Position numbers and translations under genes: made by a program
Notes under the pieces: model-generated
Seen by the model: the letters and a program-made list of their open reading frames with translations, nothing else
Database searches by the model: none
What the model was told of the DNA's origin: nothing
IMG/VR virus record: IMGVR_UViG_2600255157_000003
DNA length: 64,000 nucleotides
DNA from: an uncultured virus (IMG/VR IMGVR_UViG_2600255157_000003)
Lineage: Duplodnaviria; Heunggongvirae; Uroviricota; Caudoviricetes
Strand: one strand, 5' to 3'
In this document: in pieces, positions 1-64,000 of the stretch
How positions within the stretch are numbered: position 1 is the stretch's first letter
Layout of the letters: each line of letters begins with the position of its first letter

Positions 1-1200
1 TTATCTTGACACCTCCCTCTTTGCATTCATCATCTCAATAAAACGGTCAAACAGATAGCCGGAGTCCTGCGGCCCGCAGCACGCTTCCGGGTGGAACTGG
101 ACGGTGAAAATATTTTTTCCGGTGTAATTCAGCCCCTCATTTGTCCCATCATTGACATTGACAAACGCCGGTGTAGCCACGCTAGGGTCCAGCCTGTCCA
201 TATCCACCACATAACCATGATTCTGTGAAGAAATGTACACTCTGCCTGTCGCCAGATCCTTGACTGGGTGGTTGCCCCCTCTGTGCCCGTACTTCATTTT
301 ATAAGTATCTGCCCCTGTTGCAAGCGCCATGAGCTGATGTCCGAGGCAAATCGCAAAAATAGGAATCTCTGTATCGTACAGCTTCTTGATCTCCGCGATG
401 ATCGCAGTGCACTCTTTCGGGTCTCCGGGGCCGTTCGAGAGCATGATGCCGTCAGGATTTGACGCAATAATCTCTTCGGCAGGTGTTGTTGCTGGATACA
501 CCGTCACATCGCACCCCCGTATCTTGAGGGAATAGGCAATATTATCCTTCGTGCCCAGGTCAAGAAGCGCCACCCGTCTGCCTATACCATTTAAAGTTTT
601 GACAAGCGACGGTTTCTTCTCCCGTTCTCCCGCCGCATACGCTGACGGCACAAATTTTGCACTTCCGGAAAGCGCGCCGTTCTCTGACAGTTCCCGCGAA
701 CCTTTTAACGTATACTTTTCTTTACAGGTAACTTTCTCAACAACTTTGCCTGTTGTGTAGGCTTTTAATCTTGGAAGCACCTCATCAAGTTTGTAGTGCG
801 CATCTGTTGTGATCATACCGTTCATCGTGCCTTTTTCACGCAAAAGCTTCGTGAGTGCTCTGGTGTCAATGCCCGCAATACCTGGTACGTTATTCTCTTC
901 TAAAAACTGCTGAATGGAAAAATCTGCTCTGAAATTGCTGAAATTCCTAGATAATTCCCGAACGATGAATCCGTCGGGCCAAGGTTTCTTAGACTCCATG
1001 TCATCTTTGCAGACGCCATAGTTTCCGATCAATGGATATGTCATGCACACTGCCTGCCCTGCGTAGGACGGGTCAGTGAGCACTTCAAGATATCCTGCCA
1101 TAGAGGTATTAAAAACGATTTCGCTGACTACTTCCCTGTCGGCACCGATCTGAATACCCTCAAATACGGTGCCGTCCTCCAAAATTAAAAACGCCTTCAT
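1..1200 (-). CDS. carA: Carbamoyl-phosphate synthase small subunit (host gene)
   Basis: EIVFNTSMAGY, TDPSYAGQ, LSNGPGDP, ICLGHQ (catalytic Cys) and QFHPE motifs. Confidence 0.97.
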   Translation of the reverse strand: MKAFLILEDGTVFEGIQIGADREVVSEIVFNTSMAGYLEVLTDPSYAGQAVCMTYPLIGNYGVCKDDMESKKPWPDGFIVRELSRNFSNFRADFSIQQFLEENNVPGIAGIDTRALTKLLREKGTMNGMITTDAHYKLDEVLPRLKAYTTGKVVEKVTCKEKYTLKGSRELSENGALSGSAKFVPSAYAAGEREKKPSLVKTLNGIGRRVALLDLGTKDNIAYSLKIRGCDVTVYPATTPAEEIIASNPDGIMLSNGPGDPKECTAIIAEIKKLYDTEIPIFAICLGHQLMALATGADTYKMKYGHRGGNHPVKDLATGRVYISSQNHGYVVDMDRLDPSVATPAFVNVNDGTNEGLNYTGKNIFTVQFHPEACCGPQDSGYLFDRFIEMMNAKREVSR

Positions 1201-1288
1201 CTTATCACCTGTGCTTTCTTTGTCATAATCGGTTTATTATATCATAAGAAATTATGGCATTCAAGAAATTTCTTTTCAGAAATTTCTT

Positions 1289-1525
1289 TTACATCATCCC
1301 TTTTAACTGTGCAAACAGGTCAAGGTCACTCTGGGTAATTTTCATATTTGTATTGTACTCTTTGCCTTCAGGACTCACCACCTTGACCTCAATAATCGTG
1401 CCGTCCGCAATCGCTTCCTGCCCTACTGCCTGCATAAACGGCATAAATTTAGGATGATTTTTGGTAAAGGTATCCCACGCCCCCTTAAATTTCATAATTG
1501 CTGTAAAATCCATCATAGTCCCCAT
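1289..1525 (-). CDS. Small hypothetical host protein
   Basis: 78-aa ORF with AAAGGGAG RBS; host-like GC. Confidence 0.7.
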   Translation of the reverse strand: MGTMMDFTAIMKFKGAWDTFTKNHPKFMPFMQAVGQEAIADGTIIEVKVVSPEGKEYNTNMKITQSDLDLFAQLKGMM

Positions 1526-1606
1526 CTCCCTTTGATTTACTAAATACTACATTACAAAAATACAGTAAAAAAGCACCACACTGGGGTGATACTTCTCTCC
1601 TATGTA

Positions 1607-1876
1607 CTATATCAGGTAACTAACACTTTTCTCGTCCAGATTCTGCGTCGTCATGGCAGCCTTTGCTTCCTCCGTCTGAAATCTGTTAATATAGAAGGAA
1701 TATTTCATTCTGCACTCAAAATGCCCTTTCTTCATCTCCCTCACTTTATCAACTTTGATCAGATACGAAACACCCTGATTTAAAAAGGCTTTTTCAATCG
1801 TTTTCTTGACTTTCTCATCATAAGTTTCTGCAAAAGCGACTTCCCGCCCCTGATTTTTCTCTGCCATTTCCGTCAC
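1607..1876 (-). CDS. Hypothetical host protein
   Basis: 89-aa ORF with AAGGA RBS. Confidence 0.65.
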   Translation of the reverse strand: MTEMAEKNQGREVAFAETYDEKVKKTIEKAFLNQGVSYLIKVDKVREMKKGHFECRMKYSFYINRFQTEEAKAAMTTQNLDEKSVSYLI

Positions 1877-2037
1877 ATCCTTTATACTGATATACTACTA
1901 TAGTATAGACCGAAATGGAAAAAAAGTACAGTTGACATATTTACTAATAAATAGAAGCATATTAATTTATTTTTTGTAACAATCTTGTGATTACTTGTAA
2001 AATTTTGTTCATTTTTTAATTTTTTTCAGATTAGGGC

Positions 2038-2067
2038 TTGCATTCTCCCTCACTTTCATGGTATACT
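2038..2067 (+). promoter_or_regulatory. Sigma-A promoter of the tRNA
   Basis: TTGCAT-N18-TATACT with TG extension, 11 nt before the tRNA. Confidence 0.6.
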
Positions 2068-2078
2068 AATTTTGCTTT

Positions 2079-2149
2079 GCAGGATTAGTACATTGGTAGT
2101 ACATCGGCTTCCCAAGCCGAGGAGGCGGGTTCGACTCCCGTATCCTGCT
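2079..2149 (+). tRNA. tRNA-Gly(CCC); probable prophage attachment site
   Basis: Acceptor stem GCAGGAT/ATCCTGC, D stem GTAC/GTAC, anticodon stem TCGGC/GCCGA with TT-CCC-AA loop, T arm GCGGG-TTCGACT-CCCGT; CCA not encoded. Confidence 0.95.
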
Positions 2150-2230
2150 TTTTTTATGCTTGTATTTATAAGGCTTTGCGGACTCGGCATATCAAAAAGT
2201 AATCAAAAAGGTAATCAGACATTTGTTCGA

Positions 2231-3424
2231 TTATTTGGCAACATTCTGAAACTCAGGTATAGAGCTTATGAGCTGTGCCTTTACATCAATACTCTTCCTG
2301 TTCCGATGATAATGTTCCTCTGTGCATAAAATATCTGTATGTCCCATTTGTTCTATAATCAACCTGTTATCTATATGATTGTCAAGTAATATTGATCCAT
2401 AAGTTTTTCTTATTTTATGTGGAGACTTATTATATATTCCAAGTTTTTTACATATCCGCCATAATCGTGCCCTGACAGCTTGTGTTGAAATCCTGCTACC
2501 ATCTTTGACAAATATATATTCGTCAAATGGATTCTGCAACCTAAGTGATTTTGTAAGCCATTCGTAGTCTTTTGGAATAATTGCTGTGCGTACACCAGCC
2601 TGAGATTTGGGAAACTCTTTTATCAAGCGAACATATTCTCCATTTTCATTTTTGAATCTAGTTTCTGTCCTTCGTATTTTAAATGTGTTGCCTTCAAAGT
2701 CATCATGTTTTAACCCAACAACTTCCCCAACTCTGATACCAGTCACAAACATAAGCATGATTCCCAGATTTGTCAGATCGGGATTATTTTTAAGATAATC
2801 GATAATAATTGGCATTTCCTCTTCATTAAATACCTCTTCATAATCTTCTTTAATAACTTTTTTAAATTTAATTTCAGAAATGTCAATATCATTAAATATC
2901 TCTTCAACGTTAAACATAACCAACTTCCTTTTTTTAGCCCTTTTTAGGAATCCTCTGGTAATTGTTTTTAAATTCGAAAATGCTTTTGCAGTAAGATTAT
3001 GATACGCAATCTGTTCTTCCAAAAACTCCACAATTTGATTTTCATCTATTGATTTGATTCGATATTTGCCAAATTCTTCGTAATGTCTGTTAAATACTTG
3101 ACAGTTTCTCAGGTGTGTTGCTTCTGATATCTTCTTTAATTCAAGTCTCCGATTATTCCATTCCTCAAATACGTCAGTAATTGTAGGATCTTCCAGTTCG
3201 TCTTCCCAATATTCAATTATGTCATCTTCCAGATCTTTTTTGATTGTTTTTTTCTTTAATACCCTTCCCTTCTCTTTGTTTGGAAGATAAGTGTACCAAT
3301 TACCATCTTTCCCCTTCCATATTTTGTATGGATGCTTTTTTAAAATTTCTTCTCTTTTTTTCATTTCAATTTGCTCTTGCACAAATGACATATCTATCAT
3401 ATCATTGTCAATAGCAAATTTCAA
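2231..3424 (-). CDS. int: Tyrosine recombinase / phage integrase
   Basis: TGIRVGE (Arg), HKIRKTY (HxxR), MGH...HY catalytic motifs; converges on the tRNA 3' end. Confidence 0.93.
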   Translation of the reverse strand: MKFAIDNDMIDMSFVQEQIEMKKREEILKKHPYKIWKGKDGNWYTYLPNKEKGRVLKKKTIKKDLEDDIIEYWEDELEDPTITDVFEEWNNRRLELKKISEATHLRNCQVFNRHYEEFGKYRIKSIDENQIVEFLEEQIAYHNLTAKAFSNLKTITRGFLKRAKKRKLVMFNVEEIFNDIDISEIKFKKVIKEDYEEVFNEEEMPIIIDYLKNNPDLTNLGIMLMFVTGIRVGEVVGLKHDDFEGNTFKIRRTETRFKNENGEYVRLIKEFPKSQAGVRTAIIPKDYEWLTKSLRLQNPFDEYIFVKDGSRISTQAVRARLWRICKKLGIYNKSPHKIRKTYGSILLDNHIDNRLIIEQMGHTDILCTEEHYHRNRKSIDVKAQLISSIPEFQNVAK

Positions 3425-3490
3425 TAATTTATCTGTTTTTGTTTCTATACTATAACCCCTTCCTGGTTAAAGATTATTACGGGAGGTATT

Positions 3491-3925
3491 TTACCTTCCC
3501 GTACTTCCAAATCCTCCATCTCCCCTATCTGTGTCTGATAACTCATCTACCTCATTAAACTCCATATTCAGATATGGCATTACTACAAGCTGGGCTATTT
3601 TGTCTCCTGGCTGAACAGTTTTTGTACTAACAGAATCATTATGTAATGCAACTTTATATTCTCCACGATATCCCGAGTCGCACACTCCCACACAGTTTGC
3701 TGGACGTAAACCTTCATTAGATGCAAGTCCGCTTCTAGCAAATACTGCTCCAAAATATCCGTCTGGTACTTCAATTGCTATCCCAGTATGTATAAACTCT
3801 GTTGTATGTGGTTCAATTATTACTGGTTCTTGAACATCTGCATATAGATCATATCCTGCGTCTCCCATATGCTGCCTTGTTGGTATTTTTGCTGTATCAG
3901 TTAACCTCTTTATGTTGATTCTCAT
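3491..3925 (-). CDS. dut: Trimeric dUTPase
   Basis: AGYDL, ARSGLA, GVCDSGYRGE, RGDGGFGSTG motifs. Confidence 0.96.
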   Translation of the reverse strand: MRINIKRLTDTAKIPTRQHMGDAGYDLYADVQEPVIIEPHTTEFIHTGIAIEVPDGYFGAVFARSGLASNEGLRPANCVGVCDSGYRGEYKVALHNDSVSTKTVQPGDKIAQLVVMPYLNMEFNEVDELSDTDRGDGGFGSTGR

Positions 3926-4274
3926 TCGTCCTATCCTTTCCTTTTACAATTTTCAACTTTCTAAATTCATTTAATATTGCTTTATTGATTTTATTCATTA
4001 TAGTATCATAATTTCCACACTCTATATTATAGAACGGTGCATAGGGCGTAGCATTATTATCTATTACATCAATCTGTATTTTATTTGTATCTATGTATGC
4101 TATGATTCTGCCATGAAGAACCGTAATTTTTTCATGTCTTAATGCAGGGAAATAATATACATATTTTTCTTCTGTCTCATCATGCTTAAATCCCAAATCT
4201 AATAAATGTCTTGTATTATTGACAGATATTATATAATCATTGTCTTGTATGGATTTAACTCTAGCCATAATCAA
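3897..4274 (-). CDS. Hypothetical phage protein
   Basis: 125-aa ORF with AGGAG RBS, operon-like packing. Confidence 0.6.
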   Translation of the reverse strand: MIMARVKSIQDNDYIISVNNTRHLLDLGFKHDETEEKYVYYFPALRHEKITVLHGRIIAYIDTNKIQIDVIDNNATPYAPFYNIECGNYDTIMNKINKAILNEFRKLKIVKGKDRTNENQHKEVN

Positions 4275-4435
4275 CTACTCCTTCTCAGCATTCTTTTTAA
4301 ACTCTCTATAATCACATGGAATACACTGTCCCCAAAAATATGTTTTATCTTTGACACTGCAATATACCTTTACTCTAGCCTTGTCTTCTTCGTTAATTAT
4401 TGAGTGAATGCATTGTTCACATTCACTCGTTATGA

Positions 4436-5071
4436 TCATATTTGCCATAATACTATCTTACCTTCTTGTAATGATTGTTGAACATCTATCAATCTTTGAT
4501 TCTTACTTCCCCTGTATGGGAGCGTTATATCGCGTTGGGATTCTTTATATTGCCCATCCACAAATACATTGCATTGTGCTATGATAGCTTTTCTTAAAGT
4601 ATCATGCATTTTTAAAAAATTATATTCTTCATCCAATATTTCTTCCCATGTGTATCCACTATAAATCCAGATAGTTTTATGCGGACTTGAAAGACGGATT
4701 TCATAGGCATTTGTATTCAATATATTGTGGTTGTTTTGATTGTTTTCATCTATATATCGCGTAGTATTATATCGTTTATTTACCTCAGTTACTAAATCCA
4801 ACACATCACCCAAATTACCTTCAAAGAGCGGATCACCGCCGCTTAGTGTCAGACCTGAAATATAATCTTTATCCAATTCTCTAAACAACTCTTCTTTTGC
4901 CGATTCATCAAACAGGATACCGCTATTAGCATCCCATGTTTGAGGATTTTGGCATCCTTCGCATTTATGAGAACAGCCTGAGAGCCATAAAACGACTCTC
5001 AAACCTCCTCCGTTATTCATATCTGGATAAGTTATGTTGTGATAATTGATATTTACACCACCTTTCTCCAA
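4436..5071 (-). CDS. nrdG: Anaerobic RNR activating radical-SAM enzyme (start may be ATC at 5050)
   Basis: CSHKCEGC (CxxxCxxC), GLTLSGGDPL, RGSKNQR; downstream of nrdD. Confidence 0.93.
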   Translation of the reverse strand: MEKGGVNINYHNITYPDMNNGGGLRVVLWLSGCSHKCEGCQNPQTWDANSGILFDESAKEELFRELDKDYISGLTLSGGDPLFEGNLGDVLDLVTEVNKRYNTTRYIDENNQNNHNILNTNAYEIRLSSPHKTIWIYSGYTWEEILDEEYNFLKMHDTLRKAIIAQCNVFVDGQYKESQRDITLPYRGSKNQRLIDVQQSLQEGKIVLWQI

Positions 5072-5180
5072 TAAAATCCACCAGATTTACAATTATTTTT
5101 AATCGCTCTACATATACCAGGATATTTTACTCCAACATCTCTTGCTACAATTTTATTTGTATAACAATACACTAAATATT

Positions 5181-7355
5181 TCACATCGACACCCTATCTG
5201 CGATTTCTGCCACTTTACTAGGATTATATCTCGTTTCACCATGAACCCTAGTAAACCCAAGGTAGCCGTTCATCCGATCAATCTTGGTAATCTTACTACT
5301 ACCACACTTAGGGCAAGCATCCATTTCTACTTGCTGATATCCACAATCCTCACAGTAGCACATCGCAAGATTTACACCTTCATAGAAACCTTTCTCCATT
5401 GCCCTAAGAACCAGAGTCTTAATTGCTTCTATGTTATATCCCAAATTGTAACGGCAATACTGGATTTTTCCTCCGTTGAAATATCCCCAAAACCTTTCCT
5501 CTTTATCTTGTTTTTCAATAGGGGACATTTGTTCAGATACATGACAATGGAAACTATTGCTTACATAAGGTTTGTCTGATACATTCTCAATGATTCCATA
5601 TACTTTACGGAACTGTTCTATCTGTAATCCACAAAGGCTTTCTGCTGGTGTACCGTAGATTGCATATAAAATATGATCTTCCTCTTTAATTCTATCTATG
5701 TACTGTTGAATATATTGCATTACCTCTAATGCAAACTCACCATCTTCACGGATAGATTTACCATTATATAATCTTTGTAATTCGTTCAATGCTGTTATTC
5801 CATAACTCATAGTCATTGGAGGAAGAATTGATTTAATCTTATCCTCTGGCTTTAAATTTCCACCATACAAACCGCCTTCACAGAAAGCTACTGGATTTAC
5901 ACTCGCTCTTAGTTCTCCAATGTAATCATAAGTACGCTTGTGTAATTCTCTGATAAGTTCAAGATAATATTCTAAAATTTCATAAAAATCTTTTGATTTC
6001 TGTCTTGCTTTTGCTAGTATCATAGGTAAGTGAAGTGAAACAACACCCAAATTACAACGTCCTTCAAATATTGGCTTATCGTTTTCGTCTACTGGATGCA
6101 TACCACCTTTTTCATACCAAGGAGATAAAAAGGCTCTGCAGCCCATAGGACTCACTACTCTACCATACTTTTTATACATTTCAGGTACATATCCATTCCC
6201 AGTTAATGACAACCAATCTGGATACATCGTCTTACTGCTACAAGCAATTCCTGCATTAAATACATCTGCATTTGGATATTTTTCACTACCATCTCCATGC
6301 AAACTCTTGTCATATAAGAATACAATTTTGGGAAATAACACAGGACGCTTAAAGCCTTTCTTCCCCTGACCTTCTTTATGTACATTGAGCAATGTAATAG
6401 CTGCCATTTTACCAAATTTATCTGTTGCTAATCCAATAGTCATCGTAACAAAAGGATAGTCGCCTCGTGAACTTCCGACCGTATTCAATTTATATTCAAT
6501 CCCTTGCCACCCTTGCTCAAAGTCACGTTTCACCTTTTTTGTAGCATATTCTACTGAAGATTTTGAAACTACATATGTATCATCATCTGCTATATAATCA
6601 TCAACAATATTAAGATATTCTGAAATGTACTTATTATAAGACTTTTCTGCATATGGACTTAAAATTTTATCTACCTCTGGAACAGTAAAACCTCCATACT
6701 GTTGTGCCGCTGTTGAAAGAATAATATCACCCATAACATCAAATGCGGTATCGAGTGAATTTGGCTCGTTATACCACACATTCCCCATCTCAAATCCACC
6801 TTGCATAATCTTCCCAACACGCATTAAATCACAATTAAAAGTATCAAGTCTTGCACTTCTATCATGTATATAGATATATCCGTCTTTCATCGCCTGTTTC
6901 TCGTTCAATGTAAGGAAGAACTTTTTATATAATTCTCCATTCAATTCGTTATAGATAAGACTTCTTTTCGTTGCAACCAAGGCAGAATCAGTGTTCGCAT
7001 TACTCTTATCCCCTATATATCTGATTGCCTGACTTCTCTCATAAACCTTGTCCATCATATGTACAAAATCTTTTTTGTAATTTCTGTATTCCTTGTACAT
7101 CTTTGCCACTACTGGATAAAACTCTTCAAGCACAGATTCTACAATATTATGCATTTCAAAAATTTCAGTGTCTTCTAAATCATTTTCTACCAATTTATCC
7201 CATACAGCATTACAAATTATCTGATAGTCAGAATCAGATAATTCAACCATTGCTCTTCTTGCAGCTTTATTACAAGCATTGATTATCTTTTGCTCATCAT
7301 ACTGTTCTAATGTTCCGTCTTTTTTTATTATCTGCAATAATTGTTTCCTCCTCAT
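5181..7355 (-). CDS. nrdD: Class III anaerobic ribonucleoside-triphosphate reductase
   Basis: N-terminal ATP cone, MGCR, TPAESL, CEDC/CPKC Zn site, RMNGY glycyl-radical loop. Confidence 0.96.
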   Translation of the reverse strand: MRRKQLLQIIKKDGTLEQYDEQKIINACNKAARRAMVELSDSDYQIICNAVWDKLVENDLEDTEIFEMHNIVESVLEEFYPVVAKMYKEYRNYKKDFVHMMDKVYERSQAIRYIGDKSNANTDSALVATKRSLIYNELNGELYKKFFLTLNEKQAMKDGYIYIHDRSARLDTFNCDLMRVGKIMQGGFEMGNVWYNEPNSLDTAFDVMGDIILSTAAQQYGGFTVPEVDKILSPYAEKSYNKYISEYLNIVDDYIADDDTYVVSKSSVEYATKKVKRDFEQGWQGIEYKLNTVGSSRGDYPFVTMTIGLATDKFGKMAAITLLNVHKEGQGKKGFKRPVLFPKIVFLYDKSLHGDGSEKYPNADVFNAGIACSSKTMYPDWLSLTGNGYVPEMYKKYGRVVSPMGCRAFLSPWYEKGGMHPVDENDKPIFEGRCNLGVVSLHLPMILAKARQKSKDFYEILEYYLELIRELHKRTYDYIGELRASVNPVAFCEGGLYGGNLKPEDKIKSILPPMTMSYGITALNELQRLYNGKSIREDGEFALEVMQYIQQYIDRIKEEDHILYAIYGTPAESLCGLQIEQFRKVYGIIENVSDKPYVSNSFHCHVSEQMSPIEKQDKEERFWGYFNGGKIQYCRYNLGYNIEAIKTLVLRAMEKGFYEGVNLAMCYCEDCGYQQVEMDACPKCGSSKITKIDRMNGYLGFTRVHGETRYNPSKVAEIADRVSM

Positions 7356-7589
7356 TTATGTATTTGATAAATACAGCCACTTATAAAACCAATTAATCCT
7401 AAAACGAAATAAAAATGATTGGTTGTTAGTTCACATTGATTCACAAATGGCTGTAAGACTTCAATACAAATTTTATCTACATTAAATTGCACCAATATTC
7501 ATGCTACAATTAGTCCTTCTACTAATCCACTTAACAATAATTTCTCCTTTCCTCACCCAATGAAACAGGCATTTTATTTTCACAATTTC

Positions 7590-8039
7590 TTAATTAGTAT
7601 CGTCAATATTCATATTTTTCAATGCGGCTTCGGCTTCTTCTCTGGTAAGGAAAACTGTTTTTCCAAATTCTTCAGCAATAACGTCTATATCGCTTTCTCG
7701 GTCTGCCAAACACCTTTTATCATTAAAATTTGTTGTAATATGTATGACAATTGTCCCACACCATGTAACTCTAAATCCAGATATCCGACCTTCAATTGGC
7801 ATTTCTTCAAAAGGCGTAAAATCATCGAGATAATAAACTGTATCATTTAATGCATATGGAAGTTCAAGTAATCGCCCTTGTTCTTCTAAATTTTCATATT
7901 CTGCAAGTTTTCTTACAGCATCTCCAGTATGTATGATTCCGTCTTTCACAAACCAAGTTTCCACATCAGATTTCTTTACAAATATACCTTCACCATATAT
8001 TTCAAATGTTAATCTATCCATAATTATTTTCCTCAACAA
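7590..8039 (-). CDS. Hypothetical phage protein
   Basis: KLAEYENLEEQGRL and FGKTVFLTREEAE segments recurrent in Firmicutes phage proteins. Confidence 0.65.
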   Translation of the reverse strand: MLRKIIMDRLTFEIYGEGIFVKKSDVETWFVKDGIIHTGDAVRKLAEYENLEEQGRLLELPYALNDTVYYLDDFTPFEEMPIEGRISGFRVTWCGTIVIHITTNFNDKRCLADRESDIDVIAEEFGKTVFLTREEAEAALKNMNIDDTN

Positions 8040-8358
8040 TCATTATGACTTTTTAATATACTGTTATAGTACTTATTGCTCCTACTAATGCTAAAATAAA
8101 CATGAAAGCCAATATCCTAGCAGGAAATAATTTCTTCAAATTAAACACTCTCCTCTGTAATTTATCTCTTAATATTTCCCTTACCACCATCACGCAAATT
8201 CAAAGTCCAATGTTGAGTATTATCATCAGTATTTGCATAATTAAAAACTCTTTGTATACTTTCTATTACATACTCTTCTTCATTAAGAGTAGCGGTTACA
8301 GCACTATTATTTCTATCTAATAATGCTGTCGCCAACTCATGACTTGTACCAATTTTAT

Positions 8359-8934
8359 TTATTCATGTTCACTTCCTTTCATTAAATAATTCTCTAGTTC
8401 TATCCAATTAAAACACCTTTTGCCATTCCAATCTTCATTCCATTCATACTTGTCACCAAAACAAACTTTCATATTAGCATTACTATTATCTAAATATCGT
8501 TGCTCATCATCAATCAAAATGCCACCAGACATATCAATACATGATTTATCTTTATACTTATCCATATCAATGCCGATAAATTTTGCAAATGGTAAATTAT
8601 CTTTAATCCAAAACTCTTTACCAAAAAGATTAGGTTGGATGCCCATCGAAACAATTACTATTTCATATTTGTCTTTTAATCTGAATAATACTTCTTTTGC
8701 ATTATCCATAAATTCCACTTTTGCAAAAAATCTTGGTTGTGTGAAATATCTCTTTATATGTTTAGTTTTTGCACAGTTGCACTCTTTAAAATCCCATGTG
8801 CTAATATCTGTCCAATGTATGTAGTGATAGTTTGGATAATATCTGTAATCTTCGTTGTACATATCACAAATAGCTTTTATGCTATTGCAAATAGTGTTAT
8901 CATAGTCACAGTAGATCTTTGGTTTTCTTAAAAT
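8359..8934 (-). CDS. HAD-family 5'(3')-deoxyribonucleotidase-like protein; proposed ATT start at 8934
   Basis: Frame stays open upstream of the tracked ATG (8862) and contains the HAD motif I (IYCDYDNT); ILIDD motif IV. Confidence 0.75.
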   Translation of the reverse strand: MLRKPKIYCDYDNTICNSIKAICDMYNEDYRYYPNYHYIHWTDISTWDFKECNCAKTKHIKRYFTQPRFFAKVEFMDNAKEVLFRLKDKYEIVIVSMGIQPNLFGKEFWIKDNLPFAKFIGIDMDKYKDKSCIDMSGGILIDDEQRYLDNSNANMKVCFGDKYEWNEDWNGKRCFNWIELENYLMKGSEHE

Positions 8935-8940
8935 ATGGCA

Positions 8941-9474
8941 TCACTCACTTTCTATCATTACGGCTTCATTAACAAATTGTTTTACCTTTTCTTGTAGATT
9001 CTCAATAGTCCCATTGTTTTCAATTACAAAGTCATAATGATAATCAAACACATTTTTATCCGACACATTAGATGTAATATGTGTTACAGAGTCTCTAACA
9101 ATTAAAATAGATTTTGCTTTGAATTCATTAACCACTCTCTTAATTTCTTTTGGTTCTCTTATGTGCAGGAATAAAACTTGCCCCTCATCGCTTCCCATGA
9201 ATTCTTTAATTTTATTTTTCATGCTTTGGAATGGCATATCACAATAATTGCTCGTCAAGGACTTTAAATCAGATAAAAACTTTCTATCCTTTTCAGACTT
9301 TTTACCGTCCCAGCCGATTTCTCTTGCAATTTCTTTTACTTTATCAACAGATGAGAAATTAACTACTGTATGAAATCTTTTGAGTTTATCATTTACTTCT
9401 ACTAACACTAATTCTACGAAGGTGTCCTTTCCGACACCTCCAGAACCATTAATTACGAAGATTTGTTTATTCAA
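8941..9474 (-). CDS. Deoxynucleotide monophosphate kinase-like P-loop protein
   Basis: NGSGGVGKDTF, GWDGKK..DRKFL, YDFVIENNG. Confidence 0.75.
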   Translation of the reverse strand: MNKQIFVINGSGGVGKDTFVELVLVEVNDKLKRFHTVVNFSSVDKVKEIAREIGWDGKKSEKDRKFLSDLKSLTSNYCDMPFQSMKNKIKEFMGSDEGQVLFLHIREPKEIKRVVNEFKAKSILIVRDSVTHITSNVSDKNVFDYHYDFVIENNGTIENLQEKVKQFVNEAVMIESE

Positions 9475-9479
9475 ATATC

Positions 9480-10121
9480 TTATTCCTCCACTTCAATGTC
9501 ATCAAAAATAATAGGTAGTCTTATCTTTAGTTCATTTAACAAAGGTCTTGTAACCTCCTGCATCTGCGGATGTGCTGCCTTTGCCGTCCTTAGCTTAAAG
9601 AACGCACGCCACTCCCTATAATTTGCAGTAATTGTAATTTCTGTCTTGGTGCTATTTGGTAGAATTGAACGTGCTTCCTGTGGCGTGGCTCCCATACCAA
9701 TAGCACTCAAATATCCCGATTCCGCTAATGACATCGCCTGTTCCCAATTACTATATTCCTTAGTTCCTTCTTCCCAGAAAAACGGTTTAATAAATGTAAT
9801 GCCATTATCAAACTTATCTTTTGAATAGTTACAGTATCTTGTACTTTCCTGAGCAAAAGAAGCAATCCTGTGTCTTACCAACTCATGTGATACACCACGA
9901 TCTACTGTAAATTTTACAGACAGAGAAGAATGCTCTATCATTGCCTCATGTCCTCTTCCAATTAGCATTTTCACAAAATTCTTAGCAGATTCGCCATCTT
10001 CTGTAATCTTATCTTCAGATTTGTAGCATACACGTCCAATCTTCTCAATGTGCTGTAACTCCTTGATTCCGCCCTCGGAAATCTCTGTTAAAATTTCATA
10101 ACTTGGTTCAATAATTTTCAT
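9480..10121 (-). CDS. thyX: Flavin-dependent thymidylate synthase
   Basis: RHRIASFAQESTRY signature, GHEAMIEH, EARSILP. Confidence 0.95.
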   Translation of the reverse strand: MKIIEPSYEILTEISEGGIKELQHIEKIGRVCYKSEDKITEDGESAKNFVKMLIGRGHEAMIEHSSLSVKFTVDRGVSHELVRHRIASFAQESTRYCNYSKDKFDNGITFIKPFFWEEGTKEYSNWEQAMSLAESGYLSAIGMGATPQEARSILPNSTKTEITITANYREWRAFFKLRTAKAAHPQMQEVTRPLLNELKIRLPIIFDDIEVEE

Positions 10122-10157
10122 ACTTGTTTTCTCCTTTTTTTCTTTTAATATATTGTT

Positions 10158-10403
10158 TTAAACTTCAAATTTTCTCATATCTTCAATAAACGATGAAATA
10201 ACACATTTATCATCTGTAACGATTTTTGTTTCTATCTTTTTTCCTTGCGCGATTGCAAAAACACCTACAATAGATTTTGCATCAATGATACTTCTTCCAT
10301 CATACACATTGATATCAAAGTCCTTATATTTTAAACTTGAGCAGACATTAATAAAATCAGCCACCATTTCAGGTGTTGATAACCTAATTTTTAATTTATT
10401 CAC
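10158..10403 (-). CDS. HPr-family protein lacking His15
   Basis: IDAKSIVGV (Ser46 region), 81 aa, no histidine in the protein. Confidence 0.7.
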   Translation of the reverse strand: MNKLKIRLSTPEMVADFINVCSSLKYKDFDINVYDGRSIIDAKSIVGVFAIAQGKKIETKIVTDDKCVISSFIEDMRKFEV

Positions 10404-10477
10404 TTTTACCTCTCATGATTAAAATTTGAATTTTATTTTATTTGATGTGTTTACGAGTTACAATTATTACTTCTACT

Positions 10478-12439
10478 TTAAGATGTGATCATCTGAACAA
10501 ATTGATTTTCGCTTATAATCGGTATTCCCAAATCTTTCGCCTTTTTATTTTTACCTGATGTACTTGTAACATCATTATTGATAAGATAATTTGTTCTTGA
10601 GCTAACTGATCCTGATACTTTACCTCCCAACTGTTCAATAATATTTATAAGTTCGTCACGGTTTTTATAATGATTTAAGCTACCAGTAATTACGAAAGTT
10701 TTGTTTGATAAGTCTGCATTATTACTACTCTCACTCTTCGTTTCAAAGATAAATTCATCAGCCAATGTAAATATCTTCATGTGATTTTCTCGCAAATAAT
10801 CATGTAACGACTGGTTCATATTATCTCCAAATCCATCAATCTGACTATAATGCGTTACTATTCCATCTGTTCTAAACTTTTTATAATCATATTTAAAGAA
10901 TTTTGCAATTTCTTTACTTGCCGTTCTGCCAATCAGAGGAATACACAGTCCATAAATGAATCTATCCAATGTAGTATTTCTACTTTTCTCAATATTCTCT
11001 AATAGTTTATCTACAGACTTTTCTCCAAAACCAACAGTATGATATTTCCATAAATAAATTTGGTTTTCCTTTAAATTATATAAATCTTTAAACGACTTAA
11101 CCCATCCTCTTTCAATCAATAATTGCAGCGTTGCTTCGCTCATACCATCTATATTGATTGCATTTTTACTTACAAAATGAACAAGTTTTCCTAACAACTT
11201 AGCTTTACAATCTGGATTCATACAATGTAATGTCTTGCTTCCATTTTCATTATGTATTTCTACGTCTCCCCCACAGCACGGACATTTATCTGGTAACTTC
11301 CATGCATTACTCCTCGTAAGATTACTGTGTACTTTTGGAATTACCATATTTGCACGATACACTTGAATTGTATCTCCAATACCCAATTGCAAATTTTCTA
11401 TATAAGAAACGTTATGTAATGTAGCTCTGGTTGTAATGGTTCCATCTAAATCTACAGGCTCAAACACCGCAACGGGATTTATCAAACCAGTTTTAGAGGT
11501 ATTCCACTCAATATCTTTAAGTTTTGTTTCATACGGCTCATCTTCCCACTTTAATGCCATTCTACAGCATTCATGATGTGAAGTTGATCCTAAAGATTCG
11601 GATAATTTACGACTGTCTAACTCGAAAATAATTCCGTCTGTTGGATATTGATAAAACTCTGGCTGCAATGCATTACTTACTTGATCAACTGTACTATTTA
11701 ATTTTGTTATCGGAACAATTTCAAACCCCATATTATGTACATCAATTAGCGTTTCAGATTTACTATCTTCTTTCATATCTGTCACACACTCAAATACTAC
11801 GAAAGACAAATTTCTATCTTTAATGATATTTAAATCAAGATTTCGTAATGTTCCAGATGCTAGATTTCGAGGATGTGAATATGGTGTATCTAAGTTTCTA
11901 TTGATTCTTTTAAATTCATCCCAAGAAATTACACATTCTCCACGTAATTCTAAGTTGCTTTTATAAGGAATGGTCATAGGAAGATTTTTAATAAATCTGC
12001 ATTGTTCCGTTACATCTTCGCCTTCTATTCCTGTACCCCTTGTGATTCCCTGTGCAAATTCACCATTTTTGTACCTAACCACAACCGTTAATCCATCAAG
12101 TTTGTAGGAACCGTAGAATCTATTATTAGTAACAAATTTTTCAATTTCTTTTGTGTCTTTTGTTTTATTTGCACTCAGCATTGGTTTTGTGTGTTTTACT
12201 TTTGTAAACCCATTCAATAAATATCCCTGTACTTTTATTGTTGGCGATCCTGCTAATACACAATTTGTTTCTTTCTCTAAGGTCGATAATTCATCATACA
12301 AATCATCATATTCTTTATCTGTCATCAATGGTCTATCTAAGCCATAATAGGCATATGATGCTTTTTGTAGTATACTAGTTAATTCTTTGTACTTTATCCA
12401 ATCACATTCTCCTTCCATTGAAAGACTTGTTTTATCCAT
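10478..12439 (-). CDS. ligA: NAD-dependent DNA ligase
   Basis: KLDG, TRGTGIEGED, RNLASG, Zn finger CPCC..C..C, HhH, C-terminal BRCT. Confidence 0.96.
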   Translation of the reverse strand: MDKTSLSMEGECDWIKYKELTSILQKASYAYYGLDRPLMTDKEYDDLYDELSTLEKETNCVLAGSPTIKVQGYLLNGFTKVKHTKPMLSANKTKDTKEIEKFVTNNRFYGSYKLDGLTVVVRYKNGEFAQGITRGTGIEGEDVTEQCRFIKNLPMTIPYKSNLELRGECVISWDEFKRINRNLDTPYSHPRNLASGTLRNLDLNIIKDRNLSFVVFECVTDMKEDSKSETLIDVHNMGFEIVPITKLNSTVDQVSNALQPEFYQYPTDGIIFELDSRKLSESLGSTSHHECCRMALKWEDEPYETKLKDIEWNTSKTGLINPVAVFEPVDLDGTITTRATLHNVSYIENLQLGIGDTIQVYRANMVIPKVHSNLTRSNAWKLPDKCPCCGGDVEIHNENGSKTLHCMNPDCKAKLLGKLVHFVSKNAINIDGMSEATLQLLIERGWVKSFKDLYNLKENQIYLWKYHTVGFGEKSVDKLLENIEKSRNTTLDRFIYGLCIPLIGRTASKEIAKFFKYDYKKFRTDGIVTHYSQIDGFGDNMNQSLHDYLRENHMKIFTLADEFIFETKSESSNNADLSNKTFVITGSLNHYKNRDELINIIEQLGGKVSGSVSSRTNYLINNDVTSTSGKNKKAKDLGIPIISENQFVQMITS

Positions 12440-12818
12440 TTAAAAAATTTGCCACTGATTCAATAGAATCAAAACACCTAACTCCATTTCCCCTCAATAA
12501 GTTCTCAACGGCTTTCAAACTATGACTCATCTGTTTTGTAAAATTTCTTTCGTCTTCTTTATATAAATTAAGAAACAACGTCTTTTCTGGTCGCTTGTTA
12601 GAATCATCTACAACTTCAGCAATCGAATAGACCCCCTTGATGCCATTTGTAATTCCATACAAAACATAATCAGAAGTCTCTCTTTCATGTACTTCTTTTA
12701 ATCTATCTTCTTCACTCCAATTCCTTACAATCGGATTATAGAAGTCACATTTGAGTAATGGCTGCAGTTTATCTCTCCACTTCCATCCAGAACAAGTACC
12801 GCCTAAAAATACTTTCAT
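12432..12818 (-). CDS. Nucleoside 2-deoxyribosyltransferase-like protein
   Basis: KVFLGGTC..WKWR, FYNP, YSIAE. Confidence 0.65.
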   Translation of the reverse strand: MKVFLGGTCSGWKWRDKLQPLLKCDFYNPIVRNWSEEDRLKEVHERETSDYVLYGITNGIKGVYSIAEVVDDSNKRPEKTLFLNLYKEDERNFTKQMSHSLKAVENLLRGNGVRCFDSIESVANFLNG

Positions 12819-12875
12819 ATCATATATTCTCCTTTTCTTTCTATAAAAGCGTGGTTCTATTGATTTTTCTTATAA

Positions 12876-13788
12876 TCATTCAAATCTTACTTCTTCCATA
12901 GAAACAACTTTAAACCATCCAGGATTCAAACCAATCTTTTGATGAAATTCAAACATTAACTCTGATAGCTTATCCTCTAACCATTTTCTCTCTTCGTCAG
13001 TTACACCATCATAAATGTATGTATCGCATCCAGAGTCATCACAATATGCTTCGTCTAACTCCTCCATAATTCTATCTGGATCAGGATCAGTTCTCAGTGG
13101 AACAAGTTCACATTCTCCAACATAAATTGTTGGATTATCTGTAAATAAACTTCTTTCAATCCATTCTCTACATCCTAAAGCATCCTGTATTGCTTCTTCT
13201 TTTGTATCAAATGTGCCATGTGCCCAATTTTCATCATTTGTTTCGTTCCACGACCATAACATTTATTTTTACCTCTCAATCATTTCAAATGCTTTTCTCA
13301 TACCTTCCATGAAGTCAGTCCCATCCGCATTATCATCTATATACTTCTCCAATTTATCTATCTGTTCATTTAAATAATCCAAACTTTCTAATATATCACC
13401 ATAATCGTTACATCTTTGTTCTAATTCATCTTTCTCACTTTCTAACGCCTGATATGCTGCAAACAATTCTTCACTTGGTTCTCCACATATCTCTTCTACT
13501 TTCTGAGAAAATTCACTACCAATATTTTCAGATACAATTCTGATAACATCTGACAAGTCTTTAACTTGCTCCCAGTTTTCGCTTATCATTATCATAAAAA
13601 TGTCACATCCTATCTCTAATGTTATCAGCCATTCTTTTGTATACTCTATTAATTTTTTCTCTACTATTCAAATCATCTTTAAGCATTTTTATCAGTCCAG
13701 AAATGTAATCATCTGGTAAAGTATCCATTTCTACTTCCAACTCTGTTTCGTTTTCAATTTTATAGAATTTCACTCCATATTGTTTCAT
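12876..13788 (-). CDS. Three small acidic hypothetical ORFs (12876-13262, 13269-13595, 13603-13788)
   Basis: Tightly packed co-oriented ORFs with RBSs. Confidence 0.55.
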
Positions 13789-13818
13789 TTTTCTATCACC
13801 TGCCTTAAAACGAGCGAT

Positions 13819-14700
13819 TCATTGTTTGTACTCAAATTTATTTAACCACTCTTCTACAGGTTTCTTTTTACTCTTTCCATTAATATTGCCCTTGGTTCTC
13901 CCTTGAGAAAGTAGATAATTTTTATTTGAGCCTTCTAATTTAATGCCTTCAGATATGTAAATGGGTGCATTGTTCCATATTTGTCTTTCTAGTTCATATA
14001 CATTAAACGAATATCCATATTGTTGAGTATTTTGATATGGCGGATCAATATATATGATAATATTTTTATTCTTTTTAATATCCCATTCTTCATCAAGAAT
14101 ATATATAAAATCAAATACATCCATACAATAGCCATGTAATCCTTCTGCATATTTGCAAAGCAACTCTATTCTTTTATATAAATTATCTGGCATTGGCATC
14201 ATGGGATTTACAGGACTCTTTCTGTTACTTGTTTTTGTTGGCAACCAATAATCTCTTAATCCTCCTGCCTTACACCATTTATTATTTTCTACCCATGTTG
14301 CTGTTGAACCAAAAGCACATGCTTGTAAAAATAAGAAGTGATATGGCAACATATTTTTATCAACAGTATTTGAAATAATATTAGAAGCATATTGCTTTAT
14401 TTTTGTTATATCTCTTGGAATAGAATTGACAAAATCATTAAACAGTGATAATTCAAATGTACTATTGCCAATCATTTGCCAAACCAAACCCCAAGGAGAC
14501 TTATCCACCATATGAATATTTTGAGGTTTAACTCCTCGATTAAGTAATTCTACACTTATTGCTCCACTCCCACAGCAAATATCATAAAACTGTGTACTAT
14601 CATTGATTCTATTTTCTTCAAAAAATATATCTACGATCTGTTTTGCTAGTCGTTGTTTACCACCCTGATAACTGCAAGGAATTTCTAATTTTGATGTCAC
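13819..14700 (-). CDS. Dam-like (D12 class) DNA adenine methyltransferase
   Basis: SYQGGKQRLA, YDICCGSG, IDPPY. Confidence 0.85.
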   Translation of the reverse strand: MTSKLEIPCSYQGGKQRLAKQIVDIFFEENRINDSTQFYDICCGSGAISVELLNRGVKPQNIHMVDKSPWGLVWQMIGNSTFELSLFNDFVNSIPRDITKIKQYASNIISNTVDKNMLPYHFLFLQACAFGSTATWVENNKWCKAGGLRDYWLPTKTSNRKSPVNPMMPMPDNLYKRIELLCKYAEGLHGYCMDVFDFIYILDEEWDIKKNKNIIIYIDPPYQNTQQYGYSFNVYELERQIWNNAPIYISEGIKLEGSNKNYLLSQGRTKGNINGKSKKKPVEEWLNKFEYKQ

Positions 14701-14767
14701 TTTAACTACTTAGAGCAAATCATGATTTTCTGTGCGCACAAATCTCTTTACCCCTTTCATTATATTT

Positions 14768-15041
14768 TATTTCTCCTCCTGAAACTTATCTAACATTTCA
14801 TCATAATAAGCAATCTTTTCTTTGATATAATCAATCACCATATCTTCAAATTGCTCCATAGCATCTTCTATCGACTCAGCAAATTCTTCATCATGTTCTA
14901 CATTCAATAAGTCCGACACATAAATATAATTCTCCGAGTCTTTTTTTGTCTTGAATGAATTTGAGAATTATTTCATCATCATAGAATTGAGTAAAATTTA
15001 ACAACCAGTATCTATTTCATATTCTCTGATTTTATCAATCA
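14768..15041 (-). pseudogene. Frameshifted small acidic ORF
   Basis: Coding-like segments switch frame, once at an A8 run (14941-14948). Confidence 0.35.
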
Positions 15042-16192
15042 TTATAATCTCCGTTTATAATCTGTAAAATTTGTCTTACCAGTTCTGTCATTCGTTCCGA
15101 ATCGCCACTAAACATTTCTCCTGTGGTTTTTATTTGATATTCCCATTGATCCTTTGATGCAATTTCTACAGGGACATCGTGATACACCACTGTTCCTGTA
15201 GGAACACTCCATTCTGGATCATATTCATGCCTGTACTCTTTCGTTAATCTTTTTAAACTATTTTGACAACCTTTTTCGTACATTTTTGAATTGCTTCTAT
15301 TTGTATGATATGCTCTTGCGTAACTTACTCCTTCTATTTTCATGGGTTTAAATTTATTAATAATCAAAAGAACACCATCTGTAATTCTATAAATATCTTG
15401 ATACTCTGTTTTTGCTAATACTTCCAAGTTTTTAGTCCCTCCTCAACAGTTAAAACCTATCTTTCATTGCCTATTTGTTTACCATTTCACATATTTATCT
15501 GGTCTTGTTTCAATCCAATAAGAAACAAATCTTTTCATAAATTTACTTTCTTTTATGTAATCATAAGCAGATGAATTTCCGCTTACGCCAATACCTTTTT
15601 CATTCAGATACATTTTTAATTGATTAGAAACCATCTCATTATGATCTATCCATATAATTCCAAGATTAGGTTCTTTCGATAAAAAATCAACAGAACTATC
15701 AATATATCCTTCATGTAATTTTTCTACTTCTCCATTTCCAAAATACTCGTAAATCACAATTGGATAGTTTCTACGACTTGAAAATTGATAACTCTTGTCT
15801 GTATCTATAATTATTTCCCTCATTTATCTTATATCCTCATATTCTAAAATCTGAAATTCTTCAGGAATACAGCTGTAATCGCTTAGACACCTTTCCATAA
15901 TTTGCTTATTAAAATTGTATTTCTTCCATTTAATTTCCCATCTTTCATCATCAAATAGAATAAACTGATCTAGTCTTCTTCCTCTCAGGTCGCCTATTCT
16001 ATTTTCGTATAATCCAAATATTTCTGTTCCATCTTTTAGACGTATGTAACTTTGTTTATAATTATATATTGCTACATCTTCTTTATTATTTTCTGCAAAT
16101 TTTCTAAGTCCATCTTGTGTAAGCTGCGAATTATATCCTATAAATCCTATTTTTAGTGGTACTACTTGTTCTATTTCTCTTATAATTATCAC
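15035..16192 (-). CDS. Three hypothetical phage ORFs (15035-15427, 15479-15823, 15824-16192)
   Basis: Co-oriented, abutting, with RBSs. Confidence 0.55.
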
Positions 16193-16575
16193 CTACTTTT
16201 CTATTAAGTCTTTCTTTGTTTCCTCAGCTCTCTCCAAGAACCATTCCACCTTTTCGTTTACTAATGAATTAAACAACTCAACACATTCTTCACATGTGTC
16301 AGCATATACTCTTGATAAAATGCTAACCGCTTTTGACTTTGCAAATTCTATTTCGCTACCCTTTCTAAAATGTACAAAGAATGATGAATACGAGTTTCTT
16401 TTGATATCTCATATCCTCTATATAGTTCATATATAGTTTTGAAATTAAACGCATAGTGTTTTTTGTTCTTGAATTTGATATTATTGATTCCATTATAACT
16501 TTTATATATTATTTATTTTTTTCTTATTATGTGATATAATTATTTATATAATCTATCAAATTAAACAATATACTT

Positions 16576-17205
16576 ATGAGGAGGATATATATTATGAATT
16601 GGTGGGAATCAAGCACACTTTGGGGAATCATTGGTTTAATTGGTGGGTTTTTAATTAGTTCATTTTATTATTTTTTAGGCAAAACTAGGAAATCTTTAAT
16701 ATTTTATATTGAAACTTCTACATTAATTTCAAATAATGTAATTAAATTAGAGGGACTTGATATAAAATTTGACAATAAACCTATAACTTATCTCTATTGC
16801 TCGACAATACGGTTTAAAAATAGCGGAAATACTATTATTAAACCTACTGACTTTGAAACTTCAAATCCTTTGTCAATTATTATAAATAGAGAATCTATAG
16901 ATTATGATATACAGGTACAAATATTAAAAGAAAACAACATAAATAATACATATTATTTAATTAACGCTATTGAAGATAACATTTGCTACAAAGCAATTAT
17001 TGACTTTGAATATATTCCCAAAAAAGAAACACTTTCTTTTATAATTTTTCATACAGAATCCATATCAATAGTTGGCAAAATGCAAGACGGTAAATTAAAG
17101 AATAACGAATCACTTAAATGGATAATTTATGTAATATATTTAATAGTCTTTTTATGCATGGGTATTGCAGCTTTTATATTTGGAGTTCTTTCTAAGCATA
17201 TTTGA
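16576..17205 (+). CDS. Moron-like membrane protein with N- and C-terminal TM helices (likely start 16594)
   Basis: Opposite strand, very AT-rich, own TGATATAAT -10 and GAGGAGG RBS; two hydrophobic segments. Confidence 0.75.
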   Translation: MRRIYIMNWWESSTLWGIIGLIGGFLISSFYYFLGKTRKSLIFYIETSTLISNNVIKLEGLDIKFDNKPITYLYCSTIRFKNSGNTIIKPTDFETSNPLSIIINRESIDYDIQVQILKENNINNTYYLINAIEDNICYKAIIDFEYIPKKETLSFIIFHTESISIVGKMQDGKLKNNESLKWIIYVIYLIVFLCMGIAAFIFGVLSKHI

Positions 17206-17229
17206 AAGTCCTATTTCATCTGTATATCC

Positions 17230-17277
17230 AGTCTATATATAGTAGCTTATAGTTTTGCAAACTGCTATATATAGACT
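17230..17277. terminator. Hairpin between convergent genes
   Basis: AGTCTATATATAGTAG / CTGCTATATATAGACT followed by a T run. Confidence 0.6.
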
Positions 17278-17287
17278 ATTTTTTATG

Positions 17288-18031
17288 TTACATCTGCATT
17301 AAAAGTGTCCTAATGGGTTCCCTTGTCATATTTTCTTTCGCCCATGAAATATATCCAGGATCACTTTTAGCAACGTCAATCAGTTTCTCTCCACTATGTT
17401 TACCAAAATTAAATATGTATTCCTCTAACTTAGGAATTTCTTTCTTTGGTGCTTCGTGGCCATCAAAAAGCACCTCAATATCTTTTCTACTTGCTAGATA
17501 ATCCGCAAGATGTAGAATTTTTTGATACTTATTTTCAGGTAAAGGAAGAACCGTTTTACTTCTCTTATCTGTATTCCATTGTCCCATATGGCTCTCAATT
17601 GCATTTGCAACAAATTCAACTTCTTCCTCTGGGATAAAACCAATAATAGTACGGATCTCATTCGCAGCTAAAAGCGGATGCTCAAATCTTGTAAACTTAT
17701 TTCTTGCATAATCTTCATCATCGCCACTCTTTCTGGAGTCGTGCATAATGCCAGCCACACGAAGTAAATCTCTTTCTCTTGATGTAAAATCATTCTTGTA
17801 ACAGTCAATGTTTAAAATGTGATTCAAGAATCTTACTAACGCACAAGTATGTCTTGCCAATCCTAAATCACCAAGTGCATACTGTGGATGATATTTACCC
17901 GTGCTTGAAGCACCAACATCCCAAAAATAATTAGGAATCGTTTCAATACATTCATTTGCAAAATTCTTAATATCATCATTTTCAAATGTATCTAATAATG
18001 AATCAAAAATTTTAGATTTCTCGTTTCTCAA
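17288..18031 (-). CDS. HD-domain phosphohydrolase with short C-terminal FGKHxG domain
   Basis: RHT, MHD, HP, SHMG, ADYLAS. Confidence 0.8.
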   Translation of the reverse strand: MRNEKSKIFDSLLDTFENDDIKNFANECIETIPNYFWDVGASSTGKYHPQYALGDLGLARHTCALVRFLNHILNIDCYKNDFTSRERDLLRVAGIMHDSRKSGDDEDYARNKFTRFEHPLLAANEIRTIIGFIPEEEVEFVANAIESHMGQWNTDKRSKTVLPLPENKYQKILHLADYLASRKDIEVLFDGHEAPKKEIPKLEEYIFNFGKHSGEKLIDVAKSDPGYISWAKENMTREPIRTLLMQM

Positions 18032-18044
18032 TATATACTTCTCC

Positions 18045-18575
18045 TTATCTCAAATAATTTTTCAAATAATACTCAAAATACTTCTTTATAAATAAAGCCG
18101 AATACTTATTATCTGGCATGAAAAATACTGGAATATTATATTTGAACCAGAAACTATGTAATGATGCTAAAAACGACTTTTTATTATACTGTGTATTATA
18201 ATTTCCATTCGCCACATCAGAATAATTTGCATTTTCTATCAGCAATACTTTCTCTTTTGGAGCAAGACTCAGTTCCTTTTCAAAACGATCACGCTCTTTT
18301 GTCAGATTTCCGCTAATTTCTTCAAGACTTGCTTTCCTCTCAATGCAAACCTTTTTATTGAAATACATATCCCTTGGTATGGATAATTCTTCGTTCCTTG
18401 GTAATGCAAAACTGTAATCTCCGTATTCCAGTGCTTTCTTCTTATAGCAAATTCCATTTTTATCAAAACTGGAAATGATGTGATCGTTGACCTTTTCCCT
18501 GGAGTCAACCAAAATAATCATGGAAGACACCAGTTCATCAATTTCCTTGTCTGTGTATTTGTAACAACTAATTAT
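18045..18575 (-). CDS. ERCC4-domain nuclease; proposed ATA start at 18575
   Basis: VDSREK, GDY, IERKASLEE; GGAGGTG RBS 7 nt before an in-frame ATA. Confidence 0.8.
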   Translation of the reverse strand: MISCYKYTDKEIDELVSSMIILVDSREKVNDHIISSFDKNGICYKKKALEYGDYSFALPRNEELSIPRDMYFNKKVCIERKASLEEISGNLTKERDRFEKELSLAPKEKVLLIENANYSDVANGNYNTQYNKKSFLASLHSFWFKYNIPVFFMPDNKYSALFIKKYFEYYLKNYLR

Positions 18576-21500
18576 GAAGTATCACCTCCGAGTCATCTGT
18601 TATCTTTCTATAATCGTTTATCCACCACACAAATTCATTGAGTACTGTTTCCCATCCGTCTTCACCTTTTCTTTTTCTTGGTTCTTTATCACATCTAGCC
18701 ATATATACAACATCACCATTTTCAACTGGAACTTCTGAATAACTTACCTTGATTTTTTTATCCTTTTTCACAAGTCTGCTATGAATCTTCATATCACAAA
18801 TCTGACCATTTTTCAGGCAGTATGCTTTGAACTTCGGAGAATAGGTTGTGTCTATATCAAGAATAACAATATATCTGACATCTAGTTTTGGATTTACATA
18901 TTCCACATAACCCAAGTGTTCTATTTGATATTTTATTCTCTGTGACAAGCTGCATCTATCAACATACAGTCCTGATGTGGTAAGTATGCTTTTCAACAAT
19001 CCCTTCATATCTACATTAGAAAATCTTCCTGTTACAGTTTTTGTAGCAAATTGTTTTTTCTGTTCCTCTGTCACCTCAAATTTTTTGAACACTTTTTTAC
19101 TACTATATCCGTTAAAAACCTTGTTTTTTCCTTCTGTTTTATACTTGATGCAATCTTTCAATTTATCTAATGCTTGCTGATCGTCATATCCAAGAGATTT
19201 AACAAACTCTACACAATCAATCTCTTCAACGCTTGTAAACGTCTCTTTTTCAGCAAATTTCCTTATAACAGATTCATCTATGTGTAGTTGTTGTAACTTA
19301 TCATCTTTCCTTATCTGCTGTTTATCGTATAGTAAATCAAACTTTTCAGCGATGTCTAAAAGCCTGTTTATATCACCAAATTCTTCAAAGAAGTCAATTT
19401 TGATAAGAATATCTAACTGTCTACTATTCAATGATGTTTTTTCTTTAAGGTAATATAGTAGGTCTACAAAATCATCAAAATTGTAACCAGACATTTCATA
19501 TAACTCATTCGCCACATTCTCATTCATGTATTTAATTGAACCAATACCCTTATAAATCGTATTTGTTTCTTTGTCGCAGAAATATCCTGCTCTTGAATAT
19601 CTGAATTTAGGGGATTGGAATGTAATACCGCCCTTCTTTGCGTATGCTGTTAATGACTTCGTTTTTTCTTCTTTGTCTTTGTTAATATTTAGTGCCGTTG
19701 TTAAAAACTCTAGCGGATAATGCGTTCTTAAATACCCAGAAACATATCCCTCATAACTATATGGCTGAGAATGATTCAATGAGAATAGGTATGCGCTTGC
19801 ATCTTCTATAACCTGAATGAAAGCGACAATATCCTGCTCAGACTTTTCTTCTTCAATGCCATACACTTCTTTCATTGTTTCAATGTAGCCTTTAATTTGA
19901 TGATCCGATTTATCTGTAAGCAATCCACCGTTCTTAATAATCGGTATATATTTATCTGTACCAGTTTTCTTTGCGAAACCACGCCTTACAATATCAGCTT
20001 CTCCCATTGTGAATCCGCAGTATTGATGTAGAAACGCAATGATCTGTTCCTGAAATACCAGATAGCCAAATGTGTTAGATAGGAAATCATCTATCGGCTT
20101 AGATCCCGTTTTCCTTACAACTCCACTTGCCAAATCTTCACGGTATGATGCCCCAGCAGGTCTTATTGCGCTGTTTCCAATGCTTAACAGTGTCATTCTA
20201 TCAACATTCTCATTTACTTCTTGAAAACGCTTGATATTTTCATCAGACAAAAGTTTCTTTATATAACTATCTCCAGTGTTACCTTCCCATTGGAATATCT
20301 GTGTTGTATCGTCTCTTATAGAATTCCACACATTCACATCAGTAATATCTACATTATCTGGCGTTAATCTCTCAATACCAGCAAGTTTGCAAGTATCATT
20401 TATAAGCTCTATGGTATCAAGTCGAAGCAAATCGAGTTTCACATAATTCAAACCGTCAATTTCTTTCATGTTAATTTGACTTATGGGATAATTAGATGTC
20501 GAAGTTGTAAAGGTACCAAATCTGTCTGTAATAGTAAACGGTGCTACTACGCATCCACAAGGATGAGAGCCTACAGAGACTATGGTTCCTTTTATCATAT
20601 CTACATACTTAAACAATTCTTTGTATTTTTCTCTACTTTTTTCATACAATTCTTCATTATCTACTGAGTCACATATCGTAGAAACTTCTGCAAGTGGAAT
20701 CCCTAACGCTCGTCCAACATCTCTAATGGCTCCCTTATCTGCAACGGTATTAAATGTAACAATGTCGCAACAATACAGACCTGTTTTTGAAAATATATAC
20801 TTTTTTACTTCTTCAATCCTTGATGGCGGGAAGTCTGTGTCAATATCAGAAAGACTAACTCTCTCTGTGTTCATGAAGCGTTCAAAATTCAGATTATGCT
20901 TGATACTGTCCATTTCTGTAATACCAAGTAGCCAGGCTATAACGCTGCCATTTACAGATCCCCTCCCATATCCGACCATAATATCATTTTCAATACACCA
21001 GCTTATGATATCATCCATCAGTAGCATGAAATCAATTGCCCCGTTATGCTCATATGCCTTTAATTCATGCTTTATCCTGTCTATGTATTCTTGATAGTTT
21101 GGGTATTTATCAACGCCACGTTTCTTAATGCCTTGCATGATTTTATTTTGAAATGTCTTCATGGGATTTTCCCACAAATGCGGATACTTATATGTTCTGT
21201 CAATATTAAATTCTTCAATCATATTCGCTAAAACATTCGTGTTGTTTATCGCCTCTTTAACAACTTCCACAGGAAGTGAACCTTGTTTTTCATATGCTGT
21301 AACAAGCTCTTCATAAGACTTAAATGTTAAATCCCACGATTCCTCATCTGCAAAAAATACACCTTTTGATTTTTGCAAAATACTTCTTCCCTCTAAATGC
21401 TCTGTATTTAGCGCATGAGTATCTGTGCCAGTAATTAAAGGAACGCCTATTTCATCACTTAACACTTTTAGATATTTATTATATTCCTTTTGTCCATCAT

Positions 21501-22014
21501 CAATATGGTGCTGAATTTCCAAAAAACACCTATGTCTGTTTCTTTGCAGAAAACATATAAACCGATTTCTTATATCATCATTGCCTTTGTGTAAAATGCC
21601 ACCAAGACAAGCTGTACTAATAATAATATTGTCGCTCGTTTTTTCTAGGTCATCATACAAAATTCTGGGCATATAATAGAAATGACCATCGTTGCGATTA
21701 TACGAATCTGAAACAAGCTGATTCAGTTCAAGAACTCCATCATAGTTTTTTGCAATCAAAACGCAATGGTAGTTGTCTCTTTTCTTGTCTTCTAAAGATT
21801 CTGTTATATACGCTTCGATACCATGAATATACTTCATGCCAGCCTTTTCAACTTCTTCTTTTTTATGAATCCACTCAAATATATTTCCATGCTCTGTGAA
21901 ACAAATAGCAGACATTCCAAGTTCTTTTGCTCTTGCAATATAATCTCTGAAATTAGTTATACTATCTATATTTGTTGTTCCGTTTGACAGCATACTATGT
22001 ATATGGATTTTCAC
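18568..22014 (-). CDS. dnaE: DNA polymerase III alpha subunit; 5' end separated from its RBS by an IS
   Basis: PHP domain (HIHS, TEHG, TDTH), GRGS, SDIDTD, GSHPCG, KLDLL, FQEQ. Confidence 0.93.
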   Translation of the reverse strand: MKIHIHSMLSNGTTNIDSITNFRDYIARAKELGMSAICFTEHGNIFEWIHKKEEVEKAGMKYIHGIEAYITESLEDKKRDNYHCVLIAKNYDGVLELNQLVSDSYNRNDGHFYYMPRILYDDLEKTSDNIIISTACLGGILHKGNDDIRNRFICFLQRNRHRCFLEIQHHIDDGQKEYNKYLKVLSDEIGVPLITGTDTHALNTEHLEGRSILQKSKGVFFADEESWDLTFKSYEELVTAYEKQGSLPVEVVKEAINNTNVLANMIEEFNIDRTYKYPHLWENPMKTFQNKIMQGIKKRGVDKYPNYQEYIDRIKHELKAYEHNGAIDFMLLMDDIISWCIENDIMVGYGRGSVNGSVIAWLLGITEMDSIKHNLNFERFMNTERVSLSDIDTDFPPSRIEEVKKYIFSKTGLYCCDIVTFNTVADKGAIRDVGRALGIPLAEVSTICDSVDNEELYEKSREKYKELFKYVDMIKGTIVSVGSHPCGCVVAPFTITDRFGTFTTSTSNYPISQINMKEIDGLNYVKLDLLRLDTIELINDTCKLAGIERLTPDNVDITDVNVWNSIRDDTTQIFQWEGNTGDSYIKKLLSDENIKRFQEVNENVDRMTLLSIGNSAIRPAGASYREDLASGVVRKTGSKPIDDFLSNTFGYLVFQEQIIAFLHQYCGFTMGEADIVRRGFAKKTGTDKYIPIIKNGGLLTDKSDHQIKGYIETMKEVYGIEEEKSEQDIVAFIQVIEDASAYLFSLNHSQPYSYEGYVSGYLRTHYPLEFLTTALNINKDKEEKTKSLTAYAKKGGITFQSPKFRYSRAGYFCDKETNTIYKGIGSIKYMNENVANELYEMSGYNFDDFVDLLYYLKEKTSLNSRQLDILIKIDFFEEFGDINRLLDIAEKFDLLYDKQQIRKDDKLQQLHIDESVIRKFAEKETFTSVEEIDCVEFVKSLGYDDQQALDKLKDCIKYKTEGKNKVFNGYSSKKVFKKFEVTEEQKKQFATKTVTGRFSNVDMKGLLKSILTTSGLYVDRCSLSQRIKYQIEHLGYVEYVNPKLDVRYIVILDIDTTYSPKFKAYCLKNGQICDMKIHSRLVKKDKKIKVSYSEVPVENGDVVYMARCDKEPRKRKGEDGWETVLNEFVWWINDYRKITDDSEVILHN

Positions 22015-22028
22015 ATAATTATTACTAA

Positions 22029-23362
22029 GGAACTGTTAATAAATTAATCCTTACAATTGGGTTTGATTTTATAATTCCATTTTCCCAGCTGTTCATACGG
22101 AAAAAGATTGACTTGGGCAAGTTCCTCATCAGATATTTTTCGTCCAGTCTCATAAATATTGTTGTCTACAATACAATCGATTTTTAGACCATTTTGAGTA
22201 GTTGTTCCGGATATCAGACTAACAACAGTTTCAATATCAATAAGCGGCTGACCCTGCCAGTTTTTGGAAATGTAGCAGAACATTCTGTGTTCTATCTTGT
22301 TCCATTTTGATGCTCCTGGAGGATAGTGTGATATCATGACTTCAAGTCCGGTGTAATCTGCAAACTCCTGTAATTCGCATTTCCATGCCCGGCTGCGGGA
22401 AGAATTACTGCCACCGCCATCACATGTTATGTAGATCCTTTTAGATTCAGGAAATGTATTTTTCCCACAAATGTCCCACCATGCTGCGATGCTGGTAACA
22501 GCAAACTCTGATGTATCATGGTTTGTTCCAAGATTAATAAAACCAGTGTTACTGTTTAACACATAAACCCCATATGGGCTGACTTTGCCCAGTTCAGCAA
22601 AAGGAAAGTCATGATCCAGTACCTTGCGCGGATCCTTGGACTTTCGGTATTCTGCTCCGTTGTTCTTAAAATTGCCAATGTTTTCTTTCTTCTTTGTATC
22701 AACGGAGATTACCGGATCGCCGGTCTCAAGATACTGTTTCGCCAGATCATTAATGATCCCAAACTGTTCATCACGGTCAGGACTCGGTTCACCGACCTGC
22801 AGCATTTTCTGGTTTACCTGCTTGCTGTATCCCATATCTGTAAGCAGCTGGGATATTTTTACATAGCTAATCTGTATCCCATATTCATCAGACAGGACAG
22901 CTTCTATTTTTCGCAGACTCATGCTTTGTGGAATCCAATGGATTACTTTGGAAGGATCACCATACGTCTGACCATCAATAATCTTTTCAATAGCGTCAAT
23001 AACTTCTGGATGATGTTCTACAAAAGGTTTGCGTCCCGCTCCTTCTCTACGGATTCGCCCTCCGGACACAATTTCATCACAGTTGTTTGCTTCGATATTT
23101 CCAGAGTGCAGAGTAGAGAATGCAGCTCCTGTCAGTTCTTTGACATGAGTTGCCCCGCCTCTTCCATATACTTCGGTTGCCTTACCAAGAAGGATACGTT
23201 TTTGTTTTTCATCTACAGAATTATTTATCAGTAATATCAATTCGTCAAGTTTTGAAATATCAACATGTATAGCCATTTTTTCCTCCAATACAATTGCTTA
23301 TATTGGAAGATAGTATAGCACAACTTGGTATATTTTGTAAGTAGTTATTTATTAACAGTTCC
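22029..23362 (-). mobile_element. ISAzo13-family insertion sequence, 1334 bp
   Basis: Perfect 16-bp terminal IRs GGAACTGTTAATAAAT (22029-22044 / 23347-23362); 3-bp TSD TAA (22026-28 / 23363-65). Confidence 0.9.
22044..23288 (-). CDS. ISAzo13-family DDE transposase
   Basis: ISVDTKKKE, DHDF, TCDGGGSN, SKWNKIEHR, WNY motifs. Confidence 0.9.
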   Translation of the reverse strand: MEEKMAIHVDISKLDELILLINNSVDEKQKRILLGKATEVYGRGGATHVKELTGAAFSTLHSGNIEANNCDEIVSGGRIRREGAGRKPFVEHHPEVIDAIEKIIDGQTYGDPSKVIHWIPQSMSLRKIEAVLSDEYGIQISYVKISQLLTDMGYSKQVNQKMLQVGEPSPDRDEQFGIINDLAKQYLETGDPVISVDTKKKENIGNFKNNGAEYRKSKDPRKVLDHDFPFAELGKVSPYGVYVLNSNTGFINLGTNHDTSEFAVTSIAAWWDICGKNTFPESKRIYITCDGGGSNSSRSRAWKCELQEFADYTGLEVMISHYPPGASKWNKIEHRMFCYISKNWQGQPLIDIETVVSLISGTTTQNGLKIDCIVDNNIYETGRKISDEELAQVNLFPYEQLGKWNYKIKPNCKD

Positions 23363-23390
23363 TAATGTTTATCACCTCGCTTGCATTGGT

Positions 23391-24230
23391 TTATTCATTT
23401 GGATCGTAATATTCACCATCGTTACTTTTCTTACTAATAGGTTGCGGCTTAAATTCACAAGCGTTATTTCTCTGGCCACACAGGTAATTGCAATAATAGT
23501 AATCCTGATTAGGCAACCACAAAGATTCATTTTCAATAAGTTTCAAAGTATCTTTCGCCCACTGGATAGCCTCATCATATTCTTCTTGTTTCCAAGGTAT
23601 TTCAATCCATTTCTGGTCTTTAAACATATTCCATTTTAATTTGGAAACGCTACCATATTCTTTTACAATGGGGATGGAATATAGATATAGCTGCCTTTTA
23701 AACTCCAAGAAATGTTTTTGATCCGACTTACTGATACTTCCATTTTTCAAAATCTTGATACTTGCTGATTTATGGTCAATTATAATTATTTCTCCCGTTT
23801 CTTTATCCTTAACCAACAAGTCTATATATCCCACAAAATCTTTATCTTCTATTTTGAAATGAATTTCTTTTTCTACTCCAAGGATTTCATATCTGTCTAA
23901 ATCCAAGTCTATATTATTCAAATACTCAATTCCTTTATCATAATAGGACTGCCTAATATCAACATATTTATTTGGAGGAGCATCGTGTGGAACTGACTCA
24001 TTAAAATTTTCTTCGTAATATTGATTCAAGTCAAACAGCGACAATTCGCCTTTAATATATTTTTCAAGTATTTTATGTATTAGTGATCCATATTCTCCAA
24101 AAAAACCATTTTCTGCTTTACTACATTCCAAGTAATGTAAATACCATTCATAAGCACAGTTATAATATGAGTTTAATCGTGAAAAACTCCATGTCATAGT
24201 ATCCATTACAAATAATTCTTCTTCCGTCAA
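23391..24230 (-). CDS. PD-(D/E)XK exonuclease (RecB/Cas4-like)
   Basis: SFSRL..C, GSLIH, GYIDL, IIDHKS, QLYLY, C-terminal Cys cluster. Confidence 0.85.
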   Translation of the reverse strand: MTEEELFVMDTMTWSFSRLNSYYNCAYEWYLHYLECSKAENGFFGEYGSLIHKILEKYIKGELSLFDLNQYYEENFNESVPHDAPPNKYVDIRQSYYDKGIEYLNNIDLDLDRYEILGVEKEIHFKIEDKDFVGYIDLLVKDKETGEIIIIDHKSASIKILKNGSISKSDQKHFLEFKRQLYLYSIPIVKEYGSVSKLKWNMFKDQKWIEIPWKQEEYDEAIQWAKDTLKLIENESLWLPNQDYYYCNYLCGQRNNACEFKPQPISKKSNDGEYYDPNE

Positions 24231-24236
24231 ATATTC

Positions 24237-25256
24237 TCACAGCCTCCTTCTCTCTTTATATAAAATCTCCCACACTACTTTTCCTTTATCACAGGGAGAC
24301 ATCTTATCCTCAACACTTCCTAATAATCTATCTTTTACAAACCTTCTGTCAGTCACAACATAAACATTTGTAAACTTCCTAAGTTTTTCGGTACACTCTT
24401 GTATTTTTTTCATATCAACATCATTGTCATACGCAATGACTACTTTTTTTACACCTAACTTAATTAGCAACAACACTTGTTCGTCATTTAACCATCCAGT
24501 TTCACTTGAGAGCCAGTAATTATATCCCCACCCTTCTACTTTCATGCCGGACTTTATGCCCTCAAAGATGATAACTTCATCGTGAACTATAATGTTTTCG
24601 TAGTTTTCTTTCATCCCTATAAAGAAATCTGTTGTGCCAATCTTCTGATAATTTTGATACTTCTTAATTTTCATTTCCTTATAGTTCTTATATCTTGTAC
24701 GTCCTTTAAATCCTATCAGTCGTAATTCGCTATCATATACAGGGTAGACAATTCTATTTGTTATATTATCAATCCTAATATTGTATTTCTTCATAATGTC
24801 TGGATTGATTCCCTCATCTATCCACTCTTCAGGAGTCTTATCTTCGTATTTATCTATTTCAGAATCATTCAGTATAACTCTATCAACAACACTTTTCTTT
24901 TTAGGTTCTGTTATTCTTGCAAGATTTTTATATACCTTTAATGCGCTGCATTGCTTTAGGTTCTTTACATCTACTCCTGCTAATAAACCAACCTTTTCAA
25001 CCGCATCGTTAAATGACATATTCTCAAATGTCATTAGCCAGTTGATGATATTTCCTCCTACCCCACAAGAGAAACAGTGAAATAAGTTTTTACTTGGCGT
25101 AATTACAAGAGAAGGTGTCTTGTCAATGTGTTTTGGGCAATGGGCAGCATAACTATCTCCACGACCTTCAAAGTCCATATCTTTACTTGCATATTCAAAC
25201 AAATCCACTTTTGAGCATAACTCTATAAGAGCTTCGTTATCGTAGTTGTTAGCCAC
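24237..25256 (-). CDS. DNA primase (CHC2 zinc finger + TOPRIM)
   Basis: CPKH..CFSC, IFEG, YDND. Confidence 0.88.
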   Translation of the reverse strand: MANNYDNEALIELCSKVDLFEYASKDMDFEGRGDSYAAHCPKHIDKTPSLVITPSKNLFHCFSCGVGGNIINWLMTFENMSFNDAVEKVGLLAGVDVKNLKQCSALKVYKNLARITEPKKKSVVDRVILNDSEIDKYEDKTPEEWIDEGINPDIMKKYNIRIDNITNRIVYPVYDSELRLIGFKGRTRYKNYKEMKIKKYQNYQKIGTTDFFIGMKENYENIIVHDEVIIFEGIKSGMKVEGWGYNYWLSSETGWLNDEQVLLLIKLGVKKVVIAYDNDVDMKKIQECTEKLRKFTNVYVVTDRRFVKDRLLGSVEDKMSPCDKGKVVWEILYKERRRL

Positions 25257-25267
25257 CCTTTATCACC

Positions 25268-26635
25268 TCACTTTTCAAATGGATTAGATGATGAATCATG
25301 TTGTTTTGCCTGTTCAATCCTCATCCTATTACCATCAAACTTAAAATCTATATACTCATCTTCTCCCATCTGTTCGCCCATGCGGTTCAAATCTACGGTC
25401 AAAGCAAAATTACCACAATCCAATGTATCCTTTGCAAGTTCCTCTGTTGTTTTATCCCTCCATAGCATACTTGCACTTACATAACGCTCTAGTTTATCTG
25501 AATCTGCAACTTGGTTAGCCCTGTTAAGCTGTGCCCCAGCCAACATTGCAATGTTTAACTCGCCAGCTATATTGTTTTTCAGGAAATCGCATCTTGCGCC
25601 AAGAGCATTATAGTTTTCGGAAGAAGACAGAATATTACTTTTGATATAATCGAAAATGCTGAACTCCAATCCCATCTTGTATTTCAAAATTTTATGTATA
25701 GCATATATTTCCTCATCTGTTGTTTGTGGAGTGTAGATATGAACAAATGGCTGTTTCTTGATCCACTCATTTGTTTTCTCTAATTTCTGACCCTCTTCAT
25801 AAGAATATCTGCCATTTTTAATTCTCTTTACTTCAATTCCTGTTAGGTTTGCAAGCATCCTCTCAAAAAATAATCTATCCTGCATTTCTGTATCAAAGAA
25901 AAGAGTTGGTACACCATTTTTAATTTTATGTATTGCTTCGTTCATGAAAAATGCAGATTTACCCTTTTTCATCCTTGCTTTCAGTAATACAAGTTCCCCT
26001 GGCTCATATGTGAAGTAATCATTTAGTCTTTCATACTTAGAGGGGATGCCATAAACACCGTCCTCCGTCCTGCGACTGCAAATTTCTCTCCACAGTTCAT
26101 CAACACGACTGCCAAACAATTCTATTTCATTTGATGTAATATATTGTTCTGTTAATTTGTTAATTTTCGTATTTACCAGAGAATTGAGTTTGTTTAAATC
26201 TGAATCACTATTGAAACAAGCAGACTGTACTTCCAAAACAACCTTGTTCAAATCTCTCTTAAATGACATTGTAACTACATTATTTACAAGTAATTTGTAT
26301 TCTTCTAATGTATGTCTGCAAGCGAACTGGCTCATCGAAATGAACTCTTGCATATCCGTCAAATTATATTCTTCTATCTTTTTCTTTACAGCCTTATTGG
26401 AGTTGAGCATATTAGTAATGTTGATAGCGTCTATTGTCTCAACACCGTTTTTGTATAATTCCTGTATCGCCCAATAAATACAGCCATTTTCTACATTATA
26501 AAAATATGAAGGTCTTAAATAGTCTGTATGCAATATAAATTCAGGATGATATACCAAAGTCGCAATTACTCCTGCTTCAGCCTGATTGTCTGAGATTAAT
26601 GAAATGTCTAATGCCAAATAGCTATCACCCCTCAC
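25268..26635 (-). CDS. DnaB-like replicative helicase
   Basis: ARMKKGKS Walker A, DTEM, FDYIK, AQLNR. Confidence 0.88.
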   Translation of the reverse strand: MRGDSYLALDISLISDNQAEAGVIATLVYHPEFILHTDYLRPSYFYNVENGCIYWAIQELYKNGVETIDAINITNMLNSNKAVKKKIEEYNLTDMQEFISMSQFACRHTLEEYKLLVNNVVTMSFKRDLNKVVLEVQSACFNSDSDLNKLNSLVNTKINKLTEQYITSNEIELFGSRVDELWREICSRRTEDGVYGIPSKYERLNDYFTYEPGELVLLKARMKKGKSAFFMNEAIHKIKNGVPTLFFDTEMQDRLFFERMLANLTGIEVKRIKNGRYSYEEGQKLEKTNEWIKKQPFVHIYTPQTTDEEIYAIHKILKYKMGLEFSIFDYIKSNILSSSENYNALGARCDFLKNNIAGELNIAMLAGAQLNRANQVADSDKLERYVSASMLWRDKTTEELAKDTLDCGNFALTVDLNRMGEQMGEDEYIDFKFDGNRMRIEQAKQHDSSSNPFEK

Positions 26636-27093
26636 TTTATAATATCTGCAAAACTTTTATTTTGAATCGGAACATGAGTAAATTCCGAGCCAGAATCTTC
26701 TTTAATTTCAATGTTGCCTTTCATGTTCTTCACTTTTGATTTATTATAGGCATCCAACACTTGTTTATTTTGTATTACATAGTAAAGTCCTTGCGGATAA
26801 TTCAATGGTATTTTGTGGTCAATATAATACTGCAATCCAAACAATAGAAAATCGCTACCAAGTCCTTTTGTAAAAACGATATTCTTGATTACACTTTGCA
26901 AGGTTGAATATACGGGATTAGGATTTACATGATTCTTGAACAGATCAATAATCTTTTTGATATCTTCTTTTGTTTGAAAACAGTCTGGATGATAATACGA
27001 ATTACCAGATTTAATTGCCTGTTCTTTGTCTAATGTTTTTTCTAGATGTAAGCACCCAGAATATTTACAAGTAACCGTTGATTGATTTCTCAT
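26632..27093 (-). CDS. Zn-finger replication-associated protein
   Basis: CKYSGC..YYHPDC; lies between SSB and helicase. Confidence 0.55.
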   Translation of the reverse strand: MRNQSTVTCKYSGCLHLEKTLDKEQAIKSGNSYYHPDCFQTKEDIKKIIDLFKNHVNPNPVYSTLQSVIKNIVFTKGLGSDFLLFGLQYYIDHKIPLNYPQGLYYVIQNKQVLDAYNKSKVKNMKGNIEIKEDSGSEFTHVPIQNKSFADIIK

Positions 27094-27142
27094 ATTGAAT
27101 TTTAGGAGGGCTGTTGCACCCTCCGTTCCTCCTATGGAATGA

Positions 27143-27577
27143 TTAATTAAAAGGTAACTCCTCATCTATACCATCAGGAATATTCATAAAACCATCAGCA
27201 GAAGGTGCATTGTTGTTTGCTGGTGCGTTTGAAGGTGCAGACGCTCCACCGCTATTCTTACTCTCAACAAACTCCGCTTCTTCTACAACAACATCTGTCG
27301 TATAAACCTTTACACCGTCCTTGTTGGTGTAGTTACCTGTCTGAATACGCCCCGAAATACCGATAGCCATACCCTTCTTAAAATACTTCTCAATAAACTC
27401 AGCAGATTTACTAAATGCAACACAGTTGATAAAATCTGCATCATAATTACCTTCATTGTTCTTAAAACGTCTGTTTACAGCAACGGAGAAACGTGCAATC
27501 GCACTTGCGTTTTCTCCCTGTGTGTATCTAACCTCTGGATCACGAGTTAATCTTCCTACAAGTTCTACTTTATTCAT
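27143..27577 (-). CDS. ssb: Single-stranded DNA-binding protein
   Basis: NKVELVGRLTRDPE, ADFINC, acidic EELPF tail. Confidence 0.96.
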   Translation of the reverse strand: MNKVELVGRLTRDPEVRYTQGENASAIARFSVAVNRRFKNNEGNYDADFINCVAFSKSAEFIEKYFKKGMAIGISGRIQTGNYTNKDGVKVYTTDVVVEEAEFVESKNSGGASAPSNAPANNNAPSADGFMNIPDGIDEELPFN

Positions 27578-27597
27578 TCTTTCTTATCCTCCTCTGA

Positions 27598-28542
27598 TTA
27601 CGCAATAGGCTTAATAGCCTTAATCTTCTCTAAACATTCTTTCGCTTTGTCAATGTCTCTGAAAGCATTTGGATTTCCGCTAGGTACATAATTCTTCAAT
27701 GTGGTCATCAGTTCTTCATTCTTTGTACCGCCAAGTTTGGTACACATTGCAATAATTTCTTTCTTAACAGCAGAAATATCATCGCTTGCAACATCAGAAC
27801 CAGTATCTTTGTTCCTTACAACGGGAGTATAACCCTCTCCTGAATCTGCCCATTCCATAATTTTTTCGCCATAAGACTCATTCAACAATGTAGCCGTCTC
27901 ATTTTCAAAAATATGGGTGTTATCCTTCTGTACCTCTGCCATATGCGTCTTCTGATCAATCAGGAACGTACAAGTAAATTCATACTCAAAACCGTCTCTC
28001 TGCTTTGCGCCAACACCAAGTTTCTTAACGCTTGTCTTACCTTTTTCATCCTTTTCAAGTTCATACTGATCCTTGCCTCTCATAGTAGCAATTAGATGAA
28101 TAGGACTATCTGCAATAGCTTCAATAAACTTATTGTGTCTAGGAGTTACCTTACCCCATGCCTGATATGTACCACCTGCTTGCTGCTGAAGTTCAAGACA
28201 TCCACCTTTTCCTTCCCATTCGTGAGAAGAACTGTCAATAATGAGAATTCCATATCCTTCTTTTACAGCAAACTCAATGAATTCTACATATTTCTCTGGA
28301 TTATGCGGAGCGTCAATATCAACAATGTCATAATCAAACTCATTAGCGTAGTAATATCCACGCTTTGCCTCTGTGTTGCCAAGCAGGATCTTCGGTCTAT
28401 TACCTGTCTGCTGCTCAATCTTATTTGCCATGCCAGTAGCCAGTTTCAATGCCGAATACGTCTTACCGCCACCGCTAGGACTCATCAATGCTACCTTTAC
28501 ATAAATCTTTTCTCTTACTGCTTTCTTTACCTGAAATCCCAA
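27598..28542 (-). CDS. Sak4-like AAA ATPase / phage recombinase
   Basis: SPSGGGKT, IIDSSSHEW, QRDGFEYEF; next to ssb. Confidence 0.8.
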   Translation of the reverse strand: MGFQVKKAVREKIYVKVALMSPSGGGKTYSALKLATGMANKIEQQTGNRPKILLGNTEAKRGYYYANEFDYDIVDIDAPHNPEKYVEFIEFAVKEGYGILIIDSSSHEWEGKGGCLELQQQAGGTYQAWGKVTPRHNKFIEAIADSPIHLIATMRGKDQYELEKDEKGKTSVKKLGVGAKQRDGFEYEFTCTFLIDQKTHMAEVQKDNTHIFENETATLLNESYGEKIMEWADSGEGYTPVVRNKDTGSDVASDDISAVKKEIIAMCTKLGGTKNEELMTTLKNYVPSGNPNAFRDIDKAKECLEKIKAIKPIA

Positions 28543-28577
28543 ATTTGTTCCTCCTATAAATTAAAATATTTTCACAT

Positions 28578-28688
28578 CATATATAACATCAACAGCCTTT
28601 TCAGACTGGAACATAGAAATTAACAATAGCTATTGTTATTACATATATAACATCAACAACCCACACAGGACTGTAACATAGAGATTAA
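28578..28688 (-). repeat. Two ~46-bp direct repeats around an 18-bp palindrome
   Basis: 28578-28623 and 28642-28688 share CATATATAACATCAACA...GACTG.AACATAGA.ATTAA; TAACAATAGCTATTGTTA at 28621-28638. Confidence 0.8.
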
Positions 28689-28734
28689 ATCTATATAAAA
28701 TCTAATTCATGAGTTTTTATAAATTATTTGCCCT

Positions 28735-30000
28735 TTATAGTGGTATATTTACGACTAACGGATGTGAACCTGCACCCACTATCCCATTGTCAAAAACGTT
28801 TGGGAATACTTTTTTCATTATCTGATAACTACCATTTACATCTGCATTTATCTTTTCTCCTTCCTTCGTTACAAAAAGTCCTCTATGCACTCTTCTCGAT
28901 TTATCATAATTTCCTTTTACTGGCTGCTCACCATCAATAAAACTCGTTCCACTTGTATAACTCTCATCGGTTGTCTTAAATATAATCCCCTCTGCTTCAC
29001 ATTTATAAGCCAGTCTTTGAACTATACTCAAATATGGAATACCAACAAATTTCTGATTCACCTTTTTACTCATATTACTTTCTTGTTTCCATCCAGGATT
29101 ATATCCACAGACCAAAGTATCAATATTATTCTCTTTGCAAAAATCAACCACTATTTTTGTAGATTTCTGAATATAATCATCTATTTTATGATTTCTCTTT
29201 ATGGTGAATCTTCTCATCTCATTTGAATAATCTCTGTTATATCTTTTCTTTAGTTCTGATTGTTTATCAGCAATCATTTTGTTATAATACTGATTCACAG
29301 ATTTCAGAGGTTTACCATTTATGATAAAAGGTTTAATTCCGCAATTTGTTGTAATAGTCATAAGATTATCAATTCCTAAATCAATAGATGCTATTCTATC
29401 AGAATTATCTTCTATATCAGGAACATCAATCTCATAAACAACTTCCATTATGTATTCGCCATTTTTAGGTACAAATCGTAACTGAATTAACTTCTTATCT
29501 TCTGCAATCTTTGTCATAAAAGTATCATTCATCACCTTTAATGGCTTCCAACAGAAAAATATATATCTATTTTTTATTTTAAATTTATGATTATCTAATC
29601 CACATTCATATCTACCTTTATCTTTATCAATATATTTTGGTATTTTAGGTCTTCCACAATATTTACTTGGATTTTTACCATAATCTTTTATACTTTTAAA
29701 GAATCCATTCCAAGCTTTATCTAACTTTCTTAAAGTTGCTTGTCCTACATTACTACCAAGTTCTCTATACGGATCAGAGTCCTTACACAAATTGAATAAC
29801 TCGTTATACTTAATCCAATTTGCATTTTCTCTTAACCCTTCTTCTTTTTCTTTGGAAGTCTGTATAAATTCTTGTCTGATTATATAATTACCATAGTTAT
29901 ACATATTTTTAGACTTCCAACATAACTCATCTATAATTGAAAAGAATTTATTGTTTTTCTTTATTCTATGTTGCTCTACTCTTGTTGTTTTTATTTTTAT
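28735..30000 (-). CDS. tnpB: TnpB RNA-guided nuclease, no tnpA; start probably ATA near 29994-30000
   Basis: SKNMYN, IDLGIDNL, GYNPGWKQ, DESYTS, INADVNG. Confidence 0.9.
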   Translation of the reverse strand: MKIKTTRVEQHRIKKNNKFFSIIDELCWKSKNMYNYGNYIIRQEFIQTSKEKEEGLRENANWIKYNELFNLCKDSDPYRELGSNVGQATLRKLDKAWNGFFKSIKDYGKNPSKYCGRPKIPKYIDKDKGRYECGLDNHKFKIKNRYIFFCWKPLKVMNDTFMTKIAEDKKLIQLRFVPKNGEYIMEVVYEIDVPDIEDNSDRIASIDLGIDNLMTITTNCGIKPFIINGKPLKSVNQYYNKMIADKQSELKKRYNRDYSNEMRRFTIKRNHKIDDYIQKSTKIVVDFCKENNIDTLVCGYNPGWKQESNMSKKVNQKFVGIPYLSIVQRLAYKCEAEGIIFKTTDESYTSGTSFIDGEQPVKGNYDKSRRVHRGLFVTKEGEKINADVNGSYQIMKKVFPNVFDNGIVGAGSHPLVVNIPL

Positions 30001-30161
30001 CACTCCTATAAATCTACACTGTTCTAAAACTCTTAAATGCTCCAATGGTATGTATTGTAGGTTTACTACCATATAAATTCACACTGTTTTAAAACCTGAT
30101 CTTAGTTCTACATCAAGCGTATATAGGTTTATTACCTCATAAATCTATACTGTTTCAAAAC
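29995..30161 (-). CRISPR. Degenerate mini CRISPR array: 3 x 36-nt repeats, spacers of 30 and 29 nt
   Basis: Repeats 30126-30161, 30060-30095, 29995-30030 (GTTTTRRAACAGTRTRRATTTAT...); period 66/65. Confidence 0.7.
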
Positions 30162-30270
30162 ATCAAATTTAGGTATTTGTGAAGAGATAAAATCCGTTCA
30201 CAGGACAAAACCCACGCCCACTATCTAATTGATTTCTCTTTTAGAATACTTTTTGCATGGAATAATTGAC

Positions 30271-30390
30271 TTGAATCAGCCACTCAGAATTGTTATAATT
30301 AGAATAACAATTTGGATTATTCCATTTTGTTTATGTATGGCTCGTTGTCAATTCGGTCGCCAAACTTGTATTGACAACGAGTTTTCTTTT
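30271..30390 (+). ncRNA. Putative sRNA gene, copy 1
   Basis: TTGAAT-N17-TATAAT promoter; 12-bp terminator stem 30341-52/30370-81 with TCGCCAAA loop and T run. Confidence 0.6.
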
Positions 30391-30402
30391 TATTTGTTAT
30401 CT

Positions 30403-31173
30403 TTACAGAATCCTTATAATCTGTTCATATAAACAGCTACTTCTCTCCCAATGAAAAGTTTCATTGACATGCATATGACCAAAGAGCCATGCCTTATAAT
30501 CAATATTCTGCTTAATCTCTTGCAAATAATCAGTCAACCTATCTCTTTGATATAATCCAGAACCACCATCCATATGTCTAAGCAGTGAAGTATATGGACT
30601 ATGAGTTATAATGTAATCTACCTTATTATTCTGCTTTTTAAGATTAGTCAAACCCTCATTCATCTCTTCTTCACTCGGAAGTTCTCTTTCCCACCAGCTT
30701 ATATGATTGATTCTGTATAAAGCATATGGATTCTTGTCTAACTTTTTCTTCTTTTCTTTGAAGTCTGGATCATCAGGTTCCAAAATACCTGCAGATATAT
30801 CATGGCTGCTTGCGCCTCCAAAAGCAAAGAATGACTTATCTTCTATGTCAAATATCTGTCCTCTCATTAGATGAATAACTGATGGACGAATGAAATGCAC
30901 ATTTCCTCCGTGCCACTGTTCTATTGGGCAATTATCAAGTCTATCAAAATTATCATGATTTCCATCAATAAATAATGTCGTGAATGGTTTATTTTCAAGC
31001 CAGTCTAACCAATACTTCTCAGTTTTATTTTCTCCGCTATAATCCCACACAAGACCAAAATCACCAAGAATAATTACCACATCATCTTTTGCCATTTCCT
31101 TCTGCTCTGGAAAAATATCTGTTGAAAATCTTTGTGGATTTCCGTGTATATCACCTGTGATCCAAACCGCCAT
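30403..31173 (-). CDS. Calcineurin-like metallophosphoesterase
   Basis: GDIHG, GDFG, GNHD, THS, GHMH. Confidence 0.9.
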   Translation of the reverse strand: MAVWITGDIHGNPQRFSTDIFPEQKEMAKDDVVIILGDFGLVWDYSGENKTEKYWLDWLENKPFTTLFIDGNHDNFDRLDNCPIEQWHGGNVHFIRPSVIHLMRGQIFDIEDKSFFAFGGASSHDISAGILEPDDPDFKEKKKKLDKNPYALYRINHISWWERELPSEEEMNEGLTNLKKQNNKVDYIITHSPYTSLLRHMDGGSGLYQRDRLTDYLQEIKQNIDYKAWLFGHMHVNETFHWERSSCLYEQIIRIL

Positions 31174-31322
31174 AACTACCTACCTCTTATCTGCTTTCTT
31201 TTCCTTTTTCTCTTTCTGTAACTTTGCTTCCTCTGCTAACTTATTCTCTAATTTTTTTTGTGATACTTCTCATTTTGCCTACTGGCTTCGCTGTAATTCC
31301 CATATGTATATTTTCTCCTTTT

Positions 31323-32660
31323 CTATCTCAGTGTACTTGTTTTTCTATCTGCCCATTCTCTGCAATTAATATTTATAGACAAAGGCAACTCCCATTTTGA
31401 AACTTCATCAATTAATTTCTCTATCTGAACCAAAACTCTGTCTGAATATTTACATACATTTGATTTGTTACAAGTCCGGCAATTTTTAGTATTATTCGTT
31501 TCTGTAATCATTTTCTCACCTCACAATTCATACTTCTTCACTGTGACATCCATCTGTAATCATTATAACTTTATCTGAATTTGCATCTTCAAATAAGCTA
31601 TAAATATTCTTACAATAGCAATGTTCTCCTGTTGTTTCCGTAAGATTGGTCACATAAAAATCATCATTATATTCACTCTTAGTATCGCCAATTACACCAA
31701 AAGCAATATCTCCTCTTTCTGAATCTCCCAGATAAATACCAATGGGTGTATCATCTGAAATATTATTATCGTCACACCACTTCTTTAGCTGCCCTATTGT
31801 TAATGGACTCTGTGTTTTTATAAAACTCACCTCCTTTACACCATGCCATGAAATAAGAAATTCAACCACTATTTATCAAACCAATACACATTAGAATTCT
31901 CTTCTTTTTCCTTATGATAATCTCCAATCCAATGGAATTGTCCATGATCTCTACACCAATCATGACATGCTGCTAAAACATTTGAGAAGTTCACCAGATT
32001 TGAATTTGACATCAAAAATTCCAAATCCAAATTTCTAATAGCATCTATTAATTCTCTCTTATATACTTCTTCGTATGGAATTTTATCAATTATCAAAGTT
32101 AAGTTATCTTTATCAAAACGTACATCTCCACATGTGAAATAATATTTTTCTTCCTCTATTCCATCATGGCAATAAGTATATATTCTACTCTTTAACCTTT
32201 TAATTTTTCCCACACATATCTTCTCAATAAACTCTACTGATGGATCAAAAAACTTGCTTTTATCTAATATATATTTGACTGTATATAATCCGTCTTCTCT
32301 TATTTCAAGACATTTTGTTCCAGAATACATTTGAATAGGAATAGGGGTGTCTTTTACAAGTCCTATCTTTTTTGCATATACCAGAAGATTTTCATTTTTA
32401 CTATGTACTCCAAATGGAATTCCACAAATAATAGAAAATGCAGTTCTGGCATCAAGCCACTTACTTTTCATATATAGACTTTCATCTTCTCTGATTCCTA
32501 CATTATCAGCTTCACCTTTCTCATATATTTCCTTCACCTCATCAAGATTGAAATAAGAATGAGAGCGATTATCATACCACCCAATTTCAATCCATTGGTC
32601 GCTCCATCCACCCATATAATCAGTCATTACACAAATGTTATCTATAAAATATTTCTTCAT
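31323..32660 (-). CDS. Hypothetical ORFs (31323-31511, 31528-~31821, 31869-32660)
   Basis: Co-oriented ORFs with RBSs. Confidence 0.55.
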
Positions 32661-32702
32661 TTATCTCCTTTATATCAAATGAAATTTCGGTTTCAATACT
32701 AT

Positions 32703-33434
32703 TTACGGTTGAAAACTTGGCATCAACTGCAATTTGAACAGATTCTTCTCATGCATCATATCAATTCTCTTCTTTACTTCTCCATCTTCAATTTCACCAG
32801 TACGAATATACTTATCTAATACATCGTAGGTGAATCCAAGATTATCTTCATCCGTCTTTCCACAAAGCCCATCCGTAGGAACTTTATCAATCAATTCATC
32901 TGGCAAGCCTAAAACCCTTCCAATCTCTTTAACTTCTGTAACTGTCAAATTAGATAATGGACTAAAATCACCTGCTGCATCACCATATCTCGTAGCATAT
33001 CCCACCCAATCCTCAGATAAATTACATGTATTCGCAACTCTACCATTCATACTCTGGCTAACTGCATATAAGGTTGACATTCTGATACGAGCCGGAAGAT
33101 TAATAGTAGTCTGGTCACTAATATCTACATTCTCTTTCATCGCATTAAGCACACCATTAACAGCGTCTTCAATAGGAACCGTAACAAATTTAATACCAAG
33201 ATTTCCACACAAGAAATACGAATAATAAATATCGCTTTGCTCTCCATTTGGCATCAATACACCAATTACTCTGTCCTTACCAAGTGCTTCCACACATAAG
33301 GCAGCTACAATAGAACTATCCTTCCCGCCCGAAATTCCAACAACGGCATTACAATCTTTCCCATTTTCTTCAAAGAAATCTCTGATCCATTCCACACATT
33401 TATTTTTTAGCTCTATTGCGTTAAAATCATTCAC
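32703..33434 (-). CDS. nadE: NH3-dependent NAD+ synthetase
   Basis: GISGGKDS, NLPARIRM, GYATRYGD, PTDGL..TDEDNLG. Confidence 0.93.
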   Translation of the reverse strand: MNDFNAIELKNKCVEWIRDFFEENGKDCNAVVGISGGKDSSIVAALCVEALGKDRVIGVLMPNGEQSDIYYSYFLCGNLGIKFVTVPIEDAVNGVLNAMKENVDISDQTTINLPARIRMSTLYAVSQSMNGRVANTCNLSEDWVGYATRYGDAAGDFSPLSNLTVTEVKEIGRVLGLPDELIDKVPTDGLCGKTDEDNLGFTYDVLDKYIRTGEIEDGEVKKRIDMMHEKNLFKLQLMPSFQP

Positions 33435-33855
33435 TTCTCAATTCCTCCCTAACTCGCATTAAAATCTTACCCAATCTATTTTCACCAATACCATTTACAG
33501 TTCCCCAAATCCTATCTCCCCAAGTATTGCCTTCCTCTAAATGTTCATCTCCTGTTGCTAACAACCTATCTCTTAATTCTTCATTTTGAGAAAATTTTGC
33601 CTTGCAGATTTCATACATCCAAACAATCTTAACGGATTCCCAATCAAAATCTTTTCTTAATGTTACATGTCTACCTTTTTTCTTAGCATCTGATGGATTT
33701 AAATTTGCAAAAGTTTTACGTTCATCTTCACTACTTACTTTTTGAGCCTGAAAAGCTGCTTCATTATTTCTATAAGTAATTCCCCTATATGTCACTGGTA
33801 CTTCATAAAAGTTACTGAGGAAAAAATATTTTCCTCTAAACTCATTTATCATCAA
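33427..33855 (-). CDS. NADAR-family N-glycosidase
   Basis: FLSNFY, EAAFQAQK, AKFSQN, LLATG, DRIWG, GENRLGKILM. Confidence 0.9.
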   Translation of the reverse strand: MMINEFRGKYFFLSNFYEVPVTYRGITYRNNEAAFQAQKVSSEDERKTFANLNPSDAKKKGRHVTLRKDFDWESVKIVWMYEICKAKFSQNEELRDRLLATGDEHLEEGNTWGDRIWGTVNGIGENRLGKILMRVREELRSE

Positions 33856-33858
33856 TTA

Positions 33859-35322
33859 CTACCTCCGCCCATATAATCTTTCACGAATATCTAAAAATGT
33901 ATCTTCTTTGACAAGTTCTCCATTTTCAAATACTGCCTTCAGGAGCGTATTATCACTCATTTCAAGAAGTTCATCTCTACATATAAGTTCTCCATTTTCG
34001 CCAGCATATACTCTACAACATCCTTTATGAGATTTCTTCAACTTACTTGTATCAGTTTTAGGGTCTTTATAAATCATCAGCTTCTTTCCATTAATAACTC
34101 CGTATGTTGCTTTCATAGCAATACCAAAAGTGTCTCTTGTTGCTACAATAAGATTACCATTTTCAACGATTGCTGAGAAACAGAAAGCACCAACACCATA
34201 TGCAATACAATTAGCAGCAAAACCACGTATTTCTAATTCAGACCAAATAATATCTACATTTGATAAAGTACACCCATCCCCATAAATGATACCAATATGC
34301 GGATCAAGCACTTTATATCCCTTAGAGTTCACTGTACCACCAAAAATTTCCCACAATTTTTCTACTGTTTTTACTGAAATATCTACAATATCTCCACTAT
34401 CAGGACGAATCAATAACTTACCATTATGATTCATAACATCATCTTTTACTTGTGGAAGAATGTTATTTACCATATTCCAATAATCATAGGTATCTGAAAC
34501 CATACTGAATGATGTATTTGGATAAAGTTCATTCAAAAGACGCTTTACGAATGTTGCCTCATCTCCATCAATGGAATAATTTGCTCCCATAACCGAATGT
34601 TCTGTAGAAACTGCTCCAATGCCCAATCTATTATTTTTACAATCAGCACTATAATACTTATCAATATAGTTGATTGCCGGAATTGTCGATGTCTTATCAA
34701 AAGAAATCAGCCAAGATGCAGAACATCTTGTAGCTTCATCCATACATGACATTCCCCGCATACCAAAATCTGCACAAGCCATAGATGAAGGAATATTTTC
34801 TACAGTCTTTTCATACCACTTATCCGCAATCTGCCTATACATATATCCAATAGTTGCATGACAACATGGTTTCCAAAGTTCTACCTGTAAAATACATTCA
34901 ATCCACTGTACAAGCCACGCAAAACCATCATGTGTATTTGTAATCTCAATACAAGGAACGCCCATAGGCACTAAAGTCCCTTCTGGCAATGCTCTAATTT
35001 GTAGTGGTAAATATCCAAGACTGTGAAGATTAATGATCTTATCCCAATCATAATTCTCTTTTCCGATTTGAATATCCATCGAATCTGTATACAACTCTAA
35101 TACTTCATCTTTTGTCAATGCAAAGAAATTATCATTAAAATACTCAATCAGATATTCTTTAATAAATGCTTGAAGTCCAAAGAATACCATTTTATTCTGA
35201 GTCTTCAACATGGATTTTCTTGGAACCCAATATGAAACCAATTTAGTAAGCCCTGTAGGATACATTCTGTCGTGACACTGTTTATATGTATCAGAAAGCA
35301 ATAATGCCATTGTATTACTCAT
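33859..35322 (-). CDS. NAMPT/NAPRT-fold phosphoribosyltransferase (Namat-like)
   Basis: SDTYK, DFGMRG, STEHS, VSDTYD, IRPDSG, IYGDG. Confidence 0.88.
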   Translation of the reverse strand: MSNTMALLLSDTYKQCHDRMYPTGLTKLVSYWVPRKSMLKTQNKMVFFGLQAFIKEYLIEYFNDNFFALTKDEVLELYTDSMDIQIGKENYDWDKIINLHSLGYLPLQIRALPEGTLVPMGVPCIEITNTHDGFAWLVQWIECILQVELWKPCCHATIGYMYRQIADKWYEKTVENIPSSMACADFGMRGMSCMDEATRCSASWLISFDKTSTIPAINYIDKYYSADCKNNRLGIGAVSTEHSVMGANYSIDGDEATFVKRLLNELYPNTSFSMVSDTYDYWNMVNNILPQVKDDVMNHNGKLLIRPDSGDIVDISVKTVEKLWEIFGGTVNSKGYKVLDPHIGIIYGDGCTLSNVDIIWSELEIRGFAANCIAYGVGAFCFSAIVENGNLIVATRDTFGIAMKATYGVINGKKLMIYKDPKTDTSKLKKSHKGCCRVYAGENGELICRDELLEMSDNTLLKAVFENGELVKEDTFLDIRERLYGRR

Positions 35323-35328
35323 TTTTAT

Positions 35329-36153
35329 TTAAACCTCCATAACTGTAATTTTTTCATGTTCACCTGTGAAAATGCTATTTGTTGTAAACAGCCTCTCTAC
35401 TGTATTATTCTCCAAAGACTTAATCAAAGTGCCCTTCTCCATATTAAGAACCGAATTTTCAGTGTGCGTTGCAAAAGCATAGATTTTATCTACACCATTT
35501 TCTTTCAAAGTATTTGCACTATAATAAAGGGAGCCACCATATGCAATAATGTCATCAATCATAAGAACTGTTTTGCCAGACAAGTTAATACCATTAGACT
35601 TTATATCTAAACCAAGAATCTTTCCTGTATCCCAATCTCTTTTCTTTTCACCATAACAGTATTTGTACTTTGGGAACATATCAGAATATCGTTTTGCTGC
35701 TCCCTCGTCTGGGAAATATAAAATCAAATTCGTATTATCTTTCTCAATCTGCTTAATTACTTCATTAATATAAATCTTTGGAGTTTCTATAATCACATTA
35801 TCAATTAGTGCTGCTCCTACATTACTATGTACATCTAAAATCGTTACTAAATCGAATTTAAGCCAATTAATAACATCTGCAAAACTTTTTAATGTAAATA
35901 CTTCATCTCTTTCGTGAATCCGATCCATTCTTGCATTTGGAAGATAATTCATTTTCAATCTCACTGATTTCGTATAAGGATTATTTCTTAAATGTCTTGT
36001 AATATAAATCAGTGTTGATAACTCTTCTTCCTTTTCGTATCTCCAATCAATGCTGTAATCTCCAGATGCCCTCCACATAGATTCTACTAATAACTTCTGT
36101 GTTCCATCTGGAAAATGATCAATATTAATTACTTCATCATTTACTTTAATCAT
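35329..36153 (-). CDS. PRPP-synthetase-like pyrophosphokinase (Adps-like)
   Basis: FPDG, YLPNARMDR, DVHS, PDEGA, IDDIIAYGGS, ATH. Confidence 0.88.
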   Translation of the reverse strand: MIKVNDEVINIDHFPDGTQKLLVESMWRASGDYSIDWRYEKEEELSTLIYITRHLRNNPYTKSVRLKMNYLPNARMDRIHERDEVFTLKSFADVINWLKFDLVTILDVHSNVGAALIDNVIIETPKIYINEVIKQIEKDNTNLILYFPDEGAAKRYSDMFPKYKYCYGEKKRDWDTGKILGLDIKSNGINLSGKTVLMIDDIIAYGGSLYYSANTLKENGVDKIYAFATHTENSVLNMEKGTLIKSLENNTVERLFTTNSIFTGEHEKITVMEV

Positions 36154-36156
36154 ATG

Positions 36157-36687
36157 CTATTCTCCAATCACATCAATCTGGCACATCTTCATTGTGTCTA
36201 ACGCTGCCTTATGGCTCTCAGGTGTAACACCAGCACAGCAACTTGCATCTACTGTCATTTTTACTTCTGGAAAATATGCTTTCAGCAACAATGCGTTTGA
36301 AACCACGCAAATATCTGTACATAATCCAATAAGTTCAATCTCAAATTCATAACCATATGTAAGTTTTACAATTTCATCAACTAATGTTGCAGATCCAAAT
36401 GTATTTTTTTCGATAATCTTATAATCTTTATCCGATAGTGCTTCCATCACTTTTTCATTTAGTAACCATCCATTTGTCATTTTGATGCAATGAGGAACTG
36501 GAAGTTTTTTACCCTCAGAAGTTTGCAAATAATTGTTGTAATGAGTATCGAGCGTAGCAAAAATCTTACCATCAAAATCTTTAATCTTATTTGTTACATT
36601 ATCTACAATACAAACTGCTTCTTTTGTTCCTAAAGCTCCATCAACAAAATCATTCTGCATGTCTACAACTACTAATACTTTCTTCAT
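36157..36687 (-). CDS. pncA: Nicotinamidase / isochorismatase-family cysteine hydrolase
   Basis: VVDMQNDF, DTH, PHC, EKNTFG, GLCTDICV; lies within the NAD cluster. Confidence 0.8.
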   Translation of the reverse strand: MKKVLVVVDMQNDFVDGALGTKEAVCIVDNVTNKIKDFDGKIFATLDTHYNNYLQTSEGKKLPVPHCIKMTNGWLLNEKVMEALSDKDYKIIEKNTFGSATLVDEIVKLTYGYEFEIELIGLCTDICVVSNALLLKAYFPEVKMTVDASCCAGVTPESHKAALDTMKMCQIDVIGE

Positions 36688-36738
36688 AATTTTTTTCTTC
36701 CTTTCAATCCTATATGCCTTTGAATTATATTTTAATGC

Positions 36739-37227
36739 TTAATTATTGATAATTTCATAAATAATATCATTGTGATATTTACCGTATTTATCCTTAATAG
36801 CATCCCTCAGAACATGCTTAGTACCTCCAAATTTTTCACAAAACTTATCATAATTTTTCTCTACTGAATTACCACCTATCATTCTCCATTCAATTCTATG
36901 TAACTTATAATCATAAATAAGTTTCTTCAATTCCTTATATAAATCCATTCCTACAATTGGATTCCCTCTATCAAAAGAAATTAATCCAAATCTTGAAGCA
37001 CAGGAACTATACCAGTCAACATAGTAGTCCAAATATCCAATAAGTTTTTCTTTCGTATTTACGATTGCATATTGAAATCTCCCTGTTTCAGTTTCTTCTT
37101 GAATATTTGGCAACCAATTATTTAAGCCTCCAGTTTCGTACATCATGTCATCTGAATAATAATATCTTTTAAATGCTTCTTGTATCTCATTTTTCTTTAT
37201 AATCGCAGGTATTAACATCAAAATCAC
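36739..37227 (-). CDS. GNAT-like protein
   Basis: LIGY, LHRIEW..IGGN, KFCEKFGG..LRD. Confidence 0.5.
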   Translation of the reverse strand: MILMLIPAIIKKNEIQEAFKRYYYSDDMMYETGGLNNWLPNIQEETETGRFQYAIVNTKEKLIGYLDYYVDWYSSCASRFGLISFDRGNPIVGMDLYKELKKLIYDYKLHRIEWRMIGGNSVEKNYDKFCEKFGGTKHVLRDAIKDKYGKYHNDIIYEIINN

Positions 37228-37273
37228 CTCACTTTAAATCTTGAAACTCTGGATTCATTGTCTATTTACATAC

Positions 37274-40200
37274 TTAATGCTTTTCACTCCAAAGGATGCC
37301 TTCATAATCTACAGCTTTGTTATATAACTCTCTTAATGTCATACATACTGTTTCATCTGTTAAATGACAGCTAAAAAATGTTGTAGTGTATAATTTTGAT
37401 TCTCCATAACCATGTTTAAGATACACGTTCAACATATCCCACGAAAATTCATCTAATTCAAAAGGATTAAATTCTCCCACGTTTTATATTTCTCCTTTCC
37501 TATATCGATGAAAGCAAAATTTCAAGACTATTTCTTCACTTCATAAGCCACGTTTATCATGTCCTGAGCTTCTTTTAATTTATCTTTTGCTCGTTGCCAC
37601 GCTTGATATGATTTCTGTTTGGGATCTATGTCAAATAAATTTCTTTGTGCATTTGAAATGATAGTTCTTAATCTATCAAAATCAAACTTACCAGCATCAA
37701 TACAGCCAAAATGATTGTTATATTTATCTATAATTATTTTCCTTATTGTACTTCTATCGTCTTCGTATCTTTTCCTTACATCTTCTAAAGTACCTTCTAT
37801 AACTCGTGGATTTCCCCAACTATCATCAAATACATAACCGCCAAAACCCGTTACATATCTAATACAACTATGAGAAGAATTACTCCAAATCTTTTTATTA
37901 TTAGTCGCAGAATAATTTGCATTTTCCTTATATTCCATTCCTAATTCTTCAAAACATTCCCTTGTAATTCCCAACCATGCCTGTCCCTGTTCATATGTAA
38001 AAAGTGTAAAATCTTTGTCATCACCATTAAGAAATGCATTATGAATATATTGGCAACCTGTATCATACTTTGTCTTTTCAAACTGTACTAATAAAGGTTC
38101 ACTTATTTCTTGCTTGGTGTTATAAATTGGTGTCCACAATTGCATAAATTTTCTATATGCAAATTCATCATCAAGACTTTCCCACTCTTCTTCGTAACCG
38201 TCATACTTTCTTTTTGATAACAACTGATTTATTTGCTCATCATACTGTTTAACAGATAATTTTTCTTCGCCACATACATATTCTTTTATGTACTTGTTCT
38301 CTGTAATTATTCTAATGTTAGAAACGTCTTTTACCTGAACCTTAGCTTCACTATATGATTCAACAGTTATTACTTCTCCATCAACAAGGTATTTTCCAGA
38401 TTTTAAGTAAACTACTTTTAGATTTTTATCCTCAATATCTATTCCTTTTAATGGATTTATCGCTGGTGCAACCTCTTTATTCATTTATCCTCTCCTCAAT
38501 TCAACAATGCCGCAATTTCATCCAACTCTAATTCAGTCTTCTTTTCATCAGATAACATCTTGTCCAATTTAGATTCCAATGCTTTCAGCTCCGCTTCTTT
38601 ATTCTTGTACTCGAAAATCTCAATTTTACATCTAATATCTGTGATCCATTCTGCGATGTTATACCCCGAAACTTTCAAACTGATTCCCAAATCTTTAGCA
38701 GACATTAAATACATATTCAATCTAACAAACAACAACTGCAAATCATCAAACTGGAGAACATTCAAATTGTATTTCTGCCCTTCCAAATCTAAAACACAAT
38801 TTGTAAGTGGTGTGAATTTCTTTGATCCTTTTAGTTCTGTTTTCTTTTTATCAATAATCTGCTTTAACTGTAAAACTCTTTCATCATTTTTGCTCATATT
38901 TTGTACTCCTTTTCATATTCTCTACCATTTGCTAGATATTTTTGAATATATTTTGGTTTCATAATTTCATATATTTCTTTTAATTCCATAGGTTTTAAAA
39001 TTTTTGTTTCATAACCCACTCTATATCCATAAGACCATTTATCTTTATCCGCCTTAATATATTTCTTTATTTGGAATTTACCCTTATCATCTCCATAGCA
39101 ATCATCCGCCAAATAAGATTCATCATCACCAGCATGTGAACTTATAAATTTAAAGCTCCTATAATATATTTCTCCATTACTATGTTTTCTAATTCCTAAA
39201 TCCAAAAAATCCCCCAATGTCATATTACATACAACATCTTTTAATGGATCATATGGTGAATAATGATGTGAGCCTTCCAAAGCCCAAAATATATCAGAAT
39301 ATTTTGATGTGCATTTATCATCGACACAACTAATAAATTTATTTTGGGAAATACTTTTAAACTGTTTGAAATTCCATATATCATTATTTTCAGTAGCAAA
39401 CCAATAATATTTTCCATATGGATAGTTGTCTATATAGTCATAATCAATATACTCATAGCCATATCTACCATGTACACGTGGGATTTCTTTCCCTGATTTG
39501 CTTGTTTTTACTTCTCCATTTTCAGTCCACTTATAGCCACTGTCATAATAGTCGAATCTTCCTACATAAATCCATTCTTCGTTATCTTTTGTAAGATATG
39601 TAGCACCTACAATTAAATCTTTTGCTTTAATGCTTTCATTATTATGTACGATTTTGTTATATTCTGTGATCTGCTTATAATCAGGAGACTCCACTGGCAT
39701 AAGTACCAAATCCTTACCGTCCCAGCCATAAACAAATTCTCCTTCGAGTCCTTTACCTTTGATGGAATTTGCATTTTCAAGAATATATAACAGATTTTCA
39801 ATGGTTATCTCAAACTCAAAGTTACGTGGATCATATACTCTACAATATGCTTGACGGTGATCCCATCCCGAAGAATAATCACCAACCTTTTTATTCAGTA
39901 CAAATCCCGTTGTCGGCACATTATCAAATTCTTCATTAGGAATCTTTTTGTCACGCCAACTATTCCAAGATGCTTCTTTTCTCAGTTTGCCTTTTTCGTC
40001 ATAGTAAATTACATATGCCAATTTACCTGTGTAAGTACCAGAACGATTTTGGTATCCTACATTGATTATTTTGGGAATAAATATATTACTTTTCAAGCGA
40101 TTCCTCCTTGTGCTTTTAATTAAGTATACAGTTCTTTTAAATCAATTCCGTATTTATCCAATATTTCCTTTTTTATTTCTAACAGGTAATCGCAATCATC

Positions 40201-40731
40201 TTCATAATTATAAAATTCTCTACATCTAAAATTTTTACGTACAGAATAAGATAGAAAATTCAAAGCTAATAGATTATTATTGGCTACTGGATTGTTATAT
40301 AATTTACGAAATACATGGTTTTGTCTATCTGTCAAATCATCGGTATCATATCCTCCAACAATCAAGTCATCCCTCCTATTTTCTCAATGAAAGAGTTGTT
40401 CTATTGATTATAAAAATTATTCTTTTCAATTTGCCCCATATTGTTCATTAAGATCTTCAAGTTTAACATACTTTATACAATCGTTATGTATAGTTCGTCC
40501 GACACCTGGAACTTGCATATCCATATAGTCAGGATATCTTTTCCAATAACCATGACAATCTAAATAAACAACATCAACTCTATTAATTCCCAAACTTAAC
40601 AATATTTCTGGATTTATCATTAATCCGGAAAAATCTTTCCCGTTTTCACATATTAAACGATTTTTATCAATATCAATTGAATAAAAACAATCAACAAAAA
40701 ATCGTTTATCATTTTGTTCTTCTTTTATCAC
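37274..40731 (-). CDS. Six hypothetical phage ORFs (37274-37480, 37528-38484, 38496-38897, 38894-40096, 40120-40365, 40426-40731)
   Basis: Long, co-oriented, closely packed ORFs; no recognised motifs. Confidence 0.6.
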
Positions 40732-40769
40732 ATTAATTAATCCTTTCTATGAAATGAAAATTTGATTGT

Positions 40770-41228
40770 CTAACACAATTCCCACCAAAAATCATATAAT
40801 TTATGACTTAGGTTCCCCTTTTTTGGTAATTCTCCTTTGTATCTTCAGATCTTTCTATTAGACATTTTTTTATGATAATTGGAATTACTATGCCTTCCTC
40901 TTCCACGATACAATCTCTTATAATATGGTTTTGAATTTTCAACATATCCTTGTGCTTTAATCCAAATTTCGTCAGTATATATAACTGGAGATGGATACCC
41001 TGTTACATTTTCAGCAAGAAATTTAAGATGGTTTCTATGTTTCTGATCACGTTCTCTTTTATTTCTTCTCTTTTGTTTGCATTGATTTTTATGTTTTATT
41101 TCTACACCATAAATATCATTACAATAGCCAAATCTGTAAACATATCCACCGACTTTATCACACCACTGACCGCCTAAAGCATAATTATAATATGGGCAAT
41201 TTTTACATTCCAACATTATCACCACCAT
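40770..41228 (-). pseudogene. Basic Cys-rich protein with an internal TGA at 40845-40847
   Basis: Frame continues RKI*RYKGELPKKGNLSHKLYDFWWELC to TAG at 40770. Confidence 0.6.
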
Positions 41229-42319
41229 TTACAAAACAATATTATTCCACTTCTTGTTCTTTTCATATTTCCACTGAATGTTTCCAAAACTGATTCTCGT
41301 TTCAATTTCTTCTACATTTTTCATAGAAAGTAACCATTCATGATACGCATTCACTTCCTCGTCTGTAGCATCCTGAAATACTTTCCAATGATTAAGAGTT
41401 TTGTCAATCTCCTCTACTGCCCATTCATAATCAGATAATGCAGCTTGTCTCCTAAATTCTGCAAGATACTCTTCTACTTCAGCCTTTGCCTCTTGATATG
41501 TAAAATAAACTTTATCTGGTCTGATGCTCACATGAGTTATATGATGTTGCCACATAGGATATTTCTTGATAATACGAAACCCTTCTTTAGTAATATCTGT
41601 TTCAATATGTCCATGAAAAATTTTATCTGATTTAACAAGTAATCCTGATTCATATGCTTTCTTAATTGACTTTGGCTCATCTATCCGTACACATAATTCA
41701 TTAAATAGTTTTTCATCTTCAGGATCAATTCTCCATTCCAAATCAAATAATTTTGTATTATATGTCCAGTCTTTAGGAAGCTTTCTATATTTTTGATTGT
41801 CCTTAAATTCATCAATCGGAACTCCATCTATATATCTTGTTTCTTTTGGTTCTAATAAATCTATACATACAGCATCAGAAAATTGTTCGTCTACTCTGCC
41901 ATATTTGACGTTGTATTCGTTCCCGCTTTTATTACACCAATAAACAATGTCACCATGATTAAAACGCTTTTCAAACCCTTTTCGGATATCTATCACCAAC
42001 CTTATACTAATTGTAAAATCCCATCATAATTATTGGGACTCCATGCTAAACTATCATCTTTGATATAATGCAATTCTCTGTATTCATCTCCATCTTTTAT
42101 ATAAAGACCATATTCTTTGAGCCATTCATTATTTATATCATTATCTTCTAACGGAGAAAAAATTAATTTGCATTTTTCTTGATGTTTGCCAATCTTTTCT
42201 ATAACAATACTTAGACTTGCTTCAATATTCCAAGCCGACATAATAGCCTTTGGAATTTCTGTTTTCTTTAAAATGAAATGTCCTGAGTCACCACAATAAT
42301 TTTCATAATAAATTCTTAT
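41229..42319 (-). CDS. Two hypothetical ORFs (41229-41999; 42002-42319 with ATA start)
   Basis: GGAGGTG RBS 6 nt before an in-frame ATA at 42319. Confidence 0.6.
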
Positions 42320-42366
42320 TTATATCACCTCCTGCCATAAAACCGATGTTTTAAGTCTATATGTAT

Positions 42367-43188
42367 CTATTCTTCTTTTGTAAAATTCAACATTTCATCT
42401 TTTGCTCTCTGGTAGAAATTACGGTCAATTTCAAAACCGAAAGCACTTCTACCAAGCTCATAAGCGGCTCTCAGTGTTGTGCCTGAACCAGCACAAGGAT
42501 CAATAACCACATCTCCAGCATCAGTAAATATCTCAATCAGCCGTTTTAGAACTGCTACTGGTTTCTGTGCTGGATGGATCTTTGGTATCTCTTTTCCATC
42601 CTTCTTCCATTCAAACCAGTTAAAGATCATATGCCCTGTTCCTGGAATATTTTTACCATTCTCATCAATCTGAATACCATTTCTGAATTTTGGCAACTTG
42701 TCACGATACAAAAGCAACGCATACTCTGTAGCACCTACAACACGCATATTAGCTTTAAGAACTTGTGGACTATAATTTTTACAGAACACAAGTGGTATGT
42801 AATGAATAAATCCATGCTTCTCTGCTGCTTTGATAAGAGTCTGAATCTGTTCAAATGAGCAGAAAACAATCATACAAGGTGAATTACTGCTTCTGCCTCG
42901 TGGTACTGGTTTCGTATCATCTTTTTTAAGCATCTTGGAACAAAAGTGAAAATACTCATACAGATTAAAATTGAAATCAGAATTGAATGCCGCCTTACCA
43001 GCTAATTTACTTTCACCTTTTTTATTATCTCCTCCGTTGTACCACATCGGATTTGAACCGTAAAAATTATTTCCTACGTTATAGGGAACGTCTGCTATGA
43101 TTAATTGAGCAGGACGAATTGCATATTTCTTATAATTCTGCATAGAGTCTCTATACAGTTCACACTTAATTTTCTTTTGATATTCCAT
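42367..43188 (-). CDS. N6A/N4C DNA methyltransferase (beta-type motif order)
   Basis: ADVPY, HPAQKP, DPCAGSGTT, GFEID. Confidence 0.88.
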   Translation of the reverse strand: MEYQKKIKCELYRDSMQNYKKYAIRPAQLIIADVPYNVGNNFYGSNPMWYNGGDNKKGESKLAGKAAFNSDFNFNLYEYFHFCSKMLKKDDTKPVPRGRSSNSPCMIVFCSFEQIQTLIKAAEKHGFIHYIPLVFCKNYSPQVLKANMRVVGATEYALLLYRDKLPKFRNGIQIDENGKNIPGTGHMIFNWFEWKKDGKEIPKIHPAQKPVAVLKRLIEIFTDAGDVVIDPCAGSGTTLRAAYELGRSAFGFEIDRNFYQRAKDEMLNFTKEE

Positions 43189-43320
43189 TCTTTATTAGGA
43201 GTAAATCATGATTTATTCTGCGCAGAAACCTCATTTCCTCCTGTTTTTCATTATTCTAATTTTTGCATATGCTTATTTTGCTTCTACTTTTTGACATACA
43301 ATGAATCGAAATTTTCATTG

Positions 43321-44346
43321 TCATTTATTTATTTCTTTTTTCTTCTTGTCCATCCCCTTATAAAATTCTTTGTATTTTCTTGTGTACTCGTAACTATCGC
43401 CAAAAATATTATTTACAGCTACAAATAATTTTGGTTCATACTTCTCTACAGCAATCAATTCTTCTTCAAAATCTCTTCCAAAAGGACAGCAAGCGCAACC
43501 AGTACGTTTGAATCCGTATTCACTATAACACTTACTATGTATTATATTATAATGTTCATCATATTCTATTTTATCTATATCCTTATACCAAAATAACGGT
43601 CTGTAATTATCATATCCGCTTCCATTTTTGTCAAAGCAACTCTTATAAGCAGTTGATCTAACTCCTCCCTCTGCTTTTCTTACACCCACTATTTGTAAGT
43701 CATAATCATTTTCACTTAATAATTTATGGGCAACATCTTTTTTAGCATATTTGCAACATAAATTTGATATTTGAAAAGTTGGTGGATTTTTAATCAGAAA
43801 TTCTTTTAACCATTTATTTTGTTTAATATTAAATGCAGGTGATTTTTTCTTATTACACCACCATTCTAATGCCGATTTACATTTTGGATATTCTGAATAT
43901 AATTCATCAAAATCTCTATCTTCAAACTTGAAATGATATTTCTGTAATCGTCTTATCATCTCACTGACATGTTTTGAAATAAAAGGTTGACCATATTGTT
44001 TACAAGTCAACGGAATTGGTTTTATAGCTTTATATTCTTTAATCTCTACTTCATATTTATCTTCAAGATATCTTAAATGGTCTTTTGTTGCTTGATACTC
44101 CAAACCAGTATCAAACCATACATACTCAATTTTATTGTCTTTGTCACATTTTGTACAAATATCCAACATTACATCACTATCTGATCCCCCAGATATTGAG
44201 CAAACTATTTTCTTATATTGGGTACTGTTTATTTTTGACCATGCTCTTACTAAATTATCACCTATTGTCTGGTTCTGCGGAGCATTACTAATTAATTCCA
44301 TCAGATCAGCAGGTTTTGAATTTATATTTTTATCTTTTCCTTGCAA
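43321..44346 (-). CDS. PAPS-reductase-family PP-loop protein
   Basis: SISGGSDS, DTGLE, CCKYAKK, GVRKAEG, RTGCACCP. Confidence 0.82.
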   Translation of the reverse strand: MQGKDKNINSKPADLMELISNAPQNQTIGDNLVRAWSKINSTQYKKIVCSISGGSDSDVMLDICTKCDKDNKIEYVWFDTGLEYQATKDHLRYLEDKYEVEIKEYKAIKPIPLTCKQYGQPFISKHVSEMIRRLQKYHFKFEDRDFDELYSEYPKCKSALEWWCNKKKSPAFNIKQNKWLKEFLIKNPPTFQISNLCCKYAKKDVAHKLLSENDYDLQIVGVRKAEGGVRSTAYKSCFDKNGSGYDNYRPLFWYKDIDKIEYDEHYNIIHSKCYSEYGFKRTGCACCPFGRDFEEELIAVEKYEPKLFVAVNNIFGDSYEYTRKYKEFYKGMDKKKKEINK

Positions 44347-44629
44347 TTACTGTATTTACAAGGTATGCGCATACATATTACCTAGAATTACTTGTATATC
44401 TCCTTTCATAGTCTACTGAATTGCTGATTTTTTATTGACATTTGCAACTGCCAATAAAAATATAATTTCTTCTGCTTACTCTATTTCATCTTCTATACAG
44501 CGGATAATTTTACCGATGAAATTGGCTTTCTATTGGGTATCACACCCATTTTATGTAGACAACATTGTGTACATAAGGCATTAGAAGTACCTCTATCCAA
44601 TAGTCCTTAAAAGACATTTTGGAATACTT

Positions 44630-45517
44630 TTATTTATTTTCTTTCACACATTCCATAATTCTATTTTTGCCAGTATTAAATATCTCTTCATCATTCTCAA
44701 TACAGATAATCTTCCTGCCTGTCCTAATGGCAGCCACACCAGTTGTCATACTACCAGCCGTTGAATCAAGCACAGTATCACCCTCATTTGTATAGGTTTT
44801 AATTATTTCTTCTACTAAGGCTACTGGCTTTTGAGTTGGAGTTAATGCACACTTTTGGGTATCTTTGGCGAATAGCCAAACTGACTTAGGAAATCTCTCT
44901 GTACTGTCATATGTATGATTTTTGATTTCGTTGTAATTTGTTGACTGCTTACTATTTCTTTTGTGGGACGCTGTACTAACTTTTCTGATATGTCCGTTTG
45001 TTTTCTGAGGATTATACGTTGGTTGTTTCTTATAGAAAACACACATATCCTCATGATATCTCATTGGCATTCTATTAGCATTCTGGAACCCTGTAGGTTG
45101 TGTTTTCTCCCAAATGAGATTGTATTTCCACATCTCACGGTTGCTCTCCATAAGATCAGCGGTAAACATACCGTTTGCAAATAGAATAATTGCGCCATTA
45201 TCTTTAATGATTCTTTTATATTGAGTCCATAACCCCATAGACTTATTTTCTTCAAAATACGAAAGTGCACCATTATAATCAGTTTCTCCTTGCTTATAAC
45301 ACCACAAAAGAAAATCATCTTTATAAAATACCTTTGGTTTCTTTCTCACTTCTAAAGTTATATAGTCATTAAATGGAATTACTATATCCCAAGCATTCCT
45401 GGCGGTCTGCCCAAACGGAAGATCTGTGATAATTGCATCTATAGATCTATCAGGAATATCATCCATTAGTTTTAGACAATCACCTTGCCATAATTCATAA
45501 TTATTATTCTCAAATAT
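44630..45517 (-). CDS. N6A/N4C DNA methyltransferase; proposed ATA start at 45517
   Basis: GDCLKLM (upstream of the tracked ATG 45466), TDLPF, PTQKP, DSTAGS. Confidence 0.85.
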   Translation of the reverse strand: MFENNNYELWQGDCLKLMDDIPDRSIDAIITDLPFGQTARNAWDIVIPFNDYITLEVRKKPKVFYKDDFLLWCYKQGETDYNGALSYFEENKSMGLWTQYKRIIKDNGAIILFANGMFTADLMESNREMWKYNLIWEKTQPTGFQNANRMPMRYHEDMCVFYKKQPTYNPQKTNGHIRKVSTASHKRNSKQSTNYNEIKNHTYDSTERFPKSVWLFAKDTQKCALTPTQKPVALVEEIIKTYTNEGDTVLDSTAGSMTTGVAAIRTGRKIICIENDEEIFNTGKNRIMECVKENK

Positions 45518-45585
45518 TTTCTTTCCCAGAAAGGCATGATCACCTCACGGCTGCAGCACCTTTGTTCCTTTCTGTGTTATTTCTC

Positions 45586-46080
45586 TTAAACTTCCTTAAT
45601 TTTATCTGCCAACATATTTATCAATCTTGCACCATGCGGATATAACGCATTTTCCATTACTATGTAATCTAATTGCATCATTCCTCTACCTTGATTTTCT
45701 TCAATAATATCTGCTAATATATTGAAAAAATCTGCTTGTTGCGCTGAATCCATATTCCAGAACTCTTCAGCTAATTCCTGTGGATTCATTTCTATATTAA
45801 CTTCTCTTGTTACTATTTCTTTTCGCCTCCTCTGGATGAAACAGATTTTTCATTCAGTATATCCAAACTCAAACATAATTGATTTTATTTGATCCTCATT
45901 ATAAGCATACTGTTTTGGATATCTATACTCTGCTATTTCATAAGCCATAGATTCTATAATTTCTTTCATCTCTTCTTTACAATTATCATATCCTTCCTGA
46001 TATCCTAAATCTTTTCCTGATTCATACATAATAGTTTCATTACTATCAATCATTTTTTTATCCTTTTCGCACTTGACCAC
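45586..46080 (-). CDS. Two small hypothetical ORFs (45586-45789, 45850-46080)
   Basis: Short acidic ORFs. Confidence 0.45.
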
Positions 46081-46291
46081 CTATCAGAATGCTCAAGGCA
46101 CAAACTTGAACATTCCTCATAAGAAAGGAGGTCAAAATGAAAACAACGAAATTTATCTGATTGAGTGATTGAACACTCTGGTAGATAGTCAAGTGTATGT
46201 TTATATTTCTTCTTTTCAATTACTGCTTTTTCTAATTACATGATTATCACCTATTTATAAAAATTTAATAGAGCTTATGTTTGCTTTCCAA

Positions 46292-46320
46292 TTGACATTT
46301 GGTACAAATTGGTATATAGT
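46292..46320 (+). promoter_or_regulatory. Promoter of the retron locus
   Basis: TTGACA-N17-TATAGT. Confidence 0.8.
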
Positions 46321-46326
46321 TATAGA

Positions 46327-46827
46327 CATCAGTGTTATATAGCAGATTTACTCCCGTTTGGTTCGTTATTTTATGTAACGAATGGATGCTCAATAATTTA
46401 TGAGCATTTTTTTAAGAGGGACAGGCTCTGTACCACCCCTCTACACCCCAACAGCACCAAGCGTCATATATTCGTTTACATACTTCTTTTAAAGAAGTAT
46501 AGTAAAGTGCTTCTAGGGAGAGGTAATTTTGCTGGTGTAAGATAGATATACGCTATAACCATATCTCTTTGTTATTTGAGGATTAGGGAGACTCCATTAT
46601 GGAGCCAATATAATAACAAGGAGGTGAAGCTCATGAAAAAGGCGGATAAGTTTGAAATCACCATTGACATTCACAAAAAGGTTCGTATTACTAAAAAAAT
46701 GGTGATCATTTTTGTATCATTAATCGTTCTACTCACACTGATTATGTCTAACTGTAGTTCTGAAACATTAGCTGATATTATTCGCTTATTAATCAGCATT
46801 GTTTCTAACTAACACCAGCATTAATTA
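46327..46827 (+). ncRNA. Retron-associated structured RNA (msr/msd candidate)
   Basis: Arm pair 46341-55/46516-33 followed by G46356; hairpins 46362-82, 46386-407, 46415-42, 46475-506, 46755-811; second arm pair 46530-38/46812-20. Confidence 0.7.
46633..46812 (+). CDS. 59-aa single-TM peptide; candidate retron effector
   Basis: AAGGAGGTG RBS; basic N-terminus then MVIIFVSLIVLLTLIM. Confidence 0.7.
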   Translation: MKKADKFEITIDIHKKVRITKKMVIIFVSLIVLLTLIMSNCSSETLADIIRLLISIVSN

Positions 46828-46844
46828 GAATATTGAGGTTAATT

Positions 46845-47816
46845 ATGATAGATCCAGTAAAATCCAATTTGTTTAAATTATCTTCAAAGAAATATTTAAT
46901 GACACTATTAAATGTACCAACAAAAGAATATTTAAATCAAAACTTTACCGCAAAACAGATTAAGCCATATATACAAGCAAATCCAAAACCTCGCTTAATT
47001 GAAGTCCCTTCGGATTCTCTTAAAAAAATTCAGAAAAACATAAAATGTGAATTAAATAAAATAGAAGTTCCTTCCAATGTATTCTCTGGTATAAAAGGAA
47101 AATCTTATGTTGATAATGCTGTTATACACCAAAACTGTAATTTTCTTTTCAAAATAGACTTAACAGCATTTTTTCCATGCATAACTCGTGAAACAGTGTA
47201 TAAATTTTTTAAAGTTGATTTAAAAACATCTTCTGATATAGCCAATATTCTCACTAATTTTGTTACTATCGACTTAACTTTATGTGATATTCAGGAACCA
47301 GAACCTATTGAACAATTCCTTTTATCCAAGGGAATAAAAACTACAAATCATTTAATTTCTGGTTCTCCTGCAAGTCAAATCCTATCTTATTTAGCGAATC
47401 ATAATATGTTTGATGAACTACAAAATTTTTGTGATAAAAATGATATAATTATGTCTATATATGTAGATGATATTACTTTTTCTTCACAGCACGAAATTTC
47501 ACATAAGCACAAAGAAATAATTTATAATATTATTTTCAAATATTTATATAGACTTTCAAGATCAAAAGTAAAATACTACACAAGTATTTATCCAAAATCT
47601 GTTACTGGAGCTATCATTTCTCCTAATGGGAACCTCAGTATCCCTAACTCATTAAGCTATAAAGTAATAAATGAATTGCGTAATTATAAGAATAATCCAA
47701 ATGACGAACACTCTCAAAAGAGACTTCAGGGTTTAATAGTTGTTGCACAACAAACTGAACCAACAAAATTCAGTAATATTTATAATCATGTTCGCAATGC
47801 CACTATTAAAGCATAA
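46845..47816 (+). CDS. Retron-type reverse transcriptase
   Basis: NAVIH (NAxxH), IDLTAFF, SGSPAS, YVDD, VTG. Confidence 0.88.
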   Translation: MIDPVKSNLFKLSSKKYLMTLLNVPTKEYLNQNFTAKQIKPYIQANPKPRLIEVPSDSLKKIQKNIKCELNKIEVPSNVFSGIKGKSYVDNAVIHQNCNFLFKIDLTAFFPCITRETVYKFFKVDLKTSSDIANILTNFVTIDLTLCDIQEPEPIEQFLLSKGIKTTNHLISGSPASQILSYLANHNMFDELQNFCDKNDIIMSIYVDDITFSSQHEISHKHKEIIYNIIFKYLYRLSRSKVKYYTSIYPKSVTGAIISPNGNLSIPNSLSYKVINELRNYKNNPNDEHSQKRLQGLIVVAQQTEPTKFSNIYNHVRNATIKA

Positions 47817-48240
47817 TTTTTAATCCACTAAAATCTGAATCCTTGAAAGTTTTATTCTTAAATTGCACCAAACACAATCTATTTTTATACATTCCAAGAA
47901 TTGATTGTGTAATACTATTTCTCTTTTCTAGTACATTCAAATACAGCTTTAGATAAAATGGTTTATCATTCTCTTTACACCACTCAATCAATTCATACAC
48001 TTCTTTGTTTTCTGTCATAGAATTAGTATCTTCATTTATTTCTTTTTCAGGTGCTTCTTTTTCTACTAACTCAAAATACTTTTCAAATTCGTTATAAGAC
48101 ATACACCCAAGATGACAGCCACCAAATTTGAAACTAATAACACCATCTTCTGATATATCTGTTACTTCACAAACTTCTCCAATGTGATCAAATACTCCCA
48201 TTGGCTTAATCAATCTAATCTCATTCCCTTTTGTAATCAT
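47806..48240 (-). CDS. Hypothetical protein
   Basis: 144-aa ORF; 3' end overlaps the RT stop. Confidence 0.5.
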   Translation of the reverse strand: MITKGNEIRLIKPMGVFDHIGEVCEVTDISEDGVISFKFGGCHLGCMSYNEFEKYFELVEKEAPEKEINEDTNSMTENKEVYELIEWCKENDKPFYLKLYLNVLEKRNSITQSILGMYKNRLCLVQFKNKTFKDSDFSGLKIML

Positions 48241-49358
48241 GCTACTTTCCTTTCTTTATCTGCAAATTTTTTATTCCATTTATCAATAGCCTCTTGATCT
48301 TCTGATGTTACAGGATCATTAAATCTTCTTCTAGCTTGTACAATGTGATTGTTTCGTACTTCGATAGTGACAAGACTCTCTTTGGGGTTAGATTTCTTAC
48401 GCAAAAACATAATATGGCATTCTCCATCAATAACTTTATCTATGTAAGAAGCTACACAATTGTTTTGTGCTACTGCCTCATCCTTAATATCCTGGGTGCT
48501 ATCAGGATAAATAAACTGATAATCTCCAAATGCACATTCTAAATTCTTATCTATTCTTGTCTTAAATATCTCCTCAGAAAATTCTTTCTTCAGTCTGTTA
48601 TAATTTCTACATGCAATCTTATGTGTAGTAAGAAAATTCCGTGGATATTTATCAAATTTAGGACTGATCGTATTCATCATTCTCGCATAATCCACCAATT
48701 CACCAAGCAAATGATTCATATCCTCTATTGCCTCAAAAGTTTTTAGAGTATCAATATATATCAACAATGCTTTTGGGTTATATCCGTATTCTTCAGTCAA
48801 CTTGTTAAAATAGGAATAGTAATTACTAATTCCATCGGCATAATCATAATTTTCTCTGCTTAAAATTTTATTAATGTCTTCATCTGTTAAAGATATATAA
48901 TCAAGCTGATACGCCAAATAATGAGCATCAGGATTTCTTTTCCAATAATCACAAAATCTATCTGATATTTTTATTTGTCTATCTCTAGCAATTTTGATTA
49001 AAGATTTTGGAATGTCATTAATTGTTTTTGTGAAATTTCTGTCTACAATACTATCGAATCCAGCCGAAAAAATCTGTTCAAACTTTGAATACTGTGGAAC
49101 TTTTGAAAGAATTGTGCCTACATTTGATATGTAATTTGGGTATCTATTCTGCACAAATTTTAGGAATTTAGCATATTTCTCATCAGTACAATACTCAATT
49201 ATTTGATTCATTGTTATACCTGATAATTGGCTCTGTAATCCTTTTACTGGTTTACCTTTGATTCCTATACAAGTTTTTGTTGCAAAATCATATTTTACAG
49301 TTCTTCCATCTTCAAAATCAAATATTAGGAACTGCTTTTCTTTGTAAACTCTCGTTAT
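48237..49358 (-). CDS. PcfJ-like domain protein; non-AUG start near 49355-49358
   Basis: EAVAQNNCVASY, FLRK, LVTIEV, VQARRRFN; frame open 49 codons above ATG 49211 up to a GAGGTG RBS. Confidence 0.75.
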   Translation of the reverse strand: MTRVYKEKQFLIFDFEDGRTVKYDFATKTCIGIKGKPVKGLQSQLSGITMNQIIEYCTDEKYAKFLKFVQNRYPNYISNVGTILSKVPQYSKFEQIFSAGFDSIVDRNFTKTINDIPKSLIKIARDRQIKISDRFCDYWKRNPDAHYLAYQLDYISLTDEDINKILSRENYDYADGISNYYSYFNKLTEEYGYNPKALLIYIDTLKTFEAIEDMNHLLGELVDYARMMNTISPKFDKYPRNFLTTHKIACRNYNRLKKEFSEEIFKTRIDKNLECAFGDYQFIYPDSTQDIKDEAVAQNNCVASYIDKVIDGECHIMFLRKKSNPKESLVTIEVRNNHIVQARRRFNDPVTSEDQEAIDKWNKKFADKERKVA

Positions 49359-49394
49359 CTATCACCTCTTTTCTGCCTTGAAATCTCGATTTCA

Positions 49395-49646
49395 TCACTC
49401 TACTTCGATTAACACTTCTCCTTCTTCATCAAGTAGCTTTTCACCTTTTTCAAGATAAACTATTCTATCTGTCATTGATTCTGAAAAACTCATTGCCTGT
49501 AAAAAATATTTAAACTCATCTAACAGCCAATCAATTCTTCCTATTTCTTCTTCATCTCCAGTGAAAGTTTTCTTTAGTGAAACAGATTCACCATTCTCGT
49601 TTGTAAAAGAGAATGATATTTTACCAATTATTTCTTTGCTATTCAT
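49395..49646 (-). CDS. Small acidic hypothetical protein
   Basis: 83-aa ORF with RBS. Confidence 0.55.
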   Translation of the reverse strand: MNSKEIIGKISFSFTNENGESVSLKKTFTGDEEEIGRIDWLLDEFKYFLQAMSFSESMTDRIVYLEKGEKLLDEEGEVLIEVE

Positions 49647-49647
49647 T

Positions 49648-50538
49648 TTAATTTACCTCACATCTCAAAATCAGTTTATCCATATTAAATCCTGCCGCTC
49701 CTCTGTGACCTCCACCACCATATTTCTTTGCAATATTAGAAACATCCACAGTTTTTGAATACATACTATATGTCCATGTACCATTCCTTCCATTGAATGA
49801 AAATGGCATTAAAATATCATATGAATCGTCATCCACAGATTTAAACCAATCACTACCAGCAAGTCCAACATTCATTGCATACACTTTATATCCCTCAAAT
49901 TCTGTTTCAAAACCTTTGGACTCACAGTATTCTTTTGCAAAACTATCACGATACTTGATGATTACTTTTCCTTCTTCAATATATTTATTCTCCGCATCAT
50001 CATCTAAAAGGTTATACCAAATCTCGTTATCTGGGCTTTTATCGTATGCATCAAATCCCATATGAAAATATCTTGTATCATCACCATATTCAAAAGCCCA
50101 TACATCATAATCAGCGATATATTTTGTAAACATAGGTGCATCTTTTGTCATAGAAATATCAAATTTTTTCGGATTGCCACCTCCTCTTTCAGTCATATGA
50201 TGTAACCAACAATATGTAAGCATACAACCGGCTATCCCGTCATATCTAATTCCACGAATAGGAATTTCAAAATCCGTATATCTTTCTATTGCTGATTTAT
50301 GATGATCAATCCAGGTTACATCTTTTGTTATTTCTAACAGTTTTCTCATTTCGTCTGGCATAATTGAATAGTCAACAATATATACCTGCTCATTAGGATT
50401 TATCTTGTCAAAAGAAAATTCCATTCCATAATTGATAGGAATAAATTCTGACTCATATCCATCATATACTCCTGCACTTAAATACACCCAAAATGCAGCA
50501 CATTTCCCATCATCATCTACATGATAAAAACACTTCAA
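49648..50538 (-). CDS. DHH/DHHA1 phosphoesterase
   Basis: HVDDDG, IVD, IDHH, DYD, GGGGHRGAAG. Confidence 0.88.
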   Translation of the reverse strand: MKCFYHVDDDGKCAAFWVYLSAGVYDGYESEFIPINYGMEFSFDKINPNEQVYIVDYSIMPDEMRKLLEITKDVTWIDHHKSAIERYTDFEIPIRGIRYDGIAGCMLTYCWLHHMTERGGGNPKKFDISMTKDAPMFTKYIADYDVWAFEYGDDTRYFHMGFDAYDKSPDNEIWYNLLDDDAENKYIEEGKVIIKYRDSFAKEYCESKGFETEFEGYKVYAMNVGLAGSDWFKSVDDDSYDILMPFSFNGRNGTWTYSMYSKTVDVSNIAKKYGGGGHRGAAGFNMDKLILRCEVN

Positions 50539-50553
50539 ATTATCAAACCCTCC

Positions 50554-51921
50554 TTAAAATTTTATCCAACCATCTCTAACACCTGTCATCCAATAAACCA
50601 AATCATCTTTATTATTTTCTAATTCTCCATCTATAACACGTTTCAGTATCTCATTCAACCAATACCCAATATCTTTACCTTCTTTGAGTTTCATCACCTC
50701 TTTTACATCGTTACCATTAACCGCTAAATCCTTTAATGAGAAACAAGATTTCTCAGATAATATTTCTTCAAGAATATTTTCTATATTATTTACTTTCTCT
50801 ATCCGAGATTCTTCATAATCCGGTTTCTGCCCTTTAATATCTGCTTTTCTGATCTCCAGCAACCGTCTAAATTGTTTTTCACCAATTTTATTGAGCCATC
50901 TCTTAACGTACTTATTTCCTACCTCAAAAGTCGCATCATGATAATAAACAAGTTCTACTACATTATTTCTCGTTTCATTATCAAACCTAAGACGTTTCAT
51001 AATAGAGTCTGTAATTTCAGCACTTACCTTTCCGTGACCTTTAAAATGTCTAATACCATCTTCCCCATCTTGGTAGGAATGTGGTTTGCCGAAATCATGA
51101 AAGAAAACAGCAAATCTAACCACTAAATCATCAGACTCACATTTCTCTATTGCATGGACTGTATGATCGAATACATCATATGCATGATATGGATTATTTT
51201 GTTGGAAACCTATCAAGTCTTTTAATTCTGGGATAAATAAGGAAAATACGTTTGGATATAAAACTAATTCAACACAGAATTGTTCAGAAGCAACTATTTT
51301 ACAAAATTCACTATTAATTCTCTCAATTGAGATGTTCTTTAGTCTGTCATATTGTCGTTCTATTTCAAACATTGTTTCTGGGAGTCCTGCAAAACCTAGT
51401 TGTGCTTCAAATCTTATTGCTCTCAATATCCTCAAAGCGTCTTCGTTGAACCTGTCTTCTGCGGAGCCAACGCATCGAATCTTTTTATATTTGATATCCT
51501 CCATGCCATTAAACGGATCAATTAAACCAGTTTTAGGATTGTATGCCATAGCATTAATCGTAAAATCTCTTCTCCGTAAATCTTCAACCAGATTCTTTGT
51601 AAATGTTACATTGTCAGGTCTACGATTATCAGAATAATCTCCATCAATCCGATAAGTTGTAACTTCAAATGGTTCTTTATTTATCAGAATCGTTACTGTA
51701 CCGTGTTGCAAACCAGTAGGAATAATTTCTTCATCAGGAAACGCTTTTAATATCTCATCTGGTGTGGCAGATGTGCAAATATCATAGTCGTGAGGTTTTC
51801 TTCCCAATACGCTATCTCTTACACATCCACCCACCATATATGCCTCATGTCCGCATTTCTCTAATTCCTGTATGATGTAATTTACTGGTGCCGGAACTTC
51901 TACATTAATTCTTTTCATCAA
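50554..51921 (-). CDS. CCA-adding tRNA nucleotidyltransferase with HD domain
   Basis: VGGCVRD, DYDI, EVTTYR, RRDFTINAMA, EDALRILR, HAYDV.DHT, HDFGK. Confidence 0.9.
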   Translation of the reverse strand: MMKRINVEVPAPVNYIIQELEKCGHEAYMVGGCVRDSVLGRKPHDYDICTSATPDEILKAFPDEEIIPTGLQHGTVTILINKEPFEVTTYRIDGDYSDNRRPDNVTFTKNLVEDLRRRDFTINAMAYNPKTGLIDPFNGMEDIKYKKIRCVGSAEDRFNEDALRILRAIRFEAQLGFAGLPETMFEIERQYDRLKNISIERINSEFCKIVASEQFCVELVLYPNVFSLFIPELKDLIGFQQNNPYHAYDVFDHTVHAIEKCESDDLVVRFAVFFHDFGKPHSYQDGEDGIRHFKGHGKVSAEITDSIMKRLRFDNETRNNVVELVYYHDATFEVGNKYVKRWLNKIGEKQFRRLLEIRKADIKGQKPDYEESRIEKVNNIENILEEILSEKSCFSLKDLAVNGNDVKEVMKLKEGKDIGYWLNEILKRVIDGELENNKDDLVYWMTGVRDGWIKF

Positions 51922-52861
51922 TATTTACCTCAATTTGTGGAGTTTCAATAAACTTAGCCAATAATCCTTCGTGGTAAAAAATTTTGTCATTTTCAGTAAC
52001 ATCTTCTCCAAGAAACTTTCTTAAAACAATTGGTAACGCATAATTATCTAAACATTTAAACTCTATCTCTGCATTACCATTCTCATCAATAATTTCTTTA
52101 TAATATCCATCTGTCCTAACAATTTTATGAAGTATAAACAATTCTGTTTTTAACGGAACAGGCATATCTTTCATGCCATTGCGAATTGCAAACACGATTC
52201 TTTCTTGTTTATTTTTGTCCATATCAGACACATCAACCACAATTTCATCATTGGAAAAGAATACAACTCGATCCATTGAAATAAACACTTCTGTTAAATA
52301 TGTCAATGCACCATCCATAAGGTATTTTTCATATGTGATATGTCTCTTAGGATTACAATTACCCAAAATAACCTGACGAATATATTTACTATTGATTATG
52401 TGCTGATTACCTGTATATCTCCCAATAAACTCTTCCCAAGATTCTGCCCCACCAAAAATATCTGAATTGTAATGTTGTAAAGAAGAAAAATTAGCTTTTC
52501 TCATATCAATGCTGATAAAACATTTACCATCATTTGAAGACTTAAATATATCTTTATTTGGAAGATTTTTATGTGTAACAGCATACTTGTTCATATCCTC
52601 TTCATTAAACTTATGATATGCTTCTGTATTTTTAATATCCAAAATAGCAGCATCTTTTACACGATTGTATTCTTCAAAATAATCCTGTTCACAATTATAT
52701 TTGGATAGTTCGCTTAAAAAGATATCCCACTTTTTAAGTGTCCCATAGAACTTATCATATAGTGTCAATCTATCAGTAAAATATGGTTCCTGGAATATCC
52801 TGATTGGAATATTACGATCTTTACAGAATCTCTCTTTTGCTCTTGTAGACACTTCCATCAT
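51905..52861 (-). CDS. Protein with polymerase-palm-like acidic motifs
   Basis: FISIDMRKANF and FFSNDEIVV resemble polymerase motifs A and C. Confidence 0.45.
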   Translation of the reverse strand: MMEVSTRAKERFCKDRNIPIRIFQEPYFTDRLTLYDKFYGTLKKWDIFLSELSKYNCEQDYFEEYNRVKDAAILDIKNTEAYHKFNEEDMNKYAVTHKNLPNKDIFKSSNDGKCFISIDMRKANFSSLQHYNSDIFGGAESWEEFIGRYTGNQHIINSKYIRQVILGNCNPKRHITYEKYLMDGALTYLTEVFISMDRVVFFSNDEIVVDVSDMDKNKQERIVFAIRNGMKDMPVPLKTELFILHKIVRTDGYYKEIIDENGNAEIEFKCLDNYALPIVLRKFLGEDVTENDKIFYHEGLLAKFIETPQIEVNIDEKN

Positions 52862-53889
52862 ACCTCTCCCTTCACAATTCTCTCATTCACATACATCTTA
52901 AACTCATTAATTCTTTTATGATCTGGCACATCAGGAAGAGAGGTATTATTTTTAGCATAATCAAATCTCTTCTCATATTCATTCAGTAAATCATAAAATT
53001 CAGCAGTCGGTTGCCTATTTTCATCTAAAAACTCACCGTTGCGAATACTCATAAGTAAGTCATGCTCATCCGTCCTATATGTGATAATTTCTTCTTTTTC
53101 AAGAATATCAATACACATCATATATAATCTCAATAAATGAGCACAATGCTTTCCCAATTTATCATGGCTGATTGCTTTCTCGTTTCGTTTGCCAATTTTG
53201 TTATAACTGCTTACAATCGCCTTCATTTCATTCCACATACCAGTCCAATCTCTCAGCGGATAATTACGAAGATTAATACTCATAAAGATTTCTGATTCCA
53301 TATCATCCCTATTTGACGGAGCTGTAAAAAGCATAAGACTGTCATCTTCTCCAAATGGTACATATCTATAACGAAAATTATATGCTGCATTTTTAATGCT
53401 CTTTAATATATATTCTTCATTCTGTGCCTGACCTACTAATCTTGCGGCTTTGTTTTCCATTCTACGAAGCTGGCTACCAGCATATCCTCCAAATGTATGA
53501 ATACAAATTTTAGACAAGAACATTTTTCTATTTTCCAAAAGTTCTTTTCCAATATTTGATAAACGTAAATAATGTTCTGGCTTGCAGCCTAAAATCTCCA
53601 CTGTGTTAGGATTGTTGGATGTAAGTAATTGAATCATTTTATTAAATGAATATATCGTAGTGTCAGTATCTGCATTCACGACCTGCTCAAAATCTGTTCC
53701 TAACAGAATGTCTTTCTTAGAATTTAAGGCGATCCCTCGCACATCTAAGTCAGATCCTTCTTTATCCATTCCATAGGCGTGACTTCCTCCGAGAGTCAAA
53801 AGAATGATATTATCACCTAAATTCTTATCTTCTCTCAGGAAGTCATATTCACTTGTTTTCAATTTCTCTTTAATCTGTTCAAGATTCAT
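52858..53889 (-). CDS. Pol-beta superfamily nucleotidyltransferase
   Basis: GGSHAYG, SDLDVRG, NPNTVE, KHCAHLLRL. Confidence 0.82.
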   Translation of the reverse strand: MNLEQIKEKLKTSEYDFLREDKNLGDNIILLTLGGSHAYGMDKEGSDLDVRGIALNSKKDILLGTDFEQVVNADTDTTIYSFNKMIQLLTSNNPNTVEILGCKPEHYLRLSNIGKELLENRKMFLSKICIHTFGGYAGSQLRRMENKAARLVGQAQNEEYILKSIKNAAYNFRYRYVPFGEDDSLMLFTAPSNRDDMESEIFMSINLRNYPLRDWTGMWNEMKAIVSSYNKIGKRNEKAISHDKLGKHCAHLLRLYMMCIDILEKEEIITYRTDEHDLLMSIRNGEFLDENRQPTAEFYDLLNEYEKRFDYAKNNTSLPDVPDHKRINEFKMYVNERIVKGEV

Positions 53890-53906
53890 TCTCTCAATCC
53901 TCTCTT

Positions 53907-54425
53907 CTATCTACATTCTTCAAATACAATAATCTTAAACACAGGTTTAAAATGTGGATTTTTTGTAATCACTCCCAGTTCTTGAAGTTTTACCAATTCT
54001 GCTTTCACCTTACCAGAATATTTTTCAATATCAGACACATTAAATATTTCTGTATCGAAACTATGGAACTGTCCAAAAATAACTTTTCATATTGTTTGTC
54101 TTTTTCTCCGATAGCACCACTCAAAAATCAGTTACATAGCCCGCTATGCGCCTGATTTTTGAGCGGCACTCTCGAAGAAAAATCCTGCGCACTATTAAAA
54201 AGTTATTCCTTAACAGTTCCTATATTCATCACCAGAAGCCAAGATATATCCAAAATATAAATGTGAACCACTCATCGGATCATCAAAAAACTGAATTTCA
54301 CCCTTGCATTGATTACAAATATAATCTTCTCCATCATCCGACCACTTCCAATCTTTAAATTTATCTGTTTCGTTGCCAGTCAAATCATAACCAGCTATAA
54401 CGTAACAATGACTTTCCATACTCAT
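53907..54425 (-). pseudogene. Phage gene split by a MITE
   Basis: Removing the MITE and one TSD copy restores ...GDEYSFDTEIF...FEECR*. Confidence 0.8.
54065..54220. mobile_element. 156-bp MITE with ISAzo13-type ends
   Basis: 23-bp IRs (19/23 match) starting GGAACTGT; TSD TAT (54062-64 / 54221-23); internal hairpin. Confidence 0.85.
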
Positions 54426-54459
54426 AACTTCTTTTTTTCTCCTCCTATGAAATGCAAGT

Positions 54460-55126
54460 TTACTCTACTCCACCTTTTCTAATAATACTCTCAAATACTC
54501 GTGTTCCTATTGCTCTGTAATACTTATGCGGAACTTTTATTGTAGACATTTTTCTTGATTTCGTTTTCATTTCAGTTATGACACTTTCTATGTCGTAAGC
54601 CGTTTTTTCTTTATCTAATAAAGAAATTACGTCTTCATAAGGCGCACCAGCTTTTACCAATGCTTGTAAAAAATTTTTAAACTCATCTGCATCAATTAAT
54701 CTCATTTAAACACCTCATCAAATTTTCATAATGCCTGTCTATACATTCTCTAAATTCTTTGCCGCATCTCTTATAACTCTTATTTGATTTGATTTTAATA
54801 TCAGCACCATAGTATCCAAGTGCCTGTCCCTTATGTATACAACTCTTCTCTTTATCACTATCGAAGCAGTAACAGATATACGAATCATACATATATGATG
54901 GTTCAATACCAAATAGGATTCTGAAACTGTTATCTTTTAATTCTATTTTGAAATCAAAACCGCCAATATCATTGACAGTTTCATCATTTAATGAATTTAA
55001 AATATCTTCAAAGAATAACTTCACAACCTCATTAAACTTTTTATTATCTGTCCATTCGTTGTCAAAAATTACTGGCAATGGATTACCAAGACCAGCACAA
55101 ACATTTCCTATCAATCTTCTACGCAT
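54460..55126 (-). CDS. Two hypothetical ORFs (54460-54705 MRLIDAD-type; 54692-55126)
   Basis: Typical phage N-terminus; RBSs. Confidence 0.55.
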
Positions 55127-55141
55127 TATCTCCTCTGTAGT

Positions 55142-55618
55142 TTATGGCATAATCCTAATAATCTCTTTACCACATTTTTCAGCATATCTTACGCAATTAC
55201 AAGTACCACCCTTAGAGCCATCCCACACAGCAATTACTTTATCAGCTAAATCAACCATATATTCATTTCTCTTTTGCATTAGCCAAGGTTTATATTCTTC
55301 ATCTGACACAATTTTTACTGTATCTGCTTTGGATAAAATATCATTGTACAAATCAACACTTTCTTTGATCCATTTGCATGAATGATTTTTACATGGGATT
55401 GCACAGTGAAGTTTTATATCATATCCTTCTTCTTTTAATTCTAAAACCGCTAATGCAAATACAGTATCAACTCCTAGTGCCATGCCTGTAATCGCTTCAT
55501 CACATTTATTTTCTACAAGCAACTTCTTGAATTTTTCTTTTAACTCAGTCCATTTCTGATTATAAATATCATATCCATACATTTTATTTGGTCTGTGACC
55601 TGTAACACATATTTTCAT
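55142..55618 (-). CDS. YspA-like SLOG-family protein
   Basis: CVTGHRP, TGMALGVD, RNEYMVD, WDGSKGGT. Confidence 0.85.
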   Translation of the reverse strand: MKICVTGHRPNKMYGYDIYNQKWTELKEKFKKLLVENKCDEAITGMALGVDTVFALAVLELKEEGYDIKLHCAIPCKNHSCKWIKESVDLYNDILSKADTVKIVSDEEYKPWLMQKRNEYMVDLADKVIAVWDGSKGGTCNCVRYAEKCGKEIIRIMP

Positions 55619-55775
55619 TACTCACCATCCTGTTCACGTGGTTCCAATCCCATTAGCATCCGCAGTACATCTTCTTCTATTAGATTTGTGTTTGCTTTGG
55701 TTTCTCTTCCAAAAGCGTCTTTAATAACAATATTAATATCTCTCAAATAAACTCCTCCTTTAATCAAGATATAAA

Positions 55776-57260
55776 TCACTCTCTCCCAATTTTCAAGTCA
55801 AGAGCAAACGTATTCAATTTTTTCAATTTGTCACACGGAATTATTTTCTCAATTGTCTTATATATATCACTTCTACATTTGTTACATAAAACCATTTCAA
55901 TTGGTAATAAATCGGATGGTTCACTTTCTATAAAAGTTGCAGCTATTGGGACACTAAATATTTTATTATTACATTCATTCCCACATAGATCACAAAAATA
56001 TCTAATCAATTAATCACTTCCTTAATTATTCTATTTGAGCAGAACACTCTTCCCCATACTATGTTTTTAACAAAAATACCTATTTCCATACATCGAATTT
56101 CCCTGCTCACTTTGTTTAGTTTCTTCTTGTTGCATTAATTTATCAAATTTCTCAAATATCATGTCATTTATCTCACTTCTATCAATATAAGTATCTCCAT
56201 TTCGAAAATGTGCAATTAATTTACTATCGTCAACCAATTCTAATTTTAAGTCAACATCTCCTTCGACATAAAAACGACATTTCTTCATTGAATTTACAAT
56301 ATAATCTTTCAAATGCCTGGGAATATATTGAACATTCGTCAATATCACATGATAATTCAAGTATATTGTATATATATTCCTTATAAAATTTATTCTTTGA
56401 TATACATTTTCCCCAGTTATTGTGTTCAAAACGATCGATAAATACTTTTAAAGTAATATTGATAGGTGTTACTACCATTTCTGTATGGTTCAAATTAATA
56501 TATTCTTTATAGTAACCATAAATCATATGCCTTAAATCGTCCCATAACATTGTATTTACTTTTTTTGAGAAGTGTTTTGCACATTTTAAATAATAATTTT
56601 CGTCATATTTTATCCCGCCAAAATATTTATAAAGAACAAGTTTGTATCCACAAGGGCATTCAAATTCAAAATCTTCTTCATTAATTGAAATACTTTTTAC
56701 TTCATGCTCGTAAACTTCACTTACGGAGCCACAACATGGGCACGTTTTTTTTGCATATGGTATTTGTTTTTTTCTTTTTTTACTATTATCAACCAATATT
56801 TTAGGCATTTTACTCATCTTCTTTCTTAATATAAGCAACTTACTGATTATTCCACGTTAAGGAGCACTATCCATGTACAGACGGCTCTCAAAAGTGTGCT
56901 GGTGACTCTTTGGGGCAAAATATTCAACCTGCCGATAAATCGCAGATTTCAAAGCTATACTTCTTCTTCACAAACAAACATTTCATCAAATACCTTTAGA
57001 ACACCTATAAAGTCTTCAAGCATTGGCATATACTTTACATTGATATACTGATCATCTTTTGCCGTATCAAGTGACACAAACGGAGCAAAAGACGCTTCTC
57101 CTTGATCAAGGCATAATACTCCAAGAGAAATACCATCTTTATTCAATTGAAAATGATAGTGATCTTTACTATTCATAATCTTGATAGTAACTTCACATCC
57201 AGTTTTTCTTTTCAATGTCTCCGCAAACACCTTATAATTTTTTACTTTCATAATTTCCAT
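55776..57260 (-). CDS. Hypothetical ORFs (55776-56009, 56067-56838 in two overlapping frames, 56955-57260)
   Basis: The 56067-56429 / 56251-56838 overlap suggests one frameshifted gene. Confidence 0.45.
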
Positions 57261-57307
57261 ATCGTTTTTTCTCCTTTTCTTTTTCTACTTGAAACGTGGG
57301 ATTCAAG

Positions 57308-58237
57308 TCATTCTATATAACTAAAAATATGTGCAATTACATCAACACACCACCCATTACCAATTGCTTCAAATCTTCTTGTTTTAGGAACACAATCCGT
57401 ATAATTATCTGGCAACGTCTGGAGTCTTTCTATTTCTACAGGACATGTCTTTTTATATGTATTATTACCAAGCCATAGATTAAACTTTGTTTCTGTTCTA
57501 CATCTTGGGACTGTTGGTGCTTTAGAATCTGGAAAATATGCTCTATCCTGCTGAGAGTAATACCCATGTCCTCCCAAATCATATTTCACATAATTTTTTG
57601 ATATTATCATTGTTTTTCCAATTCTTTCATCAACTTTTATGAGCGAAGGATCATTGACAATAATATCTTTAAACAACAACCCTTTATCTCTAGGCTGTTC
57701 TATATTTGGTATGTTTGTCCAGTAATTGCGTTTCCTTCTCTGTGCAGATACTAATGCAGCATCTATCATTATAGGTTTAACACCTAATTGATTTGATATT
57801 TCTAATAAAATATTATCTGGTATTCCTTCATTATTTTCATACAAAAAATATTTAGGTTTAACAGTTTTGATGCACTCAACATACTTCATAAAAAGTTTCC
57901 AACCCGTACCATTGGTATCTAATTCTTTTTTAGATTTTGCTGTTTTATTACATTTAGCTTTTGACCAAAAAGTACAAGGTGAACCGCCAATTACTATATC
58001 TATATTTTTATCAATGAATTCTGTGAAACTGGAGTCAAAAACATCACCGCATTGCACAGTATTTGGATAATTTTTCATTGTAATCTTTATAGCATTTGTC
58101 TCAATTTCAAAAGCATAATATTTTTTCACCTTTATTCCAACTCTCTCAAATGCAACTTGCCCACAGCTTATGCCATCAAACAAACTTAATACTGTTAATC
58201 CTTCCTCTTTTAAACTAAATCTTTCAATGGGAGTCAT
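57308..58237 (-). CDS. C5-cytosine DNA methyltransferase
   Basis: LSLFDGISCG, GGSPC, YENN, QRRKR, IGNGW. Confidence 0.9.
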   Translation of the reverse strand: MTPIERFSLKEEGLTVLSLFDGISCGQVAFERVGIKVKKYYAFEIETNAIKITMKNYPNTVQCGDVFDSSFTEFIDKNIDIVIGGSPCTFWSKAKCNKTAKSKKELDTNGTGWKLFMKYVECIKTVKPKYFLYENNEGIPDNILLEISNQLGVKPIMIDAALVSAQRRKRNYWTNIPNIEQPRDKGLLFKDIIVNDPSLIKVDERIGKTMIISKNYVKYDLGGHGYYSQQDRAYFPDSKAPTVPRCRTETKFNLWLGNNTYKKTCPVEIERLQTLPDNYTDCVPKTRRFEAIGNGWCVDVIAHIFSYIE

Positions 58238-58362
58238 GAACCCATGAAAGATTCCTAAATAACAAATTAGAGAAAGGATATAACAAGTAATTCCGGATAA
58301 GTTAGCGTTGCAACGCCTTGTAGATAAGGCATTTGAAAAGTAATAATAAAAGATTTATTCTA
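58211..58362. other. Putative invertible segment carrying the methyltransferase leader and start
   Basis: Sites TAAAC-taaatc-TTTCA and TAAAA-gattta-TTCTA have reverse-complementary cores; inversion gives in-frame MKSNNKRFSLKEEG. Confidence 0.6.
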
Positions 58363-58677
58363 TTGCCACTCTATTATTTCTCCAACAAACTTCTGAATTA
58401 ACTCATTTACGTTAGCTGGATATGTTTTTACCACATAATTTGTATCAACCACTATTTTTATTATGATGCTATTGTTATCGAAATTAATACCTCCAACTGT
58501 ACCTCCAGGCACTCTAATAGCAAGACACTTTTGATTTTTACACCATTCATCTGCTAATATGTAATGATGAAACATATCATAGTAATGTTGTTTGGAGATG
58601 CCAGAAATGTCATCTAACTCTTTAGTCAAATCGCATCTGTACTCATTACAGCCCGACATACGCTGTTCTAATTTCAA
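58360..58677 (-). CDS. Hypothetical protein
   Basis: GGAGG RBS, 105 aa. Confidence 0.55.
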   Translation of the reverse strand: MKLEQRMSGCNEYRCDLTKELDDISGISKQHYYDMFHHYILADEWCKNQKCLAIRVPGGTVGGINFDNNSIIIKIVVDTNYVVKTYPANVNELIQKFVGEIIEWQ

Positions 58678-58716
58678 TCTTTTGCCTCCATTTATAATTT
58701 TTCAGGAATTACCGAC

Positions 58717-58826
58717 TTGATTAAGTCATAAAGAATTGTTATAATCAGATTTATCAAGACGGTTTTCCGTTTTGTTACTTATAGACATCCTGTCCACTCG
58801 CCAAAGTATCAGGATGTCTATTTTTA
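58717..58826 (+). ncRNA. Putative sRNA gene, copy 2
   Basis: TTGATT-N17-TATAAT promoter; 12-bp stem 58781-92/58810-21 with TCGCCAAA loop and T run. Confidence 0.6.
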
Positions 58827-58837
58827 GTTTTCTACAT

Positions 58838-59227
58838 TCAAAAATATCTTTTCGCATCACTAGGCGTGTGTATATCATTTGGTTTTATCATTACTTTTCT
58901 TGAAAAGTAATAGTTTTCATCACATTTCAAAACATACATAAATGTCATATCTCCAAAATCATCAATTACCTTTCCTGCCATATGTCCAAAATAAATTGCA
59001 TCCTTATTTAATGGCTTAAAACAGCATAATCTACCTAATGGTATCTCACACTCAATCTTCTCTGTTTTATTTTCTTCTCTCTGACTATGTTCAAATGCCC
59101 TCAGTTCATCTTTTCCGATCCATTTTACCCATGCACCGCAATCATCACAATACAATCCGGTATTATTACCTTTTACTTCTGTATGTAGTGATATACTTCC
59201 ACATTTCTTACAACAATTTTGGTACAC
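58838..59227 (-). CDS. Zn-ribbon hypothetical protein
   Basis: CKKCGS..GLYCDDCGAWVKW. Confidence 0.6.
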   Translation of the reverse strand: MYQNCCKKCGSISLHTEVKGNNTGLYCDDCGAWVKWIGKDELRAFEHSQREENKTEKIECEIPLGRLCCFKPLNKDAIYFGHMAGKVIDDFGDMTFMYVLKCDENYYFSRKVMIKPNDIHTPSDAKRYF

Positions 59228-59322
59228 AAACTCACCTTCCTTCCAGTTAAAATGTTTCTTTCATCTATTGATTTCTGGAAATATTTTGTTATACTTAATT
59301 TATAACGCAAAAGGAGGACGAC

Positions 59323-59457
59323 ATGATCGAGAAAGTTTTTTCATACCCCTCTGCGATGCAAAGTATAATATTAATTTATCGAAGTTCTTCGCCAAAATTT
59401 CAGCGTTATGCCAAAGTAGTCTTTGGGAGGGGTTCCTCTGGCGAACAAAAAGAGTGA
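59323..59457 (+). CDS. 44-aa peptide in its own transcription unit
   Basis: TTGATT-N16-TATACT promoter, AAGGAGG RBS, terminator 59444-59481. Confidence 0.55.
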   Translation: MIEKVFSYPSAMQSIILIYRSSSPKFQRYAKVVFGRGSSGEQKE

Positions 59458-59481
59458 CTATTGATAGTTGCTCTTTTTGTT
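59444..59481. terminator. Bidirectional intrinsic terminator
   Basis: AACAAAAAGAGTGACTAT-TG-ATAGTTGCTCTTTTTGTT. Confidence 0.8.
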
Positions 59482-60168
59482 ATATATGAAACCTTCGTTC
59501 TATTGGATATCACGGTTCACTTTTTCAAATTTGTACACCTTCTTTACTTCTCCCTCTTGTTCGTGCAAATAATCATAGTTTGCATCTATTTGTCCCTCTA
59601 CAAACGATGGCCATAACCATGCAAAAAAGAATCATACCTGTGATACTGATTCAATCTGACTTTTAATGCAATCTTCTGTAAATTCATAGGCAAGATCATG
59701 AAATCTTTTAAGATATTTCTCTTTCATTTTTACTGCTTCTTCTGTCTCAGTAGCTCCATCAAAACAATCTTGAGTAAATGTTTTAATTTTCATATTCTCT
59801 GGATAGCCTTCTAAACTATTTTTCATATATTCTCACTTTCTTCCTACTTTAAACGGAAATTTTAAAGACCTATATCATTGGAAATCTTGAAAACATTTTA
59901 CCAATGTCACTAATACTTTTGATAACTGCACATTCCACCTTTTCTTTTTCAACAAATTTCTTTAGATCCTCTTTCTTTCTGTGAAAGTGACAGCTTCAAT
60001 TCTGAAATCTCAGAATTTTTATTATTGATTTCATATTGCAGCCTTCTAATTTCGGAACGAAACTTAATCCTCTCTTTTTCACAAGCAATATCTTTTGCTG
60101 ATTTCTTTCTCTCCATAACATCTCATACCTTTCTCAATCTTTTCTCATCAAAACAACCTGAATTTTCA

Positions 60169-60505
60169 TTGACAAATAAATATAATTATTTTATAATTAA
60201 CTTGTCCTATACGGACAGGAAAGGATGTGGTCTAATTGAAGAAACTAATAAAAAGGTTTTTGACCCATCCTGGACATAATTCTTGATTATCATACATATA
60301 CAAAACAGAATGCACTTTGTACCATATGATTTTTTGTGTATAGTCATAAAAACCAGACGGTTTTTAAATACATTATGTATTAGTCAGTGTCGTGACATTT
60401 TTTCAAAATGAATTAATATTTTTAAGCGTGTATGTAATCAAATGTCTGAATTGTGTCATCATATGGTATCTTGTAAATAAATCGGGCGACACACCGATTT
60501 ATTTT
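60169..60505 (+). pseudogene. Independent + strand unit: decayed ~80-aa gene or structured RNA
   Basis: TTGACA-N17-TATAAT, RBS, TTG at 60236, broken frames, terminator ~60475-60505. Confidence 0.45.
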
Positions 60506-60524
60506 ATTCATTGAAACTCGTGAT

Positions 60525-60788
60525 TCATCGTTTTGCGAAACTACTTTTTATGCTCTCCATTCCACAATTATGTTTACAATTGCCACACATTGTTGTGTGT
60601 CTCCAATCGCAAATTTCTTTTGCGCTGCATTGGCAACCCAAACTTGAATTGTATATGTTATATCCATCTTTATTTTTATTACTTTCCATAATATTCAAGC
60701 AGACAAATATAAACAATAAGACAGGAACTAATATCAATCCAACTAATAATACTACTAATAATATTTGACCCATTGTCACATTCTCCAT
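60525..60788 (-). CDS. Small membrane-anchored Cys-rich protein
   Basis: N-terminal TM segment; C-terminal Cys cluster. Confidence 0.55.
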   Translation of the reverse strand: MENVTMGQILLVVLLVGLILVPVLLFIFVCLNIMESNKNKDGYNIYNSSLGCQCSAKEICDWRHTTMCGNCKHNCGMESIKSSFAKR

Positions 60789-60800
60789 ACTTTATAAAAA

Positions 60801-61838
60801 TCAATTACTAAATAATTCTTCTACATATTTATCCATATCATATCCCAATTTCACACAATTCCCATGGGATATATGATTTTTCCAAGCATTATAACTTTCA
60901 TAGAACTTTTCTTCACTTATCTTTCCATTCCTTACCAACCTGACCATTTTCTTAAATTTCTTTTTAGCTGCACGCTTGTTTTCGTTCTTCAGCTTACGGA
61001 TCACCTTGCCATCAGAAGTCACATATGTGTGAAATCCACAAAATTTAATTCCATTTTTAAATGGAATAATCTGTGTCTTACCATTCAATTCGAGTCCTAA
61101 TGTATACACAAATTTATAAATAGCACTTAAACACCACTTAGCATATTCCTTTCCCTGAACTATCAAATAGAAATCATCCATATACCTGCCATAATATTTA
61201 ACTCCGAGTTCCCCAGTGATGAAGTTATCTAAACCTGATAAATATGTAAGCGCATATACCTGGCTGACTTGATTACCAAGCGGAAGTCCTAATCCATCTG
61301 TGCTATCAATAAACTTTTCACATAGCCAATACACATCTTTATCTTCCACAAAATAACTTACAATATCTTTTAAAACATCATGATCTATATTGTAAAAAAA
61401 TTTACTGATATCTGCTTTTATAATCCAACAGTTATATCCATATTTACAATATGCCAGATACATATGCGCCTTTAAACAATCCAAACCATATAATGTACCT
61501 TTTCCTATTTGTCCTGCATAATTTGTCTGTATGAATTCTTTTTTCAGTATTGGAATTAAAACATTATCACATAAAGAATGCTGTACTATTTTATCTACAA
61601 ATGAACACGATTTAATAATTCTCTCTTTAGGTTCATATATTGTAAATTCATTATATTTTGATACATTATATGTCTTTGTCTCTAATCTTCTTTTTATTTG
61701 ATGAATTCCATCCAAAGCCATCACTTGAAATTTTTGACTACTTTTAGAAAATCCTTTACCTGATTTGGACTTTAAATATGCTTGATACAAATTACCGAAA
61801 TCTACTACTTTTTCAAAATCTGTTTTATCTTCTATCAT
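60801..61838 (-). CDS. DGR reverse transcriptase
   Basis: GKGT, KADISKFF, GLPLGNQVSQ, RYMDDF. Confidence 0.95.
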   Translation of the reverse strand: MIEDKTDFEKVVDFGNLYQAYLKSKSGKGFSKSSQKFQVMALDGIHQIKRRLETKTYNVSKYNEFTIYEPKERIIKSCSFVDKIVQHSLCDNVLIPILKKEFIQTNYAGQIGKGTLYGLDCLKAHMYLAYCKYGYNCWIIKADISKFFYNIDHDVLKDIVSYFVEDKDVYWLCEKFIDSTDGLGLPLGNQVSQVYALTYLSGLDNFITGELGVKYYGRYMDDFYLIVQGKEYAKWCLSAIYKFVYTLGLELNGKTQIIPFKNGIKFCGFHTYVTSDGKVIRKLKNENKRAAKKKFKKMVRLVRNGKISEEKFYESYNAWKNHISHGNCVKLGYDMDKYVEELFSN

Positions 61839-61958
61839 AATATTTTGTTCCTTTATATTTATCCTGACTTTTTTCTAATCAGGAAAGGTTGCCTATTCTT
61901 TTGATATCGGGACTCTAATTTCAGTGTTTCTCTTACTTTCTCTCGTCTTCCGATCCAG

Positions 61959-62037
61959 AACGGACGCACACCTTTGTCATAATCACACCTGTTGTAGTTC
62001 ACATTACCATCAGAGTAGACGTACTGAACATAGTGGG
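61959..62037 (-). repeat. DGR template repeat (TR), 79 bp
   Basis: Identical to 62552-62630 except at 10 positions, all adenines of the TR coding strand. Confidence 0.95.
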
Positions 62038-62059
62038 TCATACAATAGGCAACCTAAAA

Positions 62060-62428
62060 TTATCTTTCTTTATCTTTTGAACGCCAAGCAATACTCATAT
62101 ATTTCACATCATTTATTTGTTTCTGCCAATATCCTACTGTATCACTTCCTATTAAATTCAATTTCATAGAAAGTTCTACATAACAAGATAACTTATCACA
62201 ACATGAAATCGCTTTTGTTTGCAGTTCTTGACGTTCTGATTTTGAAGTATCCAATTTCAGTCTATTTGCATCAAGCAAATATTCATATATATCCATACAG
62301 CGATTTTGGATGCGTTTCACCAATGTTAAATGCTTAACTGGATACCTCTTTCGGTTTGATGTAATTGTCATAGTATATTCCATAAGATTTATTGCTTTTA
62401 CAATAACATCCAGTTTCGCTTCGCTCAC
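62060..62428 (-). CDS. avd: DGR accessory variability determinant
   Basis: 122-aa helical basic protein between target gene and TR. Confidence 0.85.
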   Translation of the reverse strand: MSEAKLDVIVKAINLMEYTMTITSNRKRYPVKHLTLVKRIQNRCMDIYEYLLDANRLKLDTSKSERQELQTKAISCCDKLSCYVELSMKLNLIGSDTVGYWQKQINDVKYMSIAWRSKDKER

Positions 62429-62468
62429 TGGCTACTCCGCTCCTTTCAGTCGCTCATAGGCTGTTGAC

Positions 62469-62490
62469 GGCAAGGGCTTACGCCCTCGCC
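62469..62490 (-). other. DGR cis-acting hairpin downstream of VR
   Basis: GGCGAGGGC-GTAA-GCCCTTGCC just after the target stop. Confidence 0.75.
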
Positions 62491-62493
62491 TAG

Positions 62494-63300
62494 TTACTGG
62501 CTATCCGTTACATTGTCGCAAGATCCAAAGATATCAGATTGGAGGATGAAAAACGGACGCACACCCCTGCCATAAACACACCTGCCGTAGCTCACATCAC
62601 CATCAGAGCAGACGTACTGAACATAGCGGGAATCTCCTCTCTTTGGTGTTTGATTAGGATTTGCAAGCCAATACAAGTCTTCAATCAATGGAATATTCTC
62701 CCCAAACTTCATAAGTAACTGAATATTTGGAATCGCTAAAATATCTCCTTCAACTGTGCCATAGTCCTTAAAACCATCCATAGATGTTAGATCCAGAGAA
62801 ATGGGAACCAATTTATCTCCAAATTCTTTCTTTAACTCTGCAGCTAACTCACTATTGACAAGATAATTGCGCACATAGGAATCTGCATAATTATTTGTCT
62901 TACCAAACTCTGATTTTTTAAGAATTCCATTCAGAAAATAATATGTAAGGTTCCCATCAGTAACACTTGTCCAATAATGTCCACAAATGAATTTGAAGTT
63001 CTTCTTCCAATCTTCCATATATTTTTCAACGGCATTTCTAAATTCCTGCACGTATCTCTCTGGATCTTTTTCATACCAGTCTGGTACAATATCTTGATCA
63101 ACCTTATATCTCCAGTCTTTTACATCACTCATTCTATCATTATTTTTCGGAATCAACTCAGCTCTCACAAATGTCTTTGTTGCATTCATATGAGTATCTG
63201 CAATTCCAAGGCTTTCTAACAAATCTGAATGACTTTCGTTACCTTTTGGTGTTAATACAACCTTGTTTTTTAAAATAATTCCACTCTTAAACTGACACAT
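62494..63300 (-). CDS. DGR target protein with C-terminal CLec-like variable domain
   Basis: YWL...GVRP ending; contains the VR. Confidence 0.9.
   Translation of the reverse strand: MCQFKSGIILKNKVVLTPKGNESHSDLLESLGIADTHMNATKTFVRAELIPKNNDRMSDVKDWRYKVDQDIVPDWYEKDPERYVQEFRNAVEKYMEDWKKNFKFICGHYWTSVTDGNLTYYFLNGILKKSEFGKTNNYADSYVRNYLVNSELAAELKKEFGDKLVPISLDLTSMDGFKDYGTVEGDILAIPNIQLLMKFGENIPLIEDLYWLANPNQTPKRGDSRYVQYVCSDGDVSYGRCVYGRGVRPFFILQSDIFGSCDNVTDSQ
62552..62630 (-). repeat. DGR variable region (VR)
   Basis: 9 A>G and 1 A>T relative to TR; 3' flank TTTTTCATC vs TTCTGGATC in TR (IMH/IMH*-like). Confidence 0.95.
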
Positions 63301-63360
63301 AATTTATCTCTCCTTTTCTTCTTTGTTAATGTATACTTCTCTTTTCTGTTCTTGAAAGTT

Positions 63361-63522
63361 TCATTTTATGTCTGGTTCTTCATCACTTATAATTCCAATG
63401 CTACGCATGTAATCTTCTTCTAACATTAAAATCGTTTCTATGATTTCCTTACTGGTATCACATCTTTCCGAAATAAAATTAATTGCGTCTTCAAAATCAT
63501 ATACTGGTGTATTGTTATCCAT
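63361..63522 (-). CDS. 53-aa acidic hypothetical protein
   Basis: GGAGGA RBS; MDNNTPVYDFEDAINFI... Confidence 0.55.
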   Translation of the reverse strand: MDNNTPVYDFEDAINFISERCDTSKEIIETILMLEEDYMRSIGIISDEEPDIK

Positions 63523-63693
63523 ATCATTTCCTCCAATTTCTAAACCTACAATTATTTTAATTTTGCTTATTGCAATTTAACAACCGACAAGTTACAATAT
63601 ATATTAATGGTATGCCACCTGTGACATGCTTTGCTAAAGTGAATACACCTCGAATAAAGCTCAATTATCAAGCTACAAAGGAGGTGATAAGAC

Positions 63694-63795
63694 ATGGGCA
63701 ATGTACCTATGGTGCGTGTCCGTGCTTACTGGCGGTTCCGTCTGAACAGATGGGAACACGTTCGTAAGCATCTGCGTCATTATCCTAACCGATAA
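63694..63795 (+). CDS. 33-aa Arg-rich peptide MGNVPMVRVRAYWRFRLNRWEHVRKHLRHYPNR
   Basis: TTGCAA-N17-TACAAT promoter (63570-98), AAGGAGGTG RBS. Confidence 0.7.
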   Translation: MGNVPMVRVRAYWRFRLNRWEHVRKHLRHYPNR

Positions 63796-64000
63796 TGGGC
63801 AGAGGTGGCTATACCAGAAATACCAAATAAAATCAAATTTTCATTGACAAAACATACTAATAAAGCATTTGTCCGCAACCACAATATCCTGGATATTTCA
63901 TCAAATTGTGACACTTTGGACAAAAATATTTTCCTTCAATTATTTCTCTTGAAATTGCGACTTGTTTTTCCAGAGCAATAATCGCTACAGAAATTGCTTG

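Follow-up and report, generated by a model that had tools for sequence, protein, structure and literature searches.

A dyad-symmetric element at early-arm gene junctions of an SPbeta-like prophage, a putative binding site for a phage regulator

A 64,000-nt stretch of DNA from an uncultured member of the Caudoviricetes (IMG/VR record IMGVR_UViG_2600255157_000003), here called the window, carries the same short inverted repeat at one gene junction after another, which raises the question of what such an element does there. An earlier note on this DNA described it as TRAAW-N6-WTYYA, listed 25 copies and proposed an array of exchangeable gene cassettes recombined at the 6-bp core, with a repressor operator or an mRNA signal as alternatives.

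Prophage context

The prophage measures ~180 kb, and the window covers part of one of its arms. It is called SPbeta-like because a 916-aa phage protein exhibits 42% identity to YonO across 891 residues and because its late genes are in synteny with those of SPbeta; the gene for this YonO-type polymerase lies in the arm opposite to the one bearing the motif. A GC drop near C12 189 kb corresponds to a prophage end, and in the window the end is occupied by the integrase:

2231..3424, - strand, tyrosine integrase (PF00589, E 8e-21), at the prophage end and adjoining host carA (1-1200)

This integrase serves as context for the motif and is at most a candidate for a link to it. Besides the integrase, three genes of the tyrosine-recombinase family were identified in the prophage. 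One of them, a 340-aa protein encoded in the motif-bearing arm, has R104, H217, R220, H247 and Y256 invariant in 32 of 32 sequences and is predicted to be catalytically intact. The same arm encodes a recombination set of an AAA_24 protein, a PD-(D/E)XK nuclease and an SSB, and the phage carries many RNA-metabolism genes (a CCA-adding enzyme, RlaP, a Thg1-like protein, three MazF/PemK toxins and a NYN nuclease).

Distribution and sequence of the element

Matches to TRAAW-N6-WTYYA were counted against dinucleotide shuffles, with intergenic and coding DNA divided by our own ORF calls. Both strands of the whole window hold 74 matches, compared to 34.8 +/- 7.1 expected (100 shuffles, largest 51). 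Intergenic DNA from position 3425 on (74 segments, 4,883 nt) contains 20 distinct sites where 1.97 +/- 1.36 are expected (300 shuffles, largest 6), and the coding DNA contains 20 where 19.65 +/- 4.0 are expected (60 shuffles), indicating that only the junction copies exceed chance. The junction bias reported earlier is real, and about one half of the matches to the pattern are hits in coding DNA that arise by chance. An EM run without a given pattern, applied to those 102 intergenic gaps of the - strand arm that measure 25 nt or more (11,456 nt in all), recovered the same motif, with a site of posterior >0.5 in 46 gaps. Scanning the genome with the EM matrix at a cut-off of at least 12 bits yielded, for the - arm, 42 sites in the 12,954 nt of intergenic DNA and 20 in the 85,646 nt of coding DNA; the + arm gave 6 in 10,953 nt and 10 in 70,047 nt, respectively, and the remainder of the 6.78 Mb genome 417 sites (6.15 per 100 kb). 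The motif thus occurs almost exclusively in the leftward early/accessory arm, where it occupies about 42-46 of ~100 intergenic gaps. Past the end of the window the array extends ~31 kb further, to C12 281712. The divergent switch region has weak copies only. The replisome block and the interior of the NAD operon lack junction copies, as the earlier note had remarked. Of its 25 sites, 24 match the pattern at the coordinates given, the exception being 40750 with a right arm of TTTGA (no strand is assigned to the copies):

7561..7576, palindrome copy (- strand TAAAA-N6-TTTCA), 13 nt past the stop of 7590-8039, then SD; posterior 1.0
10420..10435, palindrome copy, 16 nt ahead of the 10158-10403 start; pattern and EM
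12844..12859, palindrome copy, - strand left arm TAGAA; pattern and EM
13806..13821, palindrome copy, providing the TGA that ends the Dam-like methylase gene 13819-14700
15451..15466, palindrome copy between 15479-15823 and 15035-15427; pattern and EM
17203..17218, palindrome copy between convergent genes 17288-18031 (-) and 16576-17205 (+), without SD after
31849..31864, palindrome copy; relatives' blocks begin at 31846 and 31861, one contig piece stops at 31865
32680..32695, palindrome copy downstream of the NAD operon; block ends at 32680 and 32695, contig-piece ends at 32676 and 32678
37242..37257, palindrome copy; recurrent break at 37246, between spacer and right arm
37509..37524, palindrome copy; its 22-nt unit follows another gene in relative L117
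40388..40403, palindrome copy, left arm TAGAA; pattern and EM
40750..40765, degenerate copy (- strand TCAAA-N6-TTTCA) outside the pattern; EM posterior 1.0
42338..42353, palindrome copy plus SD, retained by relatives as a 30-36 nt island amid replaced flanks
43302..43317, palindrome copy, both arms the full 8 bp (CAATGAAA...TTCATTG), 3 nt past a stop codon, without SD nearby
44517..44532, palindrome copy, with homology-block ends at 44516 and 44529
45837..45852, palindrome copy that supplies the TGA stop of 45850-46080; joints lie at 45852 and 45854
49379..49394, palindrome copy directly past the stop of 49395-49646; 49378 and 49381 are contig-piece starts
56936..56951, palindrome copy, 3 nt past a stop codon
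57290..57305, palindrome copy downstream of the C5 methylase gene 57308-58237
58347..58362, palindrome copy; TAG is the stop codon of 58360-58677
59248..59263, palindrome copy ahead of the 58838-59227 SD; homology blocks end at 59260 and 59264
59487..59502, palindrome copy at the 3' end of + strand ORF 59268-59489
60512..60527, palindrome copy; TGA is the stop codon of 60525-60788, then a terminator-like hairpin
63353..63368, palindrome copy; two relatives' homology blocks end at 63369
63828..63843, palindrome copy near the window end

The consensus, cAATGAAA-N6-TTTCATTg, is dyad-symmetric, with arms of 5 to 8 bp, a free spacer and half-site centres separated by roughly one turn of the helix. 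The base frequencies of the EM matrix show the same mirror symmetry (position 5, G.53/A.36, and position 18, C.43/T.48; position 3, A.64/T.36, and position 20, T.60/A.39). The TTG that follows many copies, taken earlier as a sign of polarity, is the outer part of the palindrome (CAA...TTG), and the best-scoring strand of the intergenic sites is - in 25 cases and + in 17, almost no preference. The arms are conserved and the 6-base cores of the 25 listed window copies are all different, as had been stated. The RNA hairpin is too weak, with a mean of +0.24 kcal/mol for the 5-bp stem (below -1 in only 8 of 40 sites) and outer pairs of Watson-Crick type in 43 of 120 cases. A:C mismatches (8 of 200 stem pairs) are not avoided, since the single-column frequencies already predict ~6 at one pair position alone.

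The typical location is between a stop codon and the next ribosome-binding site, in agreement with the earlier description: 29 of the 42 intergenic sites in the arm lie within 20 nt past the upstream stop codon, the first triplet of the motif being that stop codon in 10 of the 29 (10/42 overall), and a Shine-Dalgarno-like word follows within 12 nt in 27 of 42. Several copies have no downstream gene. No conserved element was found at a fixed distance on either side of the motif, and terminators accompany it in no excess (6 vs 5.0 expected).

Gene junctions in related phages

In relatives, breaks of homology often coincide exactly with the motif. Blocks shared with L117 end at 37246 and 44516 and one shared with G041 ends at 17202, at the copy 17203..17218; contig pieces with ends at the motif include 32678-37246, 43301-44529 and 49378 onward, with joints at 42354 and 45852. 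Homology to G042 runs uninterrupted across the copy 49379..49394. Over 9 reference loci, mean gene-pair linkage is 0.43 across motif junctions (n=17), compared to 0.64 across motif-less gaps of at least 25 nt (n=28, p=0.017) and 0.70 for all motif-less controls (p 0.0005). The junctions behind these figures are not independent of one another, and the motif-less control is inflated by tight operons. Among the five closer relatives, breaks were found at 11 of the 23 junctions with a motif and 29 of the 73 without (p=0.63), and the event counts were 20 breaks and 4 crossings vs 62 and 28 (p=0.21). In these relatives, junctions lacking the motif thus break about as often as those with it. The single indel followed base by base (gene 37528-38484 vs L117) has the motif at one side only, the observed joints have a copy at one end only, and the spacers differ at true orthologous junctions. 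Some relatives carry a junction variant, CAAGAAA-N6-TTTCYTWTGG, and in more distant relatives the motif was not found.

Possible functions

A site-specific cassette system, in which cassettes bounded by copies would be excised, inserted or inverted through cleavage of the N6 core by a tyrosine recombinase, appears very unlikely. Inverted arms around 6 bp are a fitting geometry, three recombinase-family genes are at hand, the 340-aa protein keeps its catalytic residues and has a motif copy ahead of its own SD, and the 37246 break lies within the site. Most tyrosine recombinases, however, need matching overlap regions between partner sites, and here no two cores agree, even orthologous spacers vary and the conserved arms are short. 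Moreover, the 340-aa recombinase, the best candidate enzyme, is missing from three of the five motif-bearing relatives (completeness 100% for one of them and 93% for another); the remaining two encode versions of only 38% identity. Because breaks in close relatives are about as frequent at motif-less junctions, indels do not have copies at both ends and three of five relatives lack the recombinase, the cassette system is not supported; of the proposed exchangeable array there remain a junction element of the accessory region, its frequent breaks and lower linkage, without the site-specific recombination. The same breaks could also arise if co-infecting relatives used the shared 16-22 bp word for homologous or short-homology exchange, with module shuffling as the main selected effect of the word, a principle illustrated by the PeSL cassettes of T4-type phages as described in PMC2839356. 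The breaks exactly at or within copies, the motif-plus-SD islands, both linkage differences and the recombination genes of the arm are consistent with this; the similar breakage of motif-less junctions in close relatives and the non-independence of the linkage data count against it, as does the fact that different copies share only 5-8 bp per arm around differing cores. It would leave arm conservation and symmetry unexplained, and as the main function it is unlikely, while short-homology exchange at the motif is possible.

The position of the copies invites two readings at the level of expression. The transcribed palindrome could serve as a binding or cleavage site for a phage or host factor and so set translation, stability or processing of each cistron in a long early transcript. 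The close fit to stop codon and SD, G:U pairs outnumbering A:C pairs in the stem (17 vs 8), RNA-run contigs that span copies (e.g., 38863-41181 over 40388 and 40750) and the many RNA-metabolism genes speak for such a signal, and few promoters are recognisable on the arm, so that long transcripts are likely. The hairpin is unstable, however, and a conserved stem with a free loop is the opposite of most RNA-protein sites; copies also occur between convergent genes or ahead of terminators without an SD (17203, 59487, 60512), and there is almost no strand preference, which together make an RNA signal unlikely. Somewhat less likely again is a phage-specific transcription start, in which each copy would be a promoter-like site for host RNA polymerase, redirected by a phage factor, or for the YonO-type polymerase and give short leaders starting just ahead of the SD. 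In its favour, copies lie directly upstream of SDs, sigma-70-like promoters are not enriched on the arm (98 vs 114.8 +/- 11.8 expected; a + strand insert has a near-consensus one at 46292-46320), the phage owns a polymerase, and the SPbeta element overlaps -10 boxes directly ahead of SDs. Against it, the site is palindromic and without strand preference, several copies lack a downstream gene, no flanking element lies at a fixed distance, and the polymerase gene is in the other arm. According to PMC5467207, YonO of SPbeta transcribes the late genes from a single promoter; the copies described here are in the early arm.

The best explanation, which we hold tentatively and at somewhat under an even chance, is that the motif is a multi-site operator for a putative phage-encoded dimeric DNA-binding protein. 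The junction-specific excess, the mirror symmetry and the conserved arms with differing cores argue for it, as do the weak hairpin and the lack of accompanying promoter or terminator signals; this alternative of the earlier note fits the dyad symmetry better than the cassettes do. Lineage-specific variants of the motif would be as expected of a co-evolving binding protein. SPbeta itself has an inverted-repeat element just upstream of early-gene SDs (8 copies in 50 kb), SPBRE, which is reported in PMC10516654 to be bound by the repressor MrpR, and the proposed operator resembles this pair as well as the stoperators of mycobacteriophages. Known stoperators are, however, asymmetric and oriented (PMC6550527), unlike the motif here. 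Sequence searches of the phage detected no MrpR/YopR homologue, and none of the prophage's three HTH candidates has a close orthologue in the five motif-bearing relatives. It would also be odd for a master-repressor operator to have only weak copies at the divergent switch region, the fit to stop codon and SD would equally suit an RNA or translation signal, and the G:U excess is a weak hint of RNA pairing.

We infer protein binding and repression, and any role in recombination, from these sequence patterns. In the operator model, a phage-encoded homodimeric regulator would recognise the palindrome and occupy the gene junctions of the early arm, silencing or gating it, either by blocking passing transcription or by occluding the region beside the ribosome-binding site. 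The palindrome would also coincide with the borders of exchanged modules, because it is the sole conserved non-coding word at accessory-gene borders, and it may help module exchange via short homology. The element is thus most likely a binding site for a putative phage regulator that also marks the points at which modules of this prophage lineage are swapped.

Prophage setting

The window corresponds to positions 187055-251054 of C12, the host contig that carries the prophage (G000:C12:187055-251054), with the host carA gene ending at 1200 and a tyrosine integrase gene at 2231-3424. The G+C content falls from ~45% to ~32% across about C12 189 kb to 370 kb, indicating a prophage of about 180 kb of which the window is the left third. 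Genes lie on the - strand as far as about C12 288 kb. This leftward - arm encodes nucleotide metabolism, ligase, a Pol III-type replisome, NAD salvage and four DNA methylases, together with RNA-repair enzymes, reverse transcriptases, toxin-antitoxin pairs and Fic. Past ~C12 288 kb, in the + arm, + strand genes encode antirepressors, a 916-aa protein, and head, tail and lysis functions. The 916-aa protein resembles the YonO polymerase of SPbeta, and its arm also holds yonJ, yonN, yonF and yonD homologues and a terminase gene; the occurrence of these homologues in one arm with that of YonO marks the prophage as a distant SPbeta-like phage. The prophage sits in a 7-Mb gut Firmicute genome.

Selected features of the prophage (gene coordinates are the authors' greedy ORF calls, not curated; L081 and L083 are loci beyond the window)
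L083:5775-8525 (C12 296775-299525, outside the window): YonO-type single-chain RNA polymerase, 916 aa, sharing 42% identity with SPbeta YonO across 891 residues
22044-23288 and 28735-30072: insertion-sequence genes inside or beside the replisome block, an ISAZ013-type DDE transposase and an IS605 OrfB/TnpB-like protein
L081:2570-3946: IS110-type transposase, farther along
32703-36687: NAD salvage block of five genes (isochorismatase-type amidase, PRPP-synthetase-like protein, NAMPT/NAPRTase, NADAR, NadE)
46309-47816, + strand: reverse-transcriptase gene after two small ORFs, with a near-consensus sigma-70 promoter at 46292-46320
60801-61838, - strand: reverse-transcriptase gene
49648-53889 and L081:1187-2041: RNA-repair-like set (DHH-family protein, CCA-adding enzyme with HD domain, RlaP, Thg1-like 3'-5' polymerase)

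The + strand reverse-transcriptase unit looks like a self-contained defence-type insert within the early arm. Farther down the - arm from the RNA-repair-like set are three MazF/PemK toxins and two MazE antitoxins.

A dyad word at early-arm gene junctions

An earlier note, made from the sequence of the window, listed 25 sites of the form TRAAW-N6-WTYYA at gene junctions and proposed a gene-cassette recombination system. The pattern holds for 24 of these sites, that at 40750 being a degenerate copy, and its excess is real: the window contains 74 matches against 34.8 +/- 7.1 in shuffled controls, the surplus stemming wholly from intergenic DNA. Intergenic sites number 20 where 1.97 +/- 1.36 are expected (300 shuffles, largest 6), and coding DNA is at chance (20 sites, 19.65 expected). 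The motif search that the note had called for, run as pattern-free EM, recovered this word from 46 of 102 intergenic gaps in the - arm. Scanned at 12 bits or more, the resulting matrix places 42 sites in the 13.0 kb of intergenic DNA and 20 in the 85.6 kb of coding DNA of the - arm, 6 intergenic and 10 coding sites in the + arm, and 6.15 sites per 100 kb in the rest of the genome. The array extends past the window as far as C12 281712. Copies are never present in intergenic gaps shorter than about 30 nt, and by our reading occupy 19 of the 34 co-directional gaps of at least 30 nt in the window; the divergent switch region has weak copies only. A host regulon was rejected, as no 10-kb block outside the prophage has three or more strict copies; the genome-wide excess of the motif in the host is 2.6-fold over a mononucleotide model.

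The coding-strand consensus is c-A-A-T-G/A-A-A-A, six free bases, T-T-T-C/T-A-T-t-g, with half-site centres about 11 bp apart. The conserved word spans 16-22 bp, with 5-8 bp conserved per arm and no further conserved flank found, and all cores (the free N6 between the arms) differ, as had been noted. Since the EM matrix is mirror-symmetric, minor variants included, and the better-scoring strand of the intergenic sites is '-' in 25 and '+' in 17, the TTG that does occur after copies, earlier taken as polarity, is merely the outer CAA...TTG of the palindrome. The placement of copies between a stop codon and the next ribosome binding site was borne out in part: a stop codon lies at most 20 nt before 29 of the 42 intergenic copies and an SD-like word at most 12 nt after 27 of them, but some copies have no downstream gene. 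Those at 17203 and 59487 lie between convergent genes, and that at 60512 precedes a terminator-like hairpin. In 10 of the 42, the left arm opens with a triplet (TGA, TAA or TAG) that is itself the upstream stop codon. These stop-supplying copies are at 13806, 45837, 58347 and 60512 and at six sites beyond the window; the left-arm variants allowed are exactly the three stop codons.

A few junction copies have a second palindrome, of the type ACTATATATAGT, once or twice ~10-60 nt upstream. It is found in the window and in group B relatives:
~17225-17285, - strand: second palindrome ACTATATATAGT
L005:13900-14000 (locus of an IMG/VR relative): second palindrome ACTATATATAGT

The motif-less gaps at 62428-62494 and 58677-58838 carry G+C-rich hairpins, which may be terminators or other structured elements.

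Tests for transcription and RNA signals beside the copies

Sigma-70-like promoters are neither enriched nor placed beside the copies (98 against 114.8 +/- 11.8 in shuffles), nor are intrinsic terminators (6 against 5.0 expected), and the switch region showed nothing clearer. Sigma-54 sites have the consensus geometry TGGCA-N6-TTGCA; a site of this kind was rejected, as the motif lacks the GG and GC doublets and would place the start within the SD. A promoter for the YonO-type polymerase at 45 early junctions is unlikely, because SPbeta YonO is described as starting the late genes from a single promoter (PMC5467207).

The close fit of copies to stop codons and SDs keeps alive the reading that they are an RNA or translation signal at the junctions. 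An RNA hairpin formed by the arms would not be stable, judging from a mean energy of +0.24 kcal/mol, with values below -1 in 8 of 40 cases. Among the three outer pairs of each hairpin, Watson-Crick pairing holds for 43 of 120; A:C mismatches (8) are not avoided, and G:U pairs are somewhat commoner (17).

Motif variants among relatives

The IMG/VR family is large, with 173 stretches confirmed and 80 loci kept, many of them on contigs reaching about 100 kb or longer. The TGAAA form is common to some loci (e.g., L054-L066), whereas many others carry CAAGAAA-N6-TTTCYTWTGG at their junctions instead, and one orthologous junction switches between the two forms across relatives. In four more distant relatives that were read (L069, L073, L077 and L079) the junction palindrome was not found, and at least one of them uses an ordinary promoter. 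The word and its variants are thus specific to a lineage, which is what reading by a phage protein would predict. No GenBank phage matched the replisome block by megablast, and a DNA search of 40 related host genomes gave distant NAD-gene matches only and no related prophage. A full-text literature search, in which sequence words are not reliably searchable, returned analogues only and nothing on the motif or on the junctions of this family.

Module borders and breakpoints

Some mouse-gut samples contain more than 80% of the window. Contigs from mouse-gut runs break at copies (32678-37246; 31259-31865 followed by 32676-39604; 43301-44529; from 49378; 45638-45851), and joints fall at 42354, 45852, 37260 and 37531; metatranscriptome contigs cannot show starts, ends or strand and may contain DNA, and the parts they leave uncovered are not evidence. 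The blocks shared with L117, a 129-kb IMG/VR relative, end at 37246, where the spacer meets the right arm, and immediately beyond a copy, at 44516; the 37509 copy lies directly behind a different gene in L117. The NAD salvage block is missing in G045, a relative whose homology breaks at 32695 and 36738; the junctions within this block are tight or overlapping and hold no internal palindrome.

In five closer records, HSPs of at least 80% identity gave 78 distinct block ends, with 10 at a copy, 38 at most 12 nt from another gene end and 30 elsewhere. Some breaks fall exactly at copies, as the reading in the earlier note would predict, but the rate at motif junctions (11/23) does not stand out from that at motif-less ones (29/73, p 0.63). 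The comparison is similar for gaps of at least 30 nt (10/21 vs 9/30, p 0.25) and for event counts (20 breaks and 4 crossings vs 62 and 28, p 0.21). In a linkage test with 9 reference loci, in which 132 of 323 junctions were informative, relatives keeping one neighbour of a junction were scored for the other. Neighbour linkage was 0.43 at motif junctions (n=17) against 0.70 at all others (n=115, p 0.0005) and 0.64 at motif-less gaps of at least 25 nt (n=28, p 0.017), p values that overstate the effect because the same junction recurs in several references. Copies therefore occur at module borders somewhat oftener than other junctions do, and borders do not need copies.

Across 14 short alignments, all 84 spacer positions were unchanged, an apparent invariance that is biased because these were anchored on the motif. 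At junctions chosen by their flanks, the spacer varies at 2 of 6 positions in one case (9 sequences) and is unchanged at others; only the smaller flank clusters were read here, since clustering at 60% identity had merged unrelated AT-rich junctions in the two largest.

Recombinase genes and the proposed cassette exchange

The earlier note had suggested looking for a second tyrosine recombinase in the rest of the prophage, and three are present besides the integrase, for a total of four PF00589 ORFs, none at the head of the array:
L081:18043-19065, - strand: tyrosine-recombinase-family gene
L083:14154-15263, + strand: tyrosine-recombinase-family gene
L086:14392-15393, + strand (a further locus beyond the window): tyrosine-recombinase-family gene

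A 340-aa member has an unusual layout, with a catalytic domain at residues 76-258 and a tail of ~80 aa. It is probably an active enzyme, as R104, H217, R220, H247 and Y256 are invariant across 32 sequences; it has 142 homologues and one close IMG/VR relative. An Xer-like gene of 333 aa adjoins tail-fibre genes in the + arm, a location from which it could serve in tail-fibre switching.

These three additional genes, and the probable activity of the 340-aa protein, speak for site-specific cassette exchange between copies as the earlier note proposed it. We nevertheless consider such exchange very unlikely. The joints each have a copy at just one of their ends, and the gene at 37528-38484, which L117 lacks, is followed by a copy but bounded upstream by no more than the stop codon of the preceding gene. 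The cores are all different, the spacer changes at flank-chosen junctions, and of five motif-bearing relatives three lack the 340-aa protein and two encode one that is only 38% identical to it. Known cassette sites also differ from the copies. Integron attC sites span about 57-141 bp and carry a conserved GTTRRRY core together with paired R''/L'' and L'/R' boxes, and pdif sites are 28-bp XerC-6 bp-XerD sites with 11-bp arms (11-6-11). Both resemble the copies in having inverted arms around a central region and in lying at gene 3' ends and module borders. Integron attC cassettes were rejected on size, sequence and indel pattern, as the word here is 16-22 bp, has no attC sequence and, in the indel described above, departs from the pattern of one gene plus one site in which each side keeps a site; pdif/Xer modules were rejected on arm length, the conserved arms here being 5-8 bp rather than 11 bp.

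A candidate operator and its known counterparts

The dyad, the conserved arms around a free spacer, the mirror-symmetric variants and the lack of strand preference point to a homodimeric DNA-binding protein as the reader of the motif, as do its restriction to one phage arm and its lineage variants. By analogy, the nearest worked example is SPBRE, the repressor site of MrpR/YopR in Bacillus phage SPbeta, a phage of the same type (PMC10516654). Both phages are large and temperate with a YonO polymerase and syntenic late genes, and both repeat a partly palindromic word in early-region intergenic DNA, often right before the SD; SPBRE has 8 copies in 50 kb of SPbeta, before the SDs of early genes. 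The SPbeta word AAATACAAAWAATATGTATA, however, is unrelated to the EM matrix, and SPbeta is described as having ~10 bound sites, all promoter-associated and gene-oriented (PMC10516654), whereas the prophage has ~45 symmetric sites, most without a promoter. No MrpR homologue was found here by sequence: searches of the prophage gave no sequence similarity to YopR and no PDB sequence match, although a repressor with the recombinase fold but a diverged sequence may be present. The 340-aa recombinase-family protein keeps its catalytic residues, unlike MrpR, which has a recombinase fold without them. It was rejected as the motif-binding protein because it is missing from the three motif-bearing records already mentioned, and three HTH candidates had no close orthologues in motif-bearing records and no covariation signal. 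With these proteins failing co-occurrence, no candidate remains, and neither the YopR/PDB sequence comparison nor HTH co-occurrence found a motif-binding protein.

In number and position the copies recall the stoperators of Cluster A mycobacteriophages (L5 gp71 and relatives), which are described as 20-30 or more genome-wide repressor sites, mostly outside promoters in short intergenic gaps (PMC6550527), with motifs that vary between related phages (PMC6550527, PMC9283540). There are likewise tens of sites here (42 intergenic), mostly without promoter association. Stoperators are 13-bp, asymmetric, bound by a monomer and oriented with transcription by that account (PMC6550527), whereas the word here is a dyad with no strand preference, confined to one arm. 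The PeSLs of T4-type phages are likewise intergenic repeats beside accessory genes of plastic regions, and they coincide with borders of insertion, deletion and replacement (PMC2839356), as some of the copies may do. PeSLs, as described there, combine a strong sigma-70 promoter with a terminator stem-loop and form mini-circles (PMC2839356); the copies have no promoter or terminator, and their hairpin is weak. The SAS and ESAS of Cluster K mycobacteriophages are also repeats just upstream of the starts of a subset of genes, the ESAS, given as of unknown function in the account cited, being imperfect inverted repeats around a variable spacer (PMC3203893). ESAS arms are 17 bp with spacers of 4-13 bp, in one orientation with an asymmetric 13-bp SAS (PMC3203893), whereas the word here has arms of 5-8 bp around a constant 6-bp spacer and no accompanying second element.

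The dyad features, the SPBRE/MrpR example and the stoperator-like site number and non-promoter positions lead us to suggest, tentatively and at somewhat less than even chance, that the motif serves as a multi-site operator for silencing or gating the early arm. Against this weigh the failure of the candidate proteins in the searches above, the weakness of the switch-region copies, and the tight placement at stop codons and SDs. A predicted homodimeric phage protein would bind the dyad sites at early-arm junctions, and the bound sites would silence or gate the arm. Coincidence with module borders would then be a by-product and might assist exchange in the manner of PeSLs (PMC2839356). It is also conceivable, though we think it improbable, that a phage protein pairs identical copies in co-infecting relatives and promotes precise crossovers, so that the word both gates expression and shuffles accessory genes.

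Large SPbeta-like prophages are common in gut Firmicutes, and to our knowledge their regulation is essentially unknown. One dyad word at nearly half of the early-arm junctions offers a handle for fishing out the regulator, and its variants could serve to predict immunity groups. The motif could also delimit accessory modules such as methylases, toxin-antitoxin pairs, reverse transcriptases and NAD salvage genes. Pairing of copies for crossover, if true, would mean accessory-gene shuffling across a large family of gut phages, and if the word does promote exchange, the idea of a mobile regulatory cassette would extend from T4-type to temperate Firmicute phages.

Follow-up and report, generated by a model that had tools for sequence, protein, structure and literature searches.

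A self-contained cassette was found on the plus strand at positions 46292–47816 of a 64,000-nucleotide stretch of Caudoviricetes DNA (IMG/VR IMGVR_UViG_2600255157_000003; the whole stretch analyzed is called the window), in which a promoter is followed by about 500 nt of structured RNA with the SP gene inside it and then by a reverse transcriptase (RT) gene. The cassette is probably (at a rough probability of 0.78) a retron of type VI kind, a variant without an HTH gene, in which a putative membrane toxin is gated by RNA. Assignment of the RT to type VI is suggested by profile scores, and, by analogy with the retrons studied, the cassette would make msDNA, its SP would be toxic, SP translation would be gated and phage defence would be the outcome. 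The elements that an earlier note, made from the letters alone, had listed for this region were all present where it had placed them, whereas its proposal that two pairs of RNA arms compete did not hold and its candidate branching G (G46356) is not invariant.

Results

The cassette stands apart from the phage genes around it

The cassette lies within a prophage of a 6.96-Mb bacterial genome of gut Clostridia, which bears out the prophage setting proposed earlier. Both neighbouring genes are on the opposite strand and the cassette faces against all surrounding phage genes. No PADLOC match was obtained for either neighbour and no large effector was found beside the cassette, in line with the remark in the earlier note that a separate one is missing. 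The prophage is large, with several auxiliary genes aboard. A second RT, part of a DGR with its own template and variable repeats, is located 13 kb off in the same window.

Cassettes with a relative of the RT were found at 74 loci. Relatives at ~64% RT identity share only the segment ~46309–47694 of the window, and their flanks differ. A near relative (93% RT identity) with syntenic flanks is on a 159-kb viral contig, and the same cassette occurs amid unrelated flanks in many bacterial MAG contigs.

The promoter, which had been noticed as a consensus promoter, was the best of 11 promoter-like sites in 45500–48500, with 11 of 12 consensus matches (TTGACA-17-TATAGT). A TATAAT-like hexamer was seen a few bases 5' of the conserved CAGT in the displayed rows of the locus alignment (uncounted). 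Mouse-gut RNA libraries yielded contigs over the cassette. These contigs, from four runs in three studies, start at 46340/46341 (two runs), 46384 or 46419 and end at 47895–48138, and they run unbroken through the ncRNA, SP and RT; contigs are, however, no proof of a single transcript. Within 44000–50000, the four runs gave no cover outside 46340–48138 save two short low-depth pieces near 49021–49393, and such absence of cover does not mean that the flanking phage genes are silent. Contig depth is unsuited to comparing the ncRNA with the RT. The features of the cassette are listed in Table 1.

Table 1. Positions in the window of the features of the cassette and the basis on which each was placed.
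Feature	Position	Strand	Basis or detail
Promoter (−35 TTGACA 46292–97, 17-nt spacer, −10 TATAGT 46315–20)	46292–46320	+	Consensus scan, 11/12
5' leader CAGTGT, pairs with ACACTG 46735–40 inside the SP CDS	46330–46335	+	8-pair helix
a1 arm CAGATTTACTCCC, pairs with 46516–46531	46343–46355	+	Helix 2; the arm of the earlier note began at 46341
Invariant TGG just 3' of a1	46359–46361	+	Columns 38–40 identical in 58/58 RNAs
Hairpin P1 of the msr-like part	46361–46383	+	Helix 3, 95.3% paired, 5/7 pairs changed on both sides; also in the single-sequence fold
Hairpin P2, core ATGCTCA/TGAGCAT, then a U-run	46384–46409	+	Helix 4, 89.8% paired, 9/10 pairs changed on both sides
Variable msd-like region, candidate RT template, holds long hairpin 46475–46506	46410–46515	+	Least conserved, length-variable part of the alignment, columns ~100–318
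Direct repeat copy 1 TAGGGAGA, overlaps a2 start	46514–46521	+	Exact 8-nt repeat of 46584–91
a2 arm, partner of a1	46516–46531	+	Helix 2; per-sequence complementarity to a1
IR1 TGCTGGTGT, 5' arm of the long-range helix enclosing the SP gene	46530–46538	+	Helix 5
Strand pairing with SP CDS 46744–46750	46543–46549	+	Helix 6; register taken from the window's own fold
Anti-Shine-Dalgarno strand TCTCTTTGTTATT, pairs with 46611–46623	46567–46579	+	Helix 8, 98.0% paired
Direct repeat copy 2 TAGGGAGA, internal loop of the RBS arm ("riboregulator")	46584–46591	+	Exact 8-nt repeat
SP Shine-Dalgarno (SD) sequence AAGGAGGTGA	46616–46625	+	SD-like core; paired in the consensus
SP gene, 59 aa, putative membrane toxin	46633–46812	+	ATG 46633, stop 46810–46812, SD AAGGAGGTGA
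IR2 ACACCAGCA, 3' arm of the long-range helix; its first base is the last of the SP stop codon	46812–46820	+	Helix 5, compensations
RT ribosome-binding site TTGAGG, partly paired with bases just 5' of a1 in the consensus (tentative)	46833–46838	+	Helix 1
Retron RT, 323 aa	46845–47816	+	PADLOC RT_VI, Pfam RVT_1, PHROG 2825

The RT scores best as a type VI retron RT

NAxxH, YxDD and VTG are motifs of retron RTs. All three, which had been noticed before, were read from the translation (NAVIH 47115–47129, YVDD 47460–47471, VTG 47601–47609), and the protein matched Pfam RVT_1 (8.5e-14). Its best PADLOC profile was RT_VI (PDLC02952; 2.8e-67, 224.9 bits) with the next profile at 121.6 bits, and the best 25 PADLOC matches listed were all retron RT models. 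At E ≤ 1e-10, 528 RT homologues were obtained among 1362 candidates, and each of the 30 homologues sampled matched RT_VI; scores of the same profile elsewhere were 260 bits for Burkholderia phage KS5, 351 for P2_2H1 and 255 for a clostridial relative (L008). Both the retron identity of the gene and its likeness to type VI retrons, as claimed in the earlier note, are supported by these scores, which would place the RT, by profile only, in retron RT clade 3 of the classification of Mestre et al. 2020. The start codon is ATG in the window and TTG in 37 of 58 relatives. Pairing of the RT ribosome-binding site in the consensus (helix 1) reached 85.5% with few compensations, and the window itself pairs at 4 of 6 positions.

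A conserved small hydrophobic protein is encoded within the RNA

Upstream of the RT lies a small accessory protein gene, as type VI retrons have. The SP protein starts with a basic N-terminal segment, followed by a single hydrophobic helix and, at the C-terminus, an amphipathic one, and its structure model, of modest confidence (mean pLDDT 65.7), has helices at residues 21–40 and 43–58. What had been noticed as a 59-aa ORF with a TM segment proved to be a conserved gene embedded in structured RNA, with homologues in 51 protein clusters at 62–100% identity and a covarying fold. Related SP ORFs occupy this position in 64 of 75 sources, 10 further sources have other small hydrophobic ORFs there, and an SD-like core precedes the chosen start of the small hydrophobic ORF directly upstream of the RT at 72 of 74 loci. 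The SP start codon, ATG in the window, is GTG in 46 of 58 relatives. SP matched no family in Pfam, PHROG or PADLOC, and the best ESM Atlas scores (0.87, 0.81 and 0.81), all to unnamed clusters, were below the meaningful level.

No HTH gene accompanies SP and RT

Type VI retrons are also recognized by a Cro/C1-type HTH (cluster 2_1) that is upstream of or overlaps the RT, between SP and RT; no such gene was found here, which agrees with the earlier note. The SP stop (46812) and the RT start (46845) are separated by 32 nt in the window, the RT start lying 33 nt on from the last base of the stop codon, and by 30–38 nt in 57 of the 58 RNAs aligned. Among 1926 neighbour ORFs from 75 sources there was no recurrent HTH, neighbour clustering left RT and SP as the sole recurrent genes, and the flanking small ORFs had no Pfam HTH. 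The PADLOC HTH_VI profile gave 67 matches on the whole genome, none of them inside the window; this profile is unspecific, since it also matched in 13 of 14 control genomes. Three HTH queries in tblastn gave no match in the window, with only a downstream match in L019 (the sole one among the Clostridia-type loci) and upstream matches in L061 and L067. An HTH is present in about 78% of the 158 type VI entries according to the accessible text of Garcia-Rodriguez et al. (bioRxiv 10.64898/2026.04.27.721009), and is thus typical, not universal, in type VI. As far as the available accounts describe them, it is essential in both type VI retrons studied, and a version without it may work differently.

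The fold of the RNA is that of a type VI hybrid RNA

The segment 46320–46850 was predicted to fold at −133.5 kcal/mol, compared with −109.5 ± 6.1 kcal/mol for 100 shuffles (z = −3.97, 0 shuffles as good), and 46341–46830 gave z = −4.10. A consensus structure was built on 58 distinct Clostridia-type RNAs. It has 121 pairs with 90.4% of cells paired, compared with 34–52% in slid controls; pairs changed on both sides numbered 74 (35–49 in slid controls), and the covariation score was 0.299 (0.06–0.12 slid), with 0 of 500 shuffles reaching the observed values. The dense RNA structure reported by the earlier note is therefore borne out, and it is conserved beside homologous RTs.

The consensus fold reproduces the published type VI hybrid RNA of Retron-Vpa2 and Retron-Sen3. 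It consists of an msr-msd-like arm closed by a1/a2, a riboregulator arm, the folded SP CDS tied to the 5' region and a closing helix of IR1 and IR2, so that the msr-msd-like part and the SP CDS are in one structured RNA whose arms are joined by inverted repeats and in which the SP RBS is sequestered. An Rfam scan of 45000–49000 at E ≤ 1 returned three matches (mir-1 twice and snoZ162), all at chance level and under the gathering scores, hence no curated family for the hybrid RNA.

The IR1/IR2 helix, whose pairing had been pointed out before and is real, was paired in 97.9% of cells, and at 7 of its 10 pairs at least one sequence differs on both sides, with compensation over the whole arm in three relatives (L015, L045 and L056) and at one pair in a fourth (L005). 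Pairing in helix 6 reached 97.2%, and 5 of its 8 pairs were changed on both sides. The 8-pair helix between the 5' leader and the SP CDS was 97.6% paired in the 58 RNAs, compared with 7–53% in slid controls, and 4 pairs were changed on both sides (34 cells); the leader (46330–46335) is 5' of the RNA-library contig starts at 46340/46341. The long stem seen at the 3' end of the SP ORF (46755–46811) corresponds to helices 15–18 of the consensus.

The msr-msd-like arm closes without competing with the SP arm

Pairing of 46341–55 with 46516–33, proposed as an arm pair, occurs and covaries in relatives as helix 2, with 90.6% pairing and changes on both sides at 6 of its 10 pairs; most relatives swap CTCCC:GGGAG for GACTTC:GAAGTC. 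In the single-sequence MFE of the window, a1 pairs with a nearer G-rich stretch (~46416–46431), a pairing that was set aside because a1/a2 covaries. The earlier note had taken this arm pair and IR1/IR2 to be partly exclusive through bases 46530–33 and to act as a two-arm switch. These bases covary with IR2, not with the 5' AGCA, indicating that the a1/a2 and IR1/IR2 helices abut at the junction and coexist.

G46356 had been put forward as a candidate branching G. Its column has G in only 45 of 58 RNAs (A 10, T 2, C 1), and T46359, G46360 and G46361 are each present in 58 of 58. Retrons prime their msDNA at the 2'-OH of a conserved msr guanosine; G46356, G46360 and G46361 are candidate priming guanosines, among which sequence cannot tell. 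The stem of P2 has three different sequences in the six closest relatives. The hairpin at 46475–506, also noticed earlier, was seen in single-sequence folds and sits in the least conserved part of the alignment. By analogy with Retron-Vpa2 and Retron-Sen3, 46410–46515 may be the template for reverse transcription.

The SP ribosome-binding site is buried and a repeat links the two arms

The pairing of 46567–76 with 46612–21 over the SP RBS, as described in the earlier note, is part of helix 8, and the modelled unpaired probability of the SD was at most 0.03 in 19 of 20 RNAs. The two copies of the direct repeat share at least 7 nt in 55 of 58 RNAs (18 different strings), compared with 3% of control windows, and repeat variants change in both copies together across the 58 RNAs. 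The repeat corresponds to the 7-nt repeat that the accessible text of Zhang et al. (bioRxiv 10.1101/2025.10.22.683967) proposes as the msDNA docking site. Copy 1, which overlaps a2, would be reverse-transcribed only from a priming point on its 3' side.

A toggle in which freed a1 opens the SD was tried and set aside: with the msd, or the msd and a2, forced unpaired, the mean unpaired probability of the SD was 0.025 under each of the three conditions (20 of the 58 RNAs), which is a weak negative because pseudoknots were not modelled. RNAduplex, run against 60 mononucleotide shuffles each, gave no excess complementarity of the RBS arm to the cDNA predicted from the entire variable region (median z +0.68, 0 of 58 below −2); long inputs give long spurious duplexes, so that this test is blind to an 8-nt docking site.

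Discussion

Likeness to studied type VI retrons

Reverse transcription has been shown experimentally to gate SP translation in Retron-Vpa2 of Vibrio parahaemolyticus, where the HTH represses reverse transcription and an R7D mutant is toxic, as given in the accessible text of Zhang et al. (bioRxiv 10.1101/2025.10.22.683967). Within what that text describes, the cassette shares with Retron-Vpa2 an RT of type VI profile, arms radiating from a central junction, an SP RBS sequestered in a stem, inverted repeats that tie the 3' end to the first arm, a direct repeat common to the end of the msd and the riboregulator loop, and a small SP with a hydrophobic C-terminal part. It differs in that no HTH lies between SP and RT, that its host is a Clostridia prophage and not a proteobacterium, that its SP is unrelated in sequence as far as family searches (Pfam, PHROG and PADLOC) reach, and that repeat copy 1, described for Retron-Vpa2 as located in an msd loop, overlaps a2.

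In Retron-Sen3 the genes are in the order SP-HTH-RT and the HTH is both antitoxin and RT partner, according to the available part of Garcia-Rodriguez et al. (bioRxiv 10.64898/2026.04.27.721009), in which Firmicutes, Bacillota and Clostridia have 0 occurrences. With the Retron-Sen3/cl2075 lineage, as presented there, the cassette has in common a conserved ncRNA upstream of SP, a long-range IR1–IR2 stem flanking SP with compensatory substitutions, an RBS of the next gene paired with 5' sequences and a variable internal stem-loop as candidate template. Unlike in Retron-Sen3, no HTH is present and the 5' end pairs with the SP CDS.

Type VI retrons of P2-like proteobacterial phages (Burkholderia phage KS5 gp44/gp45; Peduovirus P2_2H1) are likewise phage-borne, with RTs of the same profile at 26–32% identity to that of the window, and in P2_2H1 the RT is also preceded by a small ORF. 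In KS5 and P2_2H1, unlike in the window, the start of the RT gene is overlapped by an HTH gene; the KS5 protein matches HTH_VI (7.5e-35) and Pfam HTH_3 (1e-11), and that of P2_2H1 is a weak HTH (HTH_3, 0.0084). Type I toxin-antitoxin systems such as hok/sok also have a small hydrophobic toxin whose translation is blocked by the fold of its mRNA, including 5'–3' long-range pairing. They differ from the cassette, in which an RT and an msr-msd-like domain are coupled to the toxin gene and no antisense RNA gene was identified.

In the literature searched, neither an HTH-less SP-RT type VI cassette in Bacillota nor its RNA was described, and supplementary tables may list such loci; one survey, in its accessible part, gives only counts, with 23 of 93 type VI RTs in Bacillota and 21 of 93 with HTH_3 neighbours.

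Proposed mechanism and alternatives

Its own promoter would drive one structured hybrid RNA, followed by the RT gene. On the model of Retron-Vpa2, SP would stay untranslated in the resting lysogen. When a phage enters, single-stranded DNA made by the RT would accumulate, and its 5' end, which would be complementary to the loop copy of the repeat, would open the riboregulator arm; SP would then be made and would damage the membrane, so that growth of the infected cell would halt and the lysogen population would be protected. RT-gated SP translation has its precedent in the published part of the Vpa2 work, and the RNA features that it needs, a sequestered RBS and a direct repeat, are present here. 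Vpa2, Eco12 and Sen3 suggest that the cassette may act against phages by abortive infection.

With no HTH repressor or antitoxin, restraint would have to come from the RNA fold itself, and further restraint may lie in the weak start codons of relatives (GTG for SP, TTG for RT). It is possible, and put forward tentatively, that the hybrid RNA alone restrains both toxin and RT, through the buried SP RBS, the weak starts and the partly paired RT RBS, and that the sole trigger-dependent step is docking of the msDNA 5' end or of freed a1 on the repeat in the riboregulator loop.

SP might instead be made constitutively and be neutralized after translation, as in Retron-Sen3, a type VI retron that makes SP and ssDNA constitutively under protein-level control in the accessible account of Garcia-Rodriguez et al. 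(bioRxiv 10.64898/2026.04.27.721009). Toxin release would then not depend on reverse transcription, and, as no HTH antitoxin is present, the RT or a host or prophage factor encoded elsewhere would have to be the neutralizer. The failure of the in-silico block of msd or a2 to open the SD fits such control; however, the 75 sources show no recurrent antitoxin candidate next to the cassette, and the SD helix, 98.0% paired with compensated pairs, the SD predicted to be paired in 19 of 20 RNAs and the GTG start of SP in 46 of 58 relatives all point to translational restraint. This arrangement is accordingly held to be unlikely.

The cassette could also serve the phage's own cycle, with SP as a holin-like or lysis-timing peptide or with an RT product directed against host defences or rival prophages. 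A small single-pass hydrophobic peptide, a large prophage with auxiliary genes and the 93%-identical RT within syntenic flanks on a 159-kb viral contig would suit that role, which is nevertheless judged quite improbable: the same cassette lies amid unrelated flanks in many bacterial MAG contigs, has its own promoter and an orientation against all neighbouring phage genes, is covered by RNA-library contigs from three studies, and has defence systems as its closest characterized relatives. That the RT belongs to a group II intron, a DGR or an Abi/UG class, and that the upstream fold is an ordinary 5' UTR, is very improbable, since against the generic RVT_1 match in Pfam and the DGR RT 13 kb away stand the best 25 PADLOC matches, all to retron RT models with RT_VI ahead by ~100 bits, the presence of NAxxH and VTG, motifs typical of retrons, a covarying RNA laid out like type VI hybrid RNAs (a1/a2, IR1/IR2 and direct repeat), and the separate template and variable repeats that the DGR has elsewhere.

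Implications for type VI retrons

The two type VI retrons studied conflict in their available accounts, with msDNA-dependent toxin translation under an HTH repressor in Vpa2 versus a constitutive toxin under an HTH antitoxin in Sen3. A widespread lineage with a hybrid RNA, a buried RBS and a co-evolving repeat but no HTH makes it possible to test directly which parts suffice. Gating at the RNA level is enough if a cassette of two genes and ~1.5 kb gives defence without being toxic. A putative cDNA-responsive riboregulator that is compact and self-contained could interest builders of retron tools. The RNA-gated retron reading would extend this kind of retron to phages and prophages of gut Clostridia. 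If control by RNA only is true, proteobacterial type VI retrons would have added their HTH later, and the ancestral minimum would be a membrane toxin whose translation is gated by cDNA, which a prophage employs in this case against rival phages.

Gene content and distribution of the cassette

On sequence grounds, the locus is an HTH-less, phage-borne form of type VI retron within a large Clostridia clade. The promoter, structured RNA, SP ORF (small putative membrane protein) and RT (reverse transcriptase) gene that an earlier note had described from the sequence alone were all confirmed. Nearly all other long ORFs of the 64-kb window lie on the minus strand; within the cassette, ~300 nt lacking a long ORF separate the promoter from the SP ORF, and 32 nt lie between the SP stop and the RT ATG. 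The top PADLOC model for the RT was RT_VI (224.9 bits; 121.6 for the second model), which together with the Pfam match and motifs identifies the 323-aa product, from its sequence, as a reverse transcriptase.

Coordinates of the cassette, its RNA elements and other features of the window
Feature	Position	Strand	Remarks
Integrase	2231-3424		phage gene
Transposase-like ORF	28735-30072	minus	PHROG 506, 1.2e-41
NAMPT (nicotinamide phosphoribosyltransferase) and ribose-phosphate pyrophosphokinase genes	33859-36153	minus	adjacent
Cassette	46292-47816	+	compact unit, orientation opposed to neighbouring genes
Promoter	46292-46320	+	TTGACA-17-TATAGT, 11/12 positions matched
5'-end helix	46330-35 with 46735-40		ACACTG in SP gene; spotted by eye, then tested
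Helix a1/a2	46343-55 with 46516-31		CTCCC:GGGAG changed to GACTTC:GAAGTC in most relatives
Hairpins P1, P2	46361-46409		both covary
Variable region	46410-46515		length-polymorphic; contains long hairpin of the earlier note
Direct repeat TAGGGAGA, copy 1	46514-21		overlaps a2 start
Helix IR1/IR2	46530-38 with 46812-20		97.9% paired
Helix into SP coding sequence	46543-49 with 46744-50
RBS arm	46567-79 with 46611-23		TCTCTTTGTTATT with SD region, 98.0% paired; inner hairpin covaries
Direct repeat TAGGGAGA, copy 2	46584-91		internal loop of RBS arm
SP ORF, 59 aa	ATG 46633, stop ends 46812	+	preceded by Shine-Dalgarno (SD) AAGGAGGTGA
3' stems	46755-46811
RT ORF, 323 aa	ATG 46845 to 47816	+	Pfam RVT_1 8.5e-14; NAVIH, YVDD, VTG motifs
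tRNA nucleotidyltransferase (CCA-adding) gene	50554-51921	minus
Diversity-generating retroelement	60801-63300	minus
Its RT (second RT)	60801-61838	minus	PHROG 1423 8e-107, Pfam RVT_1
Its template repeat, 86 nt	61952-62037
122-aa ORF	62060-62428		accessory-gene position of the retroelement
Its variable repeat	62545-62630		85% identical to template; within 3' part of 268-aa gene 62494-63300

Of 1362 candidate RT homologues, 528 passed E <= 1e-10; SP homologues formed 51 clusters with 62-100% identity. Pattern scans gave 74 loci, 67 of them in species-representative genomes and 7 in viral contigs, mostly MAGs and isolates of Oscillospiraceae and other Clostridia. In 72 of these 74 loci the RT is immediately preceded by a short hydrophobic ORF that has an SD, the exceptions being L065 (RT frameshifted) and L069 (fragment only). 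Across 75 sources, the 74 loci and the window, the SP type 'MKKADKP...CCPELLADFVRWII' accounted for 64, a second type on contigs labelled Bacilli/Tenericutes for seven and a third type for two; one source had a divergent SP and one had none. Because relatives at ~64% RT identity match the window over ~46309-47694 only, without common flanks, the promoter-to-RT unit travels as a cassette.

The SP matched no family in Pfam, PADLOC or PHROG. In 35 aligned SP sequences, of which that of the window is the shortest, the N-terminus is basic (MKKADKP); a variable segment rich in Asn follows, then hydrophobic residues, and at the C-terminus lies a conserved (C)CPELLADFVRWII-like helix. The predicted structure contains helices at residues 21-40 and 43-58 at a modest mean pLDDT of 65.7, and together with the alignment it fits a membrane-active peptide. 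In Retron-Vpa2, a type VI retron, SP toxicity requires the hydrophobic C-terminal helix (Zhang et al., bioRxiv 10.1101/2025.10.22.683967); by analogy, the SP of the window would be toxic.

Absence of the HTH gene

Characterised type VI operons have the order ncRNA-SP-HTH-RT, which was confirmed on two phage retrons. In that of KS5, the RT start is overlapped by an HTH gene (HTH_VI match 7.5e-35); that of P2_2H1 has a similar gene at the same position with a weak HTH_3 match only. Among 58 Clostridia-type RNAs, 57 have 30-38 nt between SP stop and RT start. When all ORFs of 50 aa or more lying within 3 kb of the cassettes (1926) were clustered, RT and SP were the only recurrent real genes; 12 sources had a recombinase-like gene and nine a ParB-like gene. 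No HTH domain was detected in small flanking ORFs, the HTH_VI profile had no match over the 64-kb window, and tblastn with three HTH queries matched only downstream of the RT in L019 and one upstream ORF each in two loci, L061 and L067, from the group of seven with the second SP type. The HTH is not fused to the RT either, since at 320-325 aa the RT does not exceed canonical RTs in length. The cassette thus belongs to a type VI retron lineage without an HTH gene.

Canonical type VI retrons carry the HTH between SP and RT, whereas in L061 (2047-2286) and L067 (2066-2305) an HTH_3 ORF (Pfam 1.3e-07; HTH_VI weak, 2.5e-08) precedes the non-coding region, in the same orientation as the RT and ~700 nt 5' of it; the SP at both loci is of a different kind (MVSKxIKFVE...), and a gap of ~75 nt precedes the RT. 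In L019, the single Clostridia-type locus of this kind, an HTH-like ORF (4274-4573; tblastn 2.5e-06 to the KS5 HTH) lies at the contig end, ~350 nt 3' of the RT and in its orientation.

An HTH is carried by ~78% of 158 type VI entries (Garcia-Rodriguez et al., bioRxiv 10.64898/2026.04.27.721009), and a metagenome survey lists 23/93 type VI RTs in Bacillota and HTH_3 neighbours for 21/93; HTH-less entries are therefore already in catalogues. Neither mechanistic preprint, on Retron-Vpa2 or on the type VI Retron-Sen3, mentions Firmicutes, Bacillota or Clostridia, and no description of an HTH-less SP-RT architecture was found in the literature searched outside supplementary tables.

Structure and covariation of the cassette RNA

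The region 46320-46850 folded better than all of 100 shuffles (z = -3.97) and had no Rfam match. The alignment of the 58 distinct RNAs began at the conserved 5' CAGT and ended at the RT start, and its RNAalifold consensus of 121 pairs was compared with controls slid by 1-3 columns. Of the cells, 90.4% were paired (slid, 34-52%); both sides changed in 74 pairs (35-49), and the covariation score was 0.299 (0.06-0.12). None of 500 shuffles attained the observed values, a control inflated by the relatedness of the sequences, which makes sliding the fairer comparison. IR1/IR2 is fully compensated in three loci (L015, L045 and L056) and has a single compensated pair in L005. The 5'-end helix is 97.6% paired versus 7-53% when slid, with both-side changes in 34 cells, and several helices lie within and across the SP coding sequence. 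In the thermodynamic model, the SD had an unpaired probability no higher than 0.03 for 19 RNAs out of 20. The RT RBS is tentatively partly paired with bases immediately 5' of a1 (85.5% paired).

Retron-Vpa2 hybrid RNA resembles the cassette RNA in its three arms from a central node, sequestered RBS and closing inverted repeats; that of Retron-Sen3, similarly, in IR1-IR2 flanking the SP and in structure selection within the SP coding sequence. The cassette RNA has the arrangement described in print for hybrid RNAs of type VI. The core reading of the earlier note, an RNA-gated membrane toxin, anticipated the mechanism published for these retrons, but two of its details did not stand: a1/a2 and IR1/IR2, taken there as competing arm pairs, abut and do not compete, and the proposed branching G46356 is not invariant, the invariant bases in the 58 RNAs being T46359, G46360 and G46361.

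The two direct-repeat copies were identical over at least 7 bases in 55/58 RNAs (control windows, 3%) and over at least 8 in 50/58, and the repeat takes many forms, each of which recurs in the two copies, e.g. GGGAAGTC, GGGAGA, GGGATGTC, GGAGGTC and GGGGAGTT. According to Zhang et al. (bioRxiv 10.1101/2025.10.22.683967), Retron-Vpa2 has a conserved 7-nt repeat with copies in the msd and the riboregulator loop, and the reverse-transcribed repeat at the msDNA 5' end is proposed to dock on the loop copy and free the RBS. Concerted change of both copies, as seen in the alignment, is what msDNA docking would predict; it would be expected equally if a1 paired alternatively with one copy or the other. 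One locus, L037, shows an identical change in the two copies with imperfect compensation in a1, a pattern that leans slightly towards msDNA docking.

RNA-library cover

The stretch was contained in 18 public runs, 11 of them recorded as RNA. Mouse-gut metatranscriptomes (four runs, three studies) were compared with 44000-50000, and all long contigs fell on the cassette (46340-48138, 46341-47946, 46419-47976, 46384-47507 and 47496-47895), such contigs giving cover rather than strand, level or true ends. The starts at 46340 and 46341, from two studies, coincide with the first base of the 5' arm drawn in the earlier note, ~13 nt 3' of the promoter-predicted start; one of these contigs abuts 22 letters resembling a sequencing adapter. 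This weakly hints at a defined RNA end, perhaps a processed 5' end; if real, the covarying 5' CAGTGT (46330-35) would be missing from the abundant RNA species.

Prophage setting

The window corresponds to C12:187055-251054 of a bacterial genome (6.96 Mb, 40 contigs) with only one RT_VI-type gene. It is phage DNA, with genes for a Pol III alpha-like polymerase, DnaB-like helicase, NAD-dependent ligase, NrdD, NAMPT and PRPP synthetase, CCA-adding enzyme and several methyltransferases; G+C goes up in its first 2 kb. A 159-kb viral contig holds a relative whose RT is 93% identical and whose flanks are syntenic with the window. The label 'prophage' in the earlier note is therefore correct, given phage genes within a bacterial genome and a syntenic viral contig.

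Phages have been reported to counter NAD-depleting and tRNA-targeting defences with genes such as the NAMPT-pyrophosphokinase pair and the CCA-adding enzyme. The transposase-like ORF sits among phage replication genes and may be an insertion sequence within the prophage. The same prophage carries a diversity-generating retroelement, in which mismatches between template and variable repeats fall, by eye, mostly at template T on the + strand (coding-strand A), and adenine-specific mismatches are the pattern expected of such elements.

Proposed mechanism

The RT family, RNA architecture, conserved SP gene, HTH absence and RNA-library contig cover were observed, and the most likely course of events is inferred. 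The lysogen would produce the hybrid RNA plus some RT, and the buried SD would leave the SP untranslated. Upon infection by another phage, msDNA would build up, and either its 5' end or the a1 strand, released as the template is consumed, would dock on the loop repeat and open the arm; the SP would then be produced and the infected cell halted. Arm opening is the weakest step, because simple in-silico tests of it were negative. With no HTH, the brakes on reverse transcription and SP must sit in the RNA and in weak starts. Candidates are the RT RBS, tentatively partly paired, and the GTG/TTG starts in relatives (SP, GTG in 46/58; RT, TTG in 37/58); the window has ATG for both. The cassette is a natural minimal version of the type VI retron and can separate the two rival accounts of how such retrons are controlled.

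Follow-up and report, generated by a model that had tools for sequence, protein, structure and literature searches.

A probable site-specific invertible cassette with alternative 5' ends in front of a prophage C5 cytosine methyltransferase gene

Introduction

Orientation switches made by short DNA segments are well known in bacteria and their phages. In Escherichia coli, fimS is a binary switch acted on by the tyrosine recombinases FimB and FimE, and it is bounded by an inverted repeat of 9 bp whose flanking half-sites have little symmetry. Phage-encoded inversions that alter a phage gene product are represented by the G segment of phage Mu (inverted by Gin) and the C segment of P1 (inverted by Cin), and Mu also carries mom, a DNA-modification gene that is restrained at translation by a hairpin at its start codon. 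Phage-borne orphan methyltransferases are usually regarded as constitutive anti-restriction genes.

Among the kinds of inversion already described are invertible promoters, 5'-UTR switches, hsdS shufflons, partial-intergenic and intragenic invertons, and prophage tail-fibre inversions. Passages of two reports (PMC9881135; PMC10028968) describe restriction-modification and methyltransferase genes as enriched inversion targets, and the prophage inversions in these passages concern tail fibres. It has also been suggested, in a passage of another paper, that invertible promoters are possible controllers of methyltransferase expression (PMC10333322). In our literature searches, no case came up of a cassette in a prophage by which an orphan C5 methyltransferase gene exchanges its leader together with its start codon; supplementary inverton tables could list such cases.

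Here we describe a segment of a Lachnospiraceae prophage that we regard, with a probability of about 0.72, as a site-specific invertible cassette (a "partial-intergenic inverton") that carries alternative 5' ends for a C5 cytosine methyltransferase gene (positions 58225-58348 of the DNA analysed).

Results

The prophage and its methyltransferase gene

The stretch of DNA that was analysed, 64,000 nucleotides long and called the window here, corresponds to G000:C12:187055-251054 in a genome of 6.96 Mb and 40 contigs; positions given without a contig name are those of the window. It lies within a large integrated element (~100 kb), whose left end adjoins tRNA-Gly(CCC) and a tyrosine integrase (2231-3424) and whose genes are almost all on the - strand up to about C12:287,500. 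Replication, nucleotide, NAD, and RNA-repair functions are encoded in this element, as are several DNA-modification genes, including a D12-class methyltransferase (13819-14700) and two N6/N4 methyltransferases (42367-43188 and 44630-45466). The gene presumed to be controlled by the switch is a C5 cytosine DNA methyltransferase (57308..58237, - strand), the ORF of which begins MTPIERFSLKEE. It matches PHROG 116 (DNA methyltransferase) and, across its whole length, Pfam PF00145 (E 1.7e-28, residues 15-308 against profile positions 2-322 of 324). A search of the phage database for close relatives returned distant methyltransferase matches only, and a scan of viral contigs with the methyltransferase protein gave relatives at no more than 28-39% identity.

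Anatomy of the methyltransferase cassette

Two 16-nt sites flank the segment. The gene-side site, a (58211-58226, TAAAC-TAAATC-TTTCA; TAAACTAAATCTTTCA), has its core at 58216-58224, and the upstream-side site, c (58347-58362, TAAAA-GATTTA-TTCTA; TAAAAGATTTATTCTA), has its core at 58349-58357. The two cores form a perfect 9-bp inverted repeat, which, according to a repeat finder, continues to 14 nt (86% matching) and has arms separated by 124 nt; letters and coordinates of this pair are as reported in an earlier note that had been made from the sequence alone. Wherever a relative with the cassette has a gene-side site, the outer arm of that site is GTTTA, as in site a. Between the cores lies the putative invertible segment (58225-58348, 124 bp), with both alternative 5' ends inside it. 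A third copy of the site, b (58245-58260, + strand, TGAAA-GATTCC-TAAAT), forms the 3' arm of a hairpin with site a (9-bp stem, 58218-58226 / 58245-58253). In the fold of the mRNA strand this hairpin extends to ~14 bp and holds in its apical loop the ATG that starts the gene in the present orientation (58235-58237, - strand, MTPIERF...; z = -1.67, 10 of 200 shuffles equal). This start lacks a Shine-Dalgarno sequence, in agreement with its earlier description as an ATG in a hairpin loop with no good ribosome-binding site. The 142-nt cassette as a whole folds with z = -2.23 (3 of 200 shuffles fold equally well), and the a:b hairpin is predicted on both strands.

At the other end of the segment lies a leader module (58272-58335, + strand), which faces away from the gene in the present assembly and comprises a Shine-Dalgarno-like GAAAGGA, a closing helix ACAAG/CTTGT, a 12-bp palindrome GCGTTGCAACGC, and a TTG start (58333-58335) that has no well-spaced Shine-Dalgarno sequence of its own. 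Whichever the orientation, the ends read in frame across the common core AAAGATTTA into ...RFSLKEEGLTVLSLFDG, the leader end supplying the TTG start and six codons (MKSNNK) and the other end a bare ATG (MTPIE) without a ribosome-binding site. Codon 4 of the ATG end differs non-synonymously among relatives at its first and second positions (I/N/V/D/Y), a variation that would be expected of a bulge in a hairpin more than of a peptide under selection.

Taken alone, the perfect 9-bp repeat is at chance level, as the 64-kb window holds 169 perfect 9-mer inverted pairs at 50-300 nt spacing, and for the 16-mer "junction motif" there is no clear enrichment in it (8 matches were counted at <=3 mismatches and 3.83 are expected; a count of 8 is reached in 4 of 100 shuffles). 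A consensus scan, which is weak evidence, found no sigma-70-like promoter wholly within 58225-58348, and in this the cassette would differ from the fimS and Bacteroides switches with their promoter inside the segment. The best promoter candidates straddle or sit outside the right site, namely TGGAGA-16-TAGAAT on the - strand (58384-58357) and TTGAAA-17-TATTCT on the + strand (58333-58361). Read on the - strand, the outer arm of site c is the -10-like TAGAAT, and the upstream outer arm in general reads TAGAAT, TAAAAT, or TGAAAT, which together with TGGAGA 16 nt upstream gives a promoter-like score. If this arm is a real promoter element, transcription may begin at the cassette edge in both states, with control exerted on translation.

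Occurrence of the segment in both orientations

When 58225-58348 was inverted by script and the product translated, we obtained the in-frame methyltransferase ORF that the earlier note had predicted, starting with TTG and reading MKSNNKRFSLKEEGLTVLSLFDG over 310 aa in total. It agrees at 310 of 310 positions, aside from the notation of the TTG start, with P0001, the top cluster representative in the protein search (310 aa, beginning LKSNNKRFSLKEEGLTVLSLFDG, i.e., LKSNNKRFSL...). Logan contigs (index words of 31 letters) from four runs (X1, X4, X5, and X15) were compared with 57700-58900; assembled contigs lose rare or minor variants, and run depths and uncovered parts of the metagenome runs were left out of the evidence. 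In all three of three mouse-gut metagenome runs (X4, X5, and X15, from three studies), contigs join the methyltransferase body to the inverted segment, which is the flipped junction that had been expected in reads or relatives. The opposite-strand joints lie at 58215|58357, 58224|58348, and 58225|58349, and 9 letters are common to both sides of each, so that exchange inside the core is indicated. In record 17 of X5 (3263 nt, depth 51.6), 57700-58215 continues into 58357-58257, which is inverted. Two records of X4 carry the joint 58224|58348 (record 10, 1152 nt) and the reciprocal joint 58225|58349 (record 11), each with no other letters (0). In X15, the last 11 letters of record 2 (1518 nt) are the reverse complement of 58338-58348, and record 7 holds the reciprocal (right) flipped junction. 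The possible source run, X1, gave one identical contig, in the present orientation only. An inverted copy is also found in G187, the sole close prophage relative among 400 family genomes, in which a 148-bp segment, 93% identical, lies on the strand opposite to that of three flanking matches and stands before a 457-aa permuted C5 methyltransferase. The segment occurs in nature in both orientations, with breakpoints within the 9-bp core and in several gene contexts.

It is extremely improbable that the flipped junctions are assembly artefacts. The read evidence does come wholly from assembled contigs, some of which are short (146-163 nt), but the joint is present in contigs of 1152-3263 nt, and the same arrangements recur in IMG/VR, in GTDB genomes, in ENA/JGI metagenome contigs, and in a protein cluster. 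Moreover, the word length of the Logan assembler is far above 9 bp, and a repeat of this size should therefore not mislead word-based assembly.

A portable cassette before several kinds of gene

Pattern scans of viral, genome, and metagenome contigs yielded 15 distinct contexts, in which a cassette of ~140 bp is conserved and the flanks are different. Homology on the gene side ends directly after AAAGATTTA-GTTTA, and that on the upstream side ends after AAAGATTTA-TTCTA, TTTTA, TTTCA, or ATTCA. In related Lachnospiraceae prophages the cassette stands before four kinds of C5 methyltransferase, as judged by eye from their motifs and with the L060 gene left out of the classification: the window type (VLSLFDGISCG), the circularly permuted type of 457 aa (G187), the "NFCEFDKYA...GGSPCQDFS" type, and the "ELCSGIGAQ" type. 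Three of these kinds were found in both orientations, namely the window type (the window versus X4, X5, X15, and P0001), the permuted type (G187, L059, and L065 versus G167 and X15 record 3), and the "NFCEFDKYA" type (L033 and L058 versus L034 and L037). In G167 the layout is retained, but the perfect repeat is another one, of 12 bp (TACTGCTTTTAT / ATAAAAGCAGTA), with a spacer of 119 nt, and the hairpin partner, the counterpart of site b, co-varies with site a (pairing read by eye). In the present, away-facing orientation of this relative there is no start codon in the open stretch, and after a flip an in-frame TTG...SSSLAVLNGRPLR appears.

The methyltransferase pair is not the only matched pair in the window, as the earlier note had it. 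A PAPS-reductase-like gene (43321..44346, - strand; Pfam PF01507, E 7.2e-15) has a flanking repeat of its own that had been overlooked, and repeat search, alignment, and covariance model agree on a second cassette there (44318..44469, - strand), of the same architecture and presently leader-sense. Its 16-nt repeat arms (44318-44333 / 44454-44469) match at 15 of 16 positions (94%) with 120 nt between them, its hairpin is formed by 44429-44444 / 44445-44460, and its counterpart of site b again co-varies with site a. An in-frame TTG start is retained when this cassette is flipped in silico. As hints only, one of 120 PAPS homologue representatives (P0232) has a similar alternative N-terminus, and five of the 120 start at an internal Met (MELISNAPQNQ). 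The exact far-end pattern of this cassette has no match (0) in viral contigs, and seven viral relatives and G187 carry another leader type at the PAPS gene, with no repeat of at least 9 bp.

The homology of the two leaders, also proposed earlier, was borne out: pairwise alignment of 58272-58335(+) with 44407-44344(-) gives 78% mean column identity, and under a covariance model of the cassette copies the PAPS copy reaches 74.8 bits (E 3e-11), a value that is partly by construction, since that copy was in the model. A third leader-like match, at 47929-47849(-), was weak (22.5 bits, E 0.28) and was discarded. At the gathering threshold, Rfam reports within the window tRNA-Gly only, an Rfam scan of the locus by E-value gives no match over the leader, and a resemblance to the SAM-III/SMK box was dropped for want of Rfam support. 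The predicted folds of the leader RNA are not more stable than those of shuffled sequences (z -0.04 and -0.75), and RNAalifold picked a different structure, without covariation; the closing helix ACAAG/CTTGT is invariant. In the 12-bp palindrome, four of the six pairs are changed on both sides between the methyltransferase and PAPS copies (0 of 500 shuffles; a single comparison, in which all four changes stem from one sequence, the PAPS copy). Two of these four changed pairs are impossible in an RNA hairpin, which suggests a palindrome at the DNA level. The cassette adds to the description of this leader module that some of its members are invertible.

With arms that have co-varied in both G167 and the PAPS cassette and spacers of 119-124 nt, the repeat is, to judge from these comparisons, maintained by selection. 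Co-variation of this kind may also be read as a sign that sites a, b, and c are mainly RNA elements, an a:b hairpin competing with long-range a:c pairing over codons 5-8 to control translation, and that inversion is a side effect. The three sites do co-vary together in three cassette types, and the a:b hairpin is predicted on either strand (z = -2.23 for the 142-nt cassette). We nevertheless consider an RNA role of this sort quite improbable, since it leaves unexplained that both orientations are common among near-identical sequences, that an in-frame start codon is retained at the away-facing end, and that the copies with damaged sites, described below, are all leader-sense.

Orientation and the putative expressed state

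An intact repeat is present in seven of the contexts, four of which face away from the gene (the window, L034, L037, and G167) and three of which are leader-sense (G187, L035, and L058). Where the upstream site is damaged or missing, all eight are leader-sense (L033, L040, L046, L059, L060, L061, L064, and L065), so that the leader-sense orientation before methyltransferase genes amounts to 11 of 15 contexts. The damage consists of TAATCTTT or TAATATTT in place of TAAATCTTT, of a lost left half in L060, and of a lost right site in L046, and the one-base deletions alter the 6-bp overlap. An exact test by hand of 8/8 versus 3/7 leader-sense gives 35/1365 = 0.026, for copies that are kin and not independent. 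These counts suggest that the copies with damaged sites have been locked on. In L046, the leader MESNNK is fused straight to ...VVLSLFDG with no site between them. Several of 120 C5 methyltransferase homologue representatives have SNNxK/ERxSL-like N-termini, and none (0 of 120) begins MTP, whereas a conserved MTPIERF start in relatives had been named beforehand as an observation that would speak against a switch.

On the basis of the eight damaged-site copies, the L046 fusion, the N-termini of the homologues, the missing start codon of G167, and the position of the present ATG in a hairpin loop with no Shine-Dalgarno sequence, we infer that the leader-sense orientation is ON and that the present assembly shows the OFF state. 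What tempers this assignment is that the leader TTG has no well-spaced Shine-Dalgarno sequence and that the ATG end is in frame in three of the four away-facing contexts (the AAAGATTTA-type copies), as a result of which the away-facing state may yield some protein.

Proposed mechanism and candidate recombinase

Searches of the host genome returned 91 matches to tyrosine recombinases and 33 to serine recombinases, all 33 of the latter outside contig C12. The cassette has no recombinase gene next to it. These absences, the shortness of the repeat (just 9 bp, with 169 such pairs in 64 kb), and the single orientation in the possible source run X1 are in line with another explanation, that the inversions are rare evolutionary accidents, due to template switching or illegitimate recombination and fixed in each lineage, with no dedicated recombinase and no phase variation. 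Such accidents are an unlikely source of the pattern, given that identical breakpoints recur in three gene contexts, that the arms co-vary in G167 and the PAPS gene while the spacer is held at 119-124 nt, and that damaged sites are confined to leader-sense copies (8 of 8). In addition, the flipped contigs of X4 show 0 differences over 57700-58224 and 58349-58435, implying that the inversion event there was very recent.

In the site-specific inversion that we favour, a conservative recombinase, most likely of the tyrosine type, would exchange strands in a 6-bp overlap (GATTTA) bordered by TRAAA-like arms. Written in 5-6-5 notation, four half-sites (TAAAA, TAGAA, TGAAA, and TAAAC) stand around GATTTA, and the corresponding sites are TAAAA-GCAGTA-TTCAA/GTTTA in G167 and TAAAA-ATATAA-ATTCA/TTTCT at the PAPS gene. 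Conserved A-rich arms around a private 6-bp centre are the layout of tyrosine recombinase sites, and these enzymes require identical overlaps in partner sites, as known from the spacer variants of Cre/lox and FLP/FRT. The differing overlaps (GATTTA for the methyltransferase, ATATAA for the PAPS gene, and GCAGTA for G167) would keep the cassettes apart, and the requirement for identity would bar the methyltransferase and PAPS cassettes, which are 14 kb apart, from recombining together. The orientation in the assembly would be OFF, or would be translated much more weakly, and leader-sense would be the expressed state. The purpose may be bet-hedging of phage or host 5mC, in which protection from restriction enzymes is weighed against exposure to methyl-dependent nucleases.

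A candidate for the enzyme is a 340-aa tyrosine recombinase encoded in the same prophage (G000:C12:269043-270065), 24 kb from the cassette, which matches PHROG 216 ("integrase") and in which Arg, His-x-x-Arg, His, and Tyr (RHRY-type) are conserved. In G402 (77% identity), G403 (30%), and G167 (27-35%), the cassette has a homologue of this recombinase 18-27 kb away; this co-occurrence is explainable by linkage within one phage lineage, which counts against the candidate. The query found no homologue in five damaged-site records (G401, G404, G405, G407, and G408), some of which are fragments or MAGs, and in G187 it gave only distant ~200-aa matches on small contigs. Full-length members of the family are present in G089 and G000:C24, where the leader model finds nothing. 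There are no telling inverted repeats around the candidate gene, and the host also carries several ~200-aa, invertase-sized tyrosine recombinases. It is possible, if doubtful, that the 340-aa protein flips the cassette. Tentative, too, is a broader proposal, according to which Lachnospiraceae prophages would carry portable, mutually orthogonal "leader invertons" of ~120 bp (TRAAA-N6-TTYWA-like sites with private 6-bp overlaps), flipped independently by one phage tyrosine recombinase and placed before several C5 methyltransferases and a PAPS-reductase-like gene.

Discussion

If a flip-switch at the translation start does operate here, methylation of the phage and of its lysogen would be heterogeneous and heritable, methyltransferase genes that appear "silent" in gut genomes would have a simple explanation, and a temperate phage would have a means to cope with hosts bearing methylation-sensitive or methylation-dependent nucleases. 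Should the whole family of leader invertons be real, it could yield mixtures, combinatorial and heritable, of DNA-modification states in phage and host and hedge classical against methyl-dependent restriction. A cassette that is small and portable, and apparently exists in versions that do not cross-react, might find practical use as a compact switch in Firmicutes. To surveys of invertons, the locus indicates that repeats of 9 bp, which fall under most detection cut-offs, can bound real switches.

The methyltransferase cassette shows a real, recurrent, and site-bounded inversion and is probably a partial-intergenic inverton, a variation on the known inverton theme. It shares with the flgB, cwpV, and cmrRST switches of Clostridioides difficile (RecV, a tyrosine recombinase) the occurrence in Firmicutes, the small invertible segment in a leader, and the short inverted repeats. 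The 5'-UTR switches of C. difficile act after transcription start with a segment that carries no promoter, a further presumed likeness. Unlike in these switches, the start codon lies inside the cassette together with the initial 5-6 codons, and inversion thereby changes the N-terminus; the cassette also has a perfect repeat of 9 bp only and is prophage-borne and portable, with no linked RecV-like gene. With fimS it has in common a 9-bp inverted repeat and, as proposed here, an orientation switch, whereas fimS, at 314 bp, contains a promoter, does not reach into fimA but lies entirely upstream of it, and has its recombinase genes adjacent. Gin and Cin differ from what is proposed here in being serine invertases that act on kb-size tail-fibre segments from adjacent invertase genes, and mom is not controlled by inversion.

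Closer in kind are the partial-intergenic and gene-altering inversions of Milman et al. 2023 (PMC9881135) and Chanin et al. (PMC10028968), in which, in the passages concerned, an inverton likewise overlaps the end of a CDS and recodes it. The cases in these passages are long and mostly swap homologous domains or 3' parts in a shufflon-like manner, whereas the cassette of 124 bp would swap only the translation initiation region and 5-6 codons. Finally, in the Type I hsdS epigenetic invertons and inverton-like gut methyltransferase variants (PMC7672463; PMC11741434), inversion creates methylation heterogeneity, as it would here, but hsdS invertons are described there as changing the specificity of restriction-modification methyltransferases through their target-recognition domains, whereas the cassette is predicted to turn an orphan phage C5 methyltransferase on and off.

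A second leader cassette and the leader palindrome

The leader of the PAPS-reductase-like gene (window 43321..44346, minus strand) is bounded by an inverted repeat of its own (window 44318-44469), in which 15 of 16 nt match and the arms lie 120 nt apart, with a hairpin adjoining this flanking repeat. The layout is that of the MTase switch, the invertible segment before the C5-methyltransferase gene, and the PAPS cassette is at present leader-sense, i.e., its leader is oriented toward the gene behind it.

The leader contains a 12-bp perfect palindrome in two versions, GCGTTGCAACGC at the MTase (window 58316-58327) versus GTATGCGCATAC at the PAPS-reductase-like gene (window 44374-44363). Because all six symmetric pairs are retained in both copies despite the sequence change, including central pairs that an RNA hairpin cannot form, this comparison suggests that the palindrome is a DNA-level dyad, such as a site for a dimeric protein. 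A weak third match to the leader (22.5 bits, E 0.28) is located at window 47849-47929 on the minus strand, ends in AAGAATAAAACTTTCA and is directed into the 3' end of a retron-type RT gene on the plus strand; it may be a relic moved from its place by an insertion.

A different leader type precedes related PAPS-reductase-like genes at eight other loci (L068-L074 and L076), where an upstream in-frame ATG reads MALPHVNVDQLREERYI and continues through a CCTCACG...CGTGAGG helix as far as a start codon, TTG. These leaders were found to have no inverted repeat of at least 9 bp on their flanks.

Gene content of the prophage and its relative

In G187, a genome with a close prophage relative, the variable slot between the cassette and a conserved 101-aa gene (L028:1715-3914) holds two genes, encoding 259 aa and a 457-aa circularly permuted C5-MTase, whereas the corresponding slot in the window holds a single MTase.

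The remainder of the element beyond the window (L030-L031, G000:C12:251000-290999) carries many conflict genes, namely those for three PemK/MazF-like toxins, two Fic/DOC proteins, two Uma2 nucleases, a GmrSD-N domain protein, a PARG-like protein, RadC and Thg1. Three transposable-element genes are present within the prophage, encoding an ISAzo13-type DDE transposase (window 22044-23288), TnpB (OrfB_IS605 / Cas12f-like TNB; window 28735-30072) and an IS110-family transposase (L030:2571-3947). The prophage also has two reverse-transcriptase genes, one (window 46833-47816, plus strand) resembling retron St85-family RTs (E 2.3e-38, below the cut-off) and the other (window 60801-61838, minus strand) resembling the RTs of group II introns and Drt3a, with neither of these two matches reaching the cut-off.
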